A stretch of DNA of 59,487 nucleotides, filler included. It is 5 parts of 5 records of this genome, joined end to end, with 100 filler letters (N's around TTAATTAATTAA, not from the genome) between each part and the next. Parts side by side here need not be neighbours in the genome. Positions count along the whole stretch, not along the records: positions 36,833 to 59,487 come from DRR723986_9839; 4 more parts are not named here. The stretch is one strand, 5' to 3'. The notes under the pieces were generated by a model. That model saw only the letters and a program-made list of their open reading frames with translations. It did no database searches and had not been told where the DNA came from. Shown here in pieces: positions 1 through 59,487 of this stretch (positions are counted from its first letter, which is position 1; each line of letters starts with the position of its first letter). The position numbers and the translations under genes were made by a program.

Positions 1-730
1 GATCCAGTACTACAACGACAAGAACGCGGATCTGCAAGCCAAGGCCGAGGCCAACGGCTGGACCGGGAATGAGTTGACCAACTTCAACCGCGACATCCTT
101 GTGCTGGCCAACCCCGAAATCGCAAGCCTTCCGGGTTGGGTGATCGGTCTTGTGGCGGCGGGCGGCCTTGCGGCGGCTCTGTCTACTGCGGCGGGTTTGC
201 TTCTGGCGATCTCCTCTGCGGTGTCTCACGATTTGCTCAAAGGTCAGTTGACCCCGAACATGTCTGAGAAGTCGGAACTCTTGGCGGCGCGTATCTCGAT
301 GGCGGCGGCGATTGTGGTGGCGGTTCTGCTGGGCCTCAACCCGCCGGGATTTGCGGCGCAAACCGTGGCGCTTGCCTTTGGTCTTGCCGCAGCATCGATC
401 TTCCCTGCGCTGATGATGGGTATCTTCTCCACCCGCATCAACAACACCGGCGCCGTGGCTGGTATGCTGGCCGGTCTGGTGGTGACACTGCTCTACATCT
501 TCCTTCACAAGGGTTGGTTCTTTATCCCTGACACCAACTCTTTCACCGATGCAGATCCCCTGCTTGGTCCGATCAAATCCACCTCCTTTGGTGCGATCGG
601 CGCGGCGGTCAACTTTGCGGTGGCCTATGTGGTCTCCGGCATGACGAAGGAGACCCCGCAAGAGATCAAGGATCTGGTACAAAGCGTGCGTATCCCGCGC
701 GGTGCGGGGGGTGCGGTCGAAGACCACTAA
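1..730 (+). CDS. actP: Sodium:solute symporter, ActP-like cation/acetate symporter (5' partial)
   Basis: The frame is open back to position 2 (IQYYNDKN...). It has the SSS motif GGLAAALSTAAGLLLAISSAVSHD and many transmembrane segments, and lies next to the DUF294 and exonuclease genes typical of actP loci. Confidence 0.85.
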   Translation, partial: IQYYNDKNADLQAKAEANGWTGNELTNFNRDILVLANPEIASLPGWVIGLVAAGGLAAALSTAAGLLLAISSAVSHDLLKGQLTPNMSEKSELLAARISMAAAIVVAVLLGLNPPGFAAQTVALAFGLAAASIFPALMMGIFSTRINNTGAVAGMLAGLVVTLLYIFLHKGWFFIPDTNSFTDADPLLGPIKSTSFGAIGAAVNFAVAYVVSGMTKETPQEIKDLVQSVRIPRGAGGAVEDH

Positions 731-740
731 ACAAACGCCT

Positions 741-811
741 GACACCGCTGCAATCCTGCGGCGGTGTCTCGCATTTCAATTCCGTCCTGCCCGCGTCACA
801 GTGGGCAGGAC
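741..811 (+). terminator. Two stem-loops after actP (possible terminator or mRNA stabiliser)
   Basis: GACACCGC..GCGGTGTC at 741-768 and GTCCTGCCC..GGGCAGGAC at 784-811. No strong U-tract. Confidence 0.45.
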
Positions 812-835
812 AGTGCATTTACAAAGGCAAGCGCT

Positions 836-2656
836 ATGCCCCTTCCGGCCAACCTGATCCAGTTTCTTGCCTCGGTTCATCCCTATGACAGCCTGCCTGA
901 AGGCGATCTGAACGCGCTGGGAGCCGTCTGCGAGGCGCGTGAGTTTGCGCCGGGAGACTTGGCCTTTGCCGTGGGTGACACTGTTGCGGATCTGTTTATC
1001 ATCGCCGAGGGCGAGGTGGAGATCACCGACGAGACCGGCGTGCAATTGTCGATCCTTGGTCCGCGTAATTCCTTTGGCGAACGCGCCTTGCTGCGCGGCG
1101 ATGCCGCCAGCCGTACCGCCACCATCACGGCGCAATCGCGGATGATCGTCATGCCCGCCGCAACCCTTTTCGAACTTATCGAGGGCCAGCCTGCTGTTGC
1201 ACGGTTCTTTGATCGCCGCCGCCCCGCGCGGGCCGACCGCAAAGACCTGACCACCTTGCCGGTAGATCAGTTGATGACCCGCAATCCGGTCACCTGCACG
1301 CCACAGACCTCCATTCGCGAGGCCGCCGCGATGATGCATGAGGCGCATATTTCGTCGATCTGTGTCACCAGCTCGGATGGGCTTGAGGGGATCGTAACCG
1401 TCCGTGACATGACGGGCCGTGTCGTGGCGCAGGGCGTTGATATCGACGGCCCCATTTGTGATGTGATGACCCGTACCCAACTGACGCTTGGGCCCAAGGC
1501 ACTGGTCACGGATGTTCTGCACCTGATGGTGGAACGCGGCATTGGCCATATCCCTATCGTGGACGGCGCTGACCTTCTGGGCATCGTCACGCAAACTGAT
1601 CTGACCCGCGCCCAAGCCATGTCCTCGGCGGATCTGGTGGGCCGCGTGGCCAAGGCGGATGAGGCCGTCACGATGGCCCGCGCCACAGCCGAGATCCCGC
1701 AACTGTTGGTGCAACTGGTGGAGGCCGGAAACCGCCACGAGGTTATCACCCGTCTGATCACCGATATTGCCGACACCGCCACCCGCCGGTTGTTGGCACT
1801 GGCCGAGGCAGAGCTGGGCGCGCCGCCGGTGCCTTACCTTTGGCTCGCTTGCGGATCACAGGGCCGGCAGGAACAAACCGGCGTTTCGGATCAGGACAAT
1901 TGCCTGATCCTGTCTGATGATGTCACCGATACCGATATGCCCTATTTCGCGGCGCTCGCCAAATACGTCAGTGACGGGTTGGACACTTGCGGATATTTCT
2001 ATTGCCCCGGCGATATGATGGGGACCAACCCGCGTTGGTGCCAGCCTCTGCAGGTCTGGCGCGACTATTTCAAAGGCTGGATCGCCAAGCCCGACCCTGA
2101 GGCGCAGATGCTGGCCTCTGTCATGTTTGATCTGCGGCCCATCGGCGGCGATCAAACTCTGTTTGCCGATCTGCAGAAAAAGACACTCATGCAGGCGTCG
2201 AAAAATTCGATCTTCACAGCGCATATGGTCTCGAACTCGCTAGGGCATCAGCCGCCCTTGGGACTGCTGCGCGGGCTGGCGACGATCCGGTCGGGGGAAC
2301 ATCGCAACCAACTTGATCTCAAACATGCGGGCGTGGTGCCGGTGGTGGATCTGGGCCGGATCTACACCTTGCAAGGGCGTCTGAGGCAGGTCAACACCCG
2401 CGCCCGTCTTGAGGCTGCGATGGCTGCTGGCGTGCTGTCGAGTTCCGGCGGTGCGGATCTGCTGGACGCCTACGACCTGATCGCCGTGACACGGCTTGAA
2501 CATCAGGCGGCGCAGATCAAGGCAGGGGAAAAGCCGGGCAATTACCTCGATCCATCGAGGCTGTCTGATTTTGAACGCAGTCATTTGCGCGATGCCTTTG
2601 TGGTGGTCAAAACAATGCAATCGGCCGTGGGATCCGGCAAAGGTGCGATAGGATGA
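836..2656 (+). CDS. cNMP-binding + CBS pair + DUF294 nucleotidyltransferase-like signalling protein
   Basis: cNMP motif SFGERALL, two CBS repeats, Pol-beta-type NTase motif GSQGRQEQ..SDQDN and a C-terminal substrate-binding region (LDLKHAG). ATG at 836 follows AAGG. Confidence 0.9.
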   Translation: MPLPANLIQFLASVHPYDSLPEGDLNALGAVCEAREFAPGDLAFAVGDTVADLFIIAEGEVEITDETGVQLSILGPRNSFGERALLRGDAASRTATITAQSRMIVMPAATLFELIEGQPAVARFFDRRRPARADRKDLTTLPVDQLMTRNPVTCTPQTSIREAAAMMHEAHISSICVTSSDGLEGIVTVRDMTGRVVAQGVDIDGPICDVMTRTQLTLGPKALVTDVLHLMVERGIGHIPIVDGADLLGIVTQTDLTRAQAMSSADLVGRVAKADEAVTMARATAEIPQLLVQLVEAGNRHEVITRLITDIADTATRRLLALAEAELGAPPVPYLWLACGSQGRQEQTGVSDQDNCLILSDDVTDTDMPYFAALAKYVSDGLDTCGYFYCPGDMMGTNPRWCQPLQVWRDYFKGWIAKPDPEAQMLASVMFDLRPIGGDQTLFADLQKKTLMQASKNSIFTAHMVSNSLGHQPPLGLLRGLATIRSGEHRNQLDLKHAGVVPVVDLGRIYTLQGRLRQVNTRARLEAAMAAGVLSSSGGADLLDAYDLIAVTRLEHQAAQIKAGEKPGNYLDPSRLSDFERSHLRDAFVVVKTMQSAVGSGKGAIG

Positions 2657-2660
2657 CGTC

Positions 2661-3179
2661 ATGTTTGTAGAATTGATTGCCACGGTTTTTGCCGGGATTG
2701 CCTGCGCCGGTCTTGTGATGGCGCTGAACATCATCACAGGGCGGCGTTTGCCCAAATGGATCATGCCCATCGCCGCGGGGGCAGGTATGATCGGCATGAC
2801 CATCTCGAACGAATACACATGGTTTGACCGCACGGCCGAACGTCTGCCCGAAGGTGTCGAAATCGCGCTCCAGGTCGAGGAACAGGGCTGGCTGCGACCC
2901 TGGACGAAGATCTGGCCCTATACCAAGCGGTTTTCGGCTGTCGACACTGGCACGGCGCGCCGCAATGAAAACCTGCCGGACCAACGGCTTGCCGATATCT
3001 ATTTCTTTGGCCGCTGGTCGCCGATCAGTCAGGCGCCCATGCTGTTTGATTGTGCAGCATCGCGGTCCGCATTGCTCATCGACGGGGCGGACTTTGGCGC
3101 GGATGGCGCGGTCGCCGATGCCGATTGGCACGCAGTGCCAGCCGATGATCCGATCCTGAAACTGGTCTGCGAGGGCTGA
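2661..3179 (+). CDS. Hypothetical membrane-anchored protein
   Basis: Two N-terminal hydrophobic helices; packed 4 nt and 1 nt from its neighbours. Confidence 0.75.
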   Translation: MFVELIATVFAGIACAGLVMALNIITGRRLPKWIMPIAAGAGMIGMTISNEYTWFDRTAERLPEGVEIALQVEEQGWLRPWTKIWPYTKRFSAVDTGTARRNENLPDQRLADIYFFGRWSPISQAPMLFDCAASRSALLIDGADFGADGAVADADWHAVPADDPILKLVCEG

Positions 3180-3180
3180 C

Positions 3181-4593
3181 ATGTTCACCCGCCTGTCCCT
3201 GCGATTGCGCATCTTCCTGTTTTTCTGCCTGCTGGCGGCAGGAGGCGCGGCGCTGGCAGGCGGGGCGCTTTGGTTCGGCTGGTCGCGGGCCGAAACCGCC
3301 TTGCCCACGGCGCCCTTCATCACGTCCTTTATCATGTTTGCCTTTCTCAACACCGGTCTTGCGGTGGCGGTCTGGCTGCTGTTTGACGAAAACGTTGCCA
3401 AGCCAATCAACAAATTGTCCGCCGATCTGCGGCTGCGGGCGCATTCGGGGATTGACGGGCCGGTTGATACTGCCGCCGCACGGTATCTGGGCGATCTGGC
3501 CCCGGCAGCGGGGGCGTTGTCGCGCACTCTGAACGCGTCGATGATGGACACCGCGACGCAGGTTGCGCATGAAACCCAGCGTTTGAAATCCGAAAGCGAA
3601 CGTTTGACGGCGCTGCTCACCGAAATTCCGATAGCAACGATCCTGCTGAACCCGGCGCATGAGATTGTCCTTTATGACGGTCAGGCAGCGGATGTTTTGT
3701 CGCAAATAGCGCCGCCGCGCCTCAAAGCGCCATTGTCGGATTATTTTGATCTCACCACGCTGACCGATGCGATTGTCCAGCTATCGCCGGACATCTCGGA
3801 GGTGCCCTTCAAACTGGGTGACAAAAAAGCCGAGCGTGTCTTTGACGCGCAGGTGAAATCTTTGGGCGATGGCGGTCATATGATCCTCATCGATGTGCAA
3901 GCCATCGCCAGCCAGCTGCTCAAGGCGCGGCCCTTGGTGTTTGACTTTGAGCTGATGAATGTCGCCGAGACCAAAGAGATCAGGGACACCCCGCTGCGCG
4001 ACTTGTGTTTTGTGCCCTTCGACACCGAAACCACCGGCCTTTCGGTTGAGAATGACGCGATCATCCAGATCGGCGGTGTGCGCATCCTGAACGGACAGAT
4101 CATCGACGGTGAGGCATTCGATAGCTTTGTGCATCCTGGCCGCAAGATACCGCCCGGCTCAACGCTGGTGCACGGAATATCTGATGATGATGTCGCTGAT
4201 GCACCCGATATTGCCACGGCGGGGCGTGCGTTTCATCATTTCGCCCGCGACGCCATTCTGGTGGCCCATAACGCCCCCTTCGACATCGGGCTTCTGCGCA
4301 AATCCGAAGCCGAGATGGGGGTGGAGTGGAACCATCCTGTGTTGGATACGGTGCTGCTGTCCGCGGTGATCTTTGGGGTGACCGAAGAACATTCGCTGGA
4401 TGCTTTATGCGACCGCCTTGCCATTACAATACCGGCAGAGCTGCGACACACCGCTTACGGTGACGCCCATGCAACCGGCGCGGCCTTGGTCAAACTGCTG
4501 CCGCTGTTGGAGGGCAGGGGCGTGCTGACATTTGGGCAGCTGATCGAAGAGACACGCAAACACAGCCGTCTGCTGCATGATCTGAATGACTAA
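3181..4593 (+). CDS. Membrane-anchored DEDDh 3'-5' exonuclease (DnaQ-like domain)
   Basis: Two N-terminal transmembrane helices, a coiled/PAS-like middle region, then Exo motifs FDTETTG, HNAPFD and HTAYGDA. Confidence 0.9.
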   Translation: MFTRLSLRLRIFLFFCLLAAGGAALAGGALWFGWSRAETALPTAPFITSFIMFAFLNTGLAVAVWLLFDENVAKPINKLSADLRLRAHSGIDGPVDTAAARYLGDLAPAAGALSRTLNASMMDTATQVAHETQRLKSESERLTALLTEIPIATILLNPAHEIVLYDGQAADVLSQIAPPRLKAPLSDYFDLTTLTDAIVQLSPDISEVPFKLGDKKAERVFDAQVKSLGDGGHMILIDVQAIASQLLKARPLVFDFELMNVAETKEIRDTPLRDLCFVPFDTETTGLSVENDAIIQIGGVRILNGQIIDGEAFDSFVHPGRKIPPGSTLVHGISDDDVADAPDIATAGRAFHHFARDAILVAHNAPFDIGLLRKSEAEMGVEWNHPVLDTVLLSAVIFGVTEEHSLDALCDRLAITIPAELRHTAYGDAHATGAALVKLLPLLEGRGVLTFGQLIEETRKHSRLLHDLND

Positions 4594-4596
4594 CGA

Positions 4597-5778
4597 CTAG
4601 CGATAAACCCGATGATTGCGCAGGCCCCAGTCAGAGTAGAGATCGGCCAAGATGGTGCCAAACTGCGCCTCTGCCTGCGCCTTGTCGATCACACCTGTGC
4701 CAGTGCGGCCAAACACCGTCACAACATCGCCAACCTGTACGCCGCTGATCTTGGTCACATCGGCCACAATGGTGTTCATCGACATTTTGCCTAGGACTGG
4801 CACGACCTGACCTTTGATGATCACGGCGCTGCGGTTGTGCGCGTTGCGGTAAAATCCATTGGCATAGCCGATAGAAATGCAGGCCAGCCGGCTGTCCCGG
4901 TCCAGATGATTTGCGCGGTCATAGCCAACGGTCGCACCTTGAGGGTAGGTGCCGAGGCCAACAACGCGGGCCTTCAATTCCATCGTGGGGGCAAAGCCGA
5001 GTTCGGGTTTCAAAATTCCGTAAATGATCGCGCCGCAGCGGTACATGTCGGTCTCAATCGGGACATCCGAAACCAAGGTCAATGAACTGCCCGCATGCAC
5101 AATCAGGTCTGAGCGTTGCAGATCGCTGTTGTCCAGGACCCAGCCGACCTGTTGTTGGAAAACAGCAGAGTTTTGCTGCAATTGCGCGGGTTCGTTCGAC
5201 GAAAAATGGGTGCAGATCCCGGTGACATGCCCGCCAAGCAGGGCCAGTATTTCCATGCATACCGCCTTGCCGGCATCGGTCGACAGATCCAGCCCGTCTC
5301 GTGACATGCCTTCCGCATCCAGAGCCAGATGAGCCCTTTCAAGATCATGGCCCCCATCCAAAAGGCTGCGATAGTGCCGTGCCGCGTCAAGCGATCCGAT
5401 CTGTTCTTGAACGTGGTCAGATGCGGCACTGCCCATCTCGGCCAAAGTCGCGGCGCGCAGGCGGATGAGGTCGCCGGTAAAGCCTGCCTCGCGCACGGCG
5501 CGGGCCTCAGAGTTGGATGTGATCCCGATCCAGGTGATGCCTCGCGCCATGACCAATGGCACAACCTGCTTGATCCCGTGACCGTATGCATCTGCTTTGA
5601 GAACGGCGCAAAACTTTGACCGGCTGGGCAACATATCGCAGGCCAGTTCTAGATTTTTGGAAATGCGGCTTTGGTAGATATCACACCAAGAGCTGCGGCA
5701 AAGATCGCGGCGGTGGGTCACGAAACAAGCCGCCCGAGTGTTCCGCGTTCGATATGCGTTAGAAGCGTTCTCTGGCAA
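4597..5778 (-). CDS. alr: PLP-dependent alanine racemase-family enzyme, broad-spectrum (Bsr-like) type; start may be GTG at 5721
   Basis: PLP lysine motif CAVLKADAYGHG, catalytic Tyr in VGY, IGYANG and GKMSMN. Confidence 0.88.
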   Translation of the reverse strand: MPENASNAYRTRNTRAACFVTHRRDLCRSSWCDIYQSRISKNLELACDMLPSRSKFCAVLKADAYGHGIKQVVPLVMARGITWIGITSNSEARAVREAGFTGDLIRLRAATLAEMGSAASDHVQEQIGSLDAARHYRSLLDGGHDLERAHLALDAEGMSRDGLDLSTDAGKAVCMEILALLGGHVTGICTHFSSNEPAQLQQNSAVFQQQVGWVLDNSDLQRSDLIVHAGSSLTLVSDVPIETDMYRCGAIIYGILKPELGFAPTMELKARVVGLGTYPQGATVGYDRANHLDRDSRLACISIGYANGFYRNAHNRSAVIIKGQVVPVLGKMSMNTIVADVTKISGVQVGDVVTVFGRTGTGVIDKAQAEAQFGTILADLYSDWGLRNHRVYR

Positions 5779-5800
5779 GAATGGGCCATCGCGCCGGTCC

Positions 5801-7093
5801 TCAAATCTCTTCGGTGCCGCACCAGCGGGCGATGAAAGATGCGGTGGCCTTGGTCACACGGCGCATACTTTCCAGCTCGACGCGTTCGTTAAACCCATGG
5901 ATCGCTTCGGCCCTCGGCCCATAGACCAAAGCAGGCGTATCAGCGTAAAGCCCGAAGAACCGGGCATCTGTTGTTGCTGTGATCGCCGTTTTTTTGAGGT
6001 CCGCACCGGTGGCGGCCTGATGGGCATCCCCCAGCGCATCAATGGCAAATCTGGCGCGGTCCGAACTGTCTTGCGACAGCGCGTAACCTTCGGCTTCAAA
6101 CCCGTGATAGACGATCTCAGGCAGGGAATTTCGCAAAAAGTCGTTTTCCCGCGCCGCATCCAGAATGATCTCTTCGATCTCGGTTTTGGCAGTCTCAATA
6201 GATTGGCCCGGAAAGATCGCCATGCGCACATCAAAGACCGCCCAGGCAGGCACAGAGCTGGTCCAGTCGCCGCCCTGGATCTTGGCAACATTCAGGTTCA
6301 GCGCATGTTCCATATGGGCATAGGCATCGGGGCGGTTTTCGGCGGCGTTCCAGCGATGTTCCATCTCGTGCAAGGCCTTGATTAATGGAATGGCGGCCTC
6401 AATCGCGTTGGCCCCGCTGCCCGCGTAGGCCACATGGGTCGGGCGACCCTTGAGATGCACCTGAAACCACAAGACGCCCAATTGCGCTGTGACCAGCTTT
6501 TCCGAGAACGGTTCAGGGATCAGTGCGGCGTCTGCCTTGTAACCCCGCGCAAGGCAGGCCAAGGCGCCGTTTCCGGTGCATTCCTCCTCAACCACGGATT
6601 GATAAAACACATCTGCGGCAGGGGCCAAGCCGCAGGCGGCCAAGGCATCCATCGCAAAGAGGTTCGACGCCAGACCCGCCTTCATATCGCCGCCGCCTCG
6701 CCCGTAAAGCCACCCGCCTTCAACGCGCGGTTCATAGGGCGGGCTGTCCCACATATCCAGCGGCCCTTCGGGCACCACATCGATATGCCCGTTCAGGATC
6801 AGGGACCGTCCGGTTTTGGTCTTTGACCGGTGCGAACCGACCACGTTGACCGCATCCTCATAAGAGCCAAGCACAGGCGAAAACCCCGGCAGATGCTGGA
6901 TGTCTGCCACGTCGATTTGCCAGCGGTCCAGTTCATAGCCACGCGCGGTCAGGGCATGGGCCATGAAATCCTGCGCGGCCTGTTCCTTTCCTCTGGTCGA
7001 AGGAAAAGCGGTCAGGTCAGACAGGAATGCCACCTGCTGGTCAAATGCTGCATCAATGGCATCAAACAGGCGGGCTTGTAGATCTGATTGCAT
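5801..7093 (-). CDS. ArgE/DapE-family (M20) deacylase
   Basis: Motifs LNGHIDVVP, GRGGGDMKAG, VEEECTG and AIHGFNE. ATG at 7093 with an AAGGAG RBS. Confidence 0.9.
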   Translation of the reverse strand: MQSDLQARLFDAIDAAFDQQVAFLSDLTAFPSTRGKEQAAQDFMAHALTARGYELDRWQIDVADIQHLPGFSPVLGSYEDAVNVVGSHRSKTKTGRSLILNGHIDVVPEGPLDMWDSPPYEPRVEGGWLYGRGGGDMKAGLASNLFAMDALAACGLAPAADVFYQSVVEEECTGNGALACLARGYKADAALIPEPFSEKLVTAQLGVLWFQVHLKGRPTHVAYAGSGANAIEAAIPLIKALHEMEHRWNAAENRPDAYAHMEHALNLNVAKIQGGDWTSSVPAWAVFDVRMAIFPGQSIETAKTEIEEIILDAARENDFLRNSLPEIVYHGFEAEGYALSQDSSDRARFAIDALGDAHQAATGADLKKTAITATTDARFFGLYADTPALVYGPRAEAIHGFNERVELESMRRVTKATASFIARWCGTEEI

Positions 7094-7104
7094 GATCTGG
7101 CTCC

Positions 7105-7764
7105 TTAAAAACTGGGCAGCGGCGAGTGCGAAAGGATCAGGGGCGCATCGGTTGCGGCGCAAACCTCTTCCGGGCTGACCCCTTTGGCGGTCTCGATCAG
7201 GGCAAAGCCATCCGCAGTTACATCAATCACTGCCATATCGGTAAAGATCCGCGCCACGCAGGCCTGCGCGGTGATCGGAAGGGTACATTTGACCTTCAAT
7301 TTCGACTTGCCGGCACGGTCCAGATGGGTTGTCAGAACCACCACCCGCCGCGCCTTCTGGGCCAGTTCAACTCCGCCGCCGACGCCGGGTGAGAATTTGC
7401 CCGGTATTTTCCAGTTGGCCAGATCGCCATTGGCTGCCACCTCAAACGCGCCCAGCATCGTCAGGTCCAGCCGTCCGGATCGCACCATTGCAAAGCTGGT
7501 GGCGCTGTCAAAAAACGCCGATCCCGGCATGGTCGAGACATAGGCCCCTCCCGCATCAATAAGGTTGCGATCAGCCTGTTCGGGCGGCAAGGTCGGGCCA
7601 ACCCCGGTCATGCCGTTTTCCGTATGCAGACAGACAGGAATGCCAGAGGCCAGATGATTGACCACTTGGGTGGGCATGCCGATCCCCAGATTAACCACCA
7701 TCCCCGGTGCAATCTCGCGGGCGGCGCGGGCGATCATGCGGGTTCTAGCGTCGGACAACGGCAT
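7105..7764 (-). CDS. 3-oxoacid CoA-transferase subunit B
   Basis: VNLGIGMPT, catalytic Glu in TENG and GDLANW. ATG at 7764 with a GAGGA RBS. Confidence 0.9.
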   Translation of the reverse strand: MPLSDARTRMIARAAREIAPGMVVNLGIGMPTQVVNHLASGIPVCLHTENGMTGVGPTLPPEQADRNLIDAGGAYVSTMPGSAFFDSATSFAMVRSGRLDLTMLGAFEVAANGDLANWKIPGKFSPGVGGGVELAQKARRVVVLTTHLDRAGKSKLKVKCTLPITAQACVARIFTDMAVIDVTADGFALIETAKGVSPEEVCAATDAPLILSHSPLPSF

Positions 7765-8437
7765 ATTCCTCGGACAAGTTTTCCAACTGTGTGACGTGAT
7801 CGACAAAAACGCCCGCAGTTTGCACCGCGTTGGCTGCAATTTCCCCGGGAAGGACAACAGTCTCGGCCTCAACGATGACACAAGCCGCGGCCATCGCCAT
7901 CAGCGGGCTGAAGTTCTGCGCTGTGGCAGCATAGGTCAGATTGCCAAAAGTATCGGCGCGATCCGCGTGGATCAGGGCCACATCGGCCCGCAAGGCAGGC
8001 TCAACCAGATAGGTTGTTCCCTGCATCTTGACCACCTGCTTGCCTTCGGCCAGTTCTGTTCCGATGCCAATATCGCTTAGCACCCCGCCAAGGCCGCTGC
8101 CGCCAGCACGAATGCGCTCTGCTAAGATGCCTTGGGGATTGAATTCAACGTCTATCGCGCCGGAGTTCATCAATCCAATGGCGTGGCTGTTCAGCCCCAG
8201 ATGGGTGGTGATCAGCCGCGCCACCTGTCCGCTGCGCAGCAGATGATCAACGCCCATGCCTGGTTCATTGGCGTCATTCTTGATCACGGTCAGATTGCGA
8301 GCGTCTTGTTGGACAAGTGCCTGGATCAGCGTGAAAGGCGTGCCGGGCACGCCAAACCCGCCGATCATAACCGTATCGCCATCCTTGATCCGGCCCACCG
8401 CTGCCGCGATGTCACATCGTTTGTCGGGCAGCTTCAT
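7745..8437 (-). CDS. 3-oxoacid CoA-transferase subunit A
   Basis: IKDGDTVMIGGFG and PQGILAERIRAGGSG. Confidence 0.9.
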   Translation of the reverse strand: MKLPDKRCDIAAAVGRIKDGDTVMIGGFGVPGTPFTLIQALVQQDARNLTVIKNDANEPGMGVDHLLRSGQVARLITTHLGLNSHAIGLMNSGAIDVEFNPQGILAERIRAGGSGLGGVLSDIGIGTELAEGKQVVKMQGTTYLVEPALRADVALIHADRADTFGNLTYAATAQNFSPLMAMAAACVIVEAETVVLPGEIAANAVQTAGVFVDHVTQLENLSEEYAVVRR

Positions 8438-9786
8438 TGCGCGCCCTCGACGTGCAGTCCGGTTTCAGCCGCGAAAGCATCCAGCGCCGCGCAAAGGATC
8501 GTCATCATCTCGTCAATCTGGGCTTCGGTGATGATCAAGGGTGGGGCCAGCAGAAAATGATCGCCCGCCGTGCCGCCACGTGTGCGGCGCGAATAGATGA
8601 TCAAACCGCGCTCATAGGCCAGTTCAACCAGCCGCGCATGCGCCTCAAGGCTGGGCGGCAAAGGCTCCATGGTTTCGCGGTCGCTGACAAATTCAAACGC
8701 GGTCAACAGCCCCTTGCCGCGCACAGCGCCAATGAACGGATAACGCTCCATCAACCCGCGCAACTGGGCCATCAGCACTTCGCCCATATTCGCGGCGTTT
8801 TCGATCAGACCTTGATCTTCCATTTCTTCCAGTACGGCCAGCCCCGCCGAACAGGCCAAAGGATTGCCCGCATAGGTGAAGCCATGCAAAAAGCCGCCCG
8901 CATCCAGCACCGGTTCGACCAGCCGCGCCCCGGCAACAATCGCGCCCAAGGGCGCATAGCCCGCGCCAAACCCCTTGGACATGGCCACGATGTCCGGCGT
9001 GATGCCCCAATGTTCAGCGGCAAGGAATTTGCCGGTGCGCCCCGCGCCGGTCATGACCTCGTCGTAGATCAGCAGGACGCCGAACTCATCGCAGATCTCG
9101 CGGATGCGGCCATAATAGCTGTCCGGTGCGACCAAGGCGCCTGTCGAGGCCCCACCGACCGGCTCCATCAAGAAAGCCAGCACTGTTTCGGGTCCTTCCT
9201 CGATGATCTTGTCGCGCAGCATTTCCGCGTATTTCAGACCCCGTTCCTCTTCGCTGAGGTTGTCGCGGTCCAGGTAGGTGGCGGGTGCGGGGATGCTTGG
9301 CATCCCTTTCATCATCGGGTCAAAAGGCGCACGCAGCGGATCATAGCCGGTCAGATCAAGCGCCCCCAACGTACACCCGTGATAAGACGGAAACCGAGAG
9401 ATGACCTTGCTGCGGCTGCCTTGCCCTTGGGTCAGCGCATACTGCCGGGCGAGTTTAAGCGCACTTTCTACGGCCTCCGACCCACCAGAGACAAAGAACA
9501 CACGGTCCAGCCCGTCGGGCGTCATCGCCACCGTCTTGGAGGCCAGATCTTCGGAGGGATGGGTGCGGAAATGCAGGCGATACCCAAAGGTGGCCTTGTC
9601 CATCTGGGCCTTGATCTTGGCCAGCACCCGAGAGTTCGAATGGCCGATGTTGGACACCATCGCACCGGAAGAGCCGTCGATGTAGCGTTTGCCGGCCTCA
9701 TCAAACAGATAGATGCCTTCGCCTCGATCCAGAAATGGACGCGGGTTGCGCGATTGGTAGAAAAGATAGGAGGGCGCGTCGGTCAC
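8434..9786 (-). CDS. Class III aminotransferase
   Basis: [23 protein letters not shown] and the PLP lysine in MSKGFGAGY. Confidence 0.92.
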
Positions 9787-10553
9787 TTGGCACCTTCAAT
9801 GTGTTTGCGCAGAAATTCGCGGGTGCGGTCTTTGACAGGGTTCTTGAACACAACCTCGGGCGGGCCTTCCTCAACCACAACGCCTTGATCCATAAACAGA
9901 ACCCGATCACAAACCGCCGCGGCAAAATCCATCTCGTGGGTGACGATGATCATGGTCATGTGATCCTCGGCCAGCTTTTTCATCACCTGGTTCACCTCAT
10001 CGACCAATTCGGGATCAAGGGCGGATGTGGCCTCATCAAACAGCATCAACTTGGGCTTCATCGCCAAGGCGCGGGCGATCGCAACCCGCTGTTTCTGGCC
10101 GCCGGACAATTGCGAGGGGTAATAGTCAATCCGCTCCAGCATCCCGACATGGTCAAGCTGTTCTTCGGCCAGCTTGTTCGCCTCGGCCTTGGACAGATCC
10201 TTGAGCAGCATCGGCGCCATGGTGACGTTTTCGCGCACCGTCAAATGCGGGAACAGGTTGAAATGCTGGAACACCATGCCAATCTGTTGGCGCATCTCGT
10301 TGATGTGTTTCTCATATTGGCGGTGGGGCAGGGTCTTGTTGACCTGCACACCGTCCAGCCAGATCTCACCGCCGGTCAGCGCGTCAAGATCATTGATTGC
10401 CCGCAGCAGGGTTGATTTGCCCGATCCCGACGGGCCGATAATGGCAACGATCTGCCCGCGTTCCACGGTCAGGCTGATGTCCTTGAGCACCTCAAGATTG
10501 CCAAAGGATTTCTGTGCGTTTTCAATTCTGACGAAGTCGGATGTGTCGGTCAT
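9783..10553 (-). CDS. Polar amino acid ABC transporter ATP-binding protein
   Basis: Walker [10 protein letters not shown], signature LSGGQKQR and Walker B LFDEATS. Confidence 0.95.
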
Positions 10554-10569
10554 GTCTGGCCCCTTGAGA

Positions 10570-11226
10570 TCAGCGTGAGATGGAGATGCGGCGCTCGATC
10601 CGGCGCTGCACCCATTCCATTCCGAGATTGATGACGTAGTAACAGGCCGCAGCCAGCAGATAGAATTCGAAGGGGCGGTAGGTCTTGCCGATGACGCGCT
10701 GGGCCGACAAGGTCAGTTCACTCACTCCGATAACCGAAACCAATGCGCTGTCCTTCAGCAGGGCGATCATGTTGTTGCCAATCGGCGGCAGCACGGCCTG
10801 TACTGCCTGTGGGATCACCACCTTGCGCAGCGCTTCGCTGCGGCTGAGCCCCAATGTGCGGGCCGCTTCCATTTGGCCCTTGTCCACCGCAAGGATCGCG
10901 GTCTGGATCAGTTCGGAGTTATAGACGGCAAAGTGCAGGCCAAGGCCGATGATACCGGCAACAAAGGCGGGCAGGTCGATACCGATCTGCACCAGTCCGA
11001 AATAGATCAAAAACAGTTGCAGCAGCAGCGGCGTGCCCATGAAGAGCCACGCAAAAAGCCGGAACGGCTGCCGCAAAAGCCAAGGCCCGTAAAGTGCGAT
11101 CACCGCAAATACGATCCCACCGAAGAAGCTGAGCAAAGCGGCGGCGACCGTGATCCCGATGGTCCAGGCGCACCCCAGTAGAATGACGTCCATGTATTTG
11201 GGAACAATAGAGAAATCGAGGCCCAT
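10570..11226 (-). CDS. Polar amino acid ABC transporter permease
   Basis: GTPLLLQL and the EAA loop [10 protein letters not shown]. Confidence 0.93.
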
Positions 11227-11244
11227 CTGTGCGTCCTTTCCTGA

Positions 11245-11892
11245 TCAGGTGATCTGTGCTTTGCGGTCCAGCCAGGCAATGCCCCGGCCAGCCACGTAGA
11301 TGATGATCATGTAAAGAATCCCGGCCAGCAGGAACATTTCAAAGGGCTTGTAGGTCGATCCGATATAGCGCTGCGCGGTATAGGTCAGCTCGACCACAGA
11401 GATCGCCGCGACAAGCGCCGTTGCCTTGATCAATGCATTGATGTTGACGCCCAGCGGGCGGATCATCAAGCGTGCCGATTGGGGCAGAATAACCTTGTAC
11501 ATCGCTTGCCATTTGCTGAGCCCCAAGGTGCGGGCGGCCTCGCGCTGGCCCTTGTCGATGGCGATGATTGCGCCGCGAATGGTTTCGGTCATATAGGCAC
11601 CTGCGTTGACACCAAGGCCAATCACGCCGGCCTCGAAGGCATCCAGTTGGATGCCGATCTGCGGCCCGCCAAAGTAGAGAATAAACAATTGGATTAGCGC
11701 GGGCGTGCCGCGAATGACACTGACGTAGGCCGCGCCAATGAACCTCAATACGCGAAACCGCGACAACCGCGCCGCGGCCCCCAACGCCCCGCAAATCAGT
11801 CCCAGCAGGGCGGTGAGCACCGACAACAGGATGGTCAGCCAAGCCGCCTCAAGAAAGAACGGATAGACCTTCAGCATCAGTTCAAAGTCCAT
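11245..11892 (-). CDS. Polar amino acid ABC transporter permease
   Basis: RGTPALIQL and GQREAARTLG. ATG at 11892 follows GGAGG. Confidence 0.93.
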   Translation of the reverse strand: MDFELMLKVYPFFLEAAWLTILLSVLTALLGLICGALGAAARLSRFRVLRFIGAAYVSVIRGTPALIQLFILYFGGPQIGIQLDAFEAGVIGLGVNAGAYMTETIRGAIIAIDKGQREAARTLGLSKWQAMYKVILPQSARLMIRPLGVNINALIKATALVAAISVVELTYTAQRYIGSTYKPFEMFLLAGILYMIIIYVAGRGIAWLDRKAQIT

Positions 11893-12109
11893 GCCGGCCT
11901 CCGCCAAAAACGCTGTGTGTTGTGAGGGGAGACTGCCTATGCGTCATCAAGTGAAATCCTGTGCAGAAGAACATGAAGGGCAGCTTGTATTGAACGGCCA
12001 TGATCGCCGAGACCGCCCCTGACCTGTTGCCATCGTCAGGCAGGATCGCAGGGCAGTCAATTCGCTTGCAAAAATCCCCCACCGCACAGGGGCGGAAGGG
12101 GCAGGGAGG

Positions 12110-12886
12110 TTAGCGGATGTCAGCGCCGATCCACTTTTCGGCCAGCGCCAGATAGGTGCCATCTTCCATCATGGAATCCAGCGCGGCCTGCATGGCTGCG
12201 GCCAGTTCGGGGTTGCCTTCGCGAATTGCGATGCCGGCGCCAAATGGTTTGGTGCCCGGATCGTCGAACATCGCAAATTCCTGACCCTTGGCAGTCATCG
12301 CCAAAATGGCGGCGATTGAATCGTTGACGATGGCGTCAACGCGACCGTTTTCCAACTCCAACAGCAGCTCGGGCAAGCCCTTGTAGGTGTTGATCGAATA
12401 GCCCTGCGCGCGGGCCCAATCCTCATGGGTTTCGCCCAATGTTAGGCCAACCTTTTTGCCATCCAGATCCGCCAGACTGGTGATGTCTGATCCCGGCTTG
12501 GTAAAGATGGCCCGTTTGTCGGAATAGTAGGGGCCGACAAAATCCACCACTTCGTCCCGTTCTGCGGTGATGGTCATGGACCCGACGATGGCATCGTATT
12601 TGTTGGCCAGCAGCCCGCCGATGATCCCGTCCCATGCAGTCGTCACGATCTCGGCTTCCAAACCCATCCGCTTGGCGATCTCGGTGCCGACAGCAGGGTC
12701 AAAGCCGACCACCTTGTTTTCATCGTTTACAAAGTTGAACGGAGGATAGGCACCGGACATCGAAATGCGAATGACGCCCTTTTCCTTGAGTGTATCGAGT
12801 TCCTCTGCGGCAGCTGCGGTCAGCCCAAAAACCGCCAGCGAAGCTGCGGCGATTGCAGATTTCAGAATTGTGCGGCGAACAGTCAT
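12110..12886 (-). CDS. Amino acid ABC transporter substrate-binding protein (family 3)
   Basis: Signal peptide, AYPPFNF and SMTITAER. Confidence 0.93.
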   Translation of the reverse strand: MTVRRTILKSAIAAASLAVFGLTAAAAEELDTLKEKGVIRISMSGAYPPFNFVNDENKVVGFDPAVGTEIAKRMGLEAEIVTTAWDGIIGGLLANKYDAIVGSMTITAERDEVVDFVGPYYSDKRAIFTKPGSDITSLADLDGKKVGLTLGETHEDWARAQGYSINTYKGLPELLLELENGRVDAIVNDSIAAILAMTAKGQEFAMFDDPGTKPFGAGIAIREGNPELAAAMQAALDSMMEDGTYLALAEKWIGADIR

Positions 12887-13009
12887 TTTTTTCTCCCGGT
12901 TGTTACTGCACCGGGGGCGAAACCCCGGCGATATTGGCGGATTCCCCGCTCTGCAAAAACACTTGCATGGCCCCTAACATCGTGCAAATAAATAATAGAT
13001 ATCTTCAAT

Positions 13010-13024
13010 ATAGATGAAATCTAT
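13010..13024. promoter_or_regulatory. LysR-type recognition site (T-N11-A dyad)
   Basis: Perfect dyad ATAGAT-GAA-ATCTAT overlapping the LysR start, with a second ATA-N9-TAT at 12988-13002, between divergent genes. Confidence 0.65.
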
Positions 13025-13760
13025 GCGCCTTCCCCATCAGCAACGTTTCCCCTGGAACCTCGACTGGAACCTGCTGCGCATGTTTATGGTGGTGGTCGAA
13101 CAGCGCGGAATTTCAAAAGCCGCGGATTTTCTCGGCCTCAAACAGCCTACCGTTTCAGCCGCGCTCAAGCGGTTGGAATTGTCCACGGGCAGAACGTTGA
13201 TCATCCGAAAACCCAATGAGTTTACCATCACCCGTGCGGGGCAGGTGCTTTATACCGAATGCGCGACAATCTTTGGCTCGATCTCGCAATTGCCGGCCCT
13301 CATGGATGTCGACAACACCGATCTGCGCGGCCATCTGTCGATTGCGATCACCAGCTATGTGATTTCGGACCATTTTGATGATTTTCTGAACCGGTTTTCC
13401 AAGGCGCATCCAAATGTGACCTATTCCTTTACTGTGTCCGAAAGTGATGAGGTCGAAACCGCGATTTCCCAAAACCGGGCAAGTTGCGGCATTTGTCTGC
13501 TGTCCAAGGCGCCAAAGAACCTCGATACCATGGTGCTTTACCGCGAATACTTTGGCCTTTACTGCGGTGCGCGGCATCCGCTTTTTAACGGAGCAGACAT
13601 CGAGCCCAAAGAACTGGAAGGTGAGCCGTTTGTGGCCTTCCAGACTGAGGCCGAAGGCGGCCCGCTTGAGGCGATAGCCCATTTGCGCGCTCGTCTGGGT
13701 CTGGCCAATACATGGCGCGGCGTCTCCTCCAGCTTGAATGAAATCCGGCGGATGATCATG
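13014..13760 (+). CDS. LysR-family transcriptional regulator (3' truncated by spacer; alternative start 13023)
   Basis: HTH region LDWNLLRMF..ISKAADFLGLKQPTVSAALKRLE; divergent from the transporter operon. Confidence 0.93.
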
Positions 13761-13860
13761 NNNNNNNNNNNNNNNNNNNNNNNNNNNNNNNNNNNNNNNN
13801 NNNNTTAATTAATTAANNNNNNNNNNNNNNNNNNNNNNNNNNNNNNNNNNNNNNNNNNNN
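13761..13860. other. Artificial contig spacer
   Basis: N44-TTAATTAATTAA-N44, which has stop codons in all six frames. Confidence 0.98.
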
Positions 13861-13935
13861 AAAATACTCTGGGGGAGTTTGAGGGGGCAAGGCCCCCTCA
13901 TCAACCAGATTATCTCGAATGCGCCGTCAGGCGCA
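13861..13935. repeat. GC-rich intergenic palindromic element (REP-like) at a contig end
   Basis: Hairpins TGAGGGGGC-AAG-GCCCCCTCA (13880-13900) and TGCGCC-GTCA-GGCGCA (13920-13935). Confidence 0.45.
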
Positions 13936-13943
13936 CTTTTGGA

Positions 13944-16712
13944 TCACTCGGCGGCCACCTGCGCGTTCGCCGCTTCAACCTTCACGGCCGAAAACTTGAA
14001 CTCGGGGATCTTGCCATAAGGATCCACCGCAGGGTTGGTCAGAATATTCGCCGCCGCCTCGACGTAGGCAAAAGGCAGGAACACCATGTCGGGCGATACG
14101 GCGCGGTCTTCGCGGGCCATAATCTCGATCGAACCGCGTTTGGTGGTCAGGCGCACATGATCGCCCGGAACCACACCCAGCTTGCGCAGCGTTGAGGGAT
14201 GCAGCGAACAGTTTGCCTCCGGCTCCAAACCGTCCAGAACACTGGCACGGCGGGTCATTGATCCGGTGTGCCAATGCTCCAACTGGCGACCGGTTGTGAG
14301 GATCATCGGATAATCCTGATCTGGCACATCATCGGGTGCGATGATCGATGCGGGCGTAAATTTGGCGCGGCCACCGGCACGGGGGAAACCATCACCAAAC
14401 ACAATCGGTTGACCGGGGTCTTCGGGCGACAGCGACGGATAGGTCACCGCATTTTCGGCGGCAAGGCGATCCCATGTGATGTTGTTCAGCGACTTCATGT
14501 TTTGCTTCATCTCGGCAAACACATCGGCAGGGCTTTGATAGTCCCAGCCAAGGCCCAGACGTTTCGCCAGCTCAACCTCGATCCACCAGTCCTCCCGCGC
14601 CTCGCCGGGGGGCGGCACAGCAGGCCGGCCCATTTGCACCTGACGATTGGTGTTTGTCACCGTGCCGGACTTTTCGGCAAAGGCCGAAGCGGGCAGAATC
14701 ACATCGGCGTAATTTGCGGTTTCAGTGATGAAGATATCCTGCACCACCAAATGATCCAGTTTCGCCAGGGCATCGCGGGCATGTTCGACATCGGGGTCCG
14801 ACATCGCCGGATTTTCGCCCAGCACATACATGCCGCGAATATCGCCATCATGCACCGCATCCATAATCTCGGTGACGGTCAGACCTTTCTGGTTGGAGAA
14901 GTCCTCGCTCTTCCATACTTCGGTAAAGGCGCTGCGCACACCATCATCTGTCACGGGCTGATAGTCAGGCAGGAACATCGGGATCAGCCCCGCGTCAGAA
15001 GCACCTTGCACGTTGTTCTGGCCGCGCAGCGGATGCAGACCCGCGCCGGGGCGGCCCACCTGGCCGGTCATCAACGCCAGCGAGATCAGGCAGCGCGAAT
15101 TGTCGGTGCCGTGAATATGCTGGCTGACCCCCATGCCCCAGAAGATCATCGCGGCATTGGCACCTGCAAAGGTCCGCGCCACATCACGCAGGGTCTCGGC
15201 GTCGATGCCGCAGACCTCTGCCATCTTCTCTGGCGAGAAATCTTTGAGATGCTCTTTCTCGGCTTCCCAGTTCTCGGTGTAGGCTTCGATGTATTGCTGA
15301 TCAAAGAGGTTCTCTTCGACAATCACATGCATGATCGCATTGAGCATCGACACGTCGGTGCCGGGGCGGAATTGTAGCATATGGCTGGAGAACCGCTTGA
15401 GCGCCTGACCGCGCGGATCCATCACAATCAGTTTGCCACCGCGTTTGGTGAACTGTTTGAAATAGGTCGCCGCGACGGGGTGGTTTTCAATCGGGTTACA
15501 GCCGATGGCAATCGCCACATCCGCGTTCTCGATTTCGTTGAACGTGGCAGACACCGCACCGGAGCCGACGTTCTCCATCAGCGCCGCAACAGAGGACGCG
15601 TGGCACAGGCGGGTACAGTGATCGACGTTGTTATGGCCAAACCCCTGGCGGATCATTTTCTGGAACAGATAGGCCTCTTCGTTGGTGCATTTGGCTGAGC
15701 CAAAGCCAGCAACGCCGGTGCCGCCGATGTCTTTGAGACCTTTGGCGGCAAAATCGAGGGCTTCATCCCATGACGCTTCGCGGAAAAAATCCTGCCAGTT
15801 GCCGGGATCAACGTTCAACCCCTTGGCGGGCGCGTCGTCGCGGCGGATCAATGGTTTGGTCAGGCGGTGATCGTGGTGGATATAGTCAAAACCAAAGCGG
15901 CCCTTGACGCAAAGCCGTCCTTCGTTCGCGGGGCCATTGATGCCCTCGACATATTTGACCTTGCCATCCTTGACCTTGAGCGAGATCTGGCAGCCTACAC
16001 CGCAGAACGGGCAGATGCTGTCGACTTCGCTGTCGAAATCGGCGCTGTCGCCAACCTGATTTTCGTCCACCACAGTGGATGGCATCAACGCGCCCGTGGG
16101 GCAGGCCTGCACACATTCGCCGCAGGCCACGCAGGTGGAGGCGCCCATCGGGTCTGCCATGTCGAATGTGGGATAGCTGTCATGGCCGCGGCCCGACATG
16201 CCGATCACGTCATTGACCTGCACCTCGCGGCAGGCACGCACGCACAGACCACATTGGATACAGGCATCCAGATTGACCGACATTGCAACGTGGCTGTCAT
16301 CCAGCAGCGGGATGCGCCCCTCTTCGATCTTGGGAAAGCGGCTTTCGCTCACGCCGTTCAGCGCGGCCATGTCCCACATGTGGCTCGATTTGTCATGGGC
16401 TTCGGCCTGCTCCGGCTGGTCGGCCACCAGCAGTTCCATCACCATCTTGCGGGCGTTTTCGGCGCGGGCGTTGTTGGTGGTGACCACCATGCCTTCGCTG
16501 GGTTCACGGATACAGGAGGCCGCCAGCGTACGTTCGCCTTCGATCTCGACCATACAGGCGCGGCAGTTGCCATCAGGGCGATAGCCCGGCGCCGGTTTGT
16601 GGCACAGATGCGGGATCTTCAGGCCGCGGCCATTGGCCACTTCCCAGATCGTCAAGCCCGCTTCGGCCTCTACTTTTTCGCCGTCGAGCGTGAATGTGAT
16701 CTTGTCCGCCAT
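13944..16712 (-). CDS. fdhF: Formate dehydrogenase alpha subunit (Mo/W-bisPGD, Cys ligand)
   Basis: N-terminal 2Fe-2S and 4Fe-4S Cys motifs, CPFCGVGC, active-site TRLCHASS and LRGQNNVQG. ATG at 16712 follows AGGAGG. Confidence 0.95.
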   Translation of the reverse strand: MADKITFTLDGEKVEAEAGLTIWEVANGRGLKIPHLCHKPAPGYRPDGNCRACMVEIEGERTLAASCIREPSEGMVVTTNNARAENARKMVMELLVADQPEQAEAHDKSSHMWDMAALNGVSESRFPKIEEGRIPLLDDSHVAMSVNLDACIQCGLCVRACREVQVNDVIGMSGRGHDSYPTFDMADPMGASTCVACGECVQACPTGALMPSTVVDENQVGDSADFDSEVDSICPFCGVGCQISLKVKDGKVKYVEGINGPANEGRLCVKGRFGFDYIHHDHRLTKPLIRRDDAPAKGLNVDPGNWQDFFREASWDEALDFAAKGLKDIGGTGVAGFGSAKCTNEEAYLFQKMIRQGFGHNNVDHCTRLCHASSVAALMENVGSGAVSATFNEIENADVAIAIGCNPIENHPVAATYFKQFTKRGGKLIVMDPRGQALKRFSSHMLQFRPGTDVSMLNAIMHVIVEENLFDQQYIEAYTENWEAEKEHLKDFSPEKMAEVCGIDAETLRDVARTFAGANAAMIFWGMGVSQHIHGTDNSRCLISLALMTGQVGRPGAGLHPLRGQNNVQGASDAGLIPMFLPDYQPVTDDGVRSAFTEVWKSEDFSNQKGLTVTEIMDAVHDGDIRGMYVLGENPAMSDPDVEHARDALAKLDHLVVQDIFITETANYADVILPASAFAEKSGTVTNTNRQVQMGRPAVPPPGEAREDWWIEVELAKRLGLGWDYQSPADVFAEMKQNMKSLNNITWDRLAAENAVTYPSLSPEDPGQPIVFGDGFPRAGGRAKFTPASIIAPDDVPDQDYPMILTTGRQLEHWHTGSMTRRASVLDGLEPEANCSLHPSTLRKLGVVPGDHVRLTTKRGSIEIMAREDRAVSPDMVFLPFAYVEAAANILTNPAVDPYGKIPEFKFSAVKVEAANAQVAAE

Positions 16713-16903
16713 CCTGTCCTCCTGAAAAGCGCTGCTGCCTCTATAGCCAATTGTCGGTTTTTGCGGGAGTCCCATTCCCGACGCCCTGCCCCAAGTTTGC
16801 GCCAAACCGCCCGTTGGCGGTGATCGCAGGTTTCGTATTGGCGCGGATGGCTTTTCACTTGGTCCTTGCTGCCCTATCAAAGTCGCAAGAAGGAATTTCA
16901 GAC

Positions 16904-17557
16904 ATGTCGCATATCACTCTTATCCGCCACGGGCAGGCCAATTCAGGTGCCAAAGACGAGGTCAGCTATGACCGGCTTAGCGATCTGGGTCACGAACAGG
17001 CGGCTTGGCTGGGCCATTACCTGCGCGAGGCCGGAAGCCACCACACAAGGCTGTTCACCGGCACTTTGATCCGCCACCGCGAAACCGCAGATGGCATGGC
17101 CACCGGTCTGGTTGCCGAACGCGATGCGCGGCTCAACGAGCTGGAGTATTTCACGCTTGCGACCCTTCTCGAAGAACAGCACGGCGTGCCGTTTCCGACC
17201 GAACAGGGCAGCTTTACCTCGCATTTGCCAATGGTGTTTGAGTATTGGAAATCCGGCAAGCTGGAAGGTACACCCGAAACCTGGCAGCATTTTCACGACC
17301 GGATCGAAGGCGCGTTGCGCGATATTGCGGCGGGGGATGGGCCTGCATTGGTGGTCACATCTGGCGGTTTGATCTCGATGGTGATGGCACAGGCCATGGG
17401 GCTGAGCGTGCCTGCCATGGCCCGTATGGCGCTGGCGATCATGCACACGTCCATGCACCGGCTGTTCCCGATCGGCGGGCATTGGTCGCCGGTTCTGTTC
17501 AACGCGGTGCCGCATCTGGAAACCCCCGACAGGCGACTTGCCCAGACCCATATCTAA
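16904..17557 (+). CDS. Histidine phosphatase (phosphoglycerate mutase) family protein
   Basis: LIRHGQA motif; ATG at 16904 follows AAGGA. Confidence 0.9.
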   Translation: MSHITLIRHGQANSGAKDEVSYDRLSDLGHEQAAWLGHYLREAGSHHTRLFTGTLIRHRETADGMATGLVAERDARLNELEYFTLATLLEEQHGVPFPTEQGSFTSHLPMVFEYWKSGKLEGTPETWQHFHDRIEGALRDIAAGDGPALVVTSGGLISMVMAQAMGLSVPAMARMALAIMHTSMHRLFPIGGHWSPVLFNAVPHLETPDRRLAQTHI

Positions 17558-17568
17558 AAGGTGATCTT

Positions 17569-18189
17569 ATGCTGAAACTCTATTACGCCCCCGGCACCAT
17601 CTCGATTGCGGTTGCGCTTGGCCTTGAAGAGGCCGGGCTTTCCTATGAGCCGGTGAAGGTGGATTTTGCCGCCGCTGCACAGACCAAGCCGGAGTATCTG
17701 GCGATCAACCCCAAGGGCCGCGTGCCCGCGCTGATCACCGAGGCGGGCACGATCCTGACCGAAACGGGCGCCTTGCTTGAATATATTGCCGATCTCGCGC
17801 CGCAGGCCGGGTTGATCCCAACGGATGCCGAAGATGCCGCGCATATGCGCAGCGTGATGTTCTATCTGGCCTCGACCATGCATGTTGCCCACGCCCACAA
17901 GATGCGCGGCAGCCGCTGGGCCGACAAACCAGAAAGCCATGCAGATATGCAGGCTAAAGTGCCGCAAACCGTGCGTGCCAGCGCCGAATACGTGCAATCC
18001 GATTGCCTGCGCGGTGATTATGTTCTGGGGGACCGGATCAGCATCGCCGATCTGTACCTCTTTATCGTTTGCAATTGGATCGAGGGGGACGGCGTGCCGC
18101 GCAAGGACTTCCCTGAAATTGATGCCTTTCTTGCCCGCATGGATGCGCGGGAGAGTGTTAAATCCGTACGCGCAAAGGGAATGCTATGA
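17569..18189 (+). CDS. Glutathione S-transferase family protein
   Basis: MLKLYYAPG, INPKGRVPAL and SIADLYLF. Confidence 0.92.
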   Translation: MLKLYYAPGTISIAVALGLEEAGLSYEPVKVDFAAAAQTKPEYLAINPKGRVPALITEAGTILTETGALLEYIADLAPQAGLIPTDAEDAAHMRSVMFYLASTMHVAHAHKMRGSRWADKPESHADMQAKVPQTVRASAEYVQSDCLRGDYVLGDRISIADLYLFIVCNWIEGDGVPRKDFPEIDAFLARMDARESVKSVRAKGML

Positions 18190-19247
18190 CCATGCCACGT
18201 CTATGGGTCCGCGCCGAGCAGCGCGACAATGAAACCCGTGTCGGATTGACCCCCGAGGGCGCGGCAGAGTTACTAGCCGCCGGATTTGCCGTGACGGTGG
18301 AGGCGTCAGACAGCCGGGTGATTGCAACGCAGGAATACGCAGACGCCGGGTGCACCATTGCGCCATCCTACAGCTGGCCCGATGCCCCCGCGGATGCAAT
18401 CATCTTTGGCCTCAAGGAACTGCCCGAAGATGGCACGCCCCTGCCGCACCGGCACATCATGTTTGGCCATGCCTTCAAGGGACAACCTGCCGGACAGGCC
18501 TTGCTCAAACGGTTCAAGGCGGGCGGCGGCACCTTGCTGGATCTGGAATATCTGACCGATGAAAACGGGCGGCGCGTGGCGGCGTTTGGGTATTGGGCAG
18601 GCTTTGCCGGGGCGGCGGTTGCCCTCAAATGCTGGGCTGCACAGCAACGCGGCGAAGTGGCCGGACCGGTCGCCCCCTATCCGAATGCCGAAGCAATGAA
18701 AGCCGCCCTGCGCAAGGAACTGGCACCGTTTATGGATCAGGCCCCCGATGCCCTGATCATCGGCGCCTTGGGGCGGGTTGGCACCGGCGCTGCGGACCTG
18801 TGCAAAGCGATGGCTGTCACCGTCACTGGATGGGACATGGCCGAAACGGCGCATGGCGGGCCGTTCCCGGAAATTCTGGATCACACCTTGTTCTTCAACT
18901 GCATTCTGGCCGGTCCAAACACGCCGCCCTTCGTGCGCCCTGATGCGCCCAGCGCCCCGCGCAAACTGCGGGTGATTGGCGATGTGGCCTGCGATCCAGA
19001 CAGCGATTTCAACCCGGTGCAGGTCTATGACAAGACCACCACTTGGGCGGAACCCGCGCTGCGGGTGCATGATGATCCGCCGCTGGATGTCACGGCAATT
19101 GATAACCTGCCGTCAATGCTGCCGCTTGAAAGCGCGCAGGACTACGCCGGACAACTGCTGCCGACACTGCGGTCATTGGCGGGGGATCAGGCCGGTGTCT
19201 GGGCGCGGGCCGAGGCGACCTTTTCCAAACATCTCGCTGCGGTGTGA
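18186..19247 (+). CDS. Saccharopine dehydrogenase (NAD+, L-lysine-forming; Lys1-like)
   Basis: LWVRAE, GLKELP, FGHAFKGQ, GALGRVG and IDNLPSMLP. Confidence 0.88.
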   Translation: MTMPRLWVRAEQRDNETRVGLTPEGAAELLAAGFAVTVEASDSRVIATQEYADAGCTIAPSYSWPDAPADAIIFGLKELPEDGTPLPHRHIMFGHAFKGQPAGQALLKRFKAGGGTLLDLEYLTDENGRRVAAFGYWAGFAGAAVALKCWAAQQRGEVAGPVAPYPNAEAMKAALRKELAPFMDQAPDALIIGALGRVGTGAADLCKAMAVTVTGWDMAETAHGGPFPEILDHTLFFNCILAGPNTPPFVRPDAPSAPRKLRVIGDVACDPDSDFNPVQVYDKTTTWAEPALRVHDDPPLDVTAIDNLPSMLPLESAQDYAGQLLPTLRSLAGDQAGVWARAEATFSKHLAAV

Positions 19248-20489
19248 TCAGACGTCAGGCTTCGTCAGCGGGACCACGGTGGTTTCCGCGCCATCCCTGG
19301 ACAGTTCTTCAAAATCAAAGTTGTGCAGGCGGCCCGCGCGTTTGGCCGCCTTTTCAGAGCTGATCATGATCTCGTCCACGTCTTTGCGAGCCTGACCAAA
19401 ATGCCGGTCGAGGTTGCCAACGCGGGTCACAAGCCGTTCGACATCACCATGCAACGCACCCAGTTCCTTGCGGATCGCGCCCGCTTGTTCCCGCATCCGC
19501 GCATCCTTGAGAATGGCGCGCATGGTGTTGAGCGTGGCCATGCAGGTGGTCGGCGAAACGATCCAGACCCGCGCGGCAAATCCGTCGCGGATCAGCTCAG
19601 GAAAATTGGCGTGCAACTCGGCATAGACCGCCTCGGATGGCAGGAACATCAACGCGCCATCGGCGGTTTCTCCCTCCAGAATATACTTCTCCGAGATCGC
19701 CTTGATATGGGTCTTAACCGAGACTTTCATCTTGGCCACGGCCTCTTTTAGCTCATAATCGGTCTTGGCATTGCGCAGGGCCTCATAGGCCTCCAGCGGG
19801 AATTTGCTGTCGATCACAATCGGCCCCGGAGGGTTCGGCAGGTGGATCAGGCAATCGGCGCGTTTGCCGTTGGAAAGGGTGGCTTGCAGGCTGTAACTGT
19901 CGGACGGCAGCGCCTTGGACACGATGTCATGCAGTTGGATTTCACCAAAGGCACCGCGGGTCTGTTTGTTGCTGAGAATATCCTGAAGGCTAAGGACATC
20001 TCCGCTCAGCTTGGTGATATTGTCCTGCGCCTTGTCGATCGCGGCCAGCCGTTCCTGCAACTGCGTCAAACTGGTGGTCGTCTGCTTGGCCGAGCCGTGC
20101 AGGGTGTGGTTCATCCGTTCCTGCATCTCCGCCAAGGCCCGCGCGGATTTGGCGGCGTTGTCCGCCAGACGATCCTGCATCTGCTGCTGGACGTTTGCCA
20201 TGCGCAGTTCGATGCTTTGGATCATCTGGGCCTGCGCGTTGGCTTGAGTGTCCGACACCGTCTGCAAACCACCACGCAATTGTTCCTGACCTGCGCCAAG
20301 CTGTTGCACATGGCCGCCAAGGATCTGCATCTGCTGCGCCAGTGGCGCGGCCATCTGGGCCGAACGCCCCGCCGCCCGCACCGCCATGACCAGCAGGATC
20401 AGGATCAACATGATCACCCCCGCCCCGATCAGCGCCGCTGTGACCTGCGGATCACCCCATTGATATGTTTGCCCTGCGATTGTGATCAT
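19248..20489 (-). CDS. rmuC: DNA recombination protein RmuC
   Basis: N-terminal transmembrane helix, coiled coil, [15 protein letters not shown] and MFLPSEA. Confidence 0.93.
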
Positions 20490-20618
20490 GTCCGTCCAAA
20501 GAGCCGCTCAATATCGGCCAGCTTGAGTTCTACGTAAGTCGGGCGTCCGTGGTTGCATTGGCCTGAATGCGGGGTCGCCTCCATCTCGCGCAGCAGCGCG
20601 TTCATCTCTTCGGCCCGC
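20486..20618 (-). CDS. mutL: DNA mismatch repair protein MutL, C-terminal fragment (5' truncated)
   Basis: Manual translation gives [41 protein letters not shown], with the C(N/P)HGRP endonuclease motif. ATGA overlap with rmuC. Confidence 0.92.
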
Positions 20619-20718
20619 NNNNNNNNNNNNNNNNNNNNNNNNNNNNNNNNNNNNNNNNNNNNTTAATTAATTAANNNNNNNNNNNNNNNNNNNNNNNNNN
20701 NNNNNNNNNNNNNNNNNN
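20619..20718. other. Artificial contig spacer
   Basis: N44-TTAATTAATTAA-N44. Confidence 0.98.
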
Positions 20719-22103
20719 TGGCGCTGACCGCCGGAAAACTCGTGCGGAAATTTCCTTCCGGCCGCCGCGCCCAGACCGACATGATCGAGCAGGTCATCGA
20801 CGATCTGGCGCACTTCCGCATTGCTTGACGCCAGACGGTGGAACTTGATCGGTTCCGCGATGATGTCGCTGACGCGCATGCGGGCGTTCAGCGAGGAATA
20901 GGGATCCTGAAAGATCATCTGCATCTGGCGACGCATCGCCAGAACGTCCTTGCGATTCTTGAGCGACGTCAGCTCGGTCTTGCCGAACAGGATCGACCCT
21001 CCGGTCGGCTGGTAGAGGCCGGTGATCAGGCGCGCGATGGTCGATTTGCCCGACCCGCTCTCGCCGACAAGACCGAAGGTCTCGCCTTCGTTGATGTCGA
21101 AACTGACCTTCTTGACCGCCTGGAAGTATTTGCGCTTGGACGGGAAGATCGAGCCACGGGTCTCGAACCGCATGTCGAGGTCCGTTGCCTTGACCAGCGG
21201 ACCGGACACTTTTTCATAGTCGCGTGCCTTGCCGAGCCAGTGTGTGGCGATGTCGATCTGCTTCTGTGGCGTGCCGGCCTTTTCGATGTAGTTGACCACC
21301 GGAAACCGCTCGACCTTGATATCAGGGCGTGGCACGGCGGAAATCAGACTCTGGGTGTAGGGGTGTTCCGGAGCGCCCAGCACCTGGGTCGTCTCGCCGT
21401 ATTCCACCAGTTCACCGTGGTACATCACCGCCACATGGTCCGTGATGTCGGCAATCACGCCCATGTCATGGGTGATCACCAGCATGGCGACGTTACGCTC
21501 CCGGCAAAGCTTCCTCATCAGTTCAAGGATCTGCGCCTGGATGGAAACGTCGAGCGCGGTTGTCGGCTCGTCCGCGATCACCAGCTCAGGTTCCGCACAC
21601 AGCGCAAGCGCGATGACCACCCTTTGGCGCATGCCGCCGGAAAACTGATGCGGATACTGCTTGATGCGTTCGGGCGCATCTGGAATGCCCACGGCTTCGA
21701 TCAGTTCGATCGCGCGCTGGCGGGCCTGCGATCCGGAGAGCGGCAAATGGGTGCGGATCGTCTCCACAAGCTGGCTTTCCACCGTCTGCAGCGGATCGAG
21801 AGACGTCAGTGGATCCTGGAAAATCATGCCGATCTTTCGGCCGCGCAAACGACGCTTTTCCTTGTAGGGCAATTGGTCGATGCGCTTGCCGTGAAGATAG
21901 ACCTCACCGCCGGCTATGTGTCCGGGTTCCTGCAGCAGCCCGATCACCGCGTTGCCGACTGTCGACTTGCCTGCACCCGATTCTCCGACGACGCCGAGAA
22001 CCTTGCCGGCATCGACGCTCAAGGTAACGTCATCGACGGCGACGAAGACAGATTTTCGGCCCGGAAACTCGACCCTCAGGTCCTTGATATCGAGAACGCT
22101 CAT
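20719..22103 (-). CDS. Peptide ABC transporter fused double ATP-binding protein (3' truncated)
   Basis: Two Walker A motifs (GESGAGKST, GESGSGKST) and FSGGMRQR. Confidence 0.93.
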
Positions 22104-22110
22104 ACCGGCC

Positions 22111-23088
22111 TCACCTGAGTTTCGGGTTGAGGGCGTCGCGCAGCCAGTCGCCCAGAAGGTTGACGTTCAACACCAGCAGGGCCAGTGCAAGGCCCGGGAA
22201 GATCGCGATCCACCACTCCCCCGAATAGAGGAAATCGTTGCCGATGGCGATCAATGTGCCGAGGGACGGCTGGGTAGGCGGCATGCCGACACCCAGGAAC
22301 GAGAGCGTCGCTTCGGTCACGATGGCAAGTGCCAGGTTGATGGTCGCGATCACAAGCACCGGTCCGGTGACGTTCGGCAGGATATGGCGCACCATGATGA
22401 TGACCGAGGGAATGCCGATCACGCGGGCGGCCTGAACATATTCCTTGTTCTTCTCCACCATAGTGGAACCGCGAACCGTGCGCGCATATTGCACCCAGAA
22501 GGACAGCGCCAGCGACACGATCAGAATGTAGAAGGCGAAGACCTCCCGGTCGATCGCGCCGAAGATGCCATGCGCGACACCGTCGATCAGAAGGGCGATC
22601 AGAATGGCCGGAAACGTCAGCTGAACGTCGGCAATCCGCATGATGATCGCATCTACCCGACCACCCATGTAGCCCGCGACGAGCCCCAGCGAGATGCCGA
22701 TGAAGGCGGCGACGACAACAGAGCAGAAGCCGACGATCAGCGAGATCCGCATGCCGTAGAAGATACCGGAGAGCATATCTCGGCCCTGATCGTCCGTTCC
22801 CAGGAGGAAGCGGGGATCGGCATATTCCATCCAGACCGGCGGAACGCGGGCGTCCATGATGGAAATCGACGCCAGGTCGAACGGATCATGTGGAGCAATC
22901 CACGGCGCCAGGAACGCAAGGAGGAACAGGATTGCCGTGCCGGTGGCAGCGACAACGGTGACCTTCGATTTCAGGAACGAATGAAAGAGGTCGCTGTCGA
23001 GAGCGCGGGCCATCCGCCCCGGTTCCTTGACCGGTGTCGCCCTGTCCTGAACGCTGGATTTTGCTTCTTCGTTGGTGACGAAAGGCAT
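22111..23088 (-). CDS. Peptide ABC transporter permease (DppC/OppC-like)
   Basis: LGTDDQGRD and EYVQAARVIG. ATG at 23088 follows GGAG. Confidence 0.92.
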   Translation of the reverse strand: MPFVTNEEAKSSVQDRATPVKEPGRMARALDSDLFHSFLKSKVTVVAATGTAILFLLAFLAPWIAPHDPFDLASISIMDARVPPVWMEYADPRFLLGTDDQGRDMLSGIFYGMRISLIVGFCSVVVAAFIGISLGLVAGYMGGRVDAIIMRIADVQLTFPAILIALLIDGVAHGIFGAIDREVFAFYILIVSLALSFWVQYARTVRGSTMVEKNKEYVQAARVIGIPSVIIMVRHILPNVTGPVLVIATINLALAIVTEATLSFLGVGMPPTQPSLGTLIAIGNDFLYSGEWWIAIFPGLALALLVLNVNLLGDWLRDALNPKLR

Positions 23089-23102
23089 GGCGTCGGTCTC
23101 CC

Positions 23103-24077
23103 TTATGGCCGACCGACCCGCAGACGCGGATCGATGAAGAAGTAAAGGATGTCGACGATGAAATTGATCGTCACGAACAGGAAGGCAGTCAGCAGCAAAT
23201 AGGCGGACATGATCGGAATATCGACGTTCTGCACGGCCTGCAGGAACATCAGGCCCATGCCGGGCCACTGGAAAACGGTCTCGGTGATGGTCGCGAAAGC
23301 GATGATCGCGCCAAGCTGCAGCCCGGTGATGGTGATGACCGGAACGAGCGTGTTCTTGAGGGCATGCCGGAAGTTCACCAGCCGGTCCGGCAGACCGCGC
23401 GCCTGGGCGAACTTGATGTAATCGGTCCGGATGACTTCCAGCATCTCGGCTCGGATCAGCCGCATGATCAGGGTCATCTGGTAGAGGCCGAGCGTGATGG
23501 AGGGCAGGATCAGCGCCTTCAGGCCGGAGATGGTCAGAAAGCCGGTCGTCCACCAGGATCCGATCTGCACGGTCTCGCCGCGTCCGAAGCTCGGCAGCCA
23601 CTGCAGCGTAACGGAAAACAGGAAGATCAGCAGGATACCGATGAAGAACGTCGGCAGCGAAATGCCGATCAGCGAAACTGACAGAAACAGCTTGGAAACG
23701 GGCGATTCCCGATTGAGCCCGGCGTAGATGCCCATGGGAATGCCGACAACGAGCGCAAACACCGCAGACGCGAAGCTGAGTTCGAGCGTGGCGGGTATGC
23801 GCTTGGCGAAAAGCTCGGAAACCGGCTGACGGAACTGGTAGGACGTGCCGAAATCGAATTGCGCGGCCTTGGTGACGAAACGGAAGAACTGGACCGGAAC
23901 CGGGTCGTTCAGACCCAGGCGCTCGCGCAGGGCCTCCCGTTCTTCGATCGAGGTTTCGATGCCGACCATCTGGTTGATGGGATCGCCGACAAAGCGGAAC
24001 ATGGTGAACGCGAGAAGGGCGACCACCAGCATGACAATCATCGCCTGCACGATGCGGCGCGTTGCAAATCCAATCAT
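23103..24077 (-). CDS. Peptide ABC transporter permease (DppB/OppB-like)
   Basis: PATLEL, DYIKFAQARG and ETVFQWPGMG. Confidence 0.93.
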   Translation of the reverse strand: MIGFATRRIVQAMIVMLVVALLAFTMFRFVGDPINQMVGIETSIEEREALRERLGLNDPVPVQFFRFVTKAAQFDFGTSYQFRQPVSELFAKRIPATLELSFASAVFALVVGIPMGIYAGLNRESPVSKLFLSVSLIGISLPTFFIGILLIFLFSVTLQWLPSFGRGETVQIGSWWTTGFLTISGLKALILPSITLGLYQMTLIMRLIRAEMLEVIRTDYIKFAQARGLPDRLVNFRHALKNTLVPVITITGLQLGAIIAFATITETVFQWPGMGLMFLQAVQNVDIPIMSAYLLLTAFLFVTINFIVDILYFFIDPRLRVGRP

Positions 24078-24104
24078 TTCGGCTCTTTGAATGCTTTAGT
24101 CATG

Positions 24105-24137
24105 AAAATACGCCCCCGGCGGAGTTGCCGGGAGCGT
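24105..24137 (-). terminator. Intra-operon stem-loop after the binding-protein gene
   Basis: ACGCCCCCGGC..GCCGGGAGCGT, followed on the minus strand by TATTTT. Confidence 0.55.
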
Positions 24138-24156
24138 CATTTGCTGTGCTTCAGGA

Positions 24157-25740
24157 TCAGTTCTTGGTCACGAAGCGGAACTGGAACTGGTTGTCGGCAC
24201 GCTGGACAAGGTCCAGCTTGTCGGAAACGCCCCATGCCAGGCTCTGCTGGTGCAGCGGGATGTAGTAGGCGTTCTCGTGGCTGATGCGGAAAGCTTCAGC
24301 AATCATGGCGTCACGCTTTTCCGGATCGATCTCGACCAGGATTTCATCGGTCAGCTGGTCGATCTTCTCGTCGCAGAAGCCACCGTTGTTGAACGGCGAA
24401 CCTTTGCCGGATTCGTCGCGGCAGTTCATCAGGTTGTCCAGAACGTTCCAGCTGTCGAAGGATCCGGGGGTCCAGCCAAGCAGGTAGAACGACGTATCGT
24501 AACCACCGGAAGCAAGGATCTTGGCGAAGTATTTCGCCTTTGGCTGGGCGTTGAGGTTCACCTTCACGCCGATACGAGCCAGCATGGCGGCAACCGCCTG
24601 GCAGATCGCCTCGTCGTTGACGTAGCGGTCATTCGGACAGTCCATGCCGATGGAAAAGCCGTCTGCATAGCCGGCTTCGGCCAGCAGTGCCTTGGCGGCT
24701 TCCGGGTCATAGGGATAACGCTCGAAATCGGCCGACTTGGAGAACAGCAGTGGCGAAACCATCAGGGCAGACGGGTTGGACAGGTCCCGCATGACCTTCT
24801 TCTTGATCCCCTCGATGTCGATCGCCTGGTAGAAGGCCTTGCGCACCCGGGCATCCTTGAGCGGGTTCTTGCCCTTGACGTCGGAATAGAGCAGCTCGTC
24901 GCGCATCTGGTCCATGCCCAGGAAGATCGTGCGCAGTTCCGGGCCGGTCAGCGCCTTGGTTCCCGCATTGTCGTTGATGCGTTTGATGTCCTGCACCGGG
25001 ATCGGGTAGACCATGTCCATCTCGCCGGACAGCAGCGCGGCAACGCGCGTTGCATCGGAACCGATCGGCGTGAATTCCACCGTGTCGATGTTGTGCTTGG
25101 CTTCGTCCCACCAGCCGTCGTATTTTTCATAGACGGTCTTCACGCCGGCTTCATGGCTGACGATCTTGAAGGGTCCGGTACCATTTGCATTGAGCGCGGC
25201 ATGGTTCGCAGAAGTGTCGGACGCCGAGGTGACTTTCACCGCGTCGTTCTCCGTCGTCCACTCCTTGTCCATGATGTAGAACGTGTCCCACTCGTAATGC
25301 AGGATCGGGTTCGGACCGGTGAGAACGAAATCGACCGTGTAGTCGTCAACAATCTCGACCTTGGCATCAGCCGGGACGCGGGTGGTCAGGTCAGACCCTT
25401 CCGAGCGCACGCGGTCGACGGAAAAGGCAACGTCTTCGGCAGTGAAATCGCTGCCGTTGTGAAACTTTACGCCCTTGCGCAGGTGGAAACGCCAGCGGTT
25501 CGGATCGACGATTTCCCAGCTCTCGGCCAGGGCCGGTTCAATGGCCAGATCCGGACCACGGCGCGTCAGGCCTTCATAGGTATTGCCGAGCGACGACAGG
25601 GTGAAGGTCTCGTTGAGACTGTAGGGATCAAGCGCGTTCAGTGCACCCTGAAAGGCAAATTTCAGCGTCTCAGCATGAACAGCAGTCCCCGTTCCCGCCG
25701 CAAACAGCGCTGCGGCGATGACAATTTTTCTTTTGTTCAT
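24157..25740 (-). CDS. Peptide ABC transporter substrate-binding protein (family 5)
   Basis: Signal peptide MNKRKIVI.., PALAESW, FHLRKGVKFH and GTGPF. Confidence 0.94.
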   Translation of the reverse strand: MNKRKIVIAAALFAAGTGTAVHAETLKFAFQGALNALDPYSLNETFTLSSLGNTYEGLTRRGPDLAIEPALAESWEIVDPNRWRFHLRKGVKFHNGSDFTAEDVAFSVDRVRSEGSDLTTRVPADAKVEIVDDYTVDFVLTGPNPILHYEWDTFYIMDKEWTTENDAVKVTSASDTSANHAALNANGTGPFKIVSHEAGVKTVYEKYDGWWDEAKHNIDTVEFTPIGSDATRVAALLSGEMDMVYPIPVQDIKRINDNAGTKALTGPELRTIFLGMDQMRDELLYSDVKGKNPLKDARVRKAFYQAIDIEGIKKKVMRDLSNPSALMVSPLLFSKSADFERYPYDPEAAKALLAEAGYADGFSIGMDCPNDRYVNDEAICQAVAAMLARIGVKVNLNAQPKAKYFAKILASGGYDTSFYLLGWTPGSFDSWNVLDNLMNCRDESGKGSPFNNGGFCDEKIDQLTDEILVEIDPEKRDAMIAEAFRISHENAYYIPLHQQSLAWGVSDKLDLVQRADNQFQFRFVTKN

Positions 25741-25856
25741 AGTCCCCTCGTTTTCCGGTTTCGGCTTTGCTCCACGGCCGCACCCCCCTGCCAGGACCAT
25801 GCGGCCATGTTGTCAAAAACGACTATGACATCGTAAATCTCTGTGTTCAAACCCGT

Positions 25857-27026
25857 TTAGCTGTCAAATTGCGACATTCTGTCAATCAGCTTGTCGAGGA
25901 AGGCAGCGCAGCGGTCGAGTTCGGAAAGCTCGATAAATTCGTCGGGTTGATGGGCCTGATCGATGGATCCGGGACCGCAAACCACGGTCGAAAGTCCGTG
26001 ATCCTGGAAGATCCCGCCTTCGGTGGCATAGACCACGACGTTGCGGCTGTTGTCGCCGGTCAGGCGCCTGGCAGTCGTTTCCGCAAGCCCGTCCGGCTCC
26101 TCTCCCAGCCCAGGCACATAGGCAAGTTCTCTCACCTCGATGGCGCAGTCCGGAGAGATCGCTTTCATTCCCGGCAGAACCTCATTTTCGATGAAGGCCC
26201 GGTAGGCGGCGACCCAGTCCTTCGCGTGTTCACCCGGCAGCAGCCGGATATCGGTCACGAATTCGCAGTGCTGGGCCGTGATGTTGTGTGCCTGGCCGCC
26301 GGAAATGGTGCCGCAATGCAAGGTGGTGTAGGGCGGTTCGAACGGGCAGTCAGGATCGGCCTTGGCCCGGTTCTCCGCGGTTCTGGCATCCAGCCATCCG
26401 ATCAGCCTGGCCGCCGCCGAAATCGCCGAAACACCCCGGTGCAACTGGCTGGAATGGACCGGATGTCCCTGGATGCGCGTCTTCAGTACCGTAATGCCCT
26501 TGTGGCCCGTGACGACCTTCATGCTGGTCGGTTCGCCCACAATCACCACCGAAGGGCGCGGGCCGTTTGCCAGCATTTCAGGGATCAGCACCCTGGCCCC
26601 GTCGCAGCCGGTTTCCTCGTCATAGGACAGCGCGATGTGGATGGGCCGTCTGAGCGGTGCATTCAGAAAATCCGGAACCTTGGCAAGTACAGTTGCCGCG
26701 AAGCCTTTCATGTCCGCCGCGCCACGGCCGTAGAGGCGGCCGTTTTCCTCCCAGGCGGAAAAAGGATCGTGAGACCAGTTCTGGCCCGCCACCGGAACGA
26801 CATCGGTGTGGGCGGACAGGACGGTTCCGCCGTCGATATCCGGACCGATGCGGGCATAAAGAGCGGCCTTTTGGCCCGTTTCATCCAGCGCCCGCCCTGA
26901 AGTGACACCCCATTGGCTGAGATAGTCTTCGACGAAGGTGATCAGATCGAGGTTGCTTCGATCCGAAACGGTGTTGAAGGAGATCAGTTTCTCCAGCATT
27001 TCCCGAGGCGTGTAGGTCCGGCTCAC
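25857..27026 (-). CDS. argE: Acetylornithine deacetylase (M20)
   Basis: SAHTDVVP, GRGAADMKGF, YDEETG and QAHQPDE. GTG at 27026 follows GGAG. Confidence 0.9.
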   Translation of the reverse strand: MSRTYTPREMLEKLISFNTVSDRSNLDLITFVEDYLSQWGVTSGRALDETGQKAALYARIGPDIDGGTVLSAHTDVVPVAGQNWSHDPFSAWEENGRLYGRGAADMKGFAATVLAKVPDFLNAPLRRPIHIALSYDEETGCDGARVLIPEMLANGPRPSVVIVGEPTSMKVVTGHKGITVLKTRIQGHPVHSSQLHRGVSAISAAARLIGWLDARTAENRAKADPDCPFEPPYTTLHCGTISGGQAHNITAQHCEFVTDIRLLPGEHAKDWVAAYRAFIENEVLPGMKAISPDCAIEVRELAYVPGLGEEPDGLAETTARRLTGDNSRNVVVYATEGGIFQDHGLSTVVCGPGSIDQAHQPDEFIELSELDRCAAFLDKLIDRMSQFDS

Positions 27027-27063
27027 GTGGTCTCCAGAGGTTTTGTGACAGGGAGGATGGGTC

Positions 27064-28842
27064 TCAGGCGGGAACGGCGTCAGCGAGATGGAGACCATCT
27101 AAGCTTTTCACCGCAAGGATTTGCAAGGGGATTTCCTTGCCGCGCACCTTGATCTCGGCCTCTTCGGCACCGTCGATCCGCGCGCCTGCCGCATCGACAA
27201 CAGCCTTGGAAACAACCATGAAGCTGCCGTGGTTCTTGTTCTCCGTTTCCAGCCGGCTTGCGGTGTTGACCACGTCGCCAAGCGCAGTCAGCCCGCCCCG
27301 TTTGCCTGCCGTTCCGGCGGCGCCGATGCGACCGAGAATGGCCGGCCCCAGATGCAGGCCGATGCCGAGCCGGATCGGATCGCGAAACTGCGGACCCTTG
27401 TCCTTGTCGAGCGATTTCATGACCTTCTCGATACGGCGGCAGGCGGCAAGAGCCTGCCGAGCGCCGGTTTCAGCGTTGCTGTCCATGCCGAAGATGGCCA
27501 TGATGCCGTCACCAATAAACTTGTCGACATAGCCGCCCTCCTCCCGGATCGCGGCTGAGGCCTGGTCCAGGTAGCTGTTGAGCAGATAAACCACGTCATA
27601 GGCGAGCTGGCTTTCGGTGATGCCGGTGAAATTGCGCAGGTCCACGAACATGACCACCACATCCTGCTCGACGCCCCAGTAATAGGCGTCCTTCAGGTGT
27701 TCGCCGATAATTGCACTGGCCTTGACCGGTACAAGGGGCTGCACTTCCACGTTGCTTTCCGGGCGCGCCTGGCAGGCCAGCCGAATGTCGCTTCCCGCGC
27801 CGATCCGCGTCAGCACCGCAGCTTCGGCAACACTCGGTTTCGGCAAGGTTTCGCCGCCTTCCAGAATTTTCACCCGGCAGGTGGAGCATCTGGCCCGCCC
27901 GCCGCATACCGATGCGATGGGTATGTCGTTCATGCGGCTGATTTCCAGCAGCGTTGCGCCCGGTTGCGCCTTCACCGTCAGTCCGCCCGGATACACCACG
28001 GTCAGGCTGCGCGCTTTCAGGCTGAGAAGGTAACGGATCAGGATGGCCAGCAGGCTGACGGCAATCAGGCCGAACACGACCGCGCGGAACTGAACGACGA
28101 CCTCGCTGGCCCACAATTGCTGGTCCGGAGTGATTCGGAGGGTTACGTCACGGCTGAGGGCCAGTCGGCGGGCGCCTTCAATCCAGCCCCAGATGGCAAG
28201 CACCGGCATTGCAAAGGCAAACCCGGCCGCCAGCGGCTTCAGCTTCTGGTAAGCCGGATAAAGGCGCAGGAAGAAGTGCAGGCCGATCATGGCGTGGGTC
28301 CACACCATGAGCAGCAGAATAGACTGATTGACCGCCGCATTCGGCCACAGCAGCGTCAGCATCTGCTCGTAGAGCGGCAGGAAGCCGAACTCCTTGGCAA
28401 CGCCCATGGTCGTGGTGACATGCGGTATCAGGAGCCAGGGAATGTAAAGACCGAGGGCGAGCTGTAAAAGCTCCCAACGGGACATCTTCAACGTTCGCCG
28501 TTTGCTTGTCCGCCACAAGGCGAGCAGCACATGGGTCAGCGCTGCGAGGATGAGGACAGTTTCCCCAAGCGGGCTTCTCCAGACCCAGTAGTGCCAGATC
28601 GAGGCCTGGTCCATCGCCTGGAAGGAAATGATGCCGAGGGCGTGATTTGAAAAATGGCTGAGGCAGAAAGTGAACAGGATCAGGCCGCTCCACAGCCGGA
28701 GCCGCTGACGCCAGTTCCCTCCGGCAACCATGACACTGTCGGACTTCTTGCCCGGTTTTGCAGCCGAAGCGGACTTTTCAGAAGATTTGGCGGCCGTCGC
28801 GGGCCTGTTTGGCCGGCTTGTGCCGGGGGCCTCTTCCTGCAT
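27064..28842 (-). CDS. Class III adenylate cyclase with His-rich membrane domain and 2Fe-2S ferredoxin domain (CyaC-like)
   Basis: Transmembrane helices with His, CGGRARCSTC..RLACQ, FVDLRNFT, DKFIGDG and GDVVNTASRLE. Confidence 0.9.
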   Translation of the reverse strand: MQEEAPGTSRPNRPATAAKSSEKSASAAKPGKKSDSVMVAGGNWRQRLRLWSGLILFTFCLSHFSNHALGIISFQAMDQASIWHYWVWRSPLGETVLILAALTHVLLALWRTSKRRTLKMSRWELLQLALGLYIPWLLIPHVTTTMGVAKEFGFLPLYEQMLTLLWPNAAVNQSILLLMVWTHAMIGLHFFLRLYPAYQKLKPLAAGFAFAMPVLAIWGWIEGARRLALSRDVTLRITPDQQLWASEVVVQFRAVVFGLIAVSLLAILIRYLLSLKARSLTVVYPGGLTVKAQPGATLLEISRMNDIPIASVCGGRARCSTCRVKILEGGETLPKPSVAEAAVLTRIGAGSDIRLACQARPESNVEVQPLVPVKASAIIGEHLKDAYYWGVEQDVVVMFVDLRNFTGITESQLAYDVVYLLNSYLDQASAAIREEGGYVDKFIGDGIMAIFGMDSNAETGARQALAACRRIEKVMKSLDKDKGPQFRDPIRLGIGLHLGPAILGRIGAAGTAGKRGGLTALGDVVNTASRLETENKNHGSFMVVSKAVVDAAGARIDGAEEAEIKVRGKEIPLQILAVKSLDGLHLADAVPA

Positions 28843-29115
28843 GTATTTTCAGTCTCCGGTCTGGCCGTTCCGGCCTTCTGCCGGTCCACCCTGTCAATTG
28901 CCACTTGAAGCGCGGGGGGCAGCCGAGGTCAAGGAGGCAAAAAGGAAATGCGGTGAACTGCCCGTGAAGGCACGCGAAACGTGGAAAACTCCTCGGCATG
29001 AAGGCACTGTCAGCTCAATTTTCGCAAAATTTCGGGTTTTCTTCGGCTATGACCTTGCATCCCGGGCGTCAGTCGGCACATTCCGGGCCGGACATCCAAC
29101 AACCGGGAAGAGGCA

Positions 29116-29475
29116 ATGAAGGTCTACGGCATCAAGAACTGCGACACCGTCAAGAAGGCGCGGAAGTTTCTGGAAGAGGCCGGCGTGCCTTATGAATTCC
29201 ACGACTACAAGAAGGATGGCGTCGATGCCGATCGACTGGCCGGCTTTGTCGGTGAATTCGGATGGGAGTCTATCCTGAACAAGCGCGGCACCACGTGGCG
29301 GCGCCTGGACGAAGCGACACAGGACAGCGTTGTCGATGCCAAGAGTGCACTTGACGTGATGATCGAGAACCCGTCCGTTATCAAAAGGCCGATCGTGGCA
29401 GGCGAAACCAAGAATTTCGTCGGCTTTGACCCTGTCGCATGGGAAATGGCACTGGAACTGGGCGAGCTGAAGTAG
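29116..29475 (+). CDS. ArsC/Spx-family reductase (YffB-like)
   Basis: YGIKNCDTVKKA, NKRGTTWR and IKRPI. Confidence 0.92.
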   Translation: MKVYGIKNCDTVKKARKFLEEAGVPYEFHDYKKDGVDADRLAGFVGEFGWESILNKRGTTWRRLDEATQDSVVDAKSALDVMIENPSVIKRPIVAGETKNFVGFDPVAWEMALELGELK

Positions 29476-29498
29476 CGGTTGCCGTCACTGGCCAATCA

Positions 29499-29518
29499 GG
29501 CCCGGTACATACCGGGCC
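29499..29518. terminator. Hairpin between convergent genes
   Basis: GGCCCGGTA-CA-TACCGGGCC. Confidence 0.5.
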
Positions 29519-29539
29519 GGGCTTTTGCCTGCCAGGCGG

Positions 29540-29956
29540 TTACCAGGTCCGGCGCGGGCCGGTGTCGATGTGGTAGTGGCCGGAAGAATAGTGCTTGTAT
29601 CCGCCAACTTCCGGCTGTGATTTCAAGAAGGCAATGACGGACGACGGGTTGCCACGGACCGAAAAATCGACCGCCCGGCAGTTGAGGTGATAGGAATCCT
29701 TGGCGCCACCCTTCCACCAATTCTCAAGCCACCAGCGCTTGGTCGAGCTGACAGTCACTTTGCCATAGCGGGATGCAACCCGGTTTAGAACCTTCTTCAG
29801 CTTGCGCGGCACGCACCAGGAACTGTCGTTATAGTCGATGGAATTGTGGGATGCGGTCATCCAGCCCATGCCGGTAACACCGGCGACGGTTCCGCAGCCG
29901 GCAAGTGTGACAGTCAATCCTAGGAATACGATCCAGGCGGTGAGGCGCTGACGCAT
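29540..29956 (-). CDS. Peptidase M15/YcbK-family lipoprotein (D-Ala-D-Ala metallopeptidase-like)
   Basis: Lipobox LAGC and Zn motifs SYHLNCRAVD and HIDTG. Confidence 0.85.
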   Translation of the reverse strand: MRQRLTAWIVFLGLTVTLAGCGTVAGVTGMGWMTASHNSIDYNDSSWCVPRKLKKVLNRVASRYGKVTVSSTKRWWLENWWKGGAKDSYHLNCRAVDFSVRGNPSSVIAFLKSQPEVGGYKHYSSGHYHIDTGPRRTW

Positions 29957-30144
29957 GACGGGCGGCCTTCGGTTACTGATTACAATCTCGTCCCCCGCGC
30001 GCAGGCTGATTGAATTTTATTAAAATTCTAATGAAAAACGTGGTTAACGCACCTACGAAACAAATGTTTCAGGCGCTGCCGTTTTCTGATACAAATGCGT
30101 CAACCCAATGTGGGCTGTCCCGTCAGTTGTCGGATGCGTTTGCC

Positions 30145-30882
30145 ATGTCTCATGTTTTTCCCCGCCACACCAAAGCCGATCTCCCCGTCGCAGTAACAGG
30201 GGACGGTTGCTACATTCTCGATCGGTCCGGAAAGAAATATTTCGATGGATCCGGCGGCGCCGCGGTTTCCTGTCTCGGGCACAGCGATCCGGATGTGATC
30301 GCTGCCATCAAGGCCCAGGTGGACCGGATCGCCTTCGCCCATACAGGCTTTTTCACCAGCGAACCTGCAGAGGAACTGGCGGACCTCCTGATCGGAAAAG
30401 CACCGGGCAATCTGGACCGCGTCTATTTCGTCTCCGGTGGATCGGAAGCCATGGAGGCGGCGCTGAAGCTGGCGCGTCAGTATTTCCTGGAGAAGGGGGA
30501 AGCGTCGCGGCACCGGGTAATTGCCCGCAGGCAGAGCTACCATGGCAACACGCTTGGTGCGCTGGCAACCGGCGGCAACCAGTGGCGGCGGGAGCCTTTT
30601 GCACCGTTGATGATCGATACCACCCATATTGCCCCCTGTTACGAGTATCGGGACCGCCGCGAGGGGGAAACCGCCTTCGACTACGGTCAGCGGATCGCCA
30701 ACGAACTGGATGCGGAAATCCTTCGGCTCGGGCCGGAAAACGTCATGGCTTTCGTTGCCGAACCGGTTGTCGGTGCGACGGCGGGTGCCCTGCCGCCGGT
30801 CGAAGGTTATTTCAAGCGGATCCGGGAGATCTGCGATAAGTACGGCGTGCTTCTGATCCTGGACGAGGTCATGTGCGGCATG
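30145..30882 (+). CDS. Class III aminotransferase (3' truncated)
   Basis: DGSGGAAVSCLGH, SGGSEA, SYHGNT and DEVMCG. Confidence 0.92.
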
Positions 30883-30982
30883 NNNNNNNNNNNNNNNNNN
30901 NNNNNNNNNNNNNNNNNNNNNNNNNNTTAATTAATTAANNNNNNNNNNNNNNNNNNNNNNNNNNNNNNNNNNNNNNNNNNNN
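30883..30982. other. Artificial contig spacer
   Basis: N44-TTAATTAATTAA-N44. Confidence 0.98.
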
Positions 30983-31349
30983 CCGCCGCGATATGCAGTT
31001 CATGCAAAATGGGCGCAAGGTTTTCAAAGAAGTTCTGCCCATGGTCAGCCAACACATTTCCGAGCATATGACCGATGTCGGCGTGGCCAACACTGACCTG
31101 AAACGCCTTTGGCTACATCAAGCCAACAAAACAATGAATGATTTCATTGGCAAAAAGGTTCTGGGACGCACCCCAGCCGATGGAGAGCAACCCAATATCT
31201 TGCAGGATTACGCCAACACGTCATCGGCCGGGTCCATAATTGCGTTTTCCCAAAACTCCAACGACTTGGGCGAAGGCGATCTGGGTCTGATCTGTTCGTT
31301 TGGAGCCGGGTATTCGGTCGGGTCTGTCATTGTGCAGCGGCACGCCTGA
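30983..31349 (+). CDS. fabH: Beta-ketoacyl-ACP synthase III, C-terminal part (5' truncated)
   Basis: WLHQAN, ANTSSAG and SFGAGYS. Confidence 0.88.
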
Positions 31350-31393
31350 GCTGACAGAGCAACCAAAACACAAGACGTTTCATGTGTTCTATT

Positions 31394-31435
31394 GTCAAAA
31401 GGCCCCCGGCGCATATGCGTCAGGGGCCTTTTGAC
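31394..31435. terminator. Bidirectional rho-independent terminator
   Basis: GTCAAAAGGCCCC..GGGGCCTTTTGAC between convergent genes. Confidence 0.8.
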
Positions 31436-31473
31436 GTTTTACGAGATCCAAGCGGAAAACCCGGTGTCGCCAC

Positions 31474-31932
31474 TCAGGCGCTTTCCTCTTCAAGGTGCAG
31501 CTTCATGTCGATCAGGACCTGCTGCAACAACACGGTTTCACGCAGCAAACGCTTGGCTTCGTTCACCGTGATGATTCCATCTTCGATTGCCGCCTGATAT
31601 TCGCTCATCAACATCGCAAATCGCTGGCTGAGGGCAATAACGTCAGCGTTTACGCCACCTGTGCGTTGCTCGTTTGGCTTGCGATCATCATAGGATAGCG
31701 TGATGCTCTTTAATTCGGCCAAAGCCGATGTCACATGCGGATAGCTCGAGGCCTGTTCCAGCTTAGCAACCGCATCCACGGGCATAAACCGATCCGCATG
31801 TTCTGCGTTCTCGGAATAATACCGTCCCAACGTCGCTTTGGATTTGCTGGTCAACTCACAAGCGGCTTCGATTCCCACATCTTTGACCAGGGCTTCGGTA
31901 TGTTTTTTTAAATATGCCCCAATGTCGGCCAT
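31474..31932 (-). CDS. Hypothetical protein, possibly a phage CII-like DNA-binding regulator
   Basis: HTH-like N-terminus (EAACELTSKSKATLGRY) and a C-terminal helical hairpin with AIEDGIITVNE. Confidence 0.7.
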   Translation of the reverse strand: MADIGAYLKKHTEALVKDVGIEAACELTSKSKATLGRYYSENAEHADRFMPVDAVAKLEQASSYPHVTSALAELKSITLSYDDRKPNEQRTGGVNADVIALSQRFAMLMSEYQAAIEDGIITVNEAKRLLRETVLLQQVLIDMKLHLEEESA

Positions 31933-32282
31933 TCTTACCCTTTCCAGCACCAAGGACCTTGTTCACTCCACGCGGGGAAAGGCCCTAAAAATTTCCCATT
32001 CCTGACACTTAATCGAAATGCGATACATTGGCTATCCCTCAGGTTTTCTGGGATTTTCGTGAGTGAGTAGTCAAATTCTGGGCTGCGTAAGAGTTGATCT
32101 GTCCAACAGTTAAACTGATTGGGCTGATCATGAGCCAATATCGGTTCTCTGGTGCCGTCTTTGAAACTTTGCAACCATCCATCCCCATTGGCCTTGGCCA
32201 AGGATACTAGCAAGATCAAAGACGGTACTTTCCCAAATTTCGACCTCTTGCCCCCCTGGGCGGCTGCCACTAAACCGGGCGC

Positions 32283-32882
32283 ATGGCTAAGCTTTACTTC
32301 AATTACTCGACCATGAATGCCGGGAAATCCACGGTACTCTTGCAGGCATCCCACAACTATCAAGAACGTGGTATGGCCACCTATCTACTGACAGCCGCTT
32401 TGGATGGCCGCGCTGGTACAGGCCGGATCGCCTCGCGCATCGGCATCGAAGCCGAAGCAGATGTATTTTCTGCAAATGACGACATTTTCGACATGATCCA
32501 GAACCGGCTTAGCCAAGGGGCAATCGCCTGTGTCTTCGTCGACGAAGCCCAGTTTCTGACCCCTGATCAGGTTTGGCAATTGGCCCGCGCCGTGGATGAC
32601 CTCAGAGTACCCGCGTTGTGCTATGGGCTACGCGTTGATTTCCAAGGTAACTTGTTCCCAGGATCCGCGACCCTGCTGGCCTTGGCCGACGAAATGCGCG
32701 AAGTACGCACAATCTGCAAATGCGGTCGCAAGGCAACCATGGTGATCCGCCAAGACGACAGCGGAGCCCCAATCACAAAGGGCGAACAAGTTCAGATCGG
32801 CGGCAATGAAACCTATGTCTCTTTGTGTCGAAGACACTGGCGCGAAGCCGTAGGAGACGCCCCAAAAACTGCTGATAAATAA
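32283..32882 (+). CDS. tdk: Thymidine kinase
   Basis: STMNAGKST, FVDEAQF, YGLRVDF, and Zn-ribbon CKCGRKA..YVSLCRRH. Confidence 0.96.
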   Translation: MAKLYFNYSTMNAGKSTVLLQASHNYQERGMATYLLTAALDGRAGTGRIASRIGIEAEADVFSANDDIFDMIQNRLSQGAIACVFVDEAQFLTPDQVWQLARAVDDLRVPALCYGLRVDFQGNLFPGSATLLALADEMREVRTICKCGRKATMVIRQDDSGAPITKGEQVQIGGNETYVSLCRRHWREAVGDAPKTADK

Positions 32883-32940
32883 GAGAAACCGCCAGATCTA
32901 TATCAGTGTGATGGGATCGGGCGCTTTCAAGTTCGCCTTG

Positions 32941-33891
32941 TCAAACAGGATTGGGCAAAGCCAAACCTTTGGAAAATGCGCTGACATTATCCAAGGCCAT
33001 ATGCCCCATATTTGTCCGAACTTCTTCGGTTGCTGTCCCCAGATGTGGGAGCAGCGTCACGTTATCCAGTGCCCGCAACGCCTGTGGAACAGCGGGTTCG
33101 AATTCGTAAACATCCAAACCAGCGCCGGCAATCCCACCCGTTTTCAAAGCGTTAACCAAGGCACCTTCATCAACAATCTCACCACGTGCGATATTGATAA
33201 GGTGGGCATTGGGTTGCATCGCCTGCAAAATCTCTGCGTTGATCAGGTGCGTGGTTTCAGGCCCACCCGGCACCGCCACCACCAGAATATCGACCTGCCC
33301 AGCCATGGTGATCAGGTCAGCCGCACGAGTCGCTTCAAAATTCAGATTTTTCTCTGACCGCGCGGTATATGAAACGTCCATTCCAAAACCGAAATGGCAC
33401 CGTCGGGCAATGGCCTGCCCAATGCGCCCCATGCCAACGATTCCAACAGATTTACCAGTCACGTGCTGCCCAAGCATCTGCGTCGGATGCCACCCGGCCC
33501 AATCCCCTGACCGAACCAGTCGTTCACCTTCGCCAGCCCGTCGCGCACTCATCAACATCAGCGTCATCGCGATATCTGCGGTTGCGTCCGTCACCGCACC
33601 CGGTGTGTTCGTCACCTGTAGCCCCGCATCGTGCGCAGCTGCCACATCAATATGGTTATACCCCACACCAAAATTCGCCAGCAACTTACACCGCGCCGCC
33701 GCAACTGCCGCAAAGACATCAGCGCTAAACTGATCCCCAAGCGTTGGCACTACGACATCGAAATGTTGCAACGCATACGCCATCTCAGCAACCGTCAAAG
33801 GGGCATTGCTTTCGCGAATTTCAACGTCGAAATCCCGGCGCGCTCGCGCCTCAATTTCAGCTGTCATCGGGCGCGCGACAAAAACTTTCAT
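32941..33891 (-). CDS. D-2-hydroxyacid dehydrogenase (glyoxylate/hydroxypyruvate reductase-like)
   Basis: GVGYNHID, GMGRIG, INIARG, LDVYEFEP and LPHLG. Confidence 0.92.
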   Translation of the reverse strand: MKVFVARPMTAEIEARARRDFDVEIRESNAPLTVAEMAYALQHFDVVVPTLGDQFSADVFAAVAAARCKLLANFGVGYNHIDVAAAHDAGLQVTNTPGAVTDATADIAMTLMLMSARRAGEGERLVRSGDWAGWHPTQMLGQHVTGKSVGIVGMGRIGQAIARRCHFGFGMDVSYTARSEKNLNFEATRAADLITMAGQVDILVVAVPGGPETTHLINAEILQAMQPNAHLINIARGEIVDEGALVNALKTGGIAGAGLDVYEFEPAVPQALRALDNVTLLPHLGTATEEVRTNMGHMALDNVSAFSKGLALPNPV

Positions 33892-34229
33892 CAGTGCATC
33901 CGCCCGCCAACAGGCACCTGGCCATCAGGCCCGATCAGAACAATCTCCCCGGCTTCATCCGGCAAGCCCAGCACCAAGACTTCGGACATGAACTTACCGA
34001 TCTGGCGCGGGGGAAAGTTTACCACCGCCATCACTTGCTTACCCACCAGCGTAGATGGATCATAATGCGCCGTGATCTGAGCCGAGGTTTTACGCTCCCC
34101 AATGTCGCCGCCGAAATCGATCCACATCTTGATCGCAGGTTTACGCGCCTCTGGATAAGGTTCTGCGCGGATCACCTCGCCCACCCGAATGTCGACTTTC
34201 ATGAAATCATCAAACGAAATATCAGCCAC
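33891..34229 (-). CDS. csaA: tRNA-binding/export chaperone CsaA
   Basis: VDIRVG, TSAQIT and VVNFPPRQIG. GTG at 34229 overlaps the end of proC. Confidence 0.9.
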   Translation of the reverse strand: MADISFDDFMKVDIRVGEVIRAEPYPEARKPAIKMWIDFGGDIGERKTSAQITAHYDPSTLVGKQVMAVVNFPPRQIGKFMSEVLVLGLPDEAGEIVLIGPDGQVPVGGRMH

Positions 34230-35037
34230 GCGAAAGTTCCTTGGATCGGTCTGTTGCGGCCGCAACGGCCTTGGGCAGCAATGCTGGGAAACCATCGGTT
34301 TCATTCATCAACACCTCTAACGCGGCTTGTGTGGTGCCATTGGGTGACGTCACATTGACACGCAATTGGCCTGGGCTTTCCTCAGCCGCTTCGGCCAAGG
34401 CCCCTGCTCCTGCAACAGTCGCTTTGGCCAATTGCATCGCCAGCTCAGGGGCCAACCCTTGTGCTTCACCCGCAGCCGCAAGTGTCTCGATCAGGTGAAA
34501 AACATAAGCCGGGCCTGATCCGCTGACACCGGTCACCGCATCCATCTGTGCCTCGTTGTCCAACCGAACAGTCTGCCCAACAGCAGACAACAGCCCCTCG
34601 GCCAGATCCAAATCTTCTGAGGAGGTATGCGCATTCCCAATCAAAGCCGTGATTCCACGCCCCACCGCCGCGGGTGTATTCGGCATCGCCCGCACAATTG
34701 GGGTGCCCTCGCCCAGGATATCCTCGAACGTCGCAATGGACGTTCCTGCAGCAACGGACACAAACAACGTCCCGCCGCCGCCCAGCGCTTGCAGCGTTGG
34801 CAAGGCCTCGCCCATCATCTGTGGCTTGACGGCAATCAAAACAATCGCGGGCTGTGCGGGCAAATCTTCGTTGACGTGCACGCCCTGCGATTTGACCCAA
34901 TCCGAGGGGAACGGATCAATGATCGATACTGACCCTGCCGGCAATCCACCCTCAAGCCAGCCCGCCAGCATAGCAGAGCCCATCTTGCCGCACCCCAACA
35001 GCACCAGTCCCTGCTCAGCGACTTTTGACATTTCCAT
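34222..35037 (-). CDS. proC: Pyrroline-5-carboxylate reductase
   Basis: GCGKMG, AVKPQ, RAMPNTP, SGSGPAY and VTSPNGTT. Confidence 0.95.
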   Translation of the reverse strand: MEMSKVAEQGLVLLGCGKMGSAMLAGWLEGGLPAGSVSIIDPFPSDWVKSQGVHVNEDLPAQPAIVLIAVKPQMMGEALPTLQALGGGGTLFVSVAAGTSIATFEDILGEGTPIVRAMPNTPAAVGRGITALIGNAHTSSEDLDLAEGLLSAVGQTVRLDNEAQMDAVTGVSGSGPAYVFHLIETLAAAGEAQGLAPELAMQLAKATVAGAGALAEAAEESPGQLRVNVTSPNGTTQAALEVLMNETDGFPALLPKAVAAATDRSKELSRG

Positions 35038-35074
35038 GATTGCCCCTCTCCTCACTTAGGTTCAGGGCTAAGCT

Positions 35075-35575
35075 TTACGCGCGGCCGTAAGCCTCTGCAA
35101 TGGCGACCTGCAATGCGTCTTTTGGGGTGCGATTGCCCCACACCATCAGCTGAATCGCCGGGTAATACCGTTCAGCACTTAGAACAGCCGTGTTGATCAT
35201 CGTATCAATCTGTTCTGACCCCACGACCTGACCACCGGCAAGAACCAAGCCATAGCGATAAACCATCAGCTTTTGCTCTTTCCAATAGGTGAAACCACCA
35301 ACCCAGCTTTGATCATTCATTGCGTTGATCAGCTCGTACAGCTTGCTCACCTTCTCTTCGGGTGGGTCCATCTCAAAGGTGCACACCATCCGCAGCGTTT
35401 CGTCATACCCAGACCACGCAAGTGTCAAAGAGTAGGTGCGCCATTGGCCCTCGACGGCCATCGCGATTTGATCGTCACCAATCCGGTCAAAATCCCACTC
35501 GTGATGGGCAGCCAGATTCTCAACGATGTCGATAGGGTGAATGTCTTCTTCCAGATACTGCTCGGAAAGGGCCAT
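35075..35575 (-). CDS. YbjN-domain protein
   Basis: Type III chaperone-like pattern (HPIDIVE..WDFDR..YGLVL), in its usual position upstream of proC. Confidence 0.8.
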   Translation of the reverse strand: MALSEQYLEEDIHPIDIVENLAAHHEWDFDRIGDDQIAMAVEGQWRTYSLTLAWSGYDETLRMVCTFEMDPPEEKVSKLYELINAMNDQSWVGGFTYWKEQKLMVYRYGLVLAGGQVVGSEQIDTMINTAVLSAERYYPAIQLMVWGNRTPKDALQVAIAEAYGRA

Positions 35576-35666
35576 GATACCACCTCACTAATCTCTAGCG
35601 GAACGGGGCTGGCAGCGCCCCAGCGCTAGATGCCTGCTCTACAAGCCGGGGCGATCCCCCGTGCTG

Positions 35667-35769
35667 ATACTAGATATGGTGCTGTGTAGCGTCCATTCTG
35701 GCAAGCCCTATTTTTGGGGATAACAGCAATAAGTTGTGGACAAGCCGTACGATCCCACCAAATGTTGGC
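35667..35769. promoter_or_regulatory. Two DnaA-box-like and two NrdR-box-like sites upstream of the YbjN gene
   Basis: TTATCCCCA (35715-35723, minus) and TTGTCCACA (35735-35743, minus); ATACTAGATATGGTG (35667-35681) and a weaker CCACCAAATGTTGGC (35755-35769). Confidence 0.4.
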
Positions 35770-35805
35770 CGTTTATCGCCTGTGGTCACCTACTGCTACA
35801 GACAC

Positions 35806-35835
35806 AAAACCGCGCAAGCGTTAAACTTGCGCGGT
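35806..35835 (-). terminator. Rho-independent terminator downstream of the ubiK-like gene
   Basis: Stem ACCGCGCAAG..CTTGCGCGGT with a short T-run on the minus strand. Confidence 0.65.
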
Positions 35836-35895
35836 AGATCAGCAAAGTGCTGAATAAAAGCGGCGCGGCAGCGCCTCAATTTAACAACGGGCAAA

Positions 35896-36144
35896 TCAGC
35901 CGTCTGATTTGCCTTCCAGCGCATCCAGACGCGCGGCAAGAGCCATGTTTTCTTCGCGGGCTTTCTGCGCCATGGCGCGCACGGCGTCGAACTCTTCGCG
36001 GGTCACAAAATCGCGATCCGCCAGCCAGCGGTCCATGAGCGATTTCATCGCGGTATCGGCCTCATCCTTTGCGCCTTGGGCCACGCCCATGGCGTTGGTC
36101 ATCAGCTGAGAAATATCGTCCAAGATCTTGTTGCGGCTCTGCAT
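35896..36144 (-). CDS. ubiK: Accessory factor UbiK/BMFP family protein
   Basis: DFVTREEFDAVRAMAQKAREEN coiled-coil motif; divergent from lgt. Confidence 0.85.
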   Translation of the reverse strand: MQSRNKILDDISQLMTNAMGVAQGAKDEADTAMKSLMDRWLADRDFVTREEFDAVRAMAQKAREENMALAARLDALEGKSDG

Positions 36145-36240
36145 CTGTCATCTCCGTGTCGAAGCTGCCCTCTATATGGGCAACATCCCGCCCGGCGGCA
36201 AGGTTGACTTGCCCTCCTTTCCAAAGGCATTCAGACGCAC

Positions 36241-36732
36241 ATGCAGGCCATGATCCCATTCCCCGACTTTTCGCCCGAGCTGTTTTCGATCTCAGTGTTC
36301 GGATTCGACCTCGCCTTGCGCTGGTATGCGCTCGCCTATATCGCTGGCATATTGATTGCTTGGCGTCTTGGCGTGATTGCGGCACGCAACACCAAGCTCT
36401 GGGCCAATGACACACCCCCGATGTCTCAGCAGCACCTCGAGGATTTGCTGACCTGGATCATCCTGGGTGTAATCCTGGGTGGGCGACTTGGGTTCATCTT
36501 GTTCTATCAGCCCTCCTATTACCTACAGAACCCCGCTGAGATCTTGATGGTCTGGCAAGGCGGTATGGCCTTTCACGGCGGCCTTTTGGGCGTTGTCATC
36601 GCCAGTTGGCTCTTTGCCGTGCGCCATGCCATTCCCAAACTCAGCCTCGCGGACCTCGTTGCTCATGCCGTGGCACCGGGCTTGCTATTGGGGCGCCTTG
36701 CCAACTTCATCAACGCCGAACTTTGGGGCCGC
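36241..36732 (+). CDS. lgt: Prolipoprotein diacylglyceryl transferase (3' truncated)
   Basis: [21 protein letters not shown] and [14 protein letters not shown]. Confidence 0.96.
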
Positions 36733-36832
36733 NNNNNNNNNNNNNNNNNNNNNNNNNNNNNNNNNNNNNNNNNNNNTTAATTAATTAANNNNNNNNNNNN
36801 NNNNNNNNNNNNNNNNNNNNNNNNNNNNNNNN
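36733..36832. other. Artificial contig spacer
   Basis: N44-TTAATTAATTAA-N44; base composition changes abruptly to AT-richer after it. Confidence 0.98.
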
Positions 36833-37060
36833 ATTGAACCATTTCGAACCTCTCAAAACATGTGTTTAAACGCAGTATAGACGCTTTTTATGTTTATGAT
36901 TTTTGAATGATTATTTTCTTTTTGATGTGAAATCAGAAAACGAACCTATTTTATCTATGGTCAAAACTAGAAAATGAAACTTTGAATTTCCTGTTAATTT
37001 GAAGGTATTTGAGTTGTCTCAGGATTGAAATAATTTGAATGGTTTAGAATCTCAATTTAG

Positions 37061-37130
37061 CCTCGTACAATTCGTACGGTACGAAGGGTACGAGCCGTAC
37101 GAGGTGTACGAATTTAGGATTTTTGAGTAC
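37061..37130. repeat. Cluster of GTAC(GA) direct and inverted repeats (iteron-like)
   Basis: GTAC at 37065, 37074, 37079, 37088, 37097, 37106 and 37127, mostly on a 9-bp period. Inverted pairs CCTCGTAC/GTACGAGG and AATTCGTAC/GTACGAATT. Confidence 0.7.
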
Positions 37131-37251
37131 CTGCCTGACAATAGCCTTTCCCCCATAAGCGAGGACAGGAGTTGATCGGATCTTGCTAAGAAATGAACTG
37201 ATTTATGGCGAGGAAAGTGGCCTTCCTACCAAGACATTAGCAGAAATCCTA

Positions 37252-37484
37252 GAGAACGGCAAAGGACAGGCTATTGACAACGTGTTTATCGAGTGGCTCT
37301 GGTAAACCATCAAATACTAGATTTACCGACGAAAGTACCCTATCGTGCCGCTCGAAAGCACACCATTAATACCGGCGCAAAGGTCACCAAATACATGGAC
37401 TACCACAACCATCGAAGAAGGCTCTCCGGCCTGGACCACGGCATCCCGGTGAAAGTCAATTTCTCGGTCGAACAGGTGGCATGA
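37252..37484 (+). pseudogene. IS3-family transposase C-terminal remnant
   Basis: Manual translation gives NGKGQAIDNVFIEWLW*TIKY*, then after a frameshift YMDYHNHRRRLSGLD. This matches the IS3 pattern GKGRAxDNxFIERLWRTxKY..YNxxRxHSxL, with stops. Confidence 0.8.
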
Positions 37485-37566
37485 AAGCGAGTTTCGTGCA
37501 TACTTGGTCGCAAACCATTCCTTTCCTAAAGATTGGAGGTGTGCTCTAATAGCCAGAAGCTTGTGC

Positions 37567-38126
37567 AATGCTAAACTCTGAAATAGGGCGGCGGGGAAGA
37601 ACTCGACTTCCAGCCCAACCGCTTGTTGGACAAAAATCTAGTCCTCGGACTTTCAGAGGGAGGTTAAATTACAAAGGGAGAAAACATTCTGGTGACAGAC
37701 TGAATCGGTATAGGCAAAAGGTACCTTGCCTGCGCCTTGGGAAATCAGGCCTGCAGCAAAGGAAAAAAAATTTCTTTACACAAAGACCACCCTATTGCAC
37801 ACCCAGCCCAAATTTGCAAAAATGGACGGCTCGGTAATCAAGGAGATGATCAAGCTCAAAAAACAGGAAGTGTTCGCCCTTAATGACTTCGGCATCCAGC
37901 CACTGCATATCCAAAGCAGAATGCCGTTAATGGAAAGCATACAAGATTGTCACGGCAAAAAATCAACGATCATCACCTCTCAGCTTCCAGTCCAGGCTTT
38001 GTATGAAGTGATAGGTGACCAAAACTTAGCCAATGTGAGATGGGCCGGGTTGTTCATGACGCTCATCAGGTAGAATTACGTAAGTTATCCCTGAAAAAAA
38101 AGAAAAATAATCAACCCAGCACTTAA
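37567..38126 (+). pseudogene. istB: IS21-family helper ATPase IstB remnant
   Basis: Pieces across stops and frameshifts: EELDFQPNRLLDKN, ENILVT..GIGKRYLACALGNQAC, LNDFGIQP, STIITSQLPV and RVVHDAHQVEL. Confidence 0.85.
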
Positions 38127-38204
38127 TTTAGTGAACCTGAGTAGCCGCTTTTCCACCCTAAAATTCCAATCAATTCGAGGGGGAAAATTCTCAGGATTCT
38201 ATTC

Positions 38205-38801
38205 CTAATTCAAGCGCTCCACAAGAAACTCCCCTTCCGTGATTGTCACCATGTCCTTTTGGACTATATCATAAATTTTTCCCTCAAAAGTGCCCTTGGC
38301 ATATTCTTCAGTAAGCTCCACTATTTTGACAACAGGTGATTCCTTTTCGACATCAGAAACATAGTTTTTTTGATGTCCCTCTGTGTAATAACCTATTGTT
38401 GCACCCTTCAGTCCAAAACCCGTTTCTTCAAATGGTTCCAAAAAATCATATCGCTTGGTGGTTATTGGGTCTGAATCCTTAATAAAAATGGTGAATCCAC
38501 CTCTGCTCCCGTTTGCTACTTCATCCAGTTCACCGCCTACTATAGATACCTGATGAACGCCTGCCATGATTCTGACCATAGAAAATTGCAGCAAATCAGG
38601 ATCATTGAACTTTATTAGTTCCCCGTCCACTTTTGCCTGGATGTAATAAGGATAGTCTTCACTGGAATCAATTTCCTCGTCCAAGGCTTCTACTTCTTCC
38701 TGTTCAGATTCATGGTTTTCACTTTTTGTCAAGGGCGAGCAACTAAACATAGTTCCTACAAGGAACCCTAGTAGGATTCTAATGAATAGTGTCTTTTTCA
38801 T
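38205..38801 (-). CDS. Hypothetical lipoprotein
   Basis: Lipoprotein signal ..TMFSC, an acidic linker and a beta-rich domain ending GTFEG..ITEGEF. Confidence 0.8.
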   Translation of the reverse strand: MKKTLFIRILLGFLVGTMFSCSPLTKSENHESEQEEVEALDEEIDSSEDYPYYIQAKVDGELIKFNDPDLLQFSMVRIMAGVHQVSIVGGELDEVANGSRGGFTIFIKDSDPITTKRYDFLEPFEETGFGLKGATIGYYTEGHQKNYVSDVEKESPVVKIVELTEEYAKGTFEGKIYDIVQKDMVTITEGEFLVERLN

Positions 38802-38822
38802 TTGATTGTTTGATTTTAGGAC

Positions 38823-39530
38823 TTAGAAAAACTTACCGATCCAGCGAAACTGACTAGGATCCTCTAGGTTTCGGATCGTGATTTTAGAAGGAAAAGAGGC
38901 TCTGATTTTCGGATCAGTTTCGTAAACCTCCTCGATGTCGTATTGCACCCAATTGAATCCTGGCTCTAGATTCAACTTGAATTGATAGTGAACAGGGATC
39001 TCTTCGCCCTCATAGGGCATGGTTGTGGTCAACGGGAAATCCAAAGAAGCAGGCTCTTCCAGAAAAACAATGTTGAGGTAAGAACCCGGAACGGCATTAT
39101 TGTTCCCGGGGTCTTCCATCCAGTTTTTCAGCTCTTCGCTTGTCACAGGAAAAATCGTTCCTGCCCATCGGTTTCTACTTGCCATTAGGGCGATATAGGG
39201 ATTTTTAAGAGCCATGATATCAGCGACCAAACCAAAATCATCTCTGGAAAACGGCCCGTCAAAGGCCTGATTCAAATCCCCGAAAAAGACCGCCATGTCA
39301 TTAACATCCATCGCTTCGGGCAAATCAGTTTGGGCCAAGTCGATAGAAAACTCTCCTCCGGCAGATACGGTGCCAATTTCCATGGGGTAATCAGCCCCGA
39401 GTGTAAAAAGTGCCAACTTCATTTCAGGGAGTTGACCAAAGCCATCAATTGTACCAGTGACCACTTCTTCCTGACTGTGAAGCGTCATAGCCATTAATCC
39501 AATCGTTAAAATTCCAAAAAGCTTTTTCAT
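38823..39530 (-). CDS. Hypothetical secreted protein
   Basis: Sec signal MKKLFGILTIGLMAMTLHS-Q; operonic spacing. Confidence 0.8.
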   Translation of the reverse strand: MKKLFGILTIGLMAMTLHSQEEVVTGTIDGFGQLPEMKLALFTLGADYPMEIGTVSAGGEFSIDLAQTDLPEAMDVNDMAVFFGDLNQAFDGPFSRDDFGLVADIMALKNPYIALMASRNRWAGTIFPVTSEELKNWMEDPGNNNAVPGSYLNIVFLEEPASLDFPLTTTMPYEGEEIPVHYQFKLNLEPGFNWVQYDIEEVYETDPKIRASFPSKITIRNLEDPSQFRWIGKFF

Positions 39531-39553
39531 GATTTTTAGTTTTATGTTAGTGT

Positions 39554-42500
39554 TTATTTACAGGGAAATTCATCCGTGGTCTTGTCCATCAGTCGAATCA
39601 AAATCGCCAGGCCTCCCATGATTTTTTGCGGCCTACCGGAAAGCCCACTATGAATAAAATGAGCCGCCTCACAGGCATCCATCTGCAAAGCTTTAAGTAC
39701 ATCTTCCTCCAGATTACTCGTGTCCATCGTTTTGATAGCATGGGAAGCAATCGCATACAATCGCAAAAGCATCAGATGAAAACCTAGAAACCCTATACTC
39801 CGCCCGGGATTCTTATTGAGGGTCCGGGTATAATTCTGGATTACAGTGTTCAGGTCATCGTATCGGGTGTAGATTTTGCGCTTCCCGCCCCCAGTCAGAT
39901 CAGGTAAAATCCCCAAAAGCTCTCCTGACTGCCGATCAATTTGCCAATAGGCCATTGTATGGAGTTCCTCGCTGAAGAGTTTAAAAGAAGAATCTCCTCG
40001 AAACCAATTTTCTCTGATAAATGAAATATTCGGTCCATCCCGTAAATGATCGTCAAACCAGTTCCTTTCCTTAGCCAATTCTGTACTGATCAGCCCAGAA
40101 TCGGAAAGTAAACTATAGGTGCTTTCTTCGAAAAAAGCATCTTCAATCAAAGCCAAATGAGCTGTTTTTCTGAGGTTTATCTGAAAACTTTCTTTGACAT
40201 CAGCAGAAATGGTGACAAAATCTGCTGTGGGTAAAATATCCACCGAATCTTCAGAAAATTCCTGATTGATACCCACAGTCCGTTTTAGAAGAACCATTCG
40301 AATACCACTTGCAAAAGTCAAAGAACCAGTAGTCACCTGATCAGGAAGTGGACTAAGCAAATGAATCATCAATGGATCATATATCCAATTGGATTTCTCC
40401 ATTGCTTGCAGAGTTTCTTCCAGATTTTCATTTTTAAGTGCTTCAATTCTAGCCTGATGGCTCAATCTAAAATTCAACAGTTCGTTTAGTGCATTTGCAT
40501 ATGTTGGTCCTTGCCCCTCTACTCCAATTAGCAAAGATCCAAAGAGAAAATTCCGAACATCGTCTGAATGGTTTTTACCGATTGAATCTGCCTTGTCAGT
40601 TACCGGATCCCAACCGGCCAAGACTTTCTCTATGTTTTGATTTCCGATTTTGATCCGCAGGTAAACACCGATAATCTTCGGCCCGATAGCTTGGGTTTTG
40701 TCCCGGAACTTGAACTCATAGGTTTCTTCAGCAAAGATCCGCTCCTCATCAAGACTTACCCTTAGCTGGTTTTTTTCCTGCTGTAGCGATCCATAAAAAG
40801 TAAACACATAAGGAGGTAAATCCATCTGGCCCAACTGCCGGATAATCTCCTCCTGCGTGATTTTCTGGTCTCTGGCATCGATGATTTTACCATCACTTGA
40901 CAAAGAGAGATTAGCGAAAACCTCTTGATTCCTGCCACGGGTCGAATGAGTTACGTCCAGAACAATCACTGGAGGTCCAGCCTGAAAAGTATCCAGATCC
41001 CCTTCTTTTAATTCATCCTGGTTATCTCCATCCGTCGCAAATAAAATCAGATCAAAAGAGCTTAGACTAGCTTTTCTCATCCACTGATAAAGAGCCGAAT
41101 CAGTAGCCCAGCTACTTAATGAAGCCTTTGGGTAATTTTGTCGGATACCATTTTCTAAAGTATTCAAAAACTCATTCATACCTTCGTTCCTGTATTGGAG
41201 AGGCATGCTAAATGAGGTATCGTATAGAATCAGCACTTTAGGAGCAAATTCGTTGGACTCCATAAGTGGATTGATTCCCTTACCATTTTCTGAAAATGTA
41301 AAATCTGAGGCATTTAATCCCTCTACAGGTTTACCCTTTTCGTCCATAGGCCACAAAGAGACCTTGACAAGCGAAGGAAGTCCTGCGGAAACCTTTAGTT
41401 GAAGACTGGCAACTTCTTTCGCCACGCTAGAATCCTTTCCTCCTTCGATCTGAAAACCATTGATACGAAGGGACTTTTCTTTTTGATTGACTTCTATCCG
41501 GTCAGCTTCCAACGTCACCGTCTGACATACTTCTGCCTTCCGGCTTTGTTCTTGCTCATTCAGGTCGGGGCTTTGAATACTGATTGCTGGGGTAAAAACC
41601 CTGACTTGATTAAAAGAAGTACTTGCCTGCTCCAGAAGGTCTAATCCATGATAAAAACCTAAGTGAAGCTGTCTTCCGACCAATTCTTGGGCTTGATAGG
41701 TTTTGGACAAAAGGATCGTTTCTTTTTCAGGAGTGATATTATCCCTGTAACTAAGGCTAAACTCAATGGGCGCTAACACATATTCTGGTGGATCGGCAAG
41801 TTTGATGGTACTTGCCAGGTCAAAAGCATTTCCAAAGGTGACAGAAGAATCGAAGAGATGAGCGATTTGCTCCTGTCCATTCCACTGAAACCGGACAGCG
41901 GGACACCTGCTATTGTCCCACCTGAAATCAAACTTGTGATACCGGATTCGCTCTTTTTCAGGAAGAAGGTCCCACAATCTTTCAGCTAGCCTTCCAGCAT
42001 CCTTTTCTTCGGAGTTGATATAGGTGAGCGTAGGCAAATCAGATTCTGAAACCTTGAGCATTTTCATCCAGCGATCCAAAAGCGTATCGTCCAGATCGGC
42101 TAAAATTTTTTCCTCATATGCTCTAAAAAACAAGGTCTTTACTTTTTCCTCATCAAAATCGGTGCGCTCATACACCACCTCAGCTGAAATACCGGCTTCA
42201 GCTAAAAGTTGGACAAGGAGCTCTGCTTTTTCCCTTGGAGTAGCAAATCCATCCCTTAATACGCCACGGGTACCCTGTCGCAAGGCAGTTCCCATACCTC
42301 TTAGGGAAGAAGCATTTGCCGGAATCAAATAGATTGAATCCCGTACAAATTCCAGCATCTTTTTAGGATCACAGCTTTCTTTTACTCGAAGGTAAGATTC
42401 GGTAAGACAAGTCTGGCTGCTTTGGATCAACTGCTGCATTTCTTTCCAAACCTGAAATACCCCACCATCAGGCTCTTCGTCAAAGCGCGGGTCTTCATCG

Positions 42501-42589
42501 CAGGAGCTAAGCCAAGCACCAGAAGAAGATACCAGGCCAAAGAGTGCCAGCTTTTTGAAAAATTCTCTTCGATCAGGTGAAAAGGACAT
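39554..42589 (-). CDS. Large Tat-signal lipoprotein with transglutaminase-like and vWA-like domains
   Basis: DRREFFKK Tat motif and LSSC lipobox; FVRDSIYLIP..GVLRDGFATPREKAELL; vWA motifs LYDTSFSM and FATDG. ATG at 42589. Confidence 0.75.
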   Translation of the reverse strand: MSFSPDRREFFKKLALFGLVSSSGAWLSSCDEDPRFDEEPDGGVFQVWKEMQQLIQSSQTCLTESYLRVKESCDPKKMLEFVRDSIYLIPANASSLRGMGTALRQGTRGVLRDGFATPREKAELLVQLLAEAGISAEVVYERTDFDEEKVKTLFFRAYEEKILADLDDTLLDRWMKMLKVSESDLPTLTYINSEEKDAGRLAERLWDLLPEKERIRYHKFDFRWDNSRCPAVRFQWNGQEQIAHLFDSSVTFGNAFDLASTIKLADPPEYVLAPIEFSLSYRDNITPEKETILLSKTYQAQELVGRQLHLGFYHGLDLLEQASTSFNQVRVFTPAISIQSPDLNEQEQSRKAEVCQTVTLEADRIEVNQKEKSLRINGFQIEGGKDSSVAKEVASLQLKVSAGLPSLVKVSLWPMDEKGKPVEGLNASDFTFSENGKGINPLMESNEFAPKVLILYDTSFSMPLQYRNEGMNEFLNTLENGIRQNYPKASLSSWATDSALYQWMRKASLSSFDLILFATDGDNQDELKEGDLDTFQAGPPVIVLDVTHSTRGRNQEVFANLSLSSDGKIIDARDQKITQEEIIRQLGQMDLPPYVFTFYGSLQQEKNQLRVSLDEERIFAEETYEFKFRDKTQAIGPKIIGVYLRIKIGNQNIEKVLAGWDPVTDKADSIGKNHSDDVRNFLFGSLLIGVEGQGPTYANALNELLNFRLSHQARIEALKNENLEETLQAMEKSNWIYDPLMIHLLSPLPDQVTTGSLTFASGIRMVLLKRTVGINQEFSEDSVDILPTADFVTISADVKESFQINLRKTAHLALIEDAFFEESTYSLLSDSGLISTELAKERNWFDDHLRDGPNISFIRENWFRGDSSFKLFSEELHTMAYWQIDRQSGELLGILPDLTGGGKRKIYTRYDDLNTVIQNYTRTLNKNPGRSIGFLGFHLMLLRLYAIASHAIKTMDTSNLEEDVLKALQMDACEAAHFIHSGLSGRPQKIMGGLAILIRLMDKTTDEFPCK

Positions 42590-42591
42590 AA

Positions 42592-42942
42592 TTAAAAGTT
42601 TTTGAACCATTCTTCAAACTGTGTCCCAAGGAAGGGCACAGGCTCCATGCGACCATTGACCGCATGAATCAGACCCATTACCCACATATAAACCATCACA
42701 GCTAACCCAATTAGGTAAATGATCCAGCCTAGAATTGGTATCAAACTGATCAATACCAGACCCAAACCGACCATGACCAAGCCCAGCGATTGTTTGATGT
42801 GGTATTTGGCAAAAGGATAATTCTTCTCATTGTTTATGACAAAAGCGATAATCAAGCCGATCACGGTGAGATAGGCTATGACGGCTTCGGTTTTACCCTC
42901 GGGAGAAGTAGTCAAGCTTAAAGGTTCTTTACCGTTTTCCAT
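42592..42942 (-). CDS. Small membrane protein (DUF4870-like)
   Basis: Three transmembrane helices with AYLT..G, FAKYHIKQSLGL and PVPFLG. Confidence 0.8.
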   Translation of the reverse strand: MENGKEPLSLTTSPEGKTEAVIAYLTVIGLIIAFVINNEKNYPFAKYHIKQSLGLVMVGLGLVLISLIPILGWIIYLIGLAVMVYMWVMGLIHAVNGRMEPVPFLGTQFEEWFKNF

Positions 42943-42953
42943 TTTAAATAGAG

Positions 42954-43562
42954 TTAGTTCATAGATAATCCTTCATCGCGTGGACGAAGTTGAAAATTAA
43001 AACCTTGTACTGTTATTTGCCTTGACCCATTAAAATTGGCCAGAATAATCCCGTTAAGCTCTCCTTTGAGCAGTTCACCTTCTGTCCAGATCTTGACAAG
43101 TTTGCTGGTATTTTCGAAGCGATAGTAGGAGACATAATCGATTCCCTGATCAGCATTGTAATAGCTCACGATAATATGATCATCAAACTGCTGCAGCTGA
43201 TTGATATGCGGAGTCGGATATTCATTGTCCAATGTCCACGGTTTCAGCTGAGAAGCTTTTAGTGTTATGCTGAAAACATCCCCTGCCCTCGGATCATCAT
43301 CTGGTGGATAAAAATTGAGGGTCATGGTCCGGTCAAATTCTGTAGCAGTGACCATCAAGTAGGTGTCAAAATCATCCAAAAGCGGCCCACTAGTACCCAA
43401 AGCGACGTATTTGCTTTCATCATAGACAATGGTACCAGAGACATCACCGCTCACTTCCAGTGAAAAATATTCACTATCCACCAGTTTGATGTCATCTTCT
43501 TTGCCGCATGCCAGGCAGAAAATCAAGATTGCTGATAAGGAAGTGCTTAAATACTTTTTCAT
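42954..43562 (-). CDS. Hypothetical lipoprotein
   Basis: Signal ending CLAC followed by a charged GKEDD segment. Confidence 0.8.
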   Translation of the reverse strand: MKKYLSTSLSAILIFCLACGKEDDIKLVDSEYFSLEVSGDVSGTIVYDESKYVALGTSGPLLDDFDTYLMVTATEFDRTMTLNFYPPDDDPRAGDVFSITLKASQLKPWTLDNEYPTPHINQLQQFDDHIIVSYYNADQGIDYVSYYRFENTSKLVKIWTEGELLKGELNGIILANFNGSRQITVQGFNFQLRPRDEGLSMN

Positions 43563-43564
43563 TT

Positions 43565-44374
43565 TTATCGGTTTGATTGGGTTAGCTCATAGGGTTCAAA
43601 AGCCACACATACCATCGTCGCACTTCCGTTCTTTTTGCCGGTGTTTTCTTTATCTTCCATTTCCATATACATCATCAAACTGTTTGGAAATTCCTCAGTA
43701 AAGCGCTTTAGCTCATCCGGCATATTGTTTTGTGTATTTTTAAATACATTATCAAAATTGGCCGGCATGTCAGTGGCAAAATAGACGATGAATTTCATCT
43801 CGTCATTTTCCATCTGCCTACCTATACAGTCATAGCCTAGAAATTCCCGATTGGGCAGTTCAGTCAGTGTGAAGGATTCATAATCCACCGCATAATCTTC
43901 CTCCATCAGTTCCTCTTCCCCGAGAATATTCATGGAAGTGGCAATCGGCCTACCCTCAATGTAATTGACCATAATCTGTCGCTCCTCGTCAATGACCGAG
44001 AAGAAATTCATGCCCATATCCATTTGGTAGCCGATGTAGGATTCGTTGGGATTTAGAAAATAATCCAGCTGCATTTCTCCGGCTGAGGTGCTCATTTTCA
44101 TAGCATAGCGGTATTGAAAAGAGTAGGCATCTGGTAGATCCGATACATCCACGGGTTTGCCTTTGGCTCCGCCACCGAACATTCCCTCAAAGTTGGGATT
44201 GAGGATTTTGTTTAAGGCATTTTCGGTCATCTGCCCGGCTTTATCCGCAGTTTTGTATTCGACCACTTCTTTGGCTCGTTCCTCTACTCTTTTTTTGAGG
44301 TCTTTCAGGAATTGTCCTTGGGACAACTGCGTGCATAAAATGTATAGGCAAAGCGATAAAATAGATTTTTTCAT
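43565..44374 (-). CDS. Secreted DUF4412-like protein
   Basis: Signal peptide, N-terminal helix QFLKDLKKRVEE and the REFLGYDC motif. ATG at 44374. Confidence 0.75.
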   Translation of the reverse strand: MKKSILSLCLYILCTQLSQGQFLKDLKKRVEERAKEVVEYKTADKAGQMTENALNKILNPNFEGMFGGGAKGKPVDVSDLPDAYSFQYRYAMKMSTSAGEMQLDYFLNPNESYIGYQMDMGMNFFSVIDEERQIMVNYIEGRPIATSMNILGEEELMEEDYAVDYESFTLTELPNREFLGYDCIGRQMENDEMKFIVYFATDMPANFDNVFKNTQNNMPDELKRFTEEFPNSLMMYMEMEDKENTGKKNGSATMVCVAFEPYELTQSNR

Positions 44375-44397
44375 TACAATCGTTGTTTTGAATGGGA

Positions 44398-44463
44398 TAA
44401 AGTTCAAAAGAGAAGTATCAAAGGCATATCACAGAAGTAACAAGTGATAACAACTTTGTAACA
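44398..44463 (-). promoter_or_regulatory. Regulated promoter: -7 box plus TGTTAC-N15-TGTTAC direct repeat
   Basis: Minus-strand GAACTTTA at 44398-44405 (Bacteroidota consensus TAnnTTTG); plus-strand GTAACA at 44437 and 44458. Confidence 0.6.
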
Positions 44464-44507
44464 GGAGCTAAAAAATACCCTTGCTCACTCTCAAGAATGG
44501 TTTATTA

Positions 44508-46448
44508 TCAATCCACTAGTTCGAATCTCACCCAAACGGCAGCCTTTTCTCCTGCCTTTCCTGCCTTGATCGGACCTTCCAGAATATACCTTCCACCCGT
44601 AGAAGAAGCCTCAGTTAACATCAGGGTTCTTGGGCCAAAATCATGAAACTGCATGCCTCCCTGTGCGATCTGTCCGTCCGGATAAGTTTTCGTTGCTTCA
44701 AGGGGCTTGTTTCCTGCCAGTATGTCCAGTAATTCCTGAAGTGGAACCAAAATATCATCATCATGGATCACCCGGTCATTTGAACTGGTGTATTCTTTGA
44801 GCCAGGTATAAATCCGCAGTTCGTTTTTGGGATCCTTGTAGTCCTCCCAGGAAAGATTAAACGTCATGGAATTGACGATTTGATTTAGATCGCGGGCGAC
44901 TCGGTTTTCCCGAACATGTATTTGAGTATTCATCCCTCCTCCTATCCAACAGGCATAGGGGCCCGAGATGTTTTTTCTCCCCGGAGAAGTGAAGCCACAG
45001 GGAGCACCAGAGAACTTATTAAACTGGGATTCACTTGGCAGCAGGGCTTTGTTTCTAGCCTTTAGCACCACACCCATTTGGAGACCATAATCATCAGGAT
45101 CATCTCCACCTCCATCCCGGCCGTCCACATTCTGAATGTCTGTCAGGGTCATTTTGAGACGGTAATTTCGTTTTTCAACACAGGTTTCTATATCCTGCCG
45201 GATGGAGTTGGTCATACCAATCTGCTGATTTTGCAGATTCTTGATTTCAAAGCCTATTGGAAGAGCCAGTTTGTGATTTGCTGGCTGACTTGTGATCCAT
45301 CTTCCGATTTCAGGCCGACCATTTTCCAGTGTATTGACTATTGACTCGGCTGCGGCCTGGCTGGATCCTCCATACATATAGGCATGTATCTCCACCTCGT
45401 TGTTACTTTTGGCCTGTTGATAGAACGAACTCAGTTGCGCCTGTGAAATCGCCGAAAAGCCTGTACTGATGTTCAGTTTAGCCATCAGGCTTTGCAGAGA
45501 GCTTTTGGACTTAAATAAGATTCCACCTCGCCTGCCATAATTTACCTTGGAGATGTAGATATAGTCCTCAGTGGAAACTGGCTGGGAAGTTTGAAAAACG
45601 GTAGTTTCATCCAGTCCATCTACGTCCAAGGAAAACATAAACTGGGTGAATTCGACTAGGTAATAGTGGTAACTTTTTTGATTCCCGGCCTCTACTCCTA
45701 TAGAGCTCGAAAAAGAGCCCAAACCACCCGAATACCGTCCATTCAGCTTAAAACTCAGATCTTCCTGACTTTTGATTTCGGTAAACTTAAGTGTCATATT
45801 GGCTGAAAGCGGATCTGCATTTTGTGAAATGAGCTGATTCTCGGCTGTAGCAATGTTTGATTTGTTTTTGGGATTAGTGACGGTAATAGCGGAATTAATG
45901 GCTCCACGCAAATCAGAGGTAGAAATGGTAATGGGAGAACGCTCATAGCGTTGCTCAATCTCATATGTCCCATTTAGGAAACTCCGGACATTCAGGACTA
46001 TGCCCGGCTTGAGCCAATCAGGTCTAGCGCCCAGAGGCATTTCTTCAAATTGCCTAATCTTGGATTCCAAATTAAGACGCTCCCGCTTGCAGAAAAGTGT
46101 AGCTGTATTTTTGTCACTCAGGGGCTGGGACTGAGTAACTTTGGAGTCATTCAGTGCATCTGATACGACCAGTAATTCCCTTCGACCACCCAGTTCGGTA
46201 GGACTACCTGAGATCAGATATTCAAAAGGTTCTATCTGAGCAAAATAATTGACCACTCCTACCAGTTGAGGAACTTCTTGCGTCGAGGTTTTTTCAAGGT
46301 CTGTTTTTGTCTGAGTGGGTTTAGTGGTAGTGGTTTTCCTTGTGATGACTTGGGCCTCAGCCCAAGAGACAGTCATGAAAGCACAAAACCCCAAGGTAAG
46401 CCAGGTAGAGCTTTTTAGAAAGCTGGATTTTTTTGAAAAAAGTAGCAT
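44508..46448 (-). CDS. Thiol-activated cytolysin family / CDC-like (CDCL) pore-forming protein
   Basis: Ordered CDC core motifs LKPGIVL, RSPITIS, VTNPKNKSN, FTQFMFSLDVD, YISKVNYGR, YGGSS and LPIGF. It has a Sec signal, and the C-terminal domain lacks the ECTGLAWEWWR undecapeptide. Confidence 0.85.
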   Translation of the reverse strand: MLLFSKKSSFLKSSTWLTLGFCAFMTVSWAEAQVITRKTTTTKPTQTKTDLEKTSTQEVPQLVGVVNYFAQIEPFEYLISGSPTELGGRRELLVVSDALNDSKVTQSQPLSDKNTATLFCKRERLNLESKIRQFEEMPLGARPDWLKPGIVLNVRSFLNGTYEIEQRYERSPITISTSDLRGAINSAITVTNPKNKSNIATAENQLISQNADPLSANMTLKFTEIKSQEDLSFKLNGRYSGGLGSFSSSIGVEAGNQKSYHYYLVEFTQFMFSLDVDGLDETTVFQTSQPVSTEDYIYISKVNYGRRGGILFKSKSSLQSLMAKLNISTGFSAISQAQLSSFYQQAKSNNEVEIHAYMYGGSSQAAAESIVNTLENGRPEIGRWITSQPANHKLALPIGFEIKNLQNQQIGMTNSIRQDIETCVEKRNYRLKMTLTDIQNVDGRDGGGDDPDDYGLQMGVVLKARNKALLPSESQFNKFSGAPCGFTSPGRKNISGPYACWIGGGMNTQIHVRENRVARDLNQIVNSMTFNLSWEDYKDPKNELRIYTWLKEYTSSNDRVIHDDDILVPLQELLDILAGNKPLEATKTYPDGQIAQGGMQFHDFGPRTLMLTEASSTGGRYILEGPIKAGKAGEKAAVWVRFELVD

Positions 46449-46471
46449 GTCTTATGTCGTTTTATGATGCT

Positions 46472-46537
46472 CAAAACTCTTTAAAACATGCTTGATTGGA
46501 TAAAACTTACCTACCAGAACATATCATTATTGTAACC
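46472..46537 (-). promoter_or_regulatory. Promoter of the CDCL gene with a degenerate copy of the 21-bp direct repeat
   Basis: Minus-strand GAGTTTTG at 46472-46479; plus-strand CTACCA at 46511 and GTAACC at 46532. Offsets from the ATG (63 and 84 nt) equal those at 44374. Confidence 0.5.
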
Positions 46538-46683
46538 CCCAGCCTTATGGGAGCTAGTTTGTTTGCCAAGTTCTTTATTTTTCCAAGGGATGTTAATTTT
46601 CCACAAGGATACTCAAAGAGAAAAACTCTAAAATGAGACTTTTTATCTTAATTCTCAGTTGAAAAACTTATGATTTCCGAAAT

Positions 46684-46713
46684 AAAAAAAGGGTGAAAGT
46701 ATTCTTTCCACCC
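46684..46713 (-). terminator. Rho-independent terminator of the lipoprotein operon
   Basis: Minus strand GGGTGGAAAG-AATA-CTTTCACCC followed by T7. Confidence 0.75.
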
Positions 46714-46735
46714 CAAAACATCAGCAATTCCCAGC

Positions 46736-47236
46736 TTATTCGATCCGAAAACTAAACTCCGCCGGAGCTATCTTCCCCTTAATACCGCCAACTGGAATCA
46801 TTTCCAGCTTCACACTGTAAGTTCCTTTGGGGAGATTCGTATCCAATTTTGGAAAATCCAATCGGGGAACAGGCATTTCGTAGACTTCATTCTGCAATGC
46901 GGGAATCATGTCAAAAGCTTCGATGGGCACATACATATCGCCAGGCAGCCAAGGCCAATTTTCACGACTGCTTTGGTGAATGGTCTTGCCGTCCCGCATT
47001 ACTGTAGTTTTCATGTGGAAGAGAACCAAGCCTCTTTTTCCGATATCAGAAGCTTTGTAGGAAAACTTAATTTTATACTTATTTTCTTTGAAGCTTTTGA
47101 ACAAATCCACCGGGATGGATTCTTCTAGGTTTTTCCCATTGGGAAAACCCTCGATTTGAACTCTACCATCTAGGACTTGGCTCAAAGACGGTAAAGAAAC
47201 TAAAAGGAAAAGGGTCATTAAGAAATAATTTTTCAT
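46736..47236 (-). CDS. Hypothetical secreted beta-sandwich-like protein
   Basis: Sec signal ending SLS-Q; LPKGTYSVKL Ig-like strand. Confidence 0.78.
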   Translation of the reverse strand: MKNYFLMTLFLLVSLPSLSQVLDGRVQIEGFPNGKNLEESIPVDLFKSFKENKYKIKFSYKASDIGKRGLVLFHMKTTVMRDGKTIHQSSRENWPWLPGDMYVPIEAFDMIPALQNEVYEMPVPRLDFPKLDTNLPKGTYSVKLEMIPVGGIKGKIAPAEFSFRIE

Positions 47237-47247
47237 TGATTTGGTAT

Positions 47248-47868
47248 TTAGTTAGAAATAAAGTTTGCTGATAGGCTAAAGCTCCAGAGTTGATCAAGCG
47301 TCAACCCAAAGCCTTTGAGTGTATAGTGAAAGCGGTTTTGATCAATGAATTCGATCTCAGTAAAGTTTTGCTCAGCTATCTCAGTTTCTCTTGCTCGCAT
47401 CTCTTTTCTTGAATAAATCCTTGTTTTTGATCCACTTCTAAATTCTTCAATGTCCAATTCAAGACGTTCTGATGCAGCTCTTAAGAGTAAAGCACCGTTT
47501 TTCCCAGCTCCATCCAGAATCTCCAATTGAATTGACTGATTTGGAAGTGTCTGATGTTGATAGCTTGCTTGGATAGCGACGATTCCGGCTTCTGCCCTAT
47601 GGCCACTAAGTAGCTGTGTTCTCTGAAAATCGTCCACAATTTCAGGAACCCAGGTCTTCAATATTTCCCGGGAAACTGGAATTTCCTTTGCCAAGTCGAG
47701 GTCTTGCTGGACTGGGGACAAGTTTTGTGAGTCTCTCCGATGATTGGATTCATTAATCAATTTTGACGATGGCTCTATTTTCTCCAGCAGTTTATCTGAG
47801 CGTTGGCATCCATAAATGATGATCAGCAAAGCCACCAAGCCTAGAAATCCATGGTTAAACCGGTTCAT
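47248..47868 (-). CDS. Hypothetical lipoprotein, paralog 3 of a tandem family
   Basis: Lipobox IYGC; family motif LEILDGAG..NRFHY. Confidence 0.8.
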   Translation of the reverse strand: MNRFNHGFLGLVALLIIIYGCQRSDKLLEKIEPSSKLINESNHRRDSQNLSPVQQDLDLAKEIPVSREILKTWVPEIVDDFQRTQLLSGHRAEAGIVAIQASYQHQTLPNQSIQLEILDGAGKNGALLLRAASERLELDIEEFRSGSKTRIYSRKEMRARETEIAEQNFTEIEFIDQNRFHYTLKGFGLTLDQLWSFSLSANFISN

Positions 47869-48461
47869 GGAGCAAGTTTTTTAGGATCCAAGAGTTGGAA
47901 AAATCCCCACAACAGATCCGGGTTTACGTTTTCGCCCTTGTAGTTGAAATAAAAACGATCATCTATGGCATATTCAAGAAAGGTCTTTCCATCTTCAGGA
48001 GTGTGTCTTTCAAAAGCTGTGACTCCATAATTTTGATATACCTTAACATAGCCATCGAGCAAAGGCTCTTCGTATTTTTTTGCCAGCTTCGCATTGATCA
48101 TCCCACGAACAGCTACTACAAGCGGTCCTTTGCCATCCAGTACGTCCAAAACAAAAAAGCTTTCAGGATTCGAATCGCTGGTGTATGTGACCTGTACCCT
48201 TGGAAGATCACCATAGTCCATAGTTACTCCTCCGGACCTGCTATAGCCAGCGTGCTGCATAGGCAACCAATCCAGCCATTGTGCAGTTGCTATTGGACTG
48301 CTTTTTCCCAATTTAGGATCAGTTTCACCGGCACTGAGAGCGGCAGATTTGACCAGCTCGGTGGAGCTATTTGCCTGGGTGTTTTTTTCTCCGCATCCAG
48401 TCCAGAAAATAGCTGCGATAGCTAGAACAGAGAGGTATTTCAAAGAAGAATAATAGATCAT
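47865..48461 (-). CDS. Hypothetical lipoprotein, paralog 2 of a tandem family
   Basis: Lipobox WTGC; LDVLDGKG..DRFYF. Confidence 0.8.
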   Translation of the reverse strand: MIYYSSLKYLSVLAIAAIFWTGCGEKNTQANSSTELVKSAALSAGETDPKLGKSSPIATAQWLDWLPMQHAGYSRSGGVTMDYGDLPRVQVTYTSDSNPESFFVLDVLDGKGPLVVAVRGMINAKLAKKYEEPLLDGYVKVYQNYGVTAFERHTPEDGKTFLEYAIDDRFYFNYKGENVNPDLLWGFFQLLDPKKLAP

Positions 48462-48473
48462 GAGAGGCTTTGT

Positions 48474-49079
48474 TTAGCTGGGGAAAGGTTGAGATTGAAG
48501 TTCTTCGAAAGCACCGTAGATTTGGTCGAGACCGACCTGATTACCGATAATCCCTAAGTGATAGCGTTGATTTTGAAGGTATTCGAGCTGATGGTTTTGC
48601 TGTCCGTTTTTGGTTTTGCTCACTACCAAAACCCGATCTCCTTTATGATCTTTGACTTCTGATTTAAAGTCATCTCCTGATTCATTTCGCTTTTTTTCCA
48701 AGAGTTTGTACACCGCATTGGCATGCTGAAAGTGCGGGTTGCCGGCTCCATCGATCACTTCAAGCCGGATACCGGGCTGATCGCTACCGTCTTTGGCAGC
48801 ATAGAATGCCATAAAGCCATTTAAGCTGGGATGAGGCTCTTTAGATAGCAGCGGAAATCCCTGAAGTTGATCCGGTGGTAATGCCAGATAGGCAGCTTCT
48901 GATAACGGACCTTTGTCCATTAGAGCCATCAGCCAAGAGCCGGTAGAGGATTCGGGTGTTTTTTCCAGACTAGAGACTCCAGCTACAGTCTCGGACTGTT
49001 CGGAAGGAGCCGAAGTGCAGGCAATTAAACTACAAGCAGATAGCCCAATGAATAAATACTTAAAATGAGAAATTATCAT
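48474..49079 (-). CDS. Hypothetical lipoprotein, paralog 1 of a tandem family
   Basis: Lipobox LIAC; LEVIDGAG..QRYHL. Confidence 0.8.
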   Translation of the reverse strand: MIISHFKYLFIGLSACSLIACTSAPSEQSETVAGVSSLEKTPESSTGSWLMALMDKGPLSEAAYLALPPDQLQGFPLLSKEPHPSLNGFMAFYAAKDGSDQPGIRLEVIDGAGNPHFQHANAVYKLLEKKRNESGDDFKSEVKDHKGDRVLVVSKTKNGQQNHQLEYLQNQRYHLGIIGNQVGLDQIYGAFEELQSQPFPS

Positions 49080-49106
49080 GGCAGGATTCGAATTTGAATA
49101 CTGCTT

Positions 49107-49172
49107 GAAAGGTAATCTGGACCAAAAAATTCAGATATAAAAACTGTAACAAATTATCTTAAAATGGTAACA
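49107..49172 (-). promoter_or_regulatory. Regulated promoter: -7 box plus TGTTAC-N15-TGTTAC direct repeat
   Basis: Minus-strand TACCTTTC at 49107-49114; plus-strand GTAACA at 49146 and 49167. Confidence 0.6.
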
Positions 49173-49223
49173 GGGCAATATTATGAGGAAGTAATGAACC
49201 TTCTGCTTTCCCGGTCAAGGCCT

Positions 49224-50750
49224 TTATAGCGCTGCTTTTGCTTTCACAAATCGGAAAATCACCTCCGTTCCACCTTCCTCATCAAGATGATCGATTATTT
49301 CAAAATGATAATCACCTGATTCATTTTTGCTAAAAAGCTCCAGTCTGTTTTTGACCAGGTTTAGTCCGATTGATTCCTTTTGGATCGTTCGATTGGCATT
49401 GAATTGTTTACTTTTTGCTCGCCCGATGCCATTATCCCGAATGGAAAGCAGAATGGCCTCCCTTTTTTTCCTTAGAAGAACCCTGATCTTTTTCTGTCCT
49501 TCTTTATGCATCAAGCCATGCCAGATGGCGTTTTCAAAAAATGGCTGAAGAATCAAGGGTGGAAGCGAGAGTTCATTGAGACGAAGATCCTCCGGTAAAT
49601 CTAGACTAAAATCAATACCCTCCTCAAATCGAATGGATTCCAGATCCAAGTAAAGCTTGGCAATTTCCAGTTCTTCTCCCAGTGATATTTTAGGTTTGCG
49701 AGAGCTCTCCAGCACCATCCGTATAAGCTTAGAAAAGCGGTTCAGATAAAATACAGCGCGGTCTTTGTCGCCGTTGATCAGGAAAACTTTGACCGAATTG
49801 AGCGAATTAAAAATAAAATGTGGGTTCATTTGGCTCTGAAGGGATTGCAAATGAAGTTTATTGATTTCTTGCTCGTAGGTGGACTTGATTCGCTGCAGTC
49901 TTTCGGAGGCTACATTGGCAGTTAATGAATGGATATTCTCTTGTTTTTGAGCGAGTTTAGTCGCCAATTCCCGATTTAGTGCTTCCCGTAAACTATCATT
50001 TTCCCGAAGCTTTTCCACCAATTCACCTTGCGCCTTTAGTTTATCCAAAAAAACCTCCCGCTGTTTGATCGCGAGAGCATAAGTGAAAAAGAAGTTTTCA
50101 ATCAAAATCCCCAAATAGAAAATAAAGAAATACCGGTCAGTGTAAGCTAGATCTTTTCCGATGGTCATAAAACCTACCAAAAAGGAAGATATTCCCACTA
50201 TCAAAAAACCGTAGAGTATGGGTTTTTTGACCTTTTCTTCTGTCTTGATAATCAGGTAAACTCCGCAAATCATGAAGACAAGCGTGATGGGCATGAATAC
50301 GAAAAAATAAAATTGCCTCATCAGAACGTATCCATCCCAAATGAATACTCCTATGAACAGAATAAAGAAAGCTACAGAGACACCTACCGTGTAGCGAATG
50401 TAATAGCGGATAAACTTAGGATGATAGTTCCTGAGCCTTAGGATTTCTATCAAAAAATAGGAAAAAACAATGAAGCTTGTAAACTGCAATGGGGTAATAC
50501 TTATCCTAAAAAACTCCGGGAAAGTAAAATAGATTTCTTTCAGATAACTATAATACGGTCGTCCGATCAGCGCAAGGGCGTTGACAAAAGCATAAATACT
50601 GTAATAGAAAAAGTACTTTTCCCTGTTTTTGATATAAAGGATGAGATGAAAAAGTCCCAGGTAAAACAAAATAGAGATGGCCATGACTGCCAACCCATTT
50701 CTATTGCTGTTGTGTAAAAAATCAATTAGATACTGAAAATAGAGATCCAT
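49224..50750 (-). CDS. LytS/YehU-type sensor histidine kinase with 7TM-DISM-like membrane domain
   Basis: About 7 transmembrane helices, H-box SQMNPHFIFN, QPFFENAIWHG and DNGIG. Confidence 0.9.
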   Translation of the reverse strand: MDLYFQYLIDFLHNSNRNGLAVMAISILFYLGLFHLILYIKNREKYFFYYSIYAFVNALALIGRPYYSYLKEIYFTFPEFFRISITPLQFTSFIVFSYFLIEILRLRNYHPKFIRYYIRYTVGVSVAFFILFIGVFIWDGYVLMRQFYFFVFMPITLVFMICGVYLIIKTEEKVKKPILYGFLIVGISSFLVGFMTIGKDLAYTDRYFFIFYLGILIENFFFTYALAIKQREVFLDKLKAQGELVEKLRENDSLREALNRELATKLAQKQENIHSLTANVASERLQRIKSTYEQEINKLHLQSLQSQMNPHFIFNSLNSVKVFLINGDKDRAVFYLNRFSKLIRMVLESSRKPKISLGEELEIAKLYLDLESIRFEEGIDFSLDLPEDLRLNELSLPPLILQPFFENAIWHGLMHKEGQKKIRVLLRKKREAILLSIRDNGIGRAKSKQFNANRTIQKESIGLNLVKNRLELFSKNESGDYHFEIIDHLDEEGGTEVIFRFVKAKAAL

Positions 50751-50762
50751 CCATTCCCCGAT

Positions 50763-52259
50763 TTACAGCCAAAATACGATTTCTGTGCCTTCTTCGCCTG
50801 CTTGGATATGATCCACAATCTCAAAATGGTAATTGACAGACTCGGATTGGTTGAACAACTGCAGCCTGTCCTTAGACAAACTCATCCCGATTGACTCCTT
50901 TTTTAGGGTTCTATTAGCATTGATTTCTTGGGATTTTTTCCGGCCAATTCCATTATCACGGATTGACATTTTTAAGCCTGCTTCTACCTTTTCTATGTTG
51001 ACTTTTATCCATTTTTCACCGCCTTTATTCATCAGTCCATGCCAGATGGCATTTTCAAAAAACGGCTGCAGGAGGAGCGGAGGAAAATAGATATCACTCA
51101 ACCTGACCTCCTCGCAAACATCCAGTTGGAAATCAATTCCATCCTCGAAACGGATCGACTCCAGAGTCAAGTAAAGTTTGGCGATTTCCAATTCTTCGCC
51201 CAGTGAAATCCTCGTTTTGCGCGAGCTCTCCAGCACCATGCGGATTAATTTGGAAAACCGATTCAGGTACAAAATAGCCCGATCCTTATCCTTATCTATC
51301 AAAAAGACTTTGATGGAATTCAGGGCATTGAAGATGAAATGGGGATTCATCTGACTTCTTAACGAGTGGAGATGAAGACGGGTAATCTCTCGTTCAAAAT
51401 CCGCTTTTACCCGCTCCATTCGCTCATCTTCTGCATCAGCAGCCAGAGAGAGCAATTGCTCCTCTTTGAGATTCAACTCACTCTGAAGGCTTTGATTGAG
51501 CTGCTCACGTAGTTCTTCATTTTCTTTGAGTTTTGCCAGGAGCTCCTCCTGGACTTCAATCTTTTCTTCGAAAATATCCCGCTGCTTGACTGCCAGTGCA
51601 AAAGTAAAAAGCAGGTTTTCTAGCAGGACACCAATGTAATACACATAATAATTTTGATCGATGACCTCCACTGGCTGGCCTATTGTCAGAATCGCTACCA
51701 GAAAGGCACTTATCCCCAAAAACAAAGATCCTATCAGGATGTAATACCTGATAGGATCTTTGGTCTTTGTCACCAAATAGCTGCCATAGATCATCACAAA
51801 AAAATAGATCGGAAGAAATACATAGTAAAAAAACTCCTGCATCGCGCTAAAGGAAGGAAACAACCATTCAAGCACAGCTAAAATCACATACAAGATCGTT
51901 CCGGAAAGTGTGAAATAATTAAAAAACCGGACAAACTTCGGCAATTGGACTTTCAAGTGAACCACCTCTATCACGAAGTAAGAAAAGAGGATGTAGCTAG
52001 CGAATTTCAGAGGGGAATCCAGTTGGATGAAAAAATCAGGAAAGGCCCGAAAGATGTCCTGAAAAAAAACATTGTAGGGTACAGGGATCAGGATCAGGAC
52101 ATTTGTAAATGCATAGGTGCTGTAGAAAAGATAGAATTTCTCCCGGGTCTTTAAAAACAGGACAAAGTGATAAACAAACAGGTAAAACAGGATGGAGATA
52201 ATACTGAAGCCCAGCCCATTGTAATTACTATCATATAAAAAATCCAAAAACCAATCCAT
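50763..52259 (-). CDS. LytS/YehU-type sensor histidine kinase with 7TM-DISM-like membrane domain (paralog)
   Basis: About 7 transmembrane helices, SQMNPHFIFN, QPFFENAIWHG and DNGIG. Confidence 0.9.
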   Translation of the reverse strand: MDWFLDFLYDSNYNGLGFSIISILFYLFVYHFVLFLKTREKFYLFYSTYAFTNVLILIPVPYNVFFQDIFRAFPDFFIQLDSPLKFASYILFSYFVIEVVHLKVQLPKFVRFFNYFTLSGTILYVILAVLEWLFPSFSAMQEFFYYVFLPIYFFVMIYGSYLVTKTKDPIRYYILIGSLFLGISAFLVAILTIGQPVEVIDQNYYVYYIGVLLENLLFTFALAVKQRDIFEEKIEVQEELLAKLKENEELREQLNQSLQSELNLKEEQLLSLAADAEDERMERVKADFEREITRLHLHSLRSQMNPHFIFNALNSIKVFLIDKDKDRAILYLNRFSKLIRMVLESSRKTRISLGEELEIAKLYLTLESIRFEDGIDFQLDVCEEVRLSDIYFPPLLLQPFFENAIWHGLMNKGGEKWIKVNIEKVEAGLKMSIRDNGIGRKKSQEINANRTLKKESIGMSLSKDRLQLFNQSESVNYHFEIVDHIQAGEEGTEIVFWL

Positions 52260-52263
52260 ATTT

Positions 52264-52974
52264 TTAAGATTTAAGTTGATTTTTGAGTACTTCCAGAAAC
52301 TCCTTTTTTCTCAAGCGGGAAAGCGGAAGGCCCTCACCGGATTTCATCAGCACCTGCGACTGGCTTTTATCCAAAAGCTCAAAATGTTCCATATTAATCA
52401 GGTAACTATGATGAATTCTGAAAAAAGGAAATTGCTGTAACTGTGACTGTAAGTGTTTGAGGTTCTTGGAAACCATTAGTTTAGATCCACAAATGAGGTG
52501 AACACAGGTATAGCTGCCCTCGCTTTCGCAGTAGGTAATTTCCTTGGTTCGGATCATCCGCAATTCCTGGTCGGTATTCAAAAGAATCTTTTCGTGAGGT
52601 GTCGTCTGAGTCTGCGTTTTTTTATCCTCCAATTTGGTCAATACACGATCCAAATCCTCTCCGTCCACCGGCTTGAGTAAGTAATCAAACGCATGCTCTC
52701 GTATCGCCTGAATAGCATACTCGGAATAAGCCGTGACAAACACCACCTCGAAATTTCTGGGATTGATTTTTTCCAAAAACCGAAAACCATCCATCTGCGG
52801 CATCTCAATATCTAAAAATAAACAGTCAATAGACATCTGATTTAAGCCGGAAAGTGCATCAGCAACTGTTGAAAATGTATTGATGATTTCTATCCGATTT
52901 TCAAAAAGTGACAACTCATACTCCAATGAGAGGATTGACTTGGGTTCATCATCCAAAATAGCTACTCTTATCAT
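52264..52974 (-). CDS. LytTR-family response regulator
   Basis: Receiver motifs LDDE, FLDIEMP, FVTAY and LLKP; LytTR motif FFRIHHSYLIN. Confidence 0.95.
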   Translation of the reverse strand: MIRVAILDDEPKSILSLEYELSLFENRIEIINTFSTVADALSGLNQMSIDCLFLDIEMPQMDGFRFLEKINPRNFEVVFVTAYSEYAIQAIREHAFDYLLKPVDGEDLDRVLTKLEDKKTQTQTTPHEKILLNTDQELRMIRTKEITYCESEGSYTCVHLICGSKLMVSKNLKHLQSQLQQFPFFRIHHSYLINMEHFELLDKSQSQVLMKSGEGLPLSRLRKKEFLEVLKNQLKS

Positions 52975-53179
52975 GGCAGGTTACATTAGTTGGGATCAAA
53001 AAACTAGTGGCATCACACGCTCCTATCCAAGTTTTCAGCGATTCTATTAATTCTATGCCAGTTTAAGTTCCAACTTATCACTTTTTTAATGATTATGATT
53101 TCCTTTTACAAAAAATCCAATACATAGTCCAGATGAGGCTTTCAAAAAAAATAGCTTTAAGCATAATTCCTTAGGAGAT

Positions 53180-56100
53180 ATGAGATTGCGATTTTTTAAA
53201 ATACTTGTCCTTGGTTTAATAGAGTTGTTGAGTGCGCCTGCTTTTGGTCAAGAATCCATTCGTTTCCAGCAAGTCACTCAGGTAGCTGACTTGGTCAATG
53301 ATCAGGTAATCTCCGTGCGACAAGATCAGGAGGGTTTCCTATGGATACTTTCAAAGAGGGCACTAAAGCGATATGACGGCTACGAAGTCAGATCTTATCC
53401 TTCTAATTTTGACCTGGTGCTAGACGAGGGTTTGCTACTCAAAAGTGAGCTTTATTTTGATTCCAACGAACGTGTCTGGGTAATCAGCGGATCCCTTCAA
53501 CCCAAATACTTAGATCAGGTTACGGGAAAATTTCAGGAAATCCCTGATCTCAATTCTGTGACCACCATGTTGGAGCTTCAGCAGGGTGTTTTTTTGTTTG
53601 GCACGCTGAGTGGCCAACTTTTTCAATGGGATGAAGCTAAAAAGAGCAAAGAACTCGTCCTGGTCAAATCCAATCAAGAAATCGTCAAACTTTTGCGAGA
53701 TCCGGATAAGGAAGATCAGATCCTAATTCTTTTCAAGGATGAAATTGGAAGAATGAATACCAAGACTCAAGCTTACAGCATGGTGCATTCAATCCCAATT
53801 TCTAGTCCTGAAAAATTCACCACCGCCTATTTCGATAAAACCGGCAAGCTTTGGCTGGGGACTTTTCGTCATGGTTTGTATGCTATGACTGACTACAATT
53901 CCAGTCCAGCATCAATGGTTCATACATTTGTATCCACCGAGATTCATTCGCCTATTTTAGATATAATTGAAGATAAAGAAGCTAGAATTTGGGTCTCTAC
54001 TTTTGATGAGGGAATCTACGTTTGGGATACCAAATCGAATGAATGGGATCATTTCCGCTATCAAAAAAACAGCTCCCATACGCTGGCACACAATTTTGTC
54101 CCCACCTTACTGGAAGATGACTCAGGCACCATTTGGATTGGCACTTTCGGAGCCGGATTGAGCTTTTACGATTCCTATTTAAATCAATATCATTCGCTCA
54201 AAAATCAGAATACACCCAAAGATATAAACCTTGAAAATATCAAAACCATCTATACAGACTCCTCAGAGGTGATTTGGATCGGTACAGGAGGCAAAGGGCT
54301 GATATCCTATGATATGAAAAGTCAAAACTGGACCTCCTACCGCCCTTCTATTCCTAATGGCACATTTCTGAAAAGTGATCAGATACAACACCTCTCAGGG
54401 ATAGGGGAAAATCTATGGATCAGCTATACCCAGGGGGGCCTGAGCAAGTGGAACCCACAAACTGGTAAAAACACCTATTTTGATGAGAAAACAAGTCCTT
54501 CGATTCCAGAAGGACAGATCCTGAAGGTCTTTCCTGCCAGTGCCGATCACGTATGGCTATGTACCAAAGAGGAAGGTCTATTATTGTTTCACCCCCAAAA
54601 TGGGATCATCGGTCACTTTGATTTCAAACCAGATTCCATCAACTCATTCCCGGATAATCATATTACCGAACTACTTCATCCAGAAAAAGAGGTAGTCTGG
54701 GTAGGAACCGGCTCGCAGGGTCTGATTAAGCTTCATGCTGAGTCGGGGCATTTTCAGCAGTTTATGCCTAAACTGGAAGATAGCGACTCCCAACTCCCCT
54801 GGTCCATAACCAGTTTGACACAAGGCATTGACCACCAAATCTGGGTAGGAACCGCATCGCATGGCCTTTGGCTATTTGATTCAAAAACAGAAGAGTGGAA
54901 GTACCCTTCCGCATTGGTTCTGTTAAAAAACTCGCCCATCTATGGACTTTCGACAGATCAATTAGGGCAGGTATGGATAAGCACAGCACAAGGCGTGTCA
55001 TCCCTAGACTCGGGACCGGATGGGGAATTTAGGCTACATCATTTAGGAAGCAACGTCGAAGAAACTTTTTCCTTTGGCCAAGGAGTGTTTTTTCAAAATC
55101 CAGATCTGGGGATTTTCATAGGGGGGTTTGATCAAATCCTGTTTTTCAAAGGAAAAGAAATCCGTCAAAATTCCCTTCGTCCAAAAGTCACATTGATTAA
55201 GCTTACGCAAGGAAAAGAAGAAATCCCGATTGAGGATGGATTACGTCTAAGCCCCAGTCAAAATGACCTCACTTTCTATTTTTCTACCTTGAGCTTTTCT
55301 GCACCGGACCAAAGTATTTTTCAATACCGTCTATTGGGGACTGAGGACGAGTGGAGAATACAGCAAGGTATCAACCAAGTAAGCTATACTAATCTGAATC
55401 CGGGGGAGTATCAGTTTGAGATAAGAGGAAGTAACTATAATGGAGTCTGGAATGGAGAACCACTTGTTTTTAAGTTCCGAATCAAAACCCATTGGTATCA
55501 AACACTTTTCATAAAGCTGATACTAGCCATTAGCCTTGCTGTCCTGCTTTTTTTAATCTACCAATACCTGAAGTTTCGATGGTCAATGAAAGTAAAACTC
55601 GCGCTAAAGGATCAGGAAATGGAAAGGATGCTAGAGCTGGACCAGTTGAAATCAGCATTTTTCGGGAATATCTCCCATGAATTCCGAACCCCTTTGGCAC
55701 TAATCATGGGGCCGGCAGAGCGACTCTGGCAAAGCAGTGGAGATCTGGTAGTCAAATCTAAACTGAAACTGATCCTGGAAAATGCCAAAAAACTCATGGT
55801 TTTGACAGATAAGATTCTCACTATTAAAAAATTGTCTTCAGAGAAGTCTGCACTCCAGATCAAACTTGGCAATCTGAGCTTACTAATTCAATCTGTATTA
55901 GTAAATTTTTCATACCTGAGTGTTCAAAAAGAAATAGTCATCAGGTCACATATTCCATTGATCACGGAGGTCTGGTTTGATTCTGACAAAATGGAGGTCT
56001 TACTGGAGAATACAATCTACTTTGCTATAGAAGCAGCCCAAGCCAAATCAGCTATTAATGTAGAAGCCACTTTAGAAAACCAAAACCTGAGAATAACTGT

Positions 56101-57151
56101 AAGGTTTGAAGTTGATCCACAGCATCGACATGCCCTAAATAAAAACAAACAGTCTCCCAACTCTTACTCTGAACCAGCAGAACTTTTGATGAAGAAAAAA
56201 TTGATAGAAAAGTTGGTTCATGCTCACGAAGGCACATTTGACAGCCGCGTGGACAATGAATGGAAGGCAGTATTCCGAATGGAATTTTCAGTGGACAAAT
56301 ACAGCTATCATCCATCTTTTGTTCAAGAGGAGGAGGATATGGATACTGAGCTAATAGATCGCTTAGTACCAACCACCATCCATCTGGATACTGCCGCCTC
56401 CAAAATACTAGTGGTAGAGGATAATAAGAATTTAAGAGAATTCCTGTGCGAGGAGCTCGGAAAATCTTATGAGGTCCTAGAAGCAGAGAATGGAAAAACT
56501 GGGCTCTATGAAGCTTTGAAATCCAATCCAGATCTAATTTTATCTGATGTAATGATGCCAGAGATGGATGGCTTTGAATTTTGTGATAAAATCAAAACCA
56601 ACGAATTGACCTCACACATCCCTTTTATCCTTCTGACGGCCAAAACGGAAGAAGAATCTCAACTACTCGCACTCCGCCTAGGAGTTGATGATTATATCCA
56701 GAAGCCATTTTCTTTTCAAAAACTTGCCTTGAGAATTGAGAAATTAATTGAATTGAGAAATAAGTTGAGGGTTCGGTATGCAAGCTCAGTCCGGATAGCC
56801 CCTTCGGAGATCGCTTCATCTTCATTGGATGAAAAATTCCTTCAAAAAGTTCAAGAACTGGTCGATGATAAAATGATGGAGTCGGACTTTAGTATTGAGC
56901 AGTTTTGCCAGCATCTGGGTATGAGTAGAATGCAGCTGCACCGCAAGCTCACAGCGCTAACAGGCCTATCCACTTCCGCATTCATCAGGGATCAGCGGCT
57001 CCGGCTGGCGGTGCAAAAACTGGAAAAAACAGATGAAACCATTGCGGAGATCGCCTATTCGGTGGGTTTTAGCTCTCCCTCCTATTTTATCAAATGCTTC
57101 AAGGAATCCTACCAAATGACTCCAATGGAGTACCAAAAAGCGGCTTGCTAG
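53180..57151 (+). CDS. Hybrid two-component system protein (beta-propeller sensor, Y_Y_Y, TM, HisKA, degenerate HATPase, receiver, AraC HTH)
   Basis: Repeated D..G.(I/L)W.GT propeller blades, YTNLNPGEY, NISHEFRTPL, LSDVMMP and IAYSVGFSSPSYF. Confidence 0.93.
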   Translation: MRLRFFKILVLGLIELLSAPAFGQESIRFQQVTQVADLVNDQVISVRQDQEGFLWILSKRALKRYDGYEVRSYPSNFDLVLDEGLLLKSELYFDSNERVWVISGSLQPKYLDQVTGKFQEIPDLNSVTTMLELQQGVFLFGTLSGQLFQWDEAKKSKELVLVKSNQEIVKLLRDPDKEDQILILFKDEIGRMNTKTQAYSMVHSIPISSPEKFTTAYFDKTGKLWLGTFRHGLYAMTDYNSSPASMVHTFVSTEIHSPILDIIEDKEARIWVSTFDEGIYVWDTKSNEWDHFRYQKNSSHTLAHNFVPTLLEDDSGTIWIGTFGAGLSFYDSYLNQYHSLKNQNTPKDINLENIKTIYTDSSEVIWIGTGGKGLISYDMKSQNWTSYRPSIPNGTFLKSDQIQHLSGIGENLWISYTQGGLSKWNPQTGKNTYFDEKTSPSIPEGQILKVFPASADHVWLCTKEEGLLLFHPQNGIIGHFDFKPDSINSFPDNHITELLHPEKEVVWVGTGSQGLIKLHAESGHFQQFMPKLEDSDSQLPWSITSLTQGIDHQIWVGTASHGLWLFDSKTEEWKYPSALVLLKNSPIYGLSTDQLGQVWISTAQGVSSLDSGPDGEFRLHHLGSNVEETFSFGQGVFFQNPDLGIFIGGFDQILFFKGKEIRQNSLRPKVTLIKLTQGKEEIPIEDGLRLSPSQNDLTFYFSTLSFSAPDQSIFQYRLLGTEDEWRIQQGINQVSYTNLNPGEYQFEIRGSNYNGVWNGEPLVFKFRIKTHWYQTLFIKLILAISLAVLLFLIYQYLKFRWSMKVKLALKDQEMERMLELDQLKSAFFGNISHEFRTPLALIMGPAERLWQSSGDLVVKSKLKLILENAKKLMVLTDKILTIKKLSSEKSALQIKLGNLSLLIQSVLVNFSYLSVQKEIVIRSHIPLITEVWFDSDKMEVLLENTIYFAIEAAQAKSAINVEATLENQNLRITVRFEVDPQHRHALNKNKQSPNSYSEPAELLMKKKLIEKLVHAHEGTFDSRVDNEWKAVFRMEFSVDKYSYHPSFVQEEEDMDTELIDRLVPTTIHLDTAASKILVVEDNKNLREFLCEELGKSYEVLEAENGKTGLYEALKSNPDLILSDVMMPEMDGFEFCDKIKTNELTSHIPFILLTAKTEEESQLLALRLGVDDYIQKPFSFQKLALRIEKLIELRNKLRVRYASSVRIAPSEIASSSLDEKFLQKVQELVDDKMMESDFSIEQFCQHLGMSRMQLHRKLTALTGLSTSAFIRDQRLRLAVQKLEKTDETIAEIAYSVGFSSPSYFIKCFKESYQMTPMEYQKAAC

Positions 57152-57259
57152 TGATGAATTAATTCAAACTACGAAAGCATTAAAGGTAGAAATATAGATG
57201 CGGATTTATCGAGGAGCCTATTTAGCTTCATATATTGATGTTGTCAATCCAACTAAAAA

Positions 57260-57410
57260 AACGGACTACAAAAAACTGGATGGAGAGAAACCCTGTTGAC
57301 CCTTTATGAAAAAGAAGAAATCATCTCCAATCTGAAGTTTGAACTGGACAAGCTCAACAGTTATTTTTTTTGGAACCAAAAGCGAAAAAAAGAGACAGCC
57401 AGGCAGCTGA
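57260..57410 (+). pseudogene. Probable IS66 TnpC N-terminal remnant
   Basis: TLYEKEEIISNLKFELDKLNSYFF, then after a one-base shift GTKSEK, resembling the IS66 leucine zipper plus FGxKSEK motif. Confidence 0.55.
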
Positions 57411-57435
57411 AAAACAGCTCAGCTTTTTTGAGCTC

Positions 57436-57570
57436 GGAATCTCCGCGTTCCCATTTTCTAACGGCTTGCGGGCTGATAAACAGGTGCTGTGCAAGCTATT
57501 CCTGGGACATGTTTATTTCCTTTCGTGCTTTGGCAATCTTATTACCTATCATTGTTGTTTCCATCATCAT
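57436..57570 (-). pseudogene. XRE-family HTH remnant
   Basis: Manual translation gives MMMETTMIGNKIAKARKEINMSQE*LAQHLFISPQAVRKWERGDS. A consensus TATCTTTG -7 box lies upstream at 57601-57608. Confidence 0.75.
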
Positions 57571-57768
57571 GTTCTAGTTGTTTTTATGTTTTCGACCCTG
57601 CAAAGATACCTGAACCCATTTCTGGAATCATTAAAACAAAGACACAATTGGTTGTAGTCAAACTACTTATAGATGTATTATCCCACCCATTAGTAGTATT
57701 ATATAAAAAGTACCTCTCCTGAAGCGGGCGAAGACGGGTTGTAGCTATTGAGATAATGCTACCACTGG

Positions 57769-57945
57769 TCATTCGATACTATATTCCTTGATTTCTTTAT
57801 TAAGGGTAGTAACGGCGATTCCAAGCATCTCTGCAGATTTGGTTTTATTGCCGTTGAAATGACTGAGCACTTTTTAGATTTGGATCTTTTCAGCACTTGT
57901 CAACTCGAAAGCTAAAAGCGTTTTGTTCTTGGAATGTATATTTGG
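57769..57945 (-). pseudogene. Sigma-54 activator (NtrC-like) C-terminal Fis-HTH remnant
   Basis: Manual translation gives LLAFELTSAEKIQI*KVLSHFNGNKTKSAEMLGIAVTTLNKEIKEYSIE*. Confidence 0.75.
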
Positions 57946-58041
57946 ACTCTTATCAAGATCAATAAAAATAGGGGACAAAAAGTGGGAAAATTCGAATCAA
58001 ATGAAATTGGATCAGTCGGAATATCTGGGGAGCAGGTTTAT

Positions 58042-59040
58042 TCACGCATAGATATTAGATAGTCTGAACAGGAAGAATTCAATGTTAGTGACACCTCTGA
58101 ACTGAGCCCTGAATGCTTTTATTTTTGCATTGAATGATTCTGCTGATGCATTTGTACTCCTGTTTTCAAAGAAATTCAGAATGGAAGTGTAGTGATTCTG
58201 TATGGTTCTGGACACGGTATTGAATGATTTGAAGCCTGCTTCTTCCACTTCATTGTACCAATGAGCCAGCTTGGTGAAGGCGACACCTTTTAGCTTGTTT
58301 GATAGATCCTTGCCAGAGATCTCGATAGTTTGTAGGCTTTTTCCAGATCAGGGTAGCACCGGAAGAGAATCTCGGCCCTGTGTGCCTGCGATATTGTCCA
58401 TTTATCTTCTCCTTTGAAAAGCAGGTATCTGCTTCTGGCTAACAGTTGTTTTTCGGTATCACCATTTTCGAGCTTGTGTGGAATAAATGTTTTTTTACAC
58501 TCTCTACTGAGCTCCATTTCCTTGTTCTCCTGTTCAATAGCTTCCCATCTGTGGGCGATTCTCATTTCCTGAACTGCGTCATAGACCAGTTTCTGGACAT
58601 GAAACCGGTCAGTGACCAATTGGGCTTTGGGAAAACTACGGCGTACGATCTTTTCCATACTGGCGGCCATATCCAGTGTTACTTCCTCTACCTTTTTCCG
58701 TTTATTCTCGGGTAGTTGCCTGAGAACAGCATTCACTGTTTCACTTTCAGTCCCTTTTATCATGGCAACCAGAGCTCCCTTCTTACCTTTTGCTGCTTTA
58801 TTGGTCAGGACAGTATACAGTTCTCCTTGAGAGAGGGCTGTTTCATCAATGCTGAGATGTGTTCCCAGATTTTCAGGAAAAAGAATCCAGTCTTTAGCAT
58901 GTGGGCGTTGTTGCCAATCCAGGAAGTTGCTCAGATGGAAAACGTATTGATGCTCAAGGGTTTTTCCGTTTACCTGGAAGTTATCCGCTAGGCTTTTGCA
59001 ACTTACCGGCGATGAATCCAGTCGTTCCTTTTTAAAAAAA
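58042..59040 (-). pseudogene. ISL3 transposase catalytic region, frameshifted near 58290
   Basis: SIDET, TLDMA and TDRFHV, then a stop at 58290-58292. It continues in another frame as KGVAFTKLAHWY..TNASAESFNAKIK. Confidence 0.85.
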
Positions 59041-59377
59041 GCGCGAATTCCTCTGTCATCCGCGTACCATTTGCCACCAAGCTCCAATCTCTACTCACAT
59101 TCTTTCCTGTCTCTTCATTGAGCCACTTCCTCCTCTTAATATTCAGAAAACAGGCTTTACCGCGCAACGGGAAATCCTGAATACTTACCTCATCATAAAA
59201 ACCCTTTGAGGTGAGTTTTGACCCCTGAAGATGCTCGGGATGAATATTGAGCTCTTCCAAATAAATGTGGTAAGCATTGTCTTTGAGTCCCGCTGAAGTA
59301 ACCTTGAAAAATTCAAGCAGGCCCTGAGGCAAAAGCAAGCTGAGGTAGTCCTTTTCTTCCAATTCTTTTTTTAGCAA
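59003..59377 (-). CDS. ISAon1-family transposase N-terminal region protein
   Basis: LLLPQGLLEFF, SKGFY, IQDFPLRG, KRRKW and GTRMTEEFALFLK. Confidence 0.85.
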   Translation of the reverse strand: MLKKELEEKDYLSLLLPQGLLEFFKVTSAGLKDNAYHIYLEELNIHPEHLQGSKLTSKGFYDEVSIQDFPLRGKACFLNIKRRKWLNEETGKNVSRDWSLVANGTRMTEEFALFLKRNDWIHRR

Positions 59378-59487
59378 AGAAAATGGATTGTGTCAATTCC
59401 CCCAACTTTTAGGACTGATCCATGAAATTGACTCGCCTTTACAAATAGCATCAGAACCCCTATAAAACACAAAAAGTTGACCGTAAA

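Follow-up and report, generated by a model that had tools for sequence, protein, structure and literature searches.

Results

Gene content of the locus

The window, that is, the whole 59,487-nt stretch of DNA analysed here, consists of five contigs joined by N44-TTAATTAATTAA-N44 linkers, with identical linkers also at 13761–13860, 20619–20718 and 30883–30982. The gene cluster lies on an Algoriphagus-like contig of 42% GC (window 36833–59487), and the contigs joined to it are unrelated (60% GC). Because the linkers are artificial and join unrelated contigs, the apparent left neighbours of the cluster are not true neighbours, and since its contig begins at 36833, what flanks the cluster on the left is the end of that contig. 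Over window 36833–56555 the contig is 92–96% identical in nucleotides to A. oliviformis H41, and the match extends to 58136. The features are as follows.

36733–36832, no strand: artificial contig linker N44-TTAATTAATTAA-N44; further contigs, about 60% GC, to its left
36833–38204, no strand: first stretch of the Algoriphagus-like contig, made up of non-coding DNA and decayed IS pieces; 92% identical to A. oliviformis H41 at the nucleotide level from 36833 onward
37159–37484: IS3-like fragment, frames judged by eye
37714–38073: IstB/IS21 fragment (IstB_IS21, E 4.5e-12)
38205–38801, minus: g1, 198-aa lipoprotein, lp1 family; lipobox MFSC; orthologues in 6 loci
38823–39530, minus: g2, 235-aa secreted protein, s235 family; signal-like N-terminus; family in 12 loci and the window
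39554–42589, minus: g3, 1011-aa Tat-signal lipoprotein with central VWA/MIDAS domain (residues ~447–592); RREFF and LSSC
42592–42942, minus: g4, 116-aa membrane protein, weak DUF4870 likeness; 3 TM-like segments
42954–43562, minus: g5, 202-aa probable lipoprotein (lp5); found only in Algoriphagus
43565–44377, minus: g6, 270-aa secreted DUF4412-family protein (s280), first gene of unit 3
44508–46448, minus: g7, 646-aa single-component CDC-like pore former (CDCL)
46690–46714, minus: terminator-like hairpin and T-run, end of unit 1
46736–47236, minus: g8, 166-aa secreted protein, s166 family
47248–49079, minus: g9, g10 and g11, three tandem diverged lipoprotein paralogues of about 200 aa, lpF family
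49224–52259, minus: g12 and g13, paralogous LytS-type histidine kinases (7TMR-DISM_7TM, His_kinase, HATPase_c)
52264–52974, minus: g14, response regulator with LytTR DNA-binding domain (Response_reg 5.9e-20, LytTR 1.6e-18)
53180–57151, plus: g15, hybrid two-component regulator (HTCS) with Reg_prop/Y_Y_Y sensor, HisKA, REC and AraC HTH
58009–59421, minus: ISL3-family element, transposase read in three frames (DDE_Tnp_ISL3 1.3e-35)

The initial annotation had described 11 co-oriented, almost all exported genes beside their own regulators. This agrees with the 11 minus-strand ORFs at 38205–49079, which encode exported or membrane proteins, and with the adjoining two LytS-type kinase genes and LytTR gene (49224–52974, minus) and divergent hybrid AraC gene (53180–57151, plus). 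The division into three transcription units also holds, with separating gaps of 144, 287 and 100 nt and a terminator-like hairpin after g8. RNA-library contigs from two runs of one study stop at 46721, near this terminator, which is weak evidence for it. IS debris had been reported on both sides; the IstB (IS21) fragment and the ISL3 transposase were recovered, the IS3-like fragment was recognised by inspection only, and IS66 was not confirmed. The A. oliviformis genome has multiple copies of the ISL3-family element, and its contig stops at this element; copies in the closest genome, G001, are 78–79% identical.

A signal-like hydrophobic N-terminal segment was found in 10 of the 11 proteins g1–g11 by inspection and a crude script. 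Canonical lipoboxes occur in g1, g3 and g11, with RREFF additionally in g3; in g5, g9 and g10 a Cys directly follows the h-region, a residue shared by all 29 of the 29 family rows, and g2, g6, g7 and g8 carry SPI-like signals. No Pfam match or known domain was found for g1. The likeness of g4 to DUF4870 (E 9.6e-4) is under the Pfam cut-off, and g4 identity is 54–92% across 11 loci. PF14371 (DUF4412) is matched by 10 of 13 members of the s280 family (best E 4.6e-7), the window g6 itself being without a match. The paralogues g9, g10 and g11 share 17–19% identity and belong to one blastp family (36 members in 12 loci and the window) with an invariant Cys in the alignment; PDB profile search matches of this family were limited to signal peptides.

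The largest protein, g3, gave no Pfam match and no PDB sequence match. Its AF2 model (pLDDT 79.5, pTM 0.79) contains at residues 447–592 a region that matches VWA domains (VIA Z 13.8–10.3), including integrin I-domains and the Mfa5 and PilB pilus-tip adhesins, and residues D457, S459 and S461 are invariant. The g3 family comprises 426 representative clusters at E<=1e-30.

The assignment of g7 as CDC-like is borne out by a phmmer search against PDB (5.3e-9 to CDCL-long 8g33_A), with which Foldseek (E 2e-19 to CDCs), VIA (Z 20.7 to pneumolysin, 17.8 to 8g33) and the invariant or nearly invariant motif YY...YGR agree. The protein has an SPI-type signal, a low-confidence N-terminal part (28–75), a CDC D1–D3 core and a C-terminal beta-sandwich region (427–646) whose weak C2-like likeness (Z 6–7.4) is under the tool's meaningful level. 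No T9SS C-terminal domain was found in the window CDCL.

A shared operator precedes the three units

All three units are preceded by two tandem 21-bp bipartite units, TGTTACA-N4-T-N2-TAT, ending 60–67 nt before the start codon.

49131–49172, minus: unit 1 operator, two 21-bp units in tandem; 67 nt from the end of the second A-box to the g11 ATG
46496–46537, minus: degenerate operator of the CDCL unit, GGTTAC-N15-TGGTAG then TTTTATCC; 63 nt from the end of the second A-box to the ATG
44422–44463, minus: unit 3 operator, two 21-bp units in tandem (TGTTAC...TGTTAC); 60 nt from the end of the second A-box to the g6 ATG

The common promoter architecture first proposed for the block is thus present as two exact TGTTAC-N15-TGTTAC sites, at 49172–49146 and 44463–44437 and the only ones in the whole window, and a degenerate copy upstream of the CDCL. 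The unit 1 operator is kept in 7 orthologous promoters, as is the unit 3 operator, CDCL-less promoters included, and the degenerate copy (boxes 46537–46511) recurs as a conserved block in each of the six CDCL upstream regions that were aligned. A consensus from 56 units, in which one row, the window CDCL site, is out of register, is bipartite with T12 and TAT15–17 conserved. Exact sites number 15 in 795,270 bases of loci, leaving out the duplicate locus L045. The whole genome of G001 has 2 operator sites, both in the cluster (reversed control, 0), and that of G878 has 5, of which 3 are in the cluster. Genes for a giant surface protein and for T9SS cargo also have the operator in front of them in G878, which points to a broader surface programme.

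Distribution in other genomes

The 15-gene block, with its three sensors, is syntenic in seven Algoriphagus loci (L001, L002, L003, L011, L040, L041, and L004 to the contig limit), with the CDCL absent in two of the seven. The core families also occur in Flavobacteriaceae, Prolixibacteraceae, Rikenellaceae and other Bacteroidota, and they recur, with their order shuffled, in another 11 loci centred on the CDCL and in Flavobacteriaceae loci centred on g3. The genes therefore co-occur in other genomes, and a lack of co-occurrence cannot be held against the earlier reading. Near-identical DNA is present in seawater, estuary, sediment and rhizosphere metagenomes (shares of at most 0.29), of which X1, X2, X10 and X16 were aligned. 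In RNA-library contigs from two seawater runs of one study, g1–g11 including the CDCL are covered and the regulator genes hardly at all; these contigs, from relatives 90–99% alike, weakly suggest that the cluster may be expressed. A literature search found no published description of the cluster, in line with the suggestion that the arrangement was undescribed. On the genomic evidence, the cluster is a real and patchily distributed module of marine Bacteroidota, and its constant core consists of the g3 VWA/MIDAS lipoprotein, the DUF4412 protein, the small membrane protein and the paralogous lipoproteins.

The CDCL is an optional cassette

The initial annotation had placed the CDCL at the centre of the block, but the cluster is present without it in the two Algoriphagus loci above and in most Flavobacteriaceae clusters. 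By gene order, the CDCL is an optional single-gene cassette with its own predicted promoter, between the unit 1 terminator and the unit 3 promoter. The Algoriphagus genomes G419 and G430 have the full cluster and regulators and no CDCL, the g8 terminator being followed directly by the g6 promoter. Among g3-bearing Flavobacteriaceae genomes, 13 of 16 are without a full-length subfamily CDCL, as scored on three first-look candidates per genome plus 20-kb stretches. Full-length subfamily CDCLs in 123 Algoriphagus genomes all lie 1.3–1.9 kb from g3 (5 of 5), and three of four in 401 Flavobacteriaceae lie 1.5–2.9 kb from it. The CDCL does not need g3, because G521, G522 and G523 have the CDCL subfamily together with s235, s166 or s280 and no g3 anywhere in the genome. 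In a quick g3 tree with SH-aLRT support values, a cluster without the CDCL pairs as sister with one that has it at least four times: L040/L004 (88), L044/L005 (100), L046/L008 (100) and L057/L050 (99).

Regulators

The kinases g12 and g13 are 68–69% identical at the DNA level and are without an extracytoplasmic domain; g14 also has a BtsR-like match (9.1e-41), below cut-off. In Algoriphagus, g15 keeps the phospho-acceptor His and the receiver and HTH domains and has lost the ATP-binding (HATPase_c) boxes: Phe stands in place of the N-box Asn, and no G2 box is left. HATPase_c was not matched in the g15 segment of the window or L040 at E<=1, nor in L002 at E<=0.1; it was matched at E 8e-16 to 1.4e-19 in the HTCS of L005, L044, L049 and a paralogue in L004.

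In L010 and L044 the HTCS gene and s280 are separated directly by exact boxes, and in L005 such boxes stand ahead of three units; these three loci have an HTCS and no LytTR gene within 10 kb. None of eight LytTR-only loci has an exact box; three have a match with one mismatch, which in L050 lies between CDCL and g3. The HTCS-adjacent cluster of L049 has no box at <=1 mismatch, and L051, L053 and L057 have an exact box and no HTCS within the 20-kb stretch examined. On balance, the operator goes with the AraC-type hybrid regulator more closely than with the LytTR regulator. Sites bound by AraC/XylS dimers consist of bipartite units repeated in tandem every 21 bp, e.g. XylS TGCA-N6-GGNTA-N6-TGCA-N6-GGNTA (PMC4514859, available part), which the bipartite operator unit with its T12 and TAT15–17 resembles. 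LytTR sites are paired direct 9-bp repeats with a 12-bp spacer (PMC6193735, available part), so the 21-bp period fits them as well. The HTCS would be the likelier operator binder, because the operator fits AraC/XylS sites and occurs in HTCS clusters without LytTR.

Discussion

The cluster could be a toxin-centred regulon built around the CDCL, with accessory and immunity proteins next to it and LytS-LytS-LytTR as the main switch, which would bind the shared direct repeats. The shared 21-bp period is consistent with this, as is the position of LytS/LytTR genes, which adjoin the cluster in six of six Algoriphagus loci that reach that side and CDCL or g3 clusters in L012, L017–L020, L022, L048 and L050. 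However, exact boxes in loci lacking LytTR and in none of the LytTR-only loci, the AraC/XylS-like unit and the frequent absence of the CDCL argue against it, and we consider it unlikely.

An immunity island against the pore formers of competitors, in which damage to the membrane would be sensed by the membrane-embedded LytS-type proteins and answered with a protective surface layer, with the CDCL a passenger in producers only, is similarly doubtful. Repeated loss of the toxin gene with everything else kept, the three diverged tandem lipoprotein paralogues and LytS kinases that sense via the 7TM part only would all suit such an island. The two-component CDCLs of Bacteroides are lethal to related bacteria, and their pore is blocked by a surface lipoprotein, the published immunity factor (PMC11169675, available part). 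Yet the accessory families showed no likeness to known immunity proteins, BcdI included, their only known fold being the VWA domain; a ten-gene apparatus with a 1011-aa VWA protein far exceeds known immunity loci, and the additional operators of G878 suggest a wider surface programme.

Equally improbable, in our judgement, is a surface adhesion or nutrient-acquisition programme for algae, protists or particles, with the HTCS sensing a periplasmic glycan-type signal and the CDCL permeabilising membranes of eukaryotic prey or host. HTCS sensors with Reg_prop/Y_Y_Y domains, as in g15, usually sense glycans. VWA/MIDAS domains are adhesion modules, and the fold matches of g3, the C2-like likeness of the CDCL, the giant surface protein gene behind the operator in G878 and the range of metagenomes point the same way. 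Against this, the cluster has no SusC/D, glycoside hydrolase or transporter genes, the C2-like scores are low, and characterised Bacteroidota CDCLs are antibacterial, not anti-eukaryotic, in the available part of PMC11169675. Chance neighbours or an assembly artefact, brought to mind by a window of concatenated contigs with a GC difference of about 18 points between its halves, are extremely improbable and, on sequence comparison, refuted by synteny, by collinearity of the block, which lies entirely within one contig, with the isolate genome (92–96% identity) and a 19.7-kb metagenome contig, and by recurrence of the gene set across families.

Our preferred explanation, which as a whole we hold with about even confidence, is a sensor-controlled envelope module switched by the HTCS, with the CDCL as an optional effector. 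The AraC-type output domain of g15 would bind the operator as a dimer and switch on the three units together. Because g15 has lost its ATP-binding boxes, the same response probably receives input from, or is gated by, the two adjacent LytS-type kinases, which are intact, and the LytTR regulator, although this wiring is speculative. We infer a function in inducible antagonism or self-protection; a role as "immunity lipoprotein" is hypothetical for any of the lipoproteins. Our guess is that the module is an inducible cell-envelope programme for antagonism or defence, with bacteria or eukaryotic microbes as candidate targets. In this guess the antibacterial CDCLs of Bacteroides are the model for the CDCL, which would act as an optional effector. 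The surface and periplasmic proteins that are always retained may handle or neutralise pore formers, which would explain why the toxin has been lost many times with the rest of the module kept.

Source of the sequence and extent of the gene block

An artificial linker, N44-TTAATTAATTAA-N44, was found in four identical copies (13761-13860, 20619-20718, 30883-30982 and 36733-36832), and the presence of the same linker at all four junctions shows that the window is five contigs strung together. Near 36.8 kb the GC content drops from 58-61% to about 42%. Chimeric assembly and horizontal transfer into a high-GC host were both considered as sources of this jump and dropped on sight of the linkers. 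Pieces 1-4 have a GC content of 58-61% and carry proteobacterial-type housekeeping genes, and piece 5 (36833-59487) has 42% GC, is Algoriphagus-like and contains the entire finding; because of these differences in GC and gene type, the record is a mix of at least two organisms. Over 36833-56555, piece 5 shares 92-96% DNA identity with a contig from Algoriphagus oliviformis H41, the closest genome, and the match continues to 58136. Genes to the left of 36733 are not true neighbours of the block. Among them, an lgt gene (prolipoprotein diacylglyceryl transferase, 36241-36732) in a high-GC contig is cut by the linker, and its 179-aa ORF is a contig-end artefact.

The initial annotation had described insertion sequence debris on both sides of the block. 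What was taken for the left flank is simply where the piece-5 contig starts after the linker, and on the right IS66 could not be confirmed, as the ORFs at 57296-57657 have no transposase match. The last 30 bases (59458-59487), past the ISL3 element, align at 97% with the start of the A. oliviformis contig named above (G001:C23:283-312), whose other end stops at the IS. This match hints that the DNA around the IS has been rearranged, or is arranged in a circle or as a repeat.

The gene order of the block itself agreed with the initial annotation. The features used below are as follows.

38205-49079, minus strand: eleven co-oriented ORFs, g1-g11
46540-46679: spacer of about 140 bp between g8 and g7, upstream of the operator of g7
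52975-53179: divergent intergenic region between g14 and g15
55850-56400, plus strand: ATP-binding region of g15 (residues ~890-1075)

The three sensors adjoin these ORFs: two LytS-type kinases (g12 and g13) with a LytTR response regulator (g14), and then a divergent hybrid AraC two-component protein (HTCS, g15). The products of g1-g11 had been called almost all secreted proteins or lipoproteins, and signal-like N-termini were found in 10 of the 11 by a crude script and inspection; g4 encodes a small membrane protein. Canonical lipoboxes are present in g1, g3 and g11. In g5, g9 and g10 a Cys directly follows the hydrophobic segment and is invariant across 29 family members. The proposed three transcription units (g11-g8, g7 alone and g6-g1) fit the intergenic gaps, which measure 144, 287 and 100 nt, and a hairpin resembling a terminator that follows g8. 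The stretch at 46540-46679 has no A. oliviformis counterpart and is replaced or skipped in two metagenome contigs (joint 46487 to 46680, 85 other letters); it is a variable spacer from the g8 terminator to the promoter of g7.

Distribution of the module and place of the pore former

The product of g7 is a 646-aa CDC-like pore former (CDCL). A CDCL-centred scan with one genome per species yielded 24 loci. The gene-neighbourhood check suggested earlier was positive: five Algoriphagus loci show full synteny with the window, and 11 more distant loci, in Flavobacteriaceae, Roseivirgaceae, Prolixibacteraceae, Rikenellaceae, Sphingobacteriales and others, have the same families in shuffled order. The families common to these distant loci are g3 (the 1011-aa Tat lipoprotein), s280 (g6), s235 (g2), s166 (g8), the small membrane protein and the lpF lipoproteins (g9-g11). 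Eight loci with more distant CDCLs share nothing with the window, or LytS/LytTR genes only.

A g3-centred search removed the bias of centring on the CDCL. The g3 gene was present in 1 of 401 genomes of a phylum-wide sample (the centre genome itself), in 7 of 123 Algoriphagus genomes and in 16 of 401 Flavobacteriaceae genomes. The full-length CDCL subfamily occurred in five of the 123 Algoriphagus genomes, in each case at a distance of 1.3-1.9 kb from g3, and in four of the 401 Flavobacteriaceae genomes, three times 1.5-2.9 kb from g3. The fourth Flavobacteriaceae genome and two other CDCL-bearing genomes had no g3 anywhere. The module and this CDCL subfamily have an old and specific association.

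Two Algoriphagus genomes (loci L040 and L041) keep every other gene of the cluster, including all three sensors, but have no CDCL, and in both the g8 terminator runs directly into the g6 promoter. The CDCL subfamily was also absent from 13 of the 16 g3-bearing Flavobacteriaceae genomes, with three candidates scored per genome. In a quick g3 tree, CDCL-less clusters were sister to CDCL-bearing ones at least four times (support 88-100). The view that the block is centred on the CDCL does not hold, since the whole cluster exists without this gene, which is a dispensable cassette.

A shared operator

The claim that the units share one promoter architecture is supported by TGTTAC-N15-TGTTAC, which has two exact matches in the window, one upstream of g11 and the other upstream of g6. 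At up to two mismatches the window has four such sites, no more than in shuffles, so the argument for a shared operator rests on exactness, position and conservation. Both sites are kept at orthologous positions in seven Algoriphagus loci. The CDCL promoter has a degenerate copy, TGaTAC-N15-TGGTAG followed by TTTTATCC, which is kept in all six aligned upstream regions. Alignment of 28 sites, in which the row of the window CDCL is out of register, gave a bipartite repeated unit of 21 bp, TGTTACA-N4-T-N2-TAT, with T at position 12 and TAT at positions 15-17. The end of the second TGTTAC box (A-box) lies 60-67 nt before the start codons. A stricter pattern searched over the whole A. oliviformis genome found two sites, both in the cluster, and none with the reversed control. 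By pattern, the predicted site has the form of an AraC/XylS-type dimer operator with two tandem bipartite half-sites at a period of about 21 bp.

In Paucihalobacter sp. (L059, G878:C8:2000-12000; L060, G878:C23:1-8000) the same exact operator stands before further genes. One is a very long surface-protein gene, and another encodes a 607-aa unknown protein and is followed by genes for Peptidase_S74-domain and T9SS-tail proteins. The predicted regulon is larger in this organism. The intergenic region between g14 and g15, like the orthologous regions, contains a conserved block (window CTATGTATTGGATTTTTTGTAAAAGGA, consensus TATGTATCAGATTTTTTGTAATTGGA) that resembles half-sites of the operator in reversed orientation and is a possible site of autoregulation.

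Which regulator binds the operator

LytTR regulators bind 9-bp repeats with 12-bp spacers (PMC6193735), and the 21-bp period fits such regulators. It fits AraC/XylS dimers equally well, the XylS site being TGCA-N6-GGNTA-N6-TGCA-N6-GGNTA (PMC4514859). The bipartite unit favours the AraC-type g15, because it is expected of a protein with two HTH motifs. Exact boxes were found in HTCS loci without a nearby LytTR gene, three in L005 (Paucihalobacter), one in L010 and two in L044, and in L010 and L044 they separate the HTCS gene from the gene that opens the module. Of the eight LytS/LytTR loci without an HTCS, none has an exact box. Since the box travels with the HTCS where LytTR is absent nearby, g15 is favoured as the binder. 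There are exceptions: L049 has an HTCS and no box, and L051, L053 and L057 have the box and no regulator within the 20 kb examined. On the side of LytTR, one-mismatch matches to the box occur in three LytTR-only loci, one of them (L050) between the CDCL and g3. A search for a LytTR target site in LytTR-only or sigma-factor loci found no 6-mer repeated at 20-22 bp in at least two promoters. From these patterns the operator is probably bound by the HTCS; binding by LytTR is a fairly unlikely alternative, and binding by both or by another protein appears less likely still. We infer that the HTCS g15 controls all three units.

The regulators

The HTCS has Reg_prop (3.1e-24), Y_Y_Y (2e-12), HisKA (1.7e-9), Response_reg (1.7e-23) and HTH_18 (1.5e-21) domains. 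Its residues 810-1075 have no match to HATPase_c at E≤1, and none was found in the three Algoriphagus copies that cover this region (the window, L040 and L002). Set against L005 and L049, the ATP-binding region of g15 has the N-box Asn changed to Phe, the F-box deleted and the G2 glycines gone. The Algoriphagus HTCS retains an intact phospho-acceptor His box, receiver and HTH, and in the Flavobacteriaceae orthologues HATPase_c is kept (E 8e-16 to 1.4e-19) and no LytS genes lie alongside. Because the two LytS kinases are intact and adjacent, and because orthologues without LytS keep the ATPase domain, this co-occurrence raises the possibility that the LytS-type kinases may supply the phosphoryl input to g15 as a pseudokinase.

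By sequence, g12-g14 have the domain set of a LytS/LytTR two-component system. The kinases match His_kinase (PF06580; 3.7e-22 and 1.3e-21) and 7TMR-DISM_7TM (2.3e-13 and 2.6e-15), and HATPase_c at 8.2e-5 and 3.7e-4, under the gathering score. The regulator g14 has REC and LytTR (1.6e-18) domains, and its best NCBIfam model is BtsR (9.1e-41). Thus g12-g14 resemble LytSR/BtsSR-type systems in the 7TM sensing part, the PF06580 His_kinase and HATPase_c of the kinases and the REC and LytTR domains of the regulator. Unlike those systems, they score under the equivalog cut-offs and have two tandem kinases for one regulator, and the local operator fits an AraC regulator better than LytTR.

Known Bacteroidota HTCS have the same domain order as g15 (Reg_prop/Y_Y_Y sensor, HisKA, REC, HTH_AraC). 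The sites of XylS, MekR and AraC described in PMC4514859 resemble the local operator, which has two bipartite units in tandem, at a period of 21 bp, immediately upstream of the promoter. In contrast to known HTCS, g15 has no polysaccharide utilisation locus under its control, and in Algoriphagus it has degenerate ATP-binding boxes and is adjoined by two stand-alone LytS kinases and a LytTR regulator.

Several Flavobacteriaceae and Prolixibacteraceae loci have instead an ECF-type sigma factor with a TPR protein and a CHAT-domain protein, and others have LytS/LytTR. Since different lineages attach different regulators to the same module, a dedicated sensor is constant and the type of sensor is variable. 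The divergent trio replaces HTCS/LytTR beside the module in L007, L008, L009, L015, L046, L047, L052 and L054; its proteins are an ECF-type sigma factor of ~181-186 aa, a TPR protein of ~242-244 aa and a CHAT-plus-TPR protein of ~950 aa where the ORF is complete.

The CDC-like pore former

The 646-aa protein is clearly CDC-like. It matched the Elizabethkingia CDCL structures 8g33 and 6xd4 at 5-6e-9 in phmmer. CDCLs are defined by an F/Y-F/Y-Xn-YGR motif in domain 3 (PMC7527733), and across 23 sequences Y262 is invariant, Y263 is at least 90% conserved and Y304-G305-R306 are invariant. In PMC11169675 a Pfam PF01289 (Thiol_cytolysin) match is the criterion for a CDCL. The window CDCL has no Pfam match at E≤0.01, PF01289 included, and precomputed PF01289 matches exist for 28 of its 42 homologues. 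An AlphaFold (AF2) model (pLDDT 74) matched intermedilysin (E 2.1e-19), pneumolysin (4.2e-19) and CDCL 8g33 (9e-12) in Foldseek, and in VIA gave Z 20.7 to pneumolysin 5aoe (398 aligned, rmsd 5.8), 17.8 to CDCL-long 8g33 and 16.4 to CDCL-short. The predicted fold of domains 1-3 is of the CDC/MACPF type. Residues 28-75 have low model confidence and could be a propeptide. Residues 427-646 resemble a C2 domain at Z 6-7.4, under VIA's caution line. The C-terminal ~230 residues of the CDCL profile (~407-637) match other proteins alone (G776:C28:23444-24160 and G859:C4:68805-69410), which suggests that the C-terminus is a separable, reusable module.

The closest known relatives are the two-component CDCLs, EaCDCL and BfCDCL with the immunity lipoprotein BcdI (PMC11169675, PMC11952106, PMC7527733). 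They are alike in superfamily, YY...YGR motif and CDC D1-D3 fold, and the window CDCL matches their structures (PDB 8g33, 6xd4 and 8g32) by sequence and fold. Bacteroidota origin, lipoprotein gene neighbours and a patchy, mobile-looking distribution are also common to both. The window CDCL differs in being a single gene that lacks a short partner, both within the cluster and in the rest of the closest genome: no gene pair or triplet was found, only one CDCL-family ORF per locus in L001-L015 and L019, and the whole A. oliviformis genome had one match and no second CDCL. Its signal is of the SPI type, unlike the SpII signal of the two-component CDCLs; by inspection and a crude regex no Cys comes after the h-region, and ...SWAEAQ closes the N-terminus. 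The window CDCL also lacks a T9SS tail. At 646 aa it has a C-terminal region unlike theirs, and it is part of a module of ten genes with an operator and dedicated sensors, none of which has a counterpart in the accessible text of the two-component CDCL papers. A predicted complex of CDCL residues 76-646 with s166 had a score of 0.00 with no controls and bears neither way.

The g3 lipoprotein and the accessory proteins

The g3 model has a pLDDT of 79.5 and a pTM of 0.79. Residues 447-592 are the only part with structure matches, which are to VWA domains at Z 13.8-10.3 in VIA; the best is 7p2d (Z 13.8, 140 aligned, rmsd 2.7), and about 50 VWA entries reach Z≥10.3. The MIDAS residues D457, S459 and S461 (DxSxS) are invariant in 22 sequences. 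Foldseek with the whole model gave weak VWA or flavodoxin-like matches only. The N-terminal part has a transglutaminase-like lead (Transglut_core) with a score of 0.80, under the meaningful level. By motif, g3 has a Tat-lipoprotein signal, SPDRREFFKK...LSSC, and the family consensus is DRREFxKK...SC. The family comprises 426 representative clusters at E≤1e-30, mostly of ~1000 aa; no Pfam model matches it, and its named members are all 'hypothetical'. Residues 447-592 thus share the VWA fold and DxSxS with VWA/MIDAS surface proteins such as integrin I-domains, the Mfa5 pilus tip and BatB. Unlike those proteins, g3 has ~850 other residues that are matchless save for the weak transglutaminase-like lead, a Tat signal with a lipobox, and a family that lacks a Pfam model.

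The s280 family (g6) is DUF4412 in 10 of 13 members. Searches with Pfam, hhalign and PDB profiles detected no relatives of the other accessory families. Profiles of lpF and s280 against PDB sequences gave signal-peptide-level or insignificant matches only, and hhalign among ten accessory families gave nothing above 62% probability.

Possible signs of expression

In two seawater metatranscriptome runs, both from one study, contigs that are 90-99% alike extend over g1-g11, the CDCL among them, and hardly cover the regulator genes of the block; gaps in RNA-contig cover prove nothing alone, and the matched-run shares are at most 0.29. In both runs one contig stops at 46721, by the terminator that follows g8. 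A 19.7-kb DNA contig from another study spans the whole block. These contigs hint weakly at transcription of the structural genes by relatives in the sea.

Interpretation and significance

The block is a conserved and patchily distributed module that encodes exported proteins under the control of sensors; its operator is specific to the cluster, and its CDCL cassette is optional. The arrangement, for which the initial annotation had no description to cite, was not found in the accessible literature on CDCLs and cytolysins of Bacteroidota, including the three CDCL papers, whose supplementary datasets may list the subfamily among single-gene CDCLs. The analogy of the two-component CDCLs, which are antibacterial and have an immunity lipoprotein (PMC11169675), leads us to guess that the module is an inducible antagonism or defence programme. 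The CDCL would be its effector, and the retained envelope proteins might handle or neutralise pore formers.

A further reading, which we regard as unlikely, is that this is an undescribed envelope system scattered widely through Bacteroidota. The large VWA/MIDAS Tat-lipoprotein and its small partners would together act as a platform, deploying a single-component complement-like pore former and shielding the producer from it, with one AraC-type operator switching the whole. The toxin cassette would have been lost repeatedly, leaving protection-only islands, and the Algoriphagus HTCS would be a pseudokinase dependent on two recruited LytS-type kinases. If this were true, a pseudokinase HTCS with recruited LytS-type kinases would be a cross-family phosphorelay.

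CDCLs have recently been shown to act as complement-like antibacterial weapons, and studies cover only their two-component gut forms. Single-gene CDCLs are the commoner case in genomes by the count given in PMC11169675 and are uncharacterised; the same paper notes 821 genomes with one CDCL gene and leaves them unstudied. The locus reported here gives a single-component CDCL a defined genetic setting, and it reveals a recurrent partner module around a protein family of ~1000 aa that has no Pfam model. It also offers a precise, mutable 42-bp operator, three candidate sensors and natural toxin-minus cluster variants for comparison. With its apparent pseudokinase HTCS next to two LytS kinases, the locus also lends itself to the study of rewired two-component signalling. 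Three questions thereby become testable in non-pathogenic marine bacteria, namely the inducer of a CDCL, the means by which its producer survives it and the role of the VWA lipoprotein family.

Follow-up and report, generated by a model that had tools for sequence, protein, structure and literature searches.

A putative pore former of the cholesterol-dependent cytolysin-like superfamily with a C2-like C-terminal domain and conserved envelope-protein neighbours

The gene at 44508..46448 probably encodes a Sec/SPI-exported beta-barrel pore former of the cholesterol-dependent cytolysin (CDC)/CDC-like (CDCL) superfamily, one that most likely acts without a CDCL small subunit. It lies in a stretch of 59,487 nucleotides, here called the window. 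The new elements are a C2-like tail and a co-directional cluster of envelope genes; single-gene status is itself already common. The original prediction, a one-component or differently partnered pore former, is partly supported. Among Bacteroidota genomes with CDCLs, most often just one such gene is present (821 of 1578; PMC11169675), and divergence of domain 4 (D4) has been described for CDCLs (PMC7527733), so neither is surprising by itself.

A search with the encoded protein found 34 homologues at E≤1e-3, with alignment identities of 31-93% in the 33 that were listed. The nearest locus, in Algoriphagus oliviformis H41, encodes a protein 94% identical to the CDCL protein. These homologues and this locus indicate that the gene is real. 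Within the genus the distribution is patchy, with one full-length copy each in 5 of 121 genomes. The features of the gene and its surroundings are collected in Table 1.

Table 1. Features of the CDCL gene and its neighbourhood, in window positions.
Feature	Position	Strand	Basis or occurrence
CDCL gene	44508..46448	-	646 aa + stop (end coordinate counts stop); ATG start; 34 homologues; CDC fold
Signal peptide, Sec/SPI-type, residues 1-32, ending ...WAEA/Q	46353..46448	-	lipobox-like motif 0/34, [AGS]Q 34/34, Q33 invariant
Disordered Thr/Lys/Pro-rich linker, residues 33-71, with TR36/TK42/TK47	46236..46352	-	pLDDT, composition
CDC domains 1-3, predicted pore-forming core, residues 72-426	45171..46235	-	VIA fold match; family profile vs PDB
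YGR304-306 of F/Y-F/Y-Xn-YGR motif (YY at 262-263)	45531..45539	-	alignment; motif defined in PMC7527733
Invariant glycine pair G360-G361, right after core strand 352-359	45366..45371	-	alignment, model
C2-like beta-sandwich with two long insertions, residues 427-646	44511..45170	-	pLDDT 94.2, pTM 0.91; fold searches
Acidic loop D442-G455 (DGRDGGGDDPDDYG), between first two C2-like strands; D445, D453 invariant	45084..45125	-	alignment, model
DUF4412-like exported protein	43565..44407	-	Atlas nearest clusters PF14371 DUF4412, score 0.97; homologue in 14/22 loci
202-aa lipoprotein (...CLAC/GKEDD)	42954..43562	-	4/22 loci
116-aa DUF4870-like small membrane protein	42592..42942	-	Pfam E 9.6e-4, below family cut-off; 11/22 loci
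1018-aa Tat-signal lipoprotein, VWA-type DxSxS motif	39554..42610	-	homologue in 13/22 loci
235-aa exported protein, no family	38823..39530	-	11/22 loci
198-aa lipoprotein, no family	38205..38801	-	7/22 loci
Terminator-like hairpin + T-run, between upstream 166-aa gene and CDCL gene	46690..46714	-	consensus match only
166-aa exported protein, directly upstream of CDCL gene	46736..47236	-	10/22 loci
Three paralogous ~200-aa lipoproteins (47248..47868, 47865..48461, 48474..49079)	47248..49079	-	one homology group, 11/22 loci
Two tandem 7TMR-DISM/LytS-type histidine kinases + LytTR response regulator	49224..52974	-	kinase 8/22 loci, regulator 10/22

The CDC/CDCL motifs described in PMC7527733, F/Y-F/Y-Xn-YGR and a glycine pair, are present in the protein as YY262-263, YGR304-306 (YISKVNYGR in the translation, as had been noted originally) and GG360-361. 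Across the 34 aligned sequences no variation occurs at Y304, R306, Y359, G360 or G361, and conservation at Y262, Y263 and G305 is 90% or more. The predicted model has the fold of domains 1-3, a bent core sheet with two flanking helix bundles, in the order strand 218-225, helices 228-249, strands 261-314, helices 318-347, strand 352-359 and the glycine pair. Searched as a whole with Foldseek, it matches ILY, PLY and PFO at E 2.8e-18 to 1e-15 with probability 1.00. VIA aligned 303-407 residues with pneumolysin, ILY and PFO at Z 19-21 (21.2 for 5aof, 19.4 for 1pfo), over model residues ~64-427, and gave Z 16.5-19 for EaCDCL-S and EaCDCL-L of E. anophelis. Fold and motifs thus support membership in the CDC superfamily, and the original assignment as a CDC-like protein is borne out.

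Sequence searches point the same way. The family profile matches VLY, PLY and ILY in the PDB at E 1e-19 to 2e-15, over profile positions 104-411, and EaCDCL-S and EaCDCL-L at E 6e-12 and 1.8e-11. PF01289 (Thiol_cytolysin) matches 25 of the 34 family members (best E 1.3e-14), and in a six-frame search it scores 42.3 bits on the A. oliviformis orthologue, against a cut-off of 25 bits. The protein of 44508..46448 itself gave no PF01289 match at E≤1.

Two Ser/Gly-rich segments, residues 226-260 and 315-351, make up the helix bundles. Their beta-periodic hydrophobic moments are 2.1 and 1.85, and the protein's 90th percentile is 1.61. In the predicted model these two bundles occupy the positions of the CDC transmembrane hairpins. 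The hallmarks of a classic CDC, an undecapeptide and a cholesterol-recognition D4, were not found: profile matches to CDC chains end at position 411, before D4, and the CDCL protein contains none of the strings ECTG, WEWW and W.WWR, which we take to be undecapeptide patterns. The long C-terminal domain without undecapeptide, with GRDGGGDDPDDYG in the translation, had been read correctly in the original prediction. Cholesterol dependence is not expected.

Compared with classic CDCs (pneumolysin, perfringolysin O, intermedilysin, vaginolysin), the CDCL protein shares the fold of domains 1-3, the YY...YGR and GG motifs, the two helix bundles flanking the core sheet, the one-gene arrangement and a C-terminal beta-sandwich at the D4 position. 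It differs in having no undecapeptide strings and no sequence match to their D4, in a 220-aa D4 with a C2-like fold, in its Gram-negative Bacteroidota producers, in its Q-rule SPI signal and in an extra disordered, Thr/Lys-rich N-terminus. The Gram-negative CDC 6nal ('Gram Negative Toxin') is likewise a single-gene CDC-fold protein (VIA Z 17.4, profile E 2.2e-6). However, Gram-negative CDCs of this canonical kind retain their cognate D4 and lyse membranes that contain cholesterol (PMC7527733), whereas the family of 44508..46448 lacks the canonical CDC D4.

The structure prediction and fold search proposed for the C-terminal domain gave a confident model of an eight-stranded C2-type sandwich. 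C2 domains filled nearly all of the best 50 matches in each of three fold searches with the domain model. The best Foldseek matches of the domain were the C2 domains of CAR4, OsGAP1 and cPLA2 (E 1.6e-5 to 9.5e-4). An unbiased search with VIA over 48,161 chains gave Z 7.4 to 5.2 over its best 50, nearly all C2, with the perforin C2 domain 4y1s at Z 5.7. In a second look with VIA the best 50 had Z 8.2 to 6.1, the best covering 143 aligned residues. As VIA Z-scores of 6-8 fall within the tool's 'middling' range, the C2 likeness is one of fold and not proven homology. C2 Pfam models matched none of 10 domain sequences at E≤10, and the family profile matched no C2 chain in the PDB. A SURF1-like match (7w5z_H, residues 438-606, E 0.0018) was taken as chance; it is absent with the family profile.

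Pfam gave the domain no match, and in sequence searches it matched none of the solved D4 domains, including that of EaCDCL-L, in agreement with the non-canonical D4 that had been proposed. CDC D4 and EaCDCL-L D4 are absent from the best 50 matches of each domain-only fold search, where a weaker likeness may lie further down. Alignments of the whole model do superpose about 100 extra residues on CDC D4 (for 5aof, 401 residues aligned over 63..645, compared with about 304 for domains 1-3 alone). The C2-like module is also found alone and attached to other N-termini, and is therefore an independent unit. Those N-termini (P0041, P0043) had no PDB or Pfam match.

Conserved acidic columns lie in the loops 443-453 and 533-541 (E535, D536, D539) of the C2-like domain. 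D445, D453, D539 and D591 vary little or not at all, even between bacterial orders and phyla. The run GGGDDPDD is replaced in the most distant family members, where D445 and D453 alone persist. The insertions 476-498 and 577-610 are poorly conserved. The putative receptor-binding domain of the original prediction can now be called a beta-sandwich of C2-like type, its acidic loops conserved. The ligand could be a protein or glycan receptor instead of lipid bound through Ca2+, with the acidic loop as a receptor or structural metal site, and we regard this as rather unlikely. C2-type sandwiches also bind proteins (the C2 domains of Munc13, Jagged/Delta and PKC-delta are among the VIA matches), PMC7527733 considers that the D4 domains of CDCLs diverged towards species-specific targets, and the two long insertions vary as specificity loops would. 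However, acidic residues that are near-invariant across orders and phyla are more easily reconciled with a generic ligand, for example Ca2+/phospholipid, than with a strain-specific receptor, and structurally the domain comes closest to C2 domains that bind Ca2+ and lipid (CAR4, cPLA2).

Perforin offers a parallel in domain order, a MACPF/CDC-superfamily core followed by a C-terminal C2-type sandwich. Its structure 3nsj matches the whole CDCL model in Foldseek at E 6.9e-6, and its C2 domain binds membranes in a Ca2+-dependent manner (PDB 4y1s). In contrast to perforin, the CDCL core is CDC-type and not MACPF-type, there is no EGF domain, and the C2 likeness is at the level of fold. The perforin-like tail was most probably acquired independently.

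The N-terminus agrees with the non-lipoprotein signal of the original prediction. In a regular-expression test of the family, none of the 34 members has a lipobox-like motif within the first 45 residues, and all 34 have [AGS]Q where the hydrophobic stretch ends. Q33 is invariant in the family alignment and gives an 'AQ' junction as in Bacteroidota; the cleavage site was assigned by applying the Bacteroidetes Q-rule (PMC5837995) to the sequence. The SpII lipoprotein signal, by which PMC11169675 characterises two-component CDCLs, is thus absent from the family by this test. After the signal comes the Thr/Lys-rich extension that had been described, with 10 Thr and 4 Lys in residues 33-75, the dipeptides TR36, TK42 and TK47, and pLDDT below 50 over residues 23-71.

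NCBIfam, which contains the T9SS C-terminal-domain models, gave no match of any kind to the CDCL protein at E≤1, and no T9SS-type C-terminal signal was found. In the domain model the protein ends with the final strand of the C2-like fold. An SPI signal takes the protein to the periplasm only, and no recognised outer-membrane route was found in its sequence.

To look for a second CDC-like gene, we searched the window, the related loci and the genomes of relatives. Among 384 six-frame segments of the window, the family profile at E≤1 picked out 44508..46448 alone, in keeping with the original statement that no second CDC-fold gene is visible. Each of 22 related loci, with flanks of up to 10 kb, holds one CDCL. 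The family profile found one match per genome in all five relatives' whole genomes, and PF01289 at E≤10 found the orthologue alone in four and nothing in the fifth. An adjacent CDCL-S gene on the same strand, as in two-component systems, was found in neither the window, the 22 loci nor the five genomes. The small CDCL that was to be sought in the rest of the genome was not found in these five relatives, and any statement about a partner elsewhere rests on them.

The protein could still be the 'long' component, the one that binds the membrane, of a two-component system of MAC-like type, with its polymerising partner encoded elsewhere or diverged beyond recognition; we consider this improbable. 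The only characterised Bacteroidota CDCLs are L+S pairs, and EaCDCL-L alone forms pores inefficiently, with <10% of maximal marker release (PMC11169675). The best single-sequence match of our protein in the PDB (phmmer) is EaCDCL-L (8g33/6xd4, E 5e-9), the TR/TK dipeptides of its linker are those of the mapped Ea/BfCDCL activation sites, and the whole-genome searches for a partner were of relatives. However, neither the family profile nor PF01289 gave a second match in the five genomes, including that of A. oliviformis, and none lay within up to 10 kb in any of the 22 loci. In the published survey (PMC11169675), L and S subunits were both detected with PF01289. The family's SPI signal also stands against the SpII signal of the studied pairs. 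The conserved neighbouring proteins other than the 1018-aa protein are shorter than 285 aa, and none scores against the CDCL family profile (best E 0.35). At this length they are unfit to hold CDC domains 1-3.

The pairs EaCDCL-L/S and BfCDCL-L/S (E. anophelis and Bacteroides fragilis; PDB 6xd4, 8g33, 8g32, 9ccp) resemble the 44508..46448 family in phylum, superfamily and a non-CDC D4, in N-terminal TK/TR dipeptides, and in small lipoprotein genes nearby, as with the immunity lipoprotein BcdI. The family differs from them in having no CDCL-S gene, in its SPI signal, in a D4 that does not match the EaCDCL-L D4 in sequence, in a profile that scores classic CDCs above the EaCDCLs, and in a gene neighbourhood that is unlike theirs and much larger.

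This neighbourhood, which is conserved among marine Bacteroidota, goes beyond the original prediction. Co-directional neighbours are kept, in shuffled order, in 15 of the 22 loci, from Cytophagales, Flavobacteriales, Bacteroidales and Sphingobacteriales records. The conserved neighbours are envelope proteins with SPI, SPII or Tat-SPII signals or membrane helices. Pfam and NCBIfam gave no family above cut-off for 10 neighbours. The gene for the DUF4412-like protein directly adjoins the CDCL gene in 8 of the 22 loci; its orthologues begin at the MKK codon (44374), which gives 269 aa, and one of its 14 locus matches is weak (65 residues). Its only PDB profile matches, to PBP5 at E about 0.03, were taken as chance. 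In the 1018-aa protein RR14-15, C37 and D464/S466/S468 are invariant in 13 sequences. Its Atlas cluster is 'VWFA domain-containing' (score 0.98), and its sole match in a profile search of the PDB is 3kd4, 'putative protease' (E 0.0029). The conserved cluster, as judged from sequence, lends support to a putative 'differently partnered' pore former.

PADLOC gave no matches for 10 cluster proteins, so we see no tie to known anti-phage systems. Action on the producer's own envelope, as LytS/LytTR-controlled lysis, vesicle release or export of cluster products, is also improbable: all conserved neighbours are envelope proteins, 8-10 of the 22 loci have LytS/LytTR-type regulators along with the cluster and the CDCL sequence offers no recognised outer-membrane route, but the characterised CDCs and CDCLs all act on foreign membranes (PMC11169675, PMC7527733), a patchy presence such as that in 5 of the 121 genomes is usual for accessory genes of antagonism, and the CDCL sequence shows no link to holin-like or lysis systems.

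For the pore former without a small subunit, we propose the following mechanism. After export, the C2-like domain would dock the protein on the target membrane through its acidic loops (D445, D453; E535, D536, D539). Ca2+ would probably take part, as it does for perforin and further C2 domains. Monomers would then assemble a homo-oligomeric ring as in classic CDCs; self-oligomerisation is inferred from the likeness to CDCs. The two helix bundles would refold into the barrel. The disordered linker may be a pro-region trimmed by protease. The conserved envelope neighbours (VWA Tat-lipoprotein, DUF4412-like, DUF4870-like and small lipoproteins) would probably serve self-protection, handling or release, and the LytS/LytTR genes regulation.

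A more far-reaching reading, which we put forward as speculation and consider rather unlikely, is a perforin-style bacterial solution: a one-component CDC-fold pore former with a Ca2+-dependent C2-like lipid-binding tail would be the effector of an envelope module of some 10 genes, horizontally mobile and so far undescribed. This module would belong to marine Bacteroidota and reach some Proteobacteria. It would comprise the Tat-exported VWA lipoprotein, the DUF4412-like and DUF4870-like proteins and small lipoproteins under LytS/LytTR control, and these other parts would give immunity, activation or release. The C2-like module would be reused as a targeting unit on non-CDC N-terminal domains.

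Our literature search returned no relevant paper joining cholesterol-dependent cytolysin, C2 domain and Bacteroidetes, and no description of an Algoriphagus cytolysin, as judged by the search listings. Among the listed papers on CDCL pore formers from 2021 on, those relevant by title are two from Tweten, Parker and Comstock, a review and one on BSAP. Members of the clade may already stand in Fig. S4 of PMC7527733 and Dataset 1 of PMC11169675. The CDCLs characterised so far are two-component and lipoprotein-type only, and come from gut and insect bacteria. The present family is a tractable one-gene case in culturable marine bacteria (Algoriphagus, Mariniflexile, Cellulophaga, Gelidibacter), and it bears on whether solo CDCLs self-assemble like CDCs or require another initiator. 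The C2-like domain, its conserved acidic loops and a Ca2+-rich habitat make a testable membrane-targeting hypothesis. Should the tail prove to bind lipid together with Ca2+, bacteria would have a counterpart of the perforin design and a functional C2-type module, rare among them. The neighbour cluster provides a defined set of candidate accessory genes. Candidate targets are other bacteria, or eukaryotic grazers or algae.

The 646-residue protein is encoded on the minus strand, and the original prediction of this ORF stands because the strings it quoted were found in the translation. Sequence motif and predicted fold place the protein in the CDC/CDCL superfamily. Residues ~72-426 were modelled as CDC domains 1-3. 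Foldseek matched this core to intermedilysin, pneumolysin and perfringolysin O at E 2.8e-18 to about 1e-15, and to EaCDCL-L and EaCDCL-S, a two-component pair, at 8.5e-12 and 5.4e-11. The corresponding VIA Z scores were 19-21 for CDCs and 16.5-19 for the EaCDCLs. With phmmer, the window protein alone matched EaCDCL-L at E 5e-9. With the profile of the 34-member family, E was about 1e-19 for vaginolysin and pneumolysin, against about 1e-11 to 1e-12 for the EaCDCLs. All of these profile matches stop at profile position 411 or before, therefore none extends into CDC domain 4 (D4).

The CDCL-defining motif is F/Y-F/Y-Xn-YGR plus GG, as described in PMC7527733. It is kept here as YY262-263, YGR304-306 and GG360-361, all conserved across the family, which confirms the core motifs first noticed. 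On the suggested Thiol_cytolysin check, PF01289 matches 25 of the 34 family members and the Algoriphagus oliviformis orthologue (42.3 bits), but not the window protein itself at E<=1. The Ser/Gly-rich segments 226-260 and 315-351 were modelled as helix bundles. Their beta-periodic hydrophobic moments exceed the 90th percentile of the protein, a pattern that segments refolding into transmembrane hairpins would be expected to show. Cysteines C120 and C423, each found in 33/34 sequences, may be joined by a disulfide bond across domain 2.

The C-terminal domain, which had been called non-canonical, was modelled as a C2-type sandwich. Residues 427-646 were folded alone with a 58-row alignment, giving pLDDT 94.2 and pTM 0.91. 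Foldseek returned the C2 domains of CAR4, OsGAP1, cPLA2, PLC-delta, Jagged and NEDD4 (E 1.6e-5 upward). In a VIA scan that covered 48,161 chains independently of Foldseek, C2 domains nearly fill the best 50 rows (Z 7.4 to 5.2), perforin's among them at Z 5.7. A second VIA search, concordant with the other two, gave a best Z of 8.2 over 143 aligned residues at rmsd 4.9. Since VIA grades such Z values as middling, we claim a C2-type fold for the model and not proven homology to C2 domains. Ten sequences of the domain were run against Pfam at E<=10, and none matched any model. D445 and D453, in the loop linking strands one and two, are invariant; E535, D536 and D539 in loop 533-541 are conserved, as are D558 and D591. 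Judged from the sequence, these acidic positions are compatible with C2 calcium-binding loops.

The C2-like domain is rare, with 41 matches at E<=1e-3 among 1.84 billion cluster representatives, and it is modular. It also lies behind longer CDC-type proteins of 785-1024 aa (PF01289 in 3/4 tested). In four other proteins (P0041, P0043, P0048 and P0060) it comes after an unrelated N-terminal region and a Thr/Ser-rich linker, and in P0059 and P0071 it stands nearly alone after a signal peptide and linker. The N-terminal regions, searched in P0041 and P0043, had no Pfam or PDB match.

Residues 1-32 are a predicted signal peptide ending in WAEA|Q. As originally proposed, it is a non-lipoprotein signal: a lipobox-like motif occurs in 0/34 family members and [AGS]Q in 34/34, with Q33 invariant. 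The signal fits the Sec/SPI "Q-rule", a Bacteroidetes pattern (PMC5837995). No T9SS signal was found in the protein by NCBIfam search at E<=1. Residues 33-71 are Thr/Lys/Pro-rich and disordered in the predicted model. The Thr/Lys-rich extension was likewise recovered, with 10 Thr and 4 Lys in residues 33-75 and the dipeptides TR36, TK42 and TK47.

No second CDC-fold gene had been seen, and the wider search agreed. The family profile gave one match among 384 six-frame segments of the whole window, exactly one CDCL in each of 22 related loci (flanks up to 10 kb) and one gene per genome in 5/5 relatives' genomes. At E<=10, PF01289 found the family gene alone in four of these genomes and nothing in the fifth. 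Thus no gene for a CDCL small subunit was found in the window, the 22 loci or the five genomes. A lone CDCL gene is not unusual in itself: of the 1578 Bacteroidota genomes positive for CDCLs, 821 carry just one; the published functional work retained, by design, only adjacent SpII pairs (both from PMC11169675).

Lacking both the undecapeptide and D4, the protein cannot be counted as a classic CDC. Nor is it a two-component CDCL, since the S gene and SpII signal of those systems are missing. Its linker shares the TK/TR dipeptides that are mapped activation sites in the Ea and Bf CDCLs, and its C2-type tail parallels the design of perforin, a pore-forming core with a C2 tail. A CDC-like mode of action is predicted. 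We infer that the protein would be exported by Sec/SPI and then leave the cell. It would dock on a target membrane through the acidic tip of its C2-like domain, probably with Ca2+, and a homo-oligomeric ring would then form and insert its barrel in the classic CDC manner. The linker may be trimmed, given its TK/TR dipeptides. The lipoproteins encoded nearby are candidate self-protection factors, on the model of the 30-kDa BcdI lipoprotein. Relatives are listed in public records as "thiol-activated cytolysin family protein", so the family is annotated yet uncharacterised. The literature searched held no description of the C2-like CDCL domain or the cluster; supplementary lists may name clade members.

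The original prediction overlooked the neighbourhood. In 15/22 loci (L001-L015, from Cytophagales, Flavobacteriales, Bacteroidales and Sphingobacteriales records), the CDCL gene is co-directional with a common gene set, whose order is shuffled between bacterial orders. Six genes downstream of it are packed tightly. In the 1018-aa protein, the twin-arginine motif and lipobox Cys are as invariant as DxSxS; a weak resemblance to the "putative protease" 3kd4 was seen over residues 63-144 (E 0.0029), and no Pfam family matched.

Features of the window and their occurrence in the 22 related loci
Feature	Position	Loci with homologue	Remark
CDCL gene	44508..46448 (-)		
Conserved envelope gene cluster	38205-52974		
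1018-aa Tat-signal lipoprotein	39554-42610	13/22	invariant DxSxS VWA motif
DUF4412-like protein, 269 aa		14/22, one weak	adjoins CDCL gene in 8
DUF4870-like membrane protein		11/22	
235-aa exported protein		11/22	
166-aa exported protein		10/22	
~200-aa lipoprotein family		11/22	three paralogues in window
LytTR response regulator		10/22	
7TMR-DISM/LytS histidine kinase	49224-52259	8/22	two tandem paralogues, DNA about 68-69% identical over 570 bases
Putative terminator-like hairpin	46714-46690		between upstream gene and CDCL gene
Perfect inverted repeat	51723-51762		16-bp stem, 8-base loop, within second kinase coding region
Putative insertion-sequence remnants	37323-38073		cluster left edge; short ORFs and untranslatable stretches, by appearance
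ISL3-family transposase ORF, 265 aa	58290-59087 region		near contig right end; match stops at 160/240 Pfam model positions
Prolipoprotein diacylglyceryl transferase gene	36241-36732		preceding high-GC contig; truncated by contig end at spacer
Spacers N44-TTAATTAATTAA-N44	13761-13860, 20619-20718, 30883-30982, 36733-36832		join five contigs
Contig 5	36833-59487		only part physically linked to CDCL gene

The gene set is absent from the seven most distant loci, Marinicella and Hyphomonas records included. These two (L017, Gammaproteobacteria; L022, Alphaproteobacteria) carry family members outside Bacteroidota. A full-length copy was present in 5/121 sampled genomes of the genus of A. oliviformis; therefore the module is accessory and probably mobile. 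A 561-aa CDC-like ORF in one genome of that genus (G121:C23:887234-887956) is only distantly related. Since its profile match is confined to positions 176-409 (E 1.7e-14), the ORF belongs, on sequence, to a different CDCL type.

Contig 5 is collinear with A. oliviformis H41 at 92-96% nucleotide identity, and the orthologous protein is 94% identical. The GC content of contigs 1-4 is 0.52-0.62 versus about 0.42 in contig 5, and 26000-36800 has no match in the A. oliviformis genome; the source record may therefore mix organisms.
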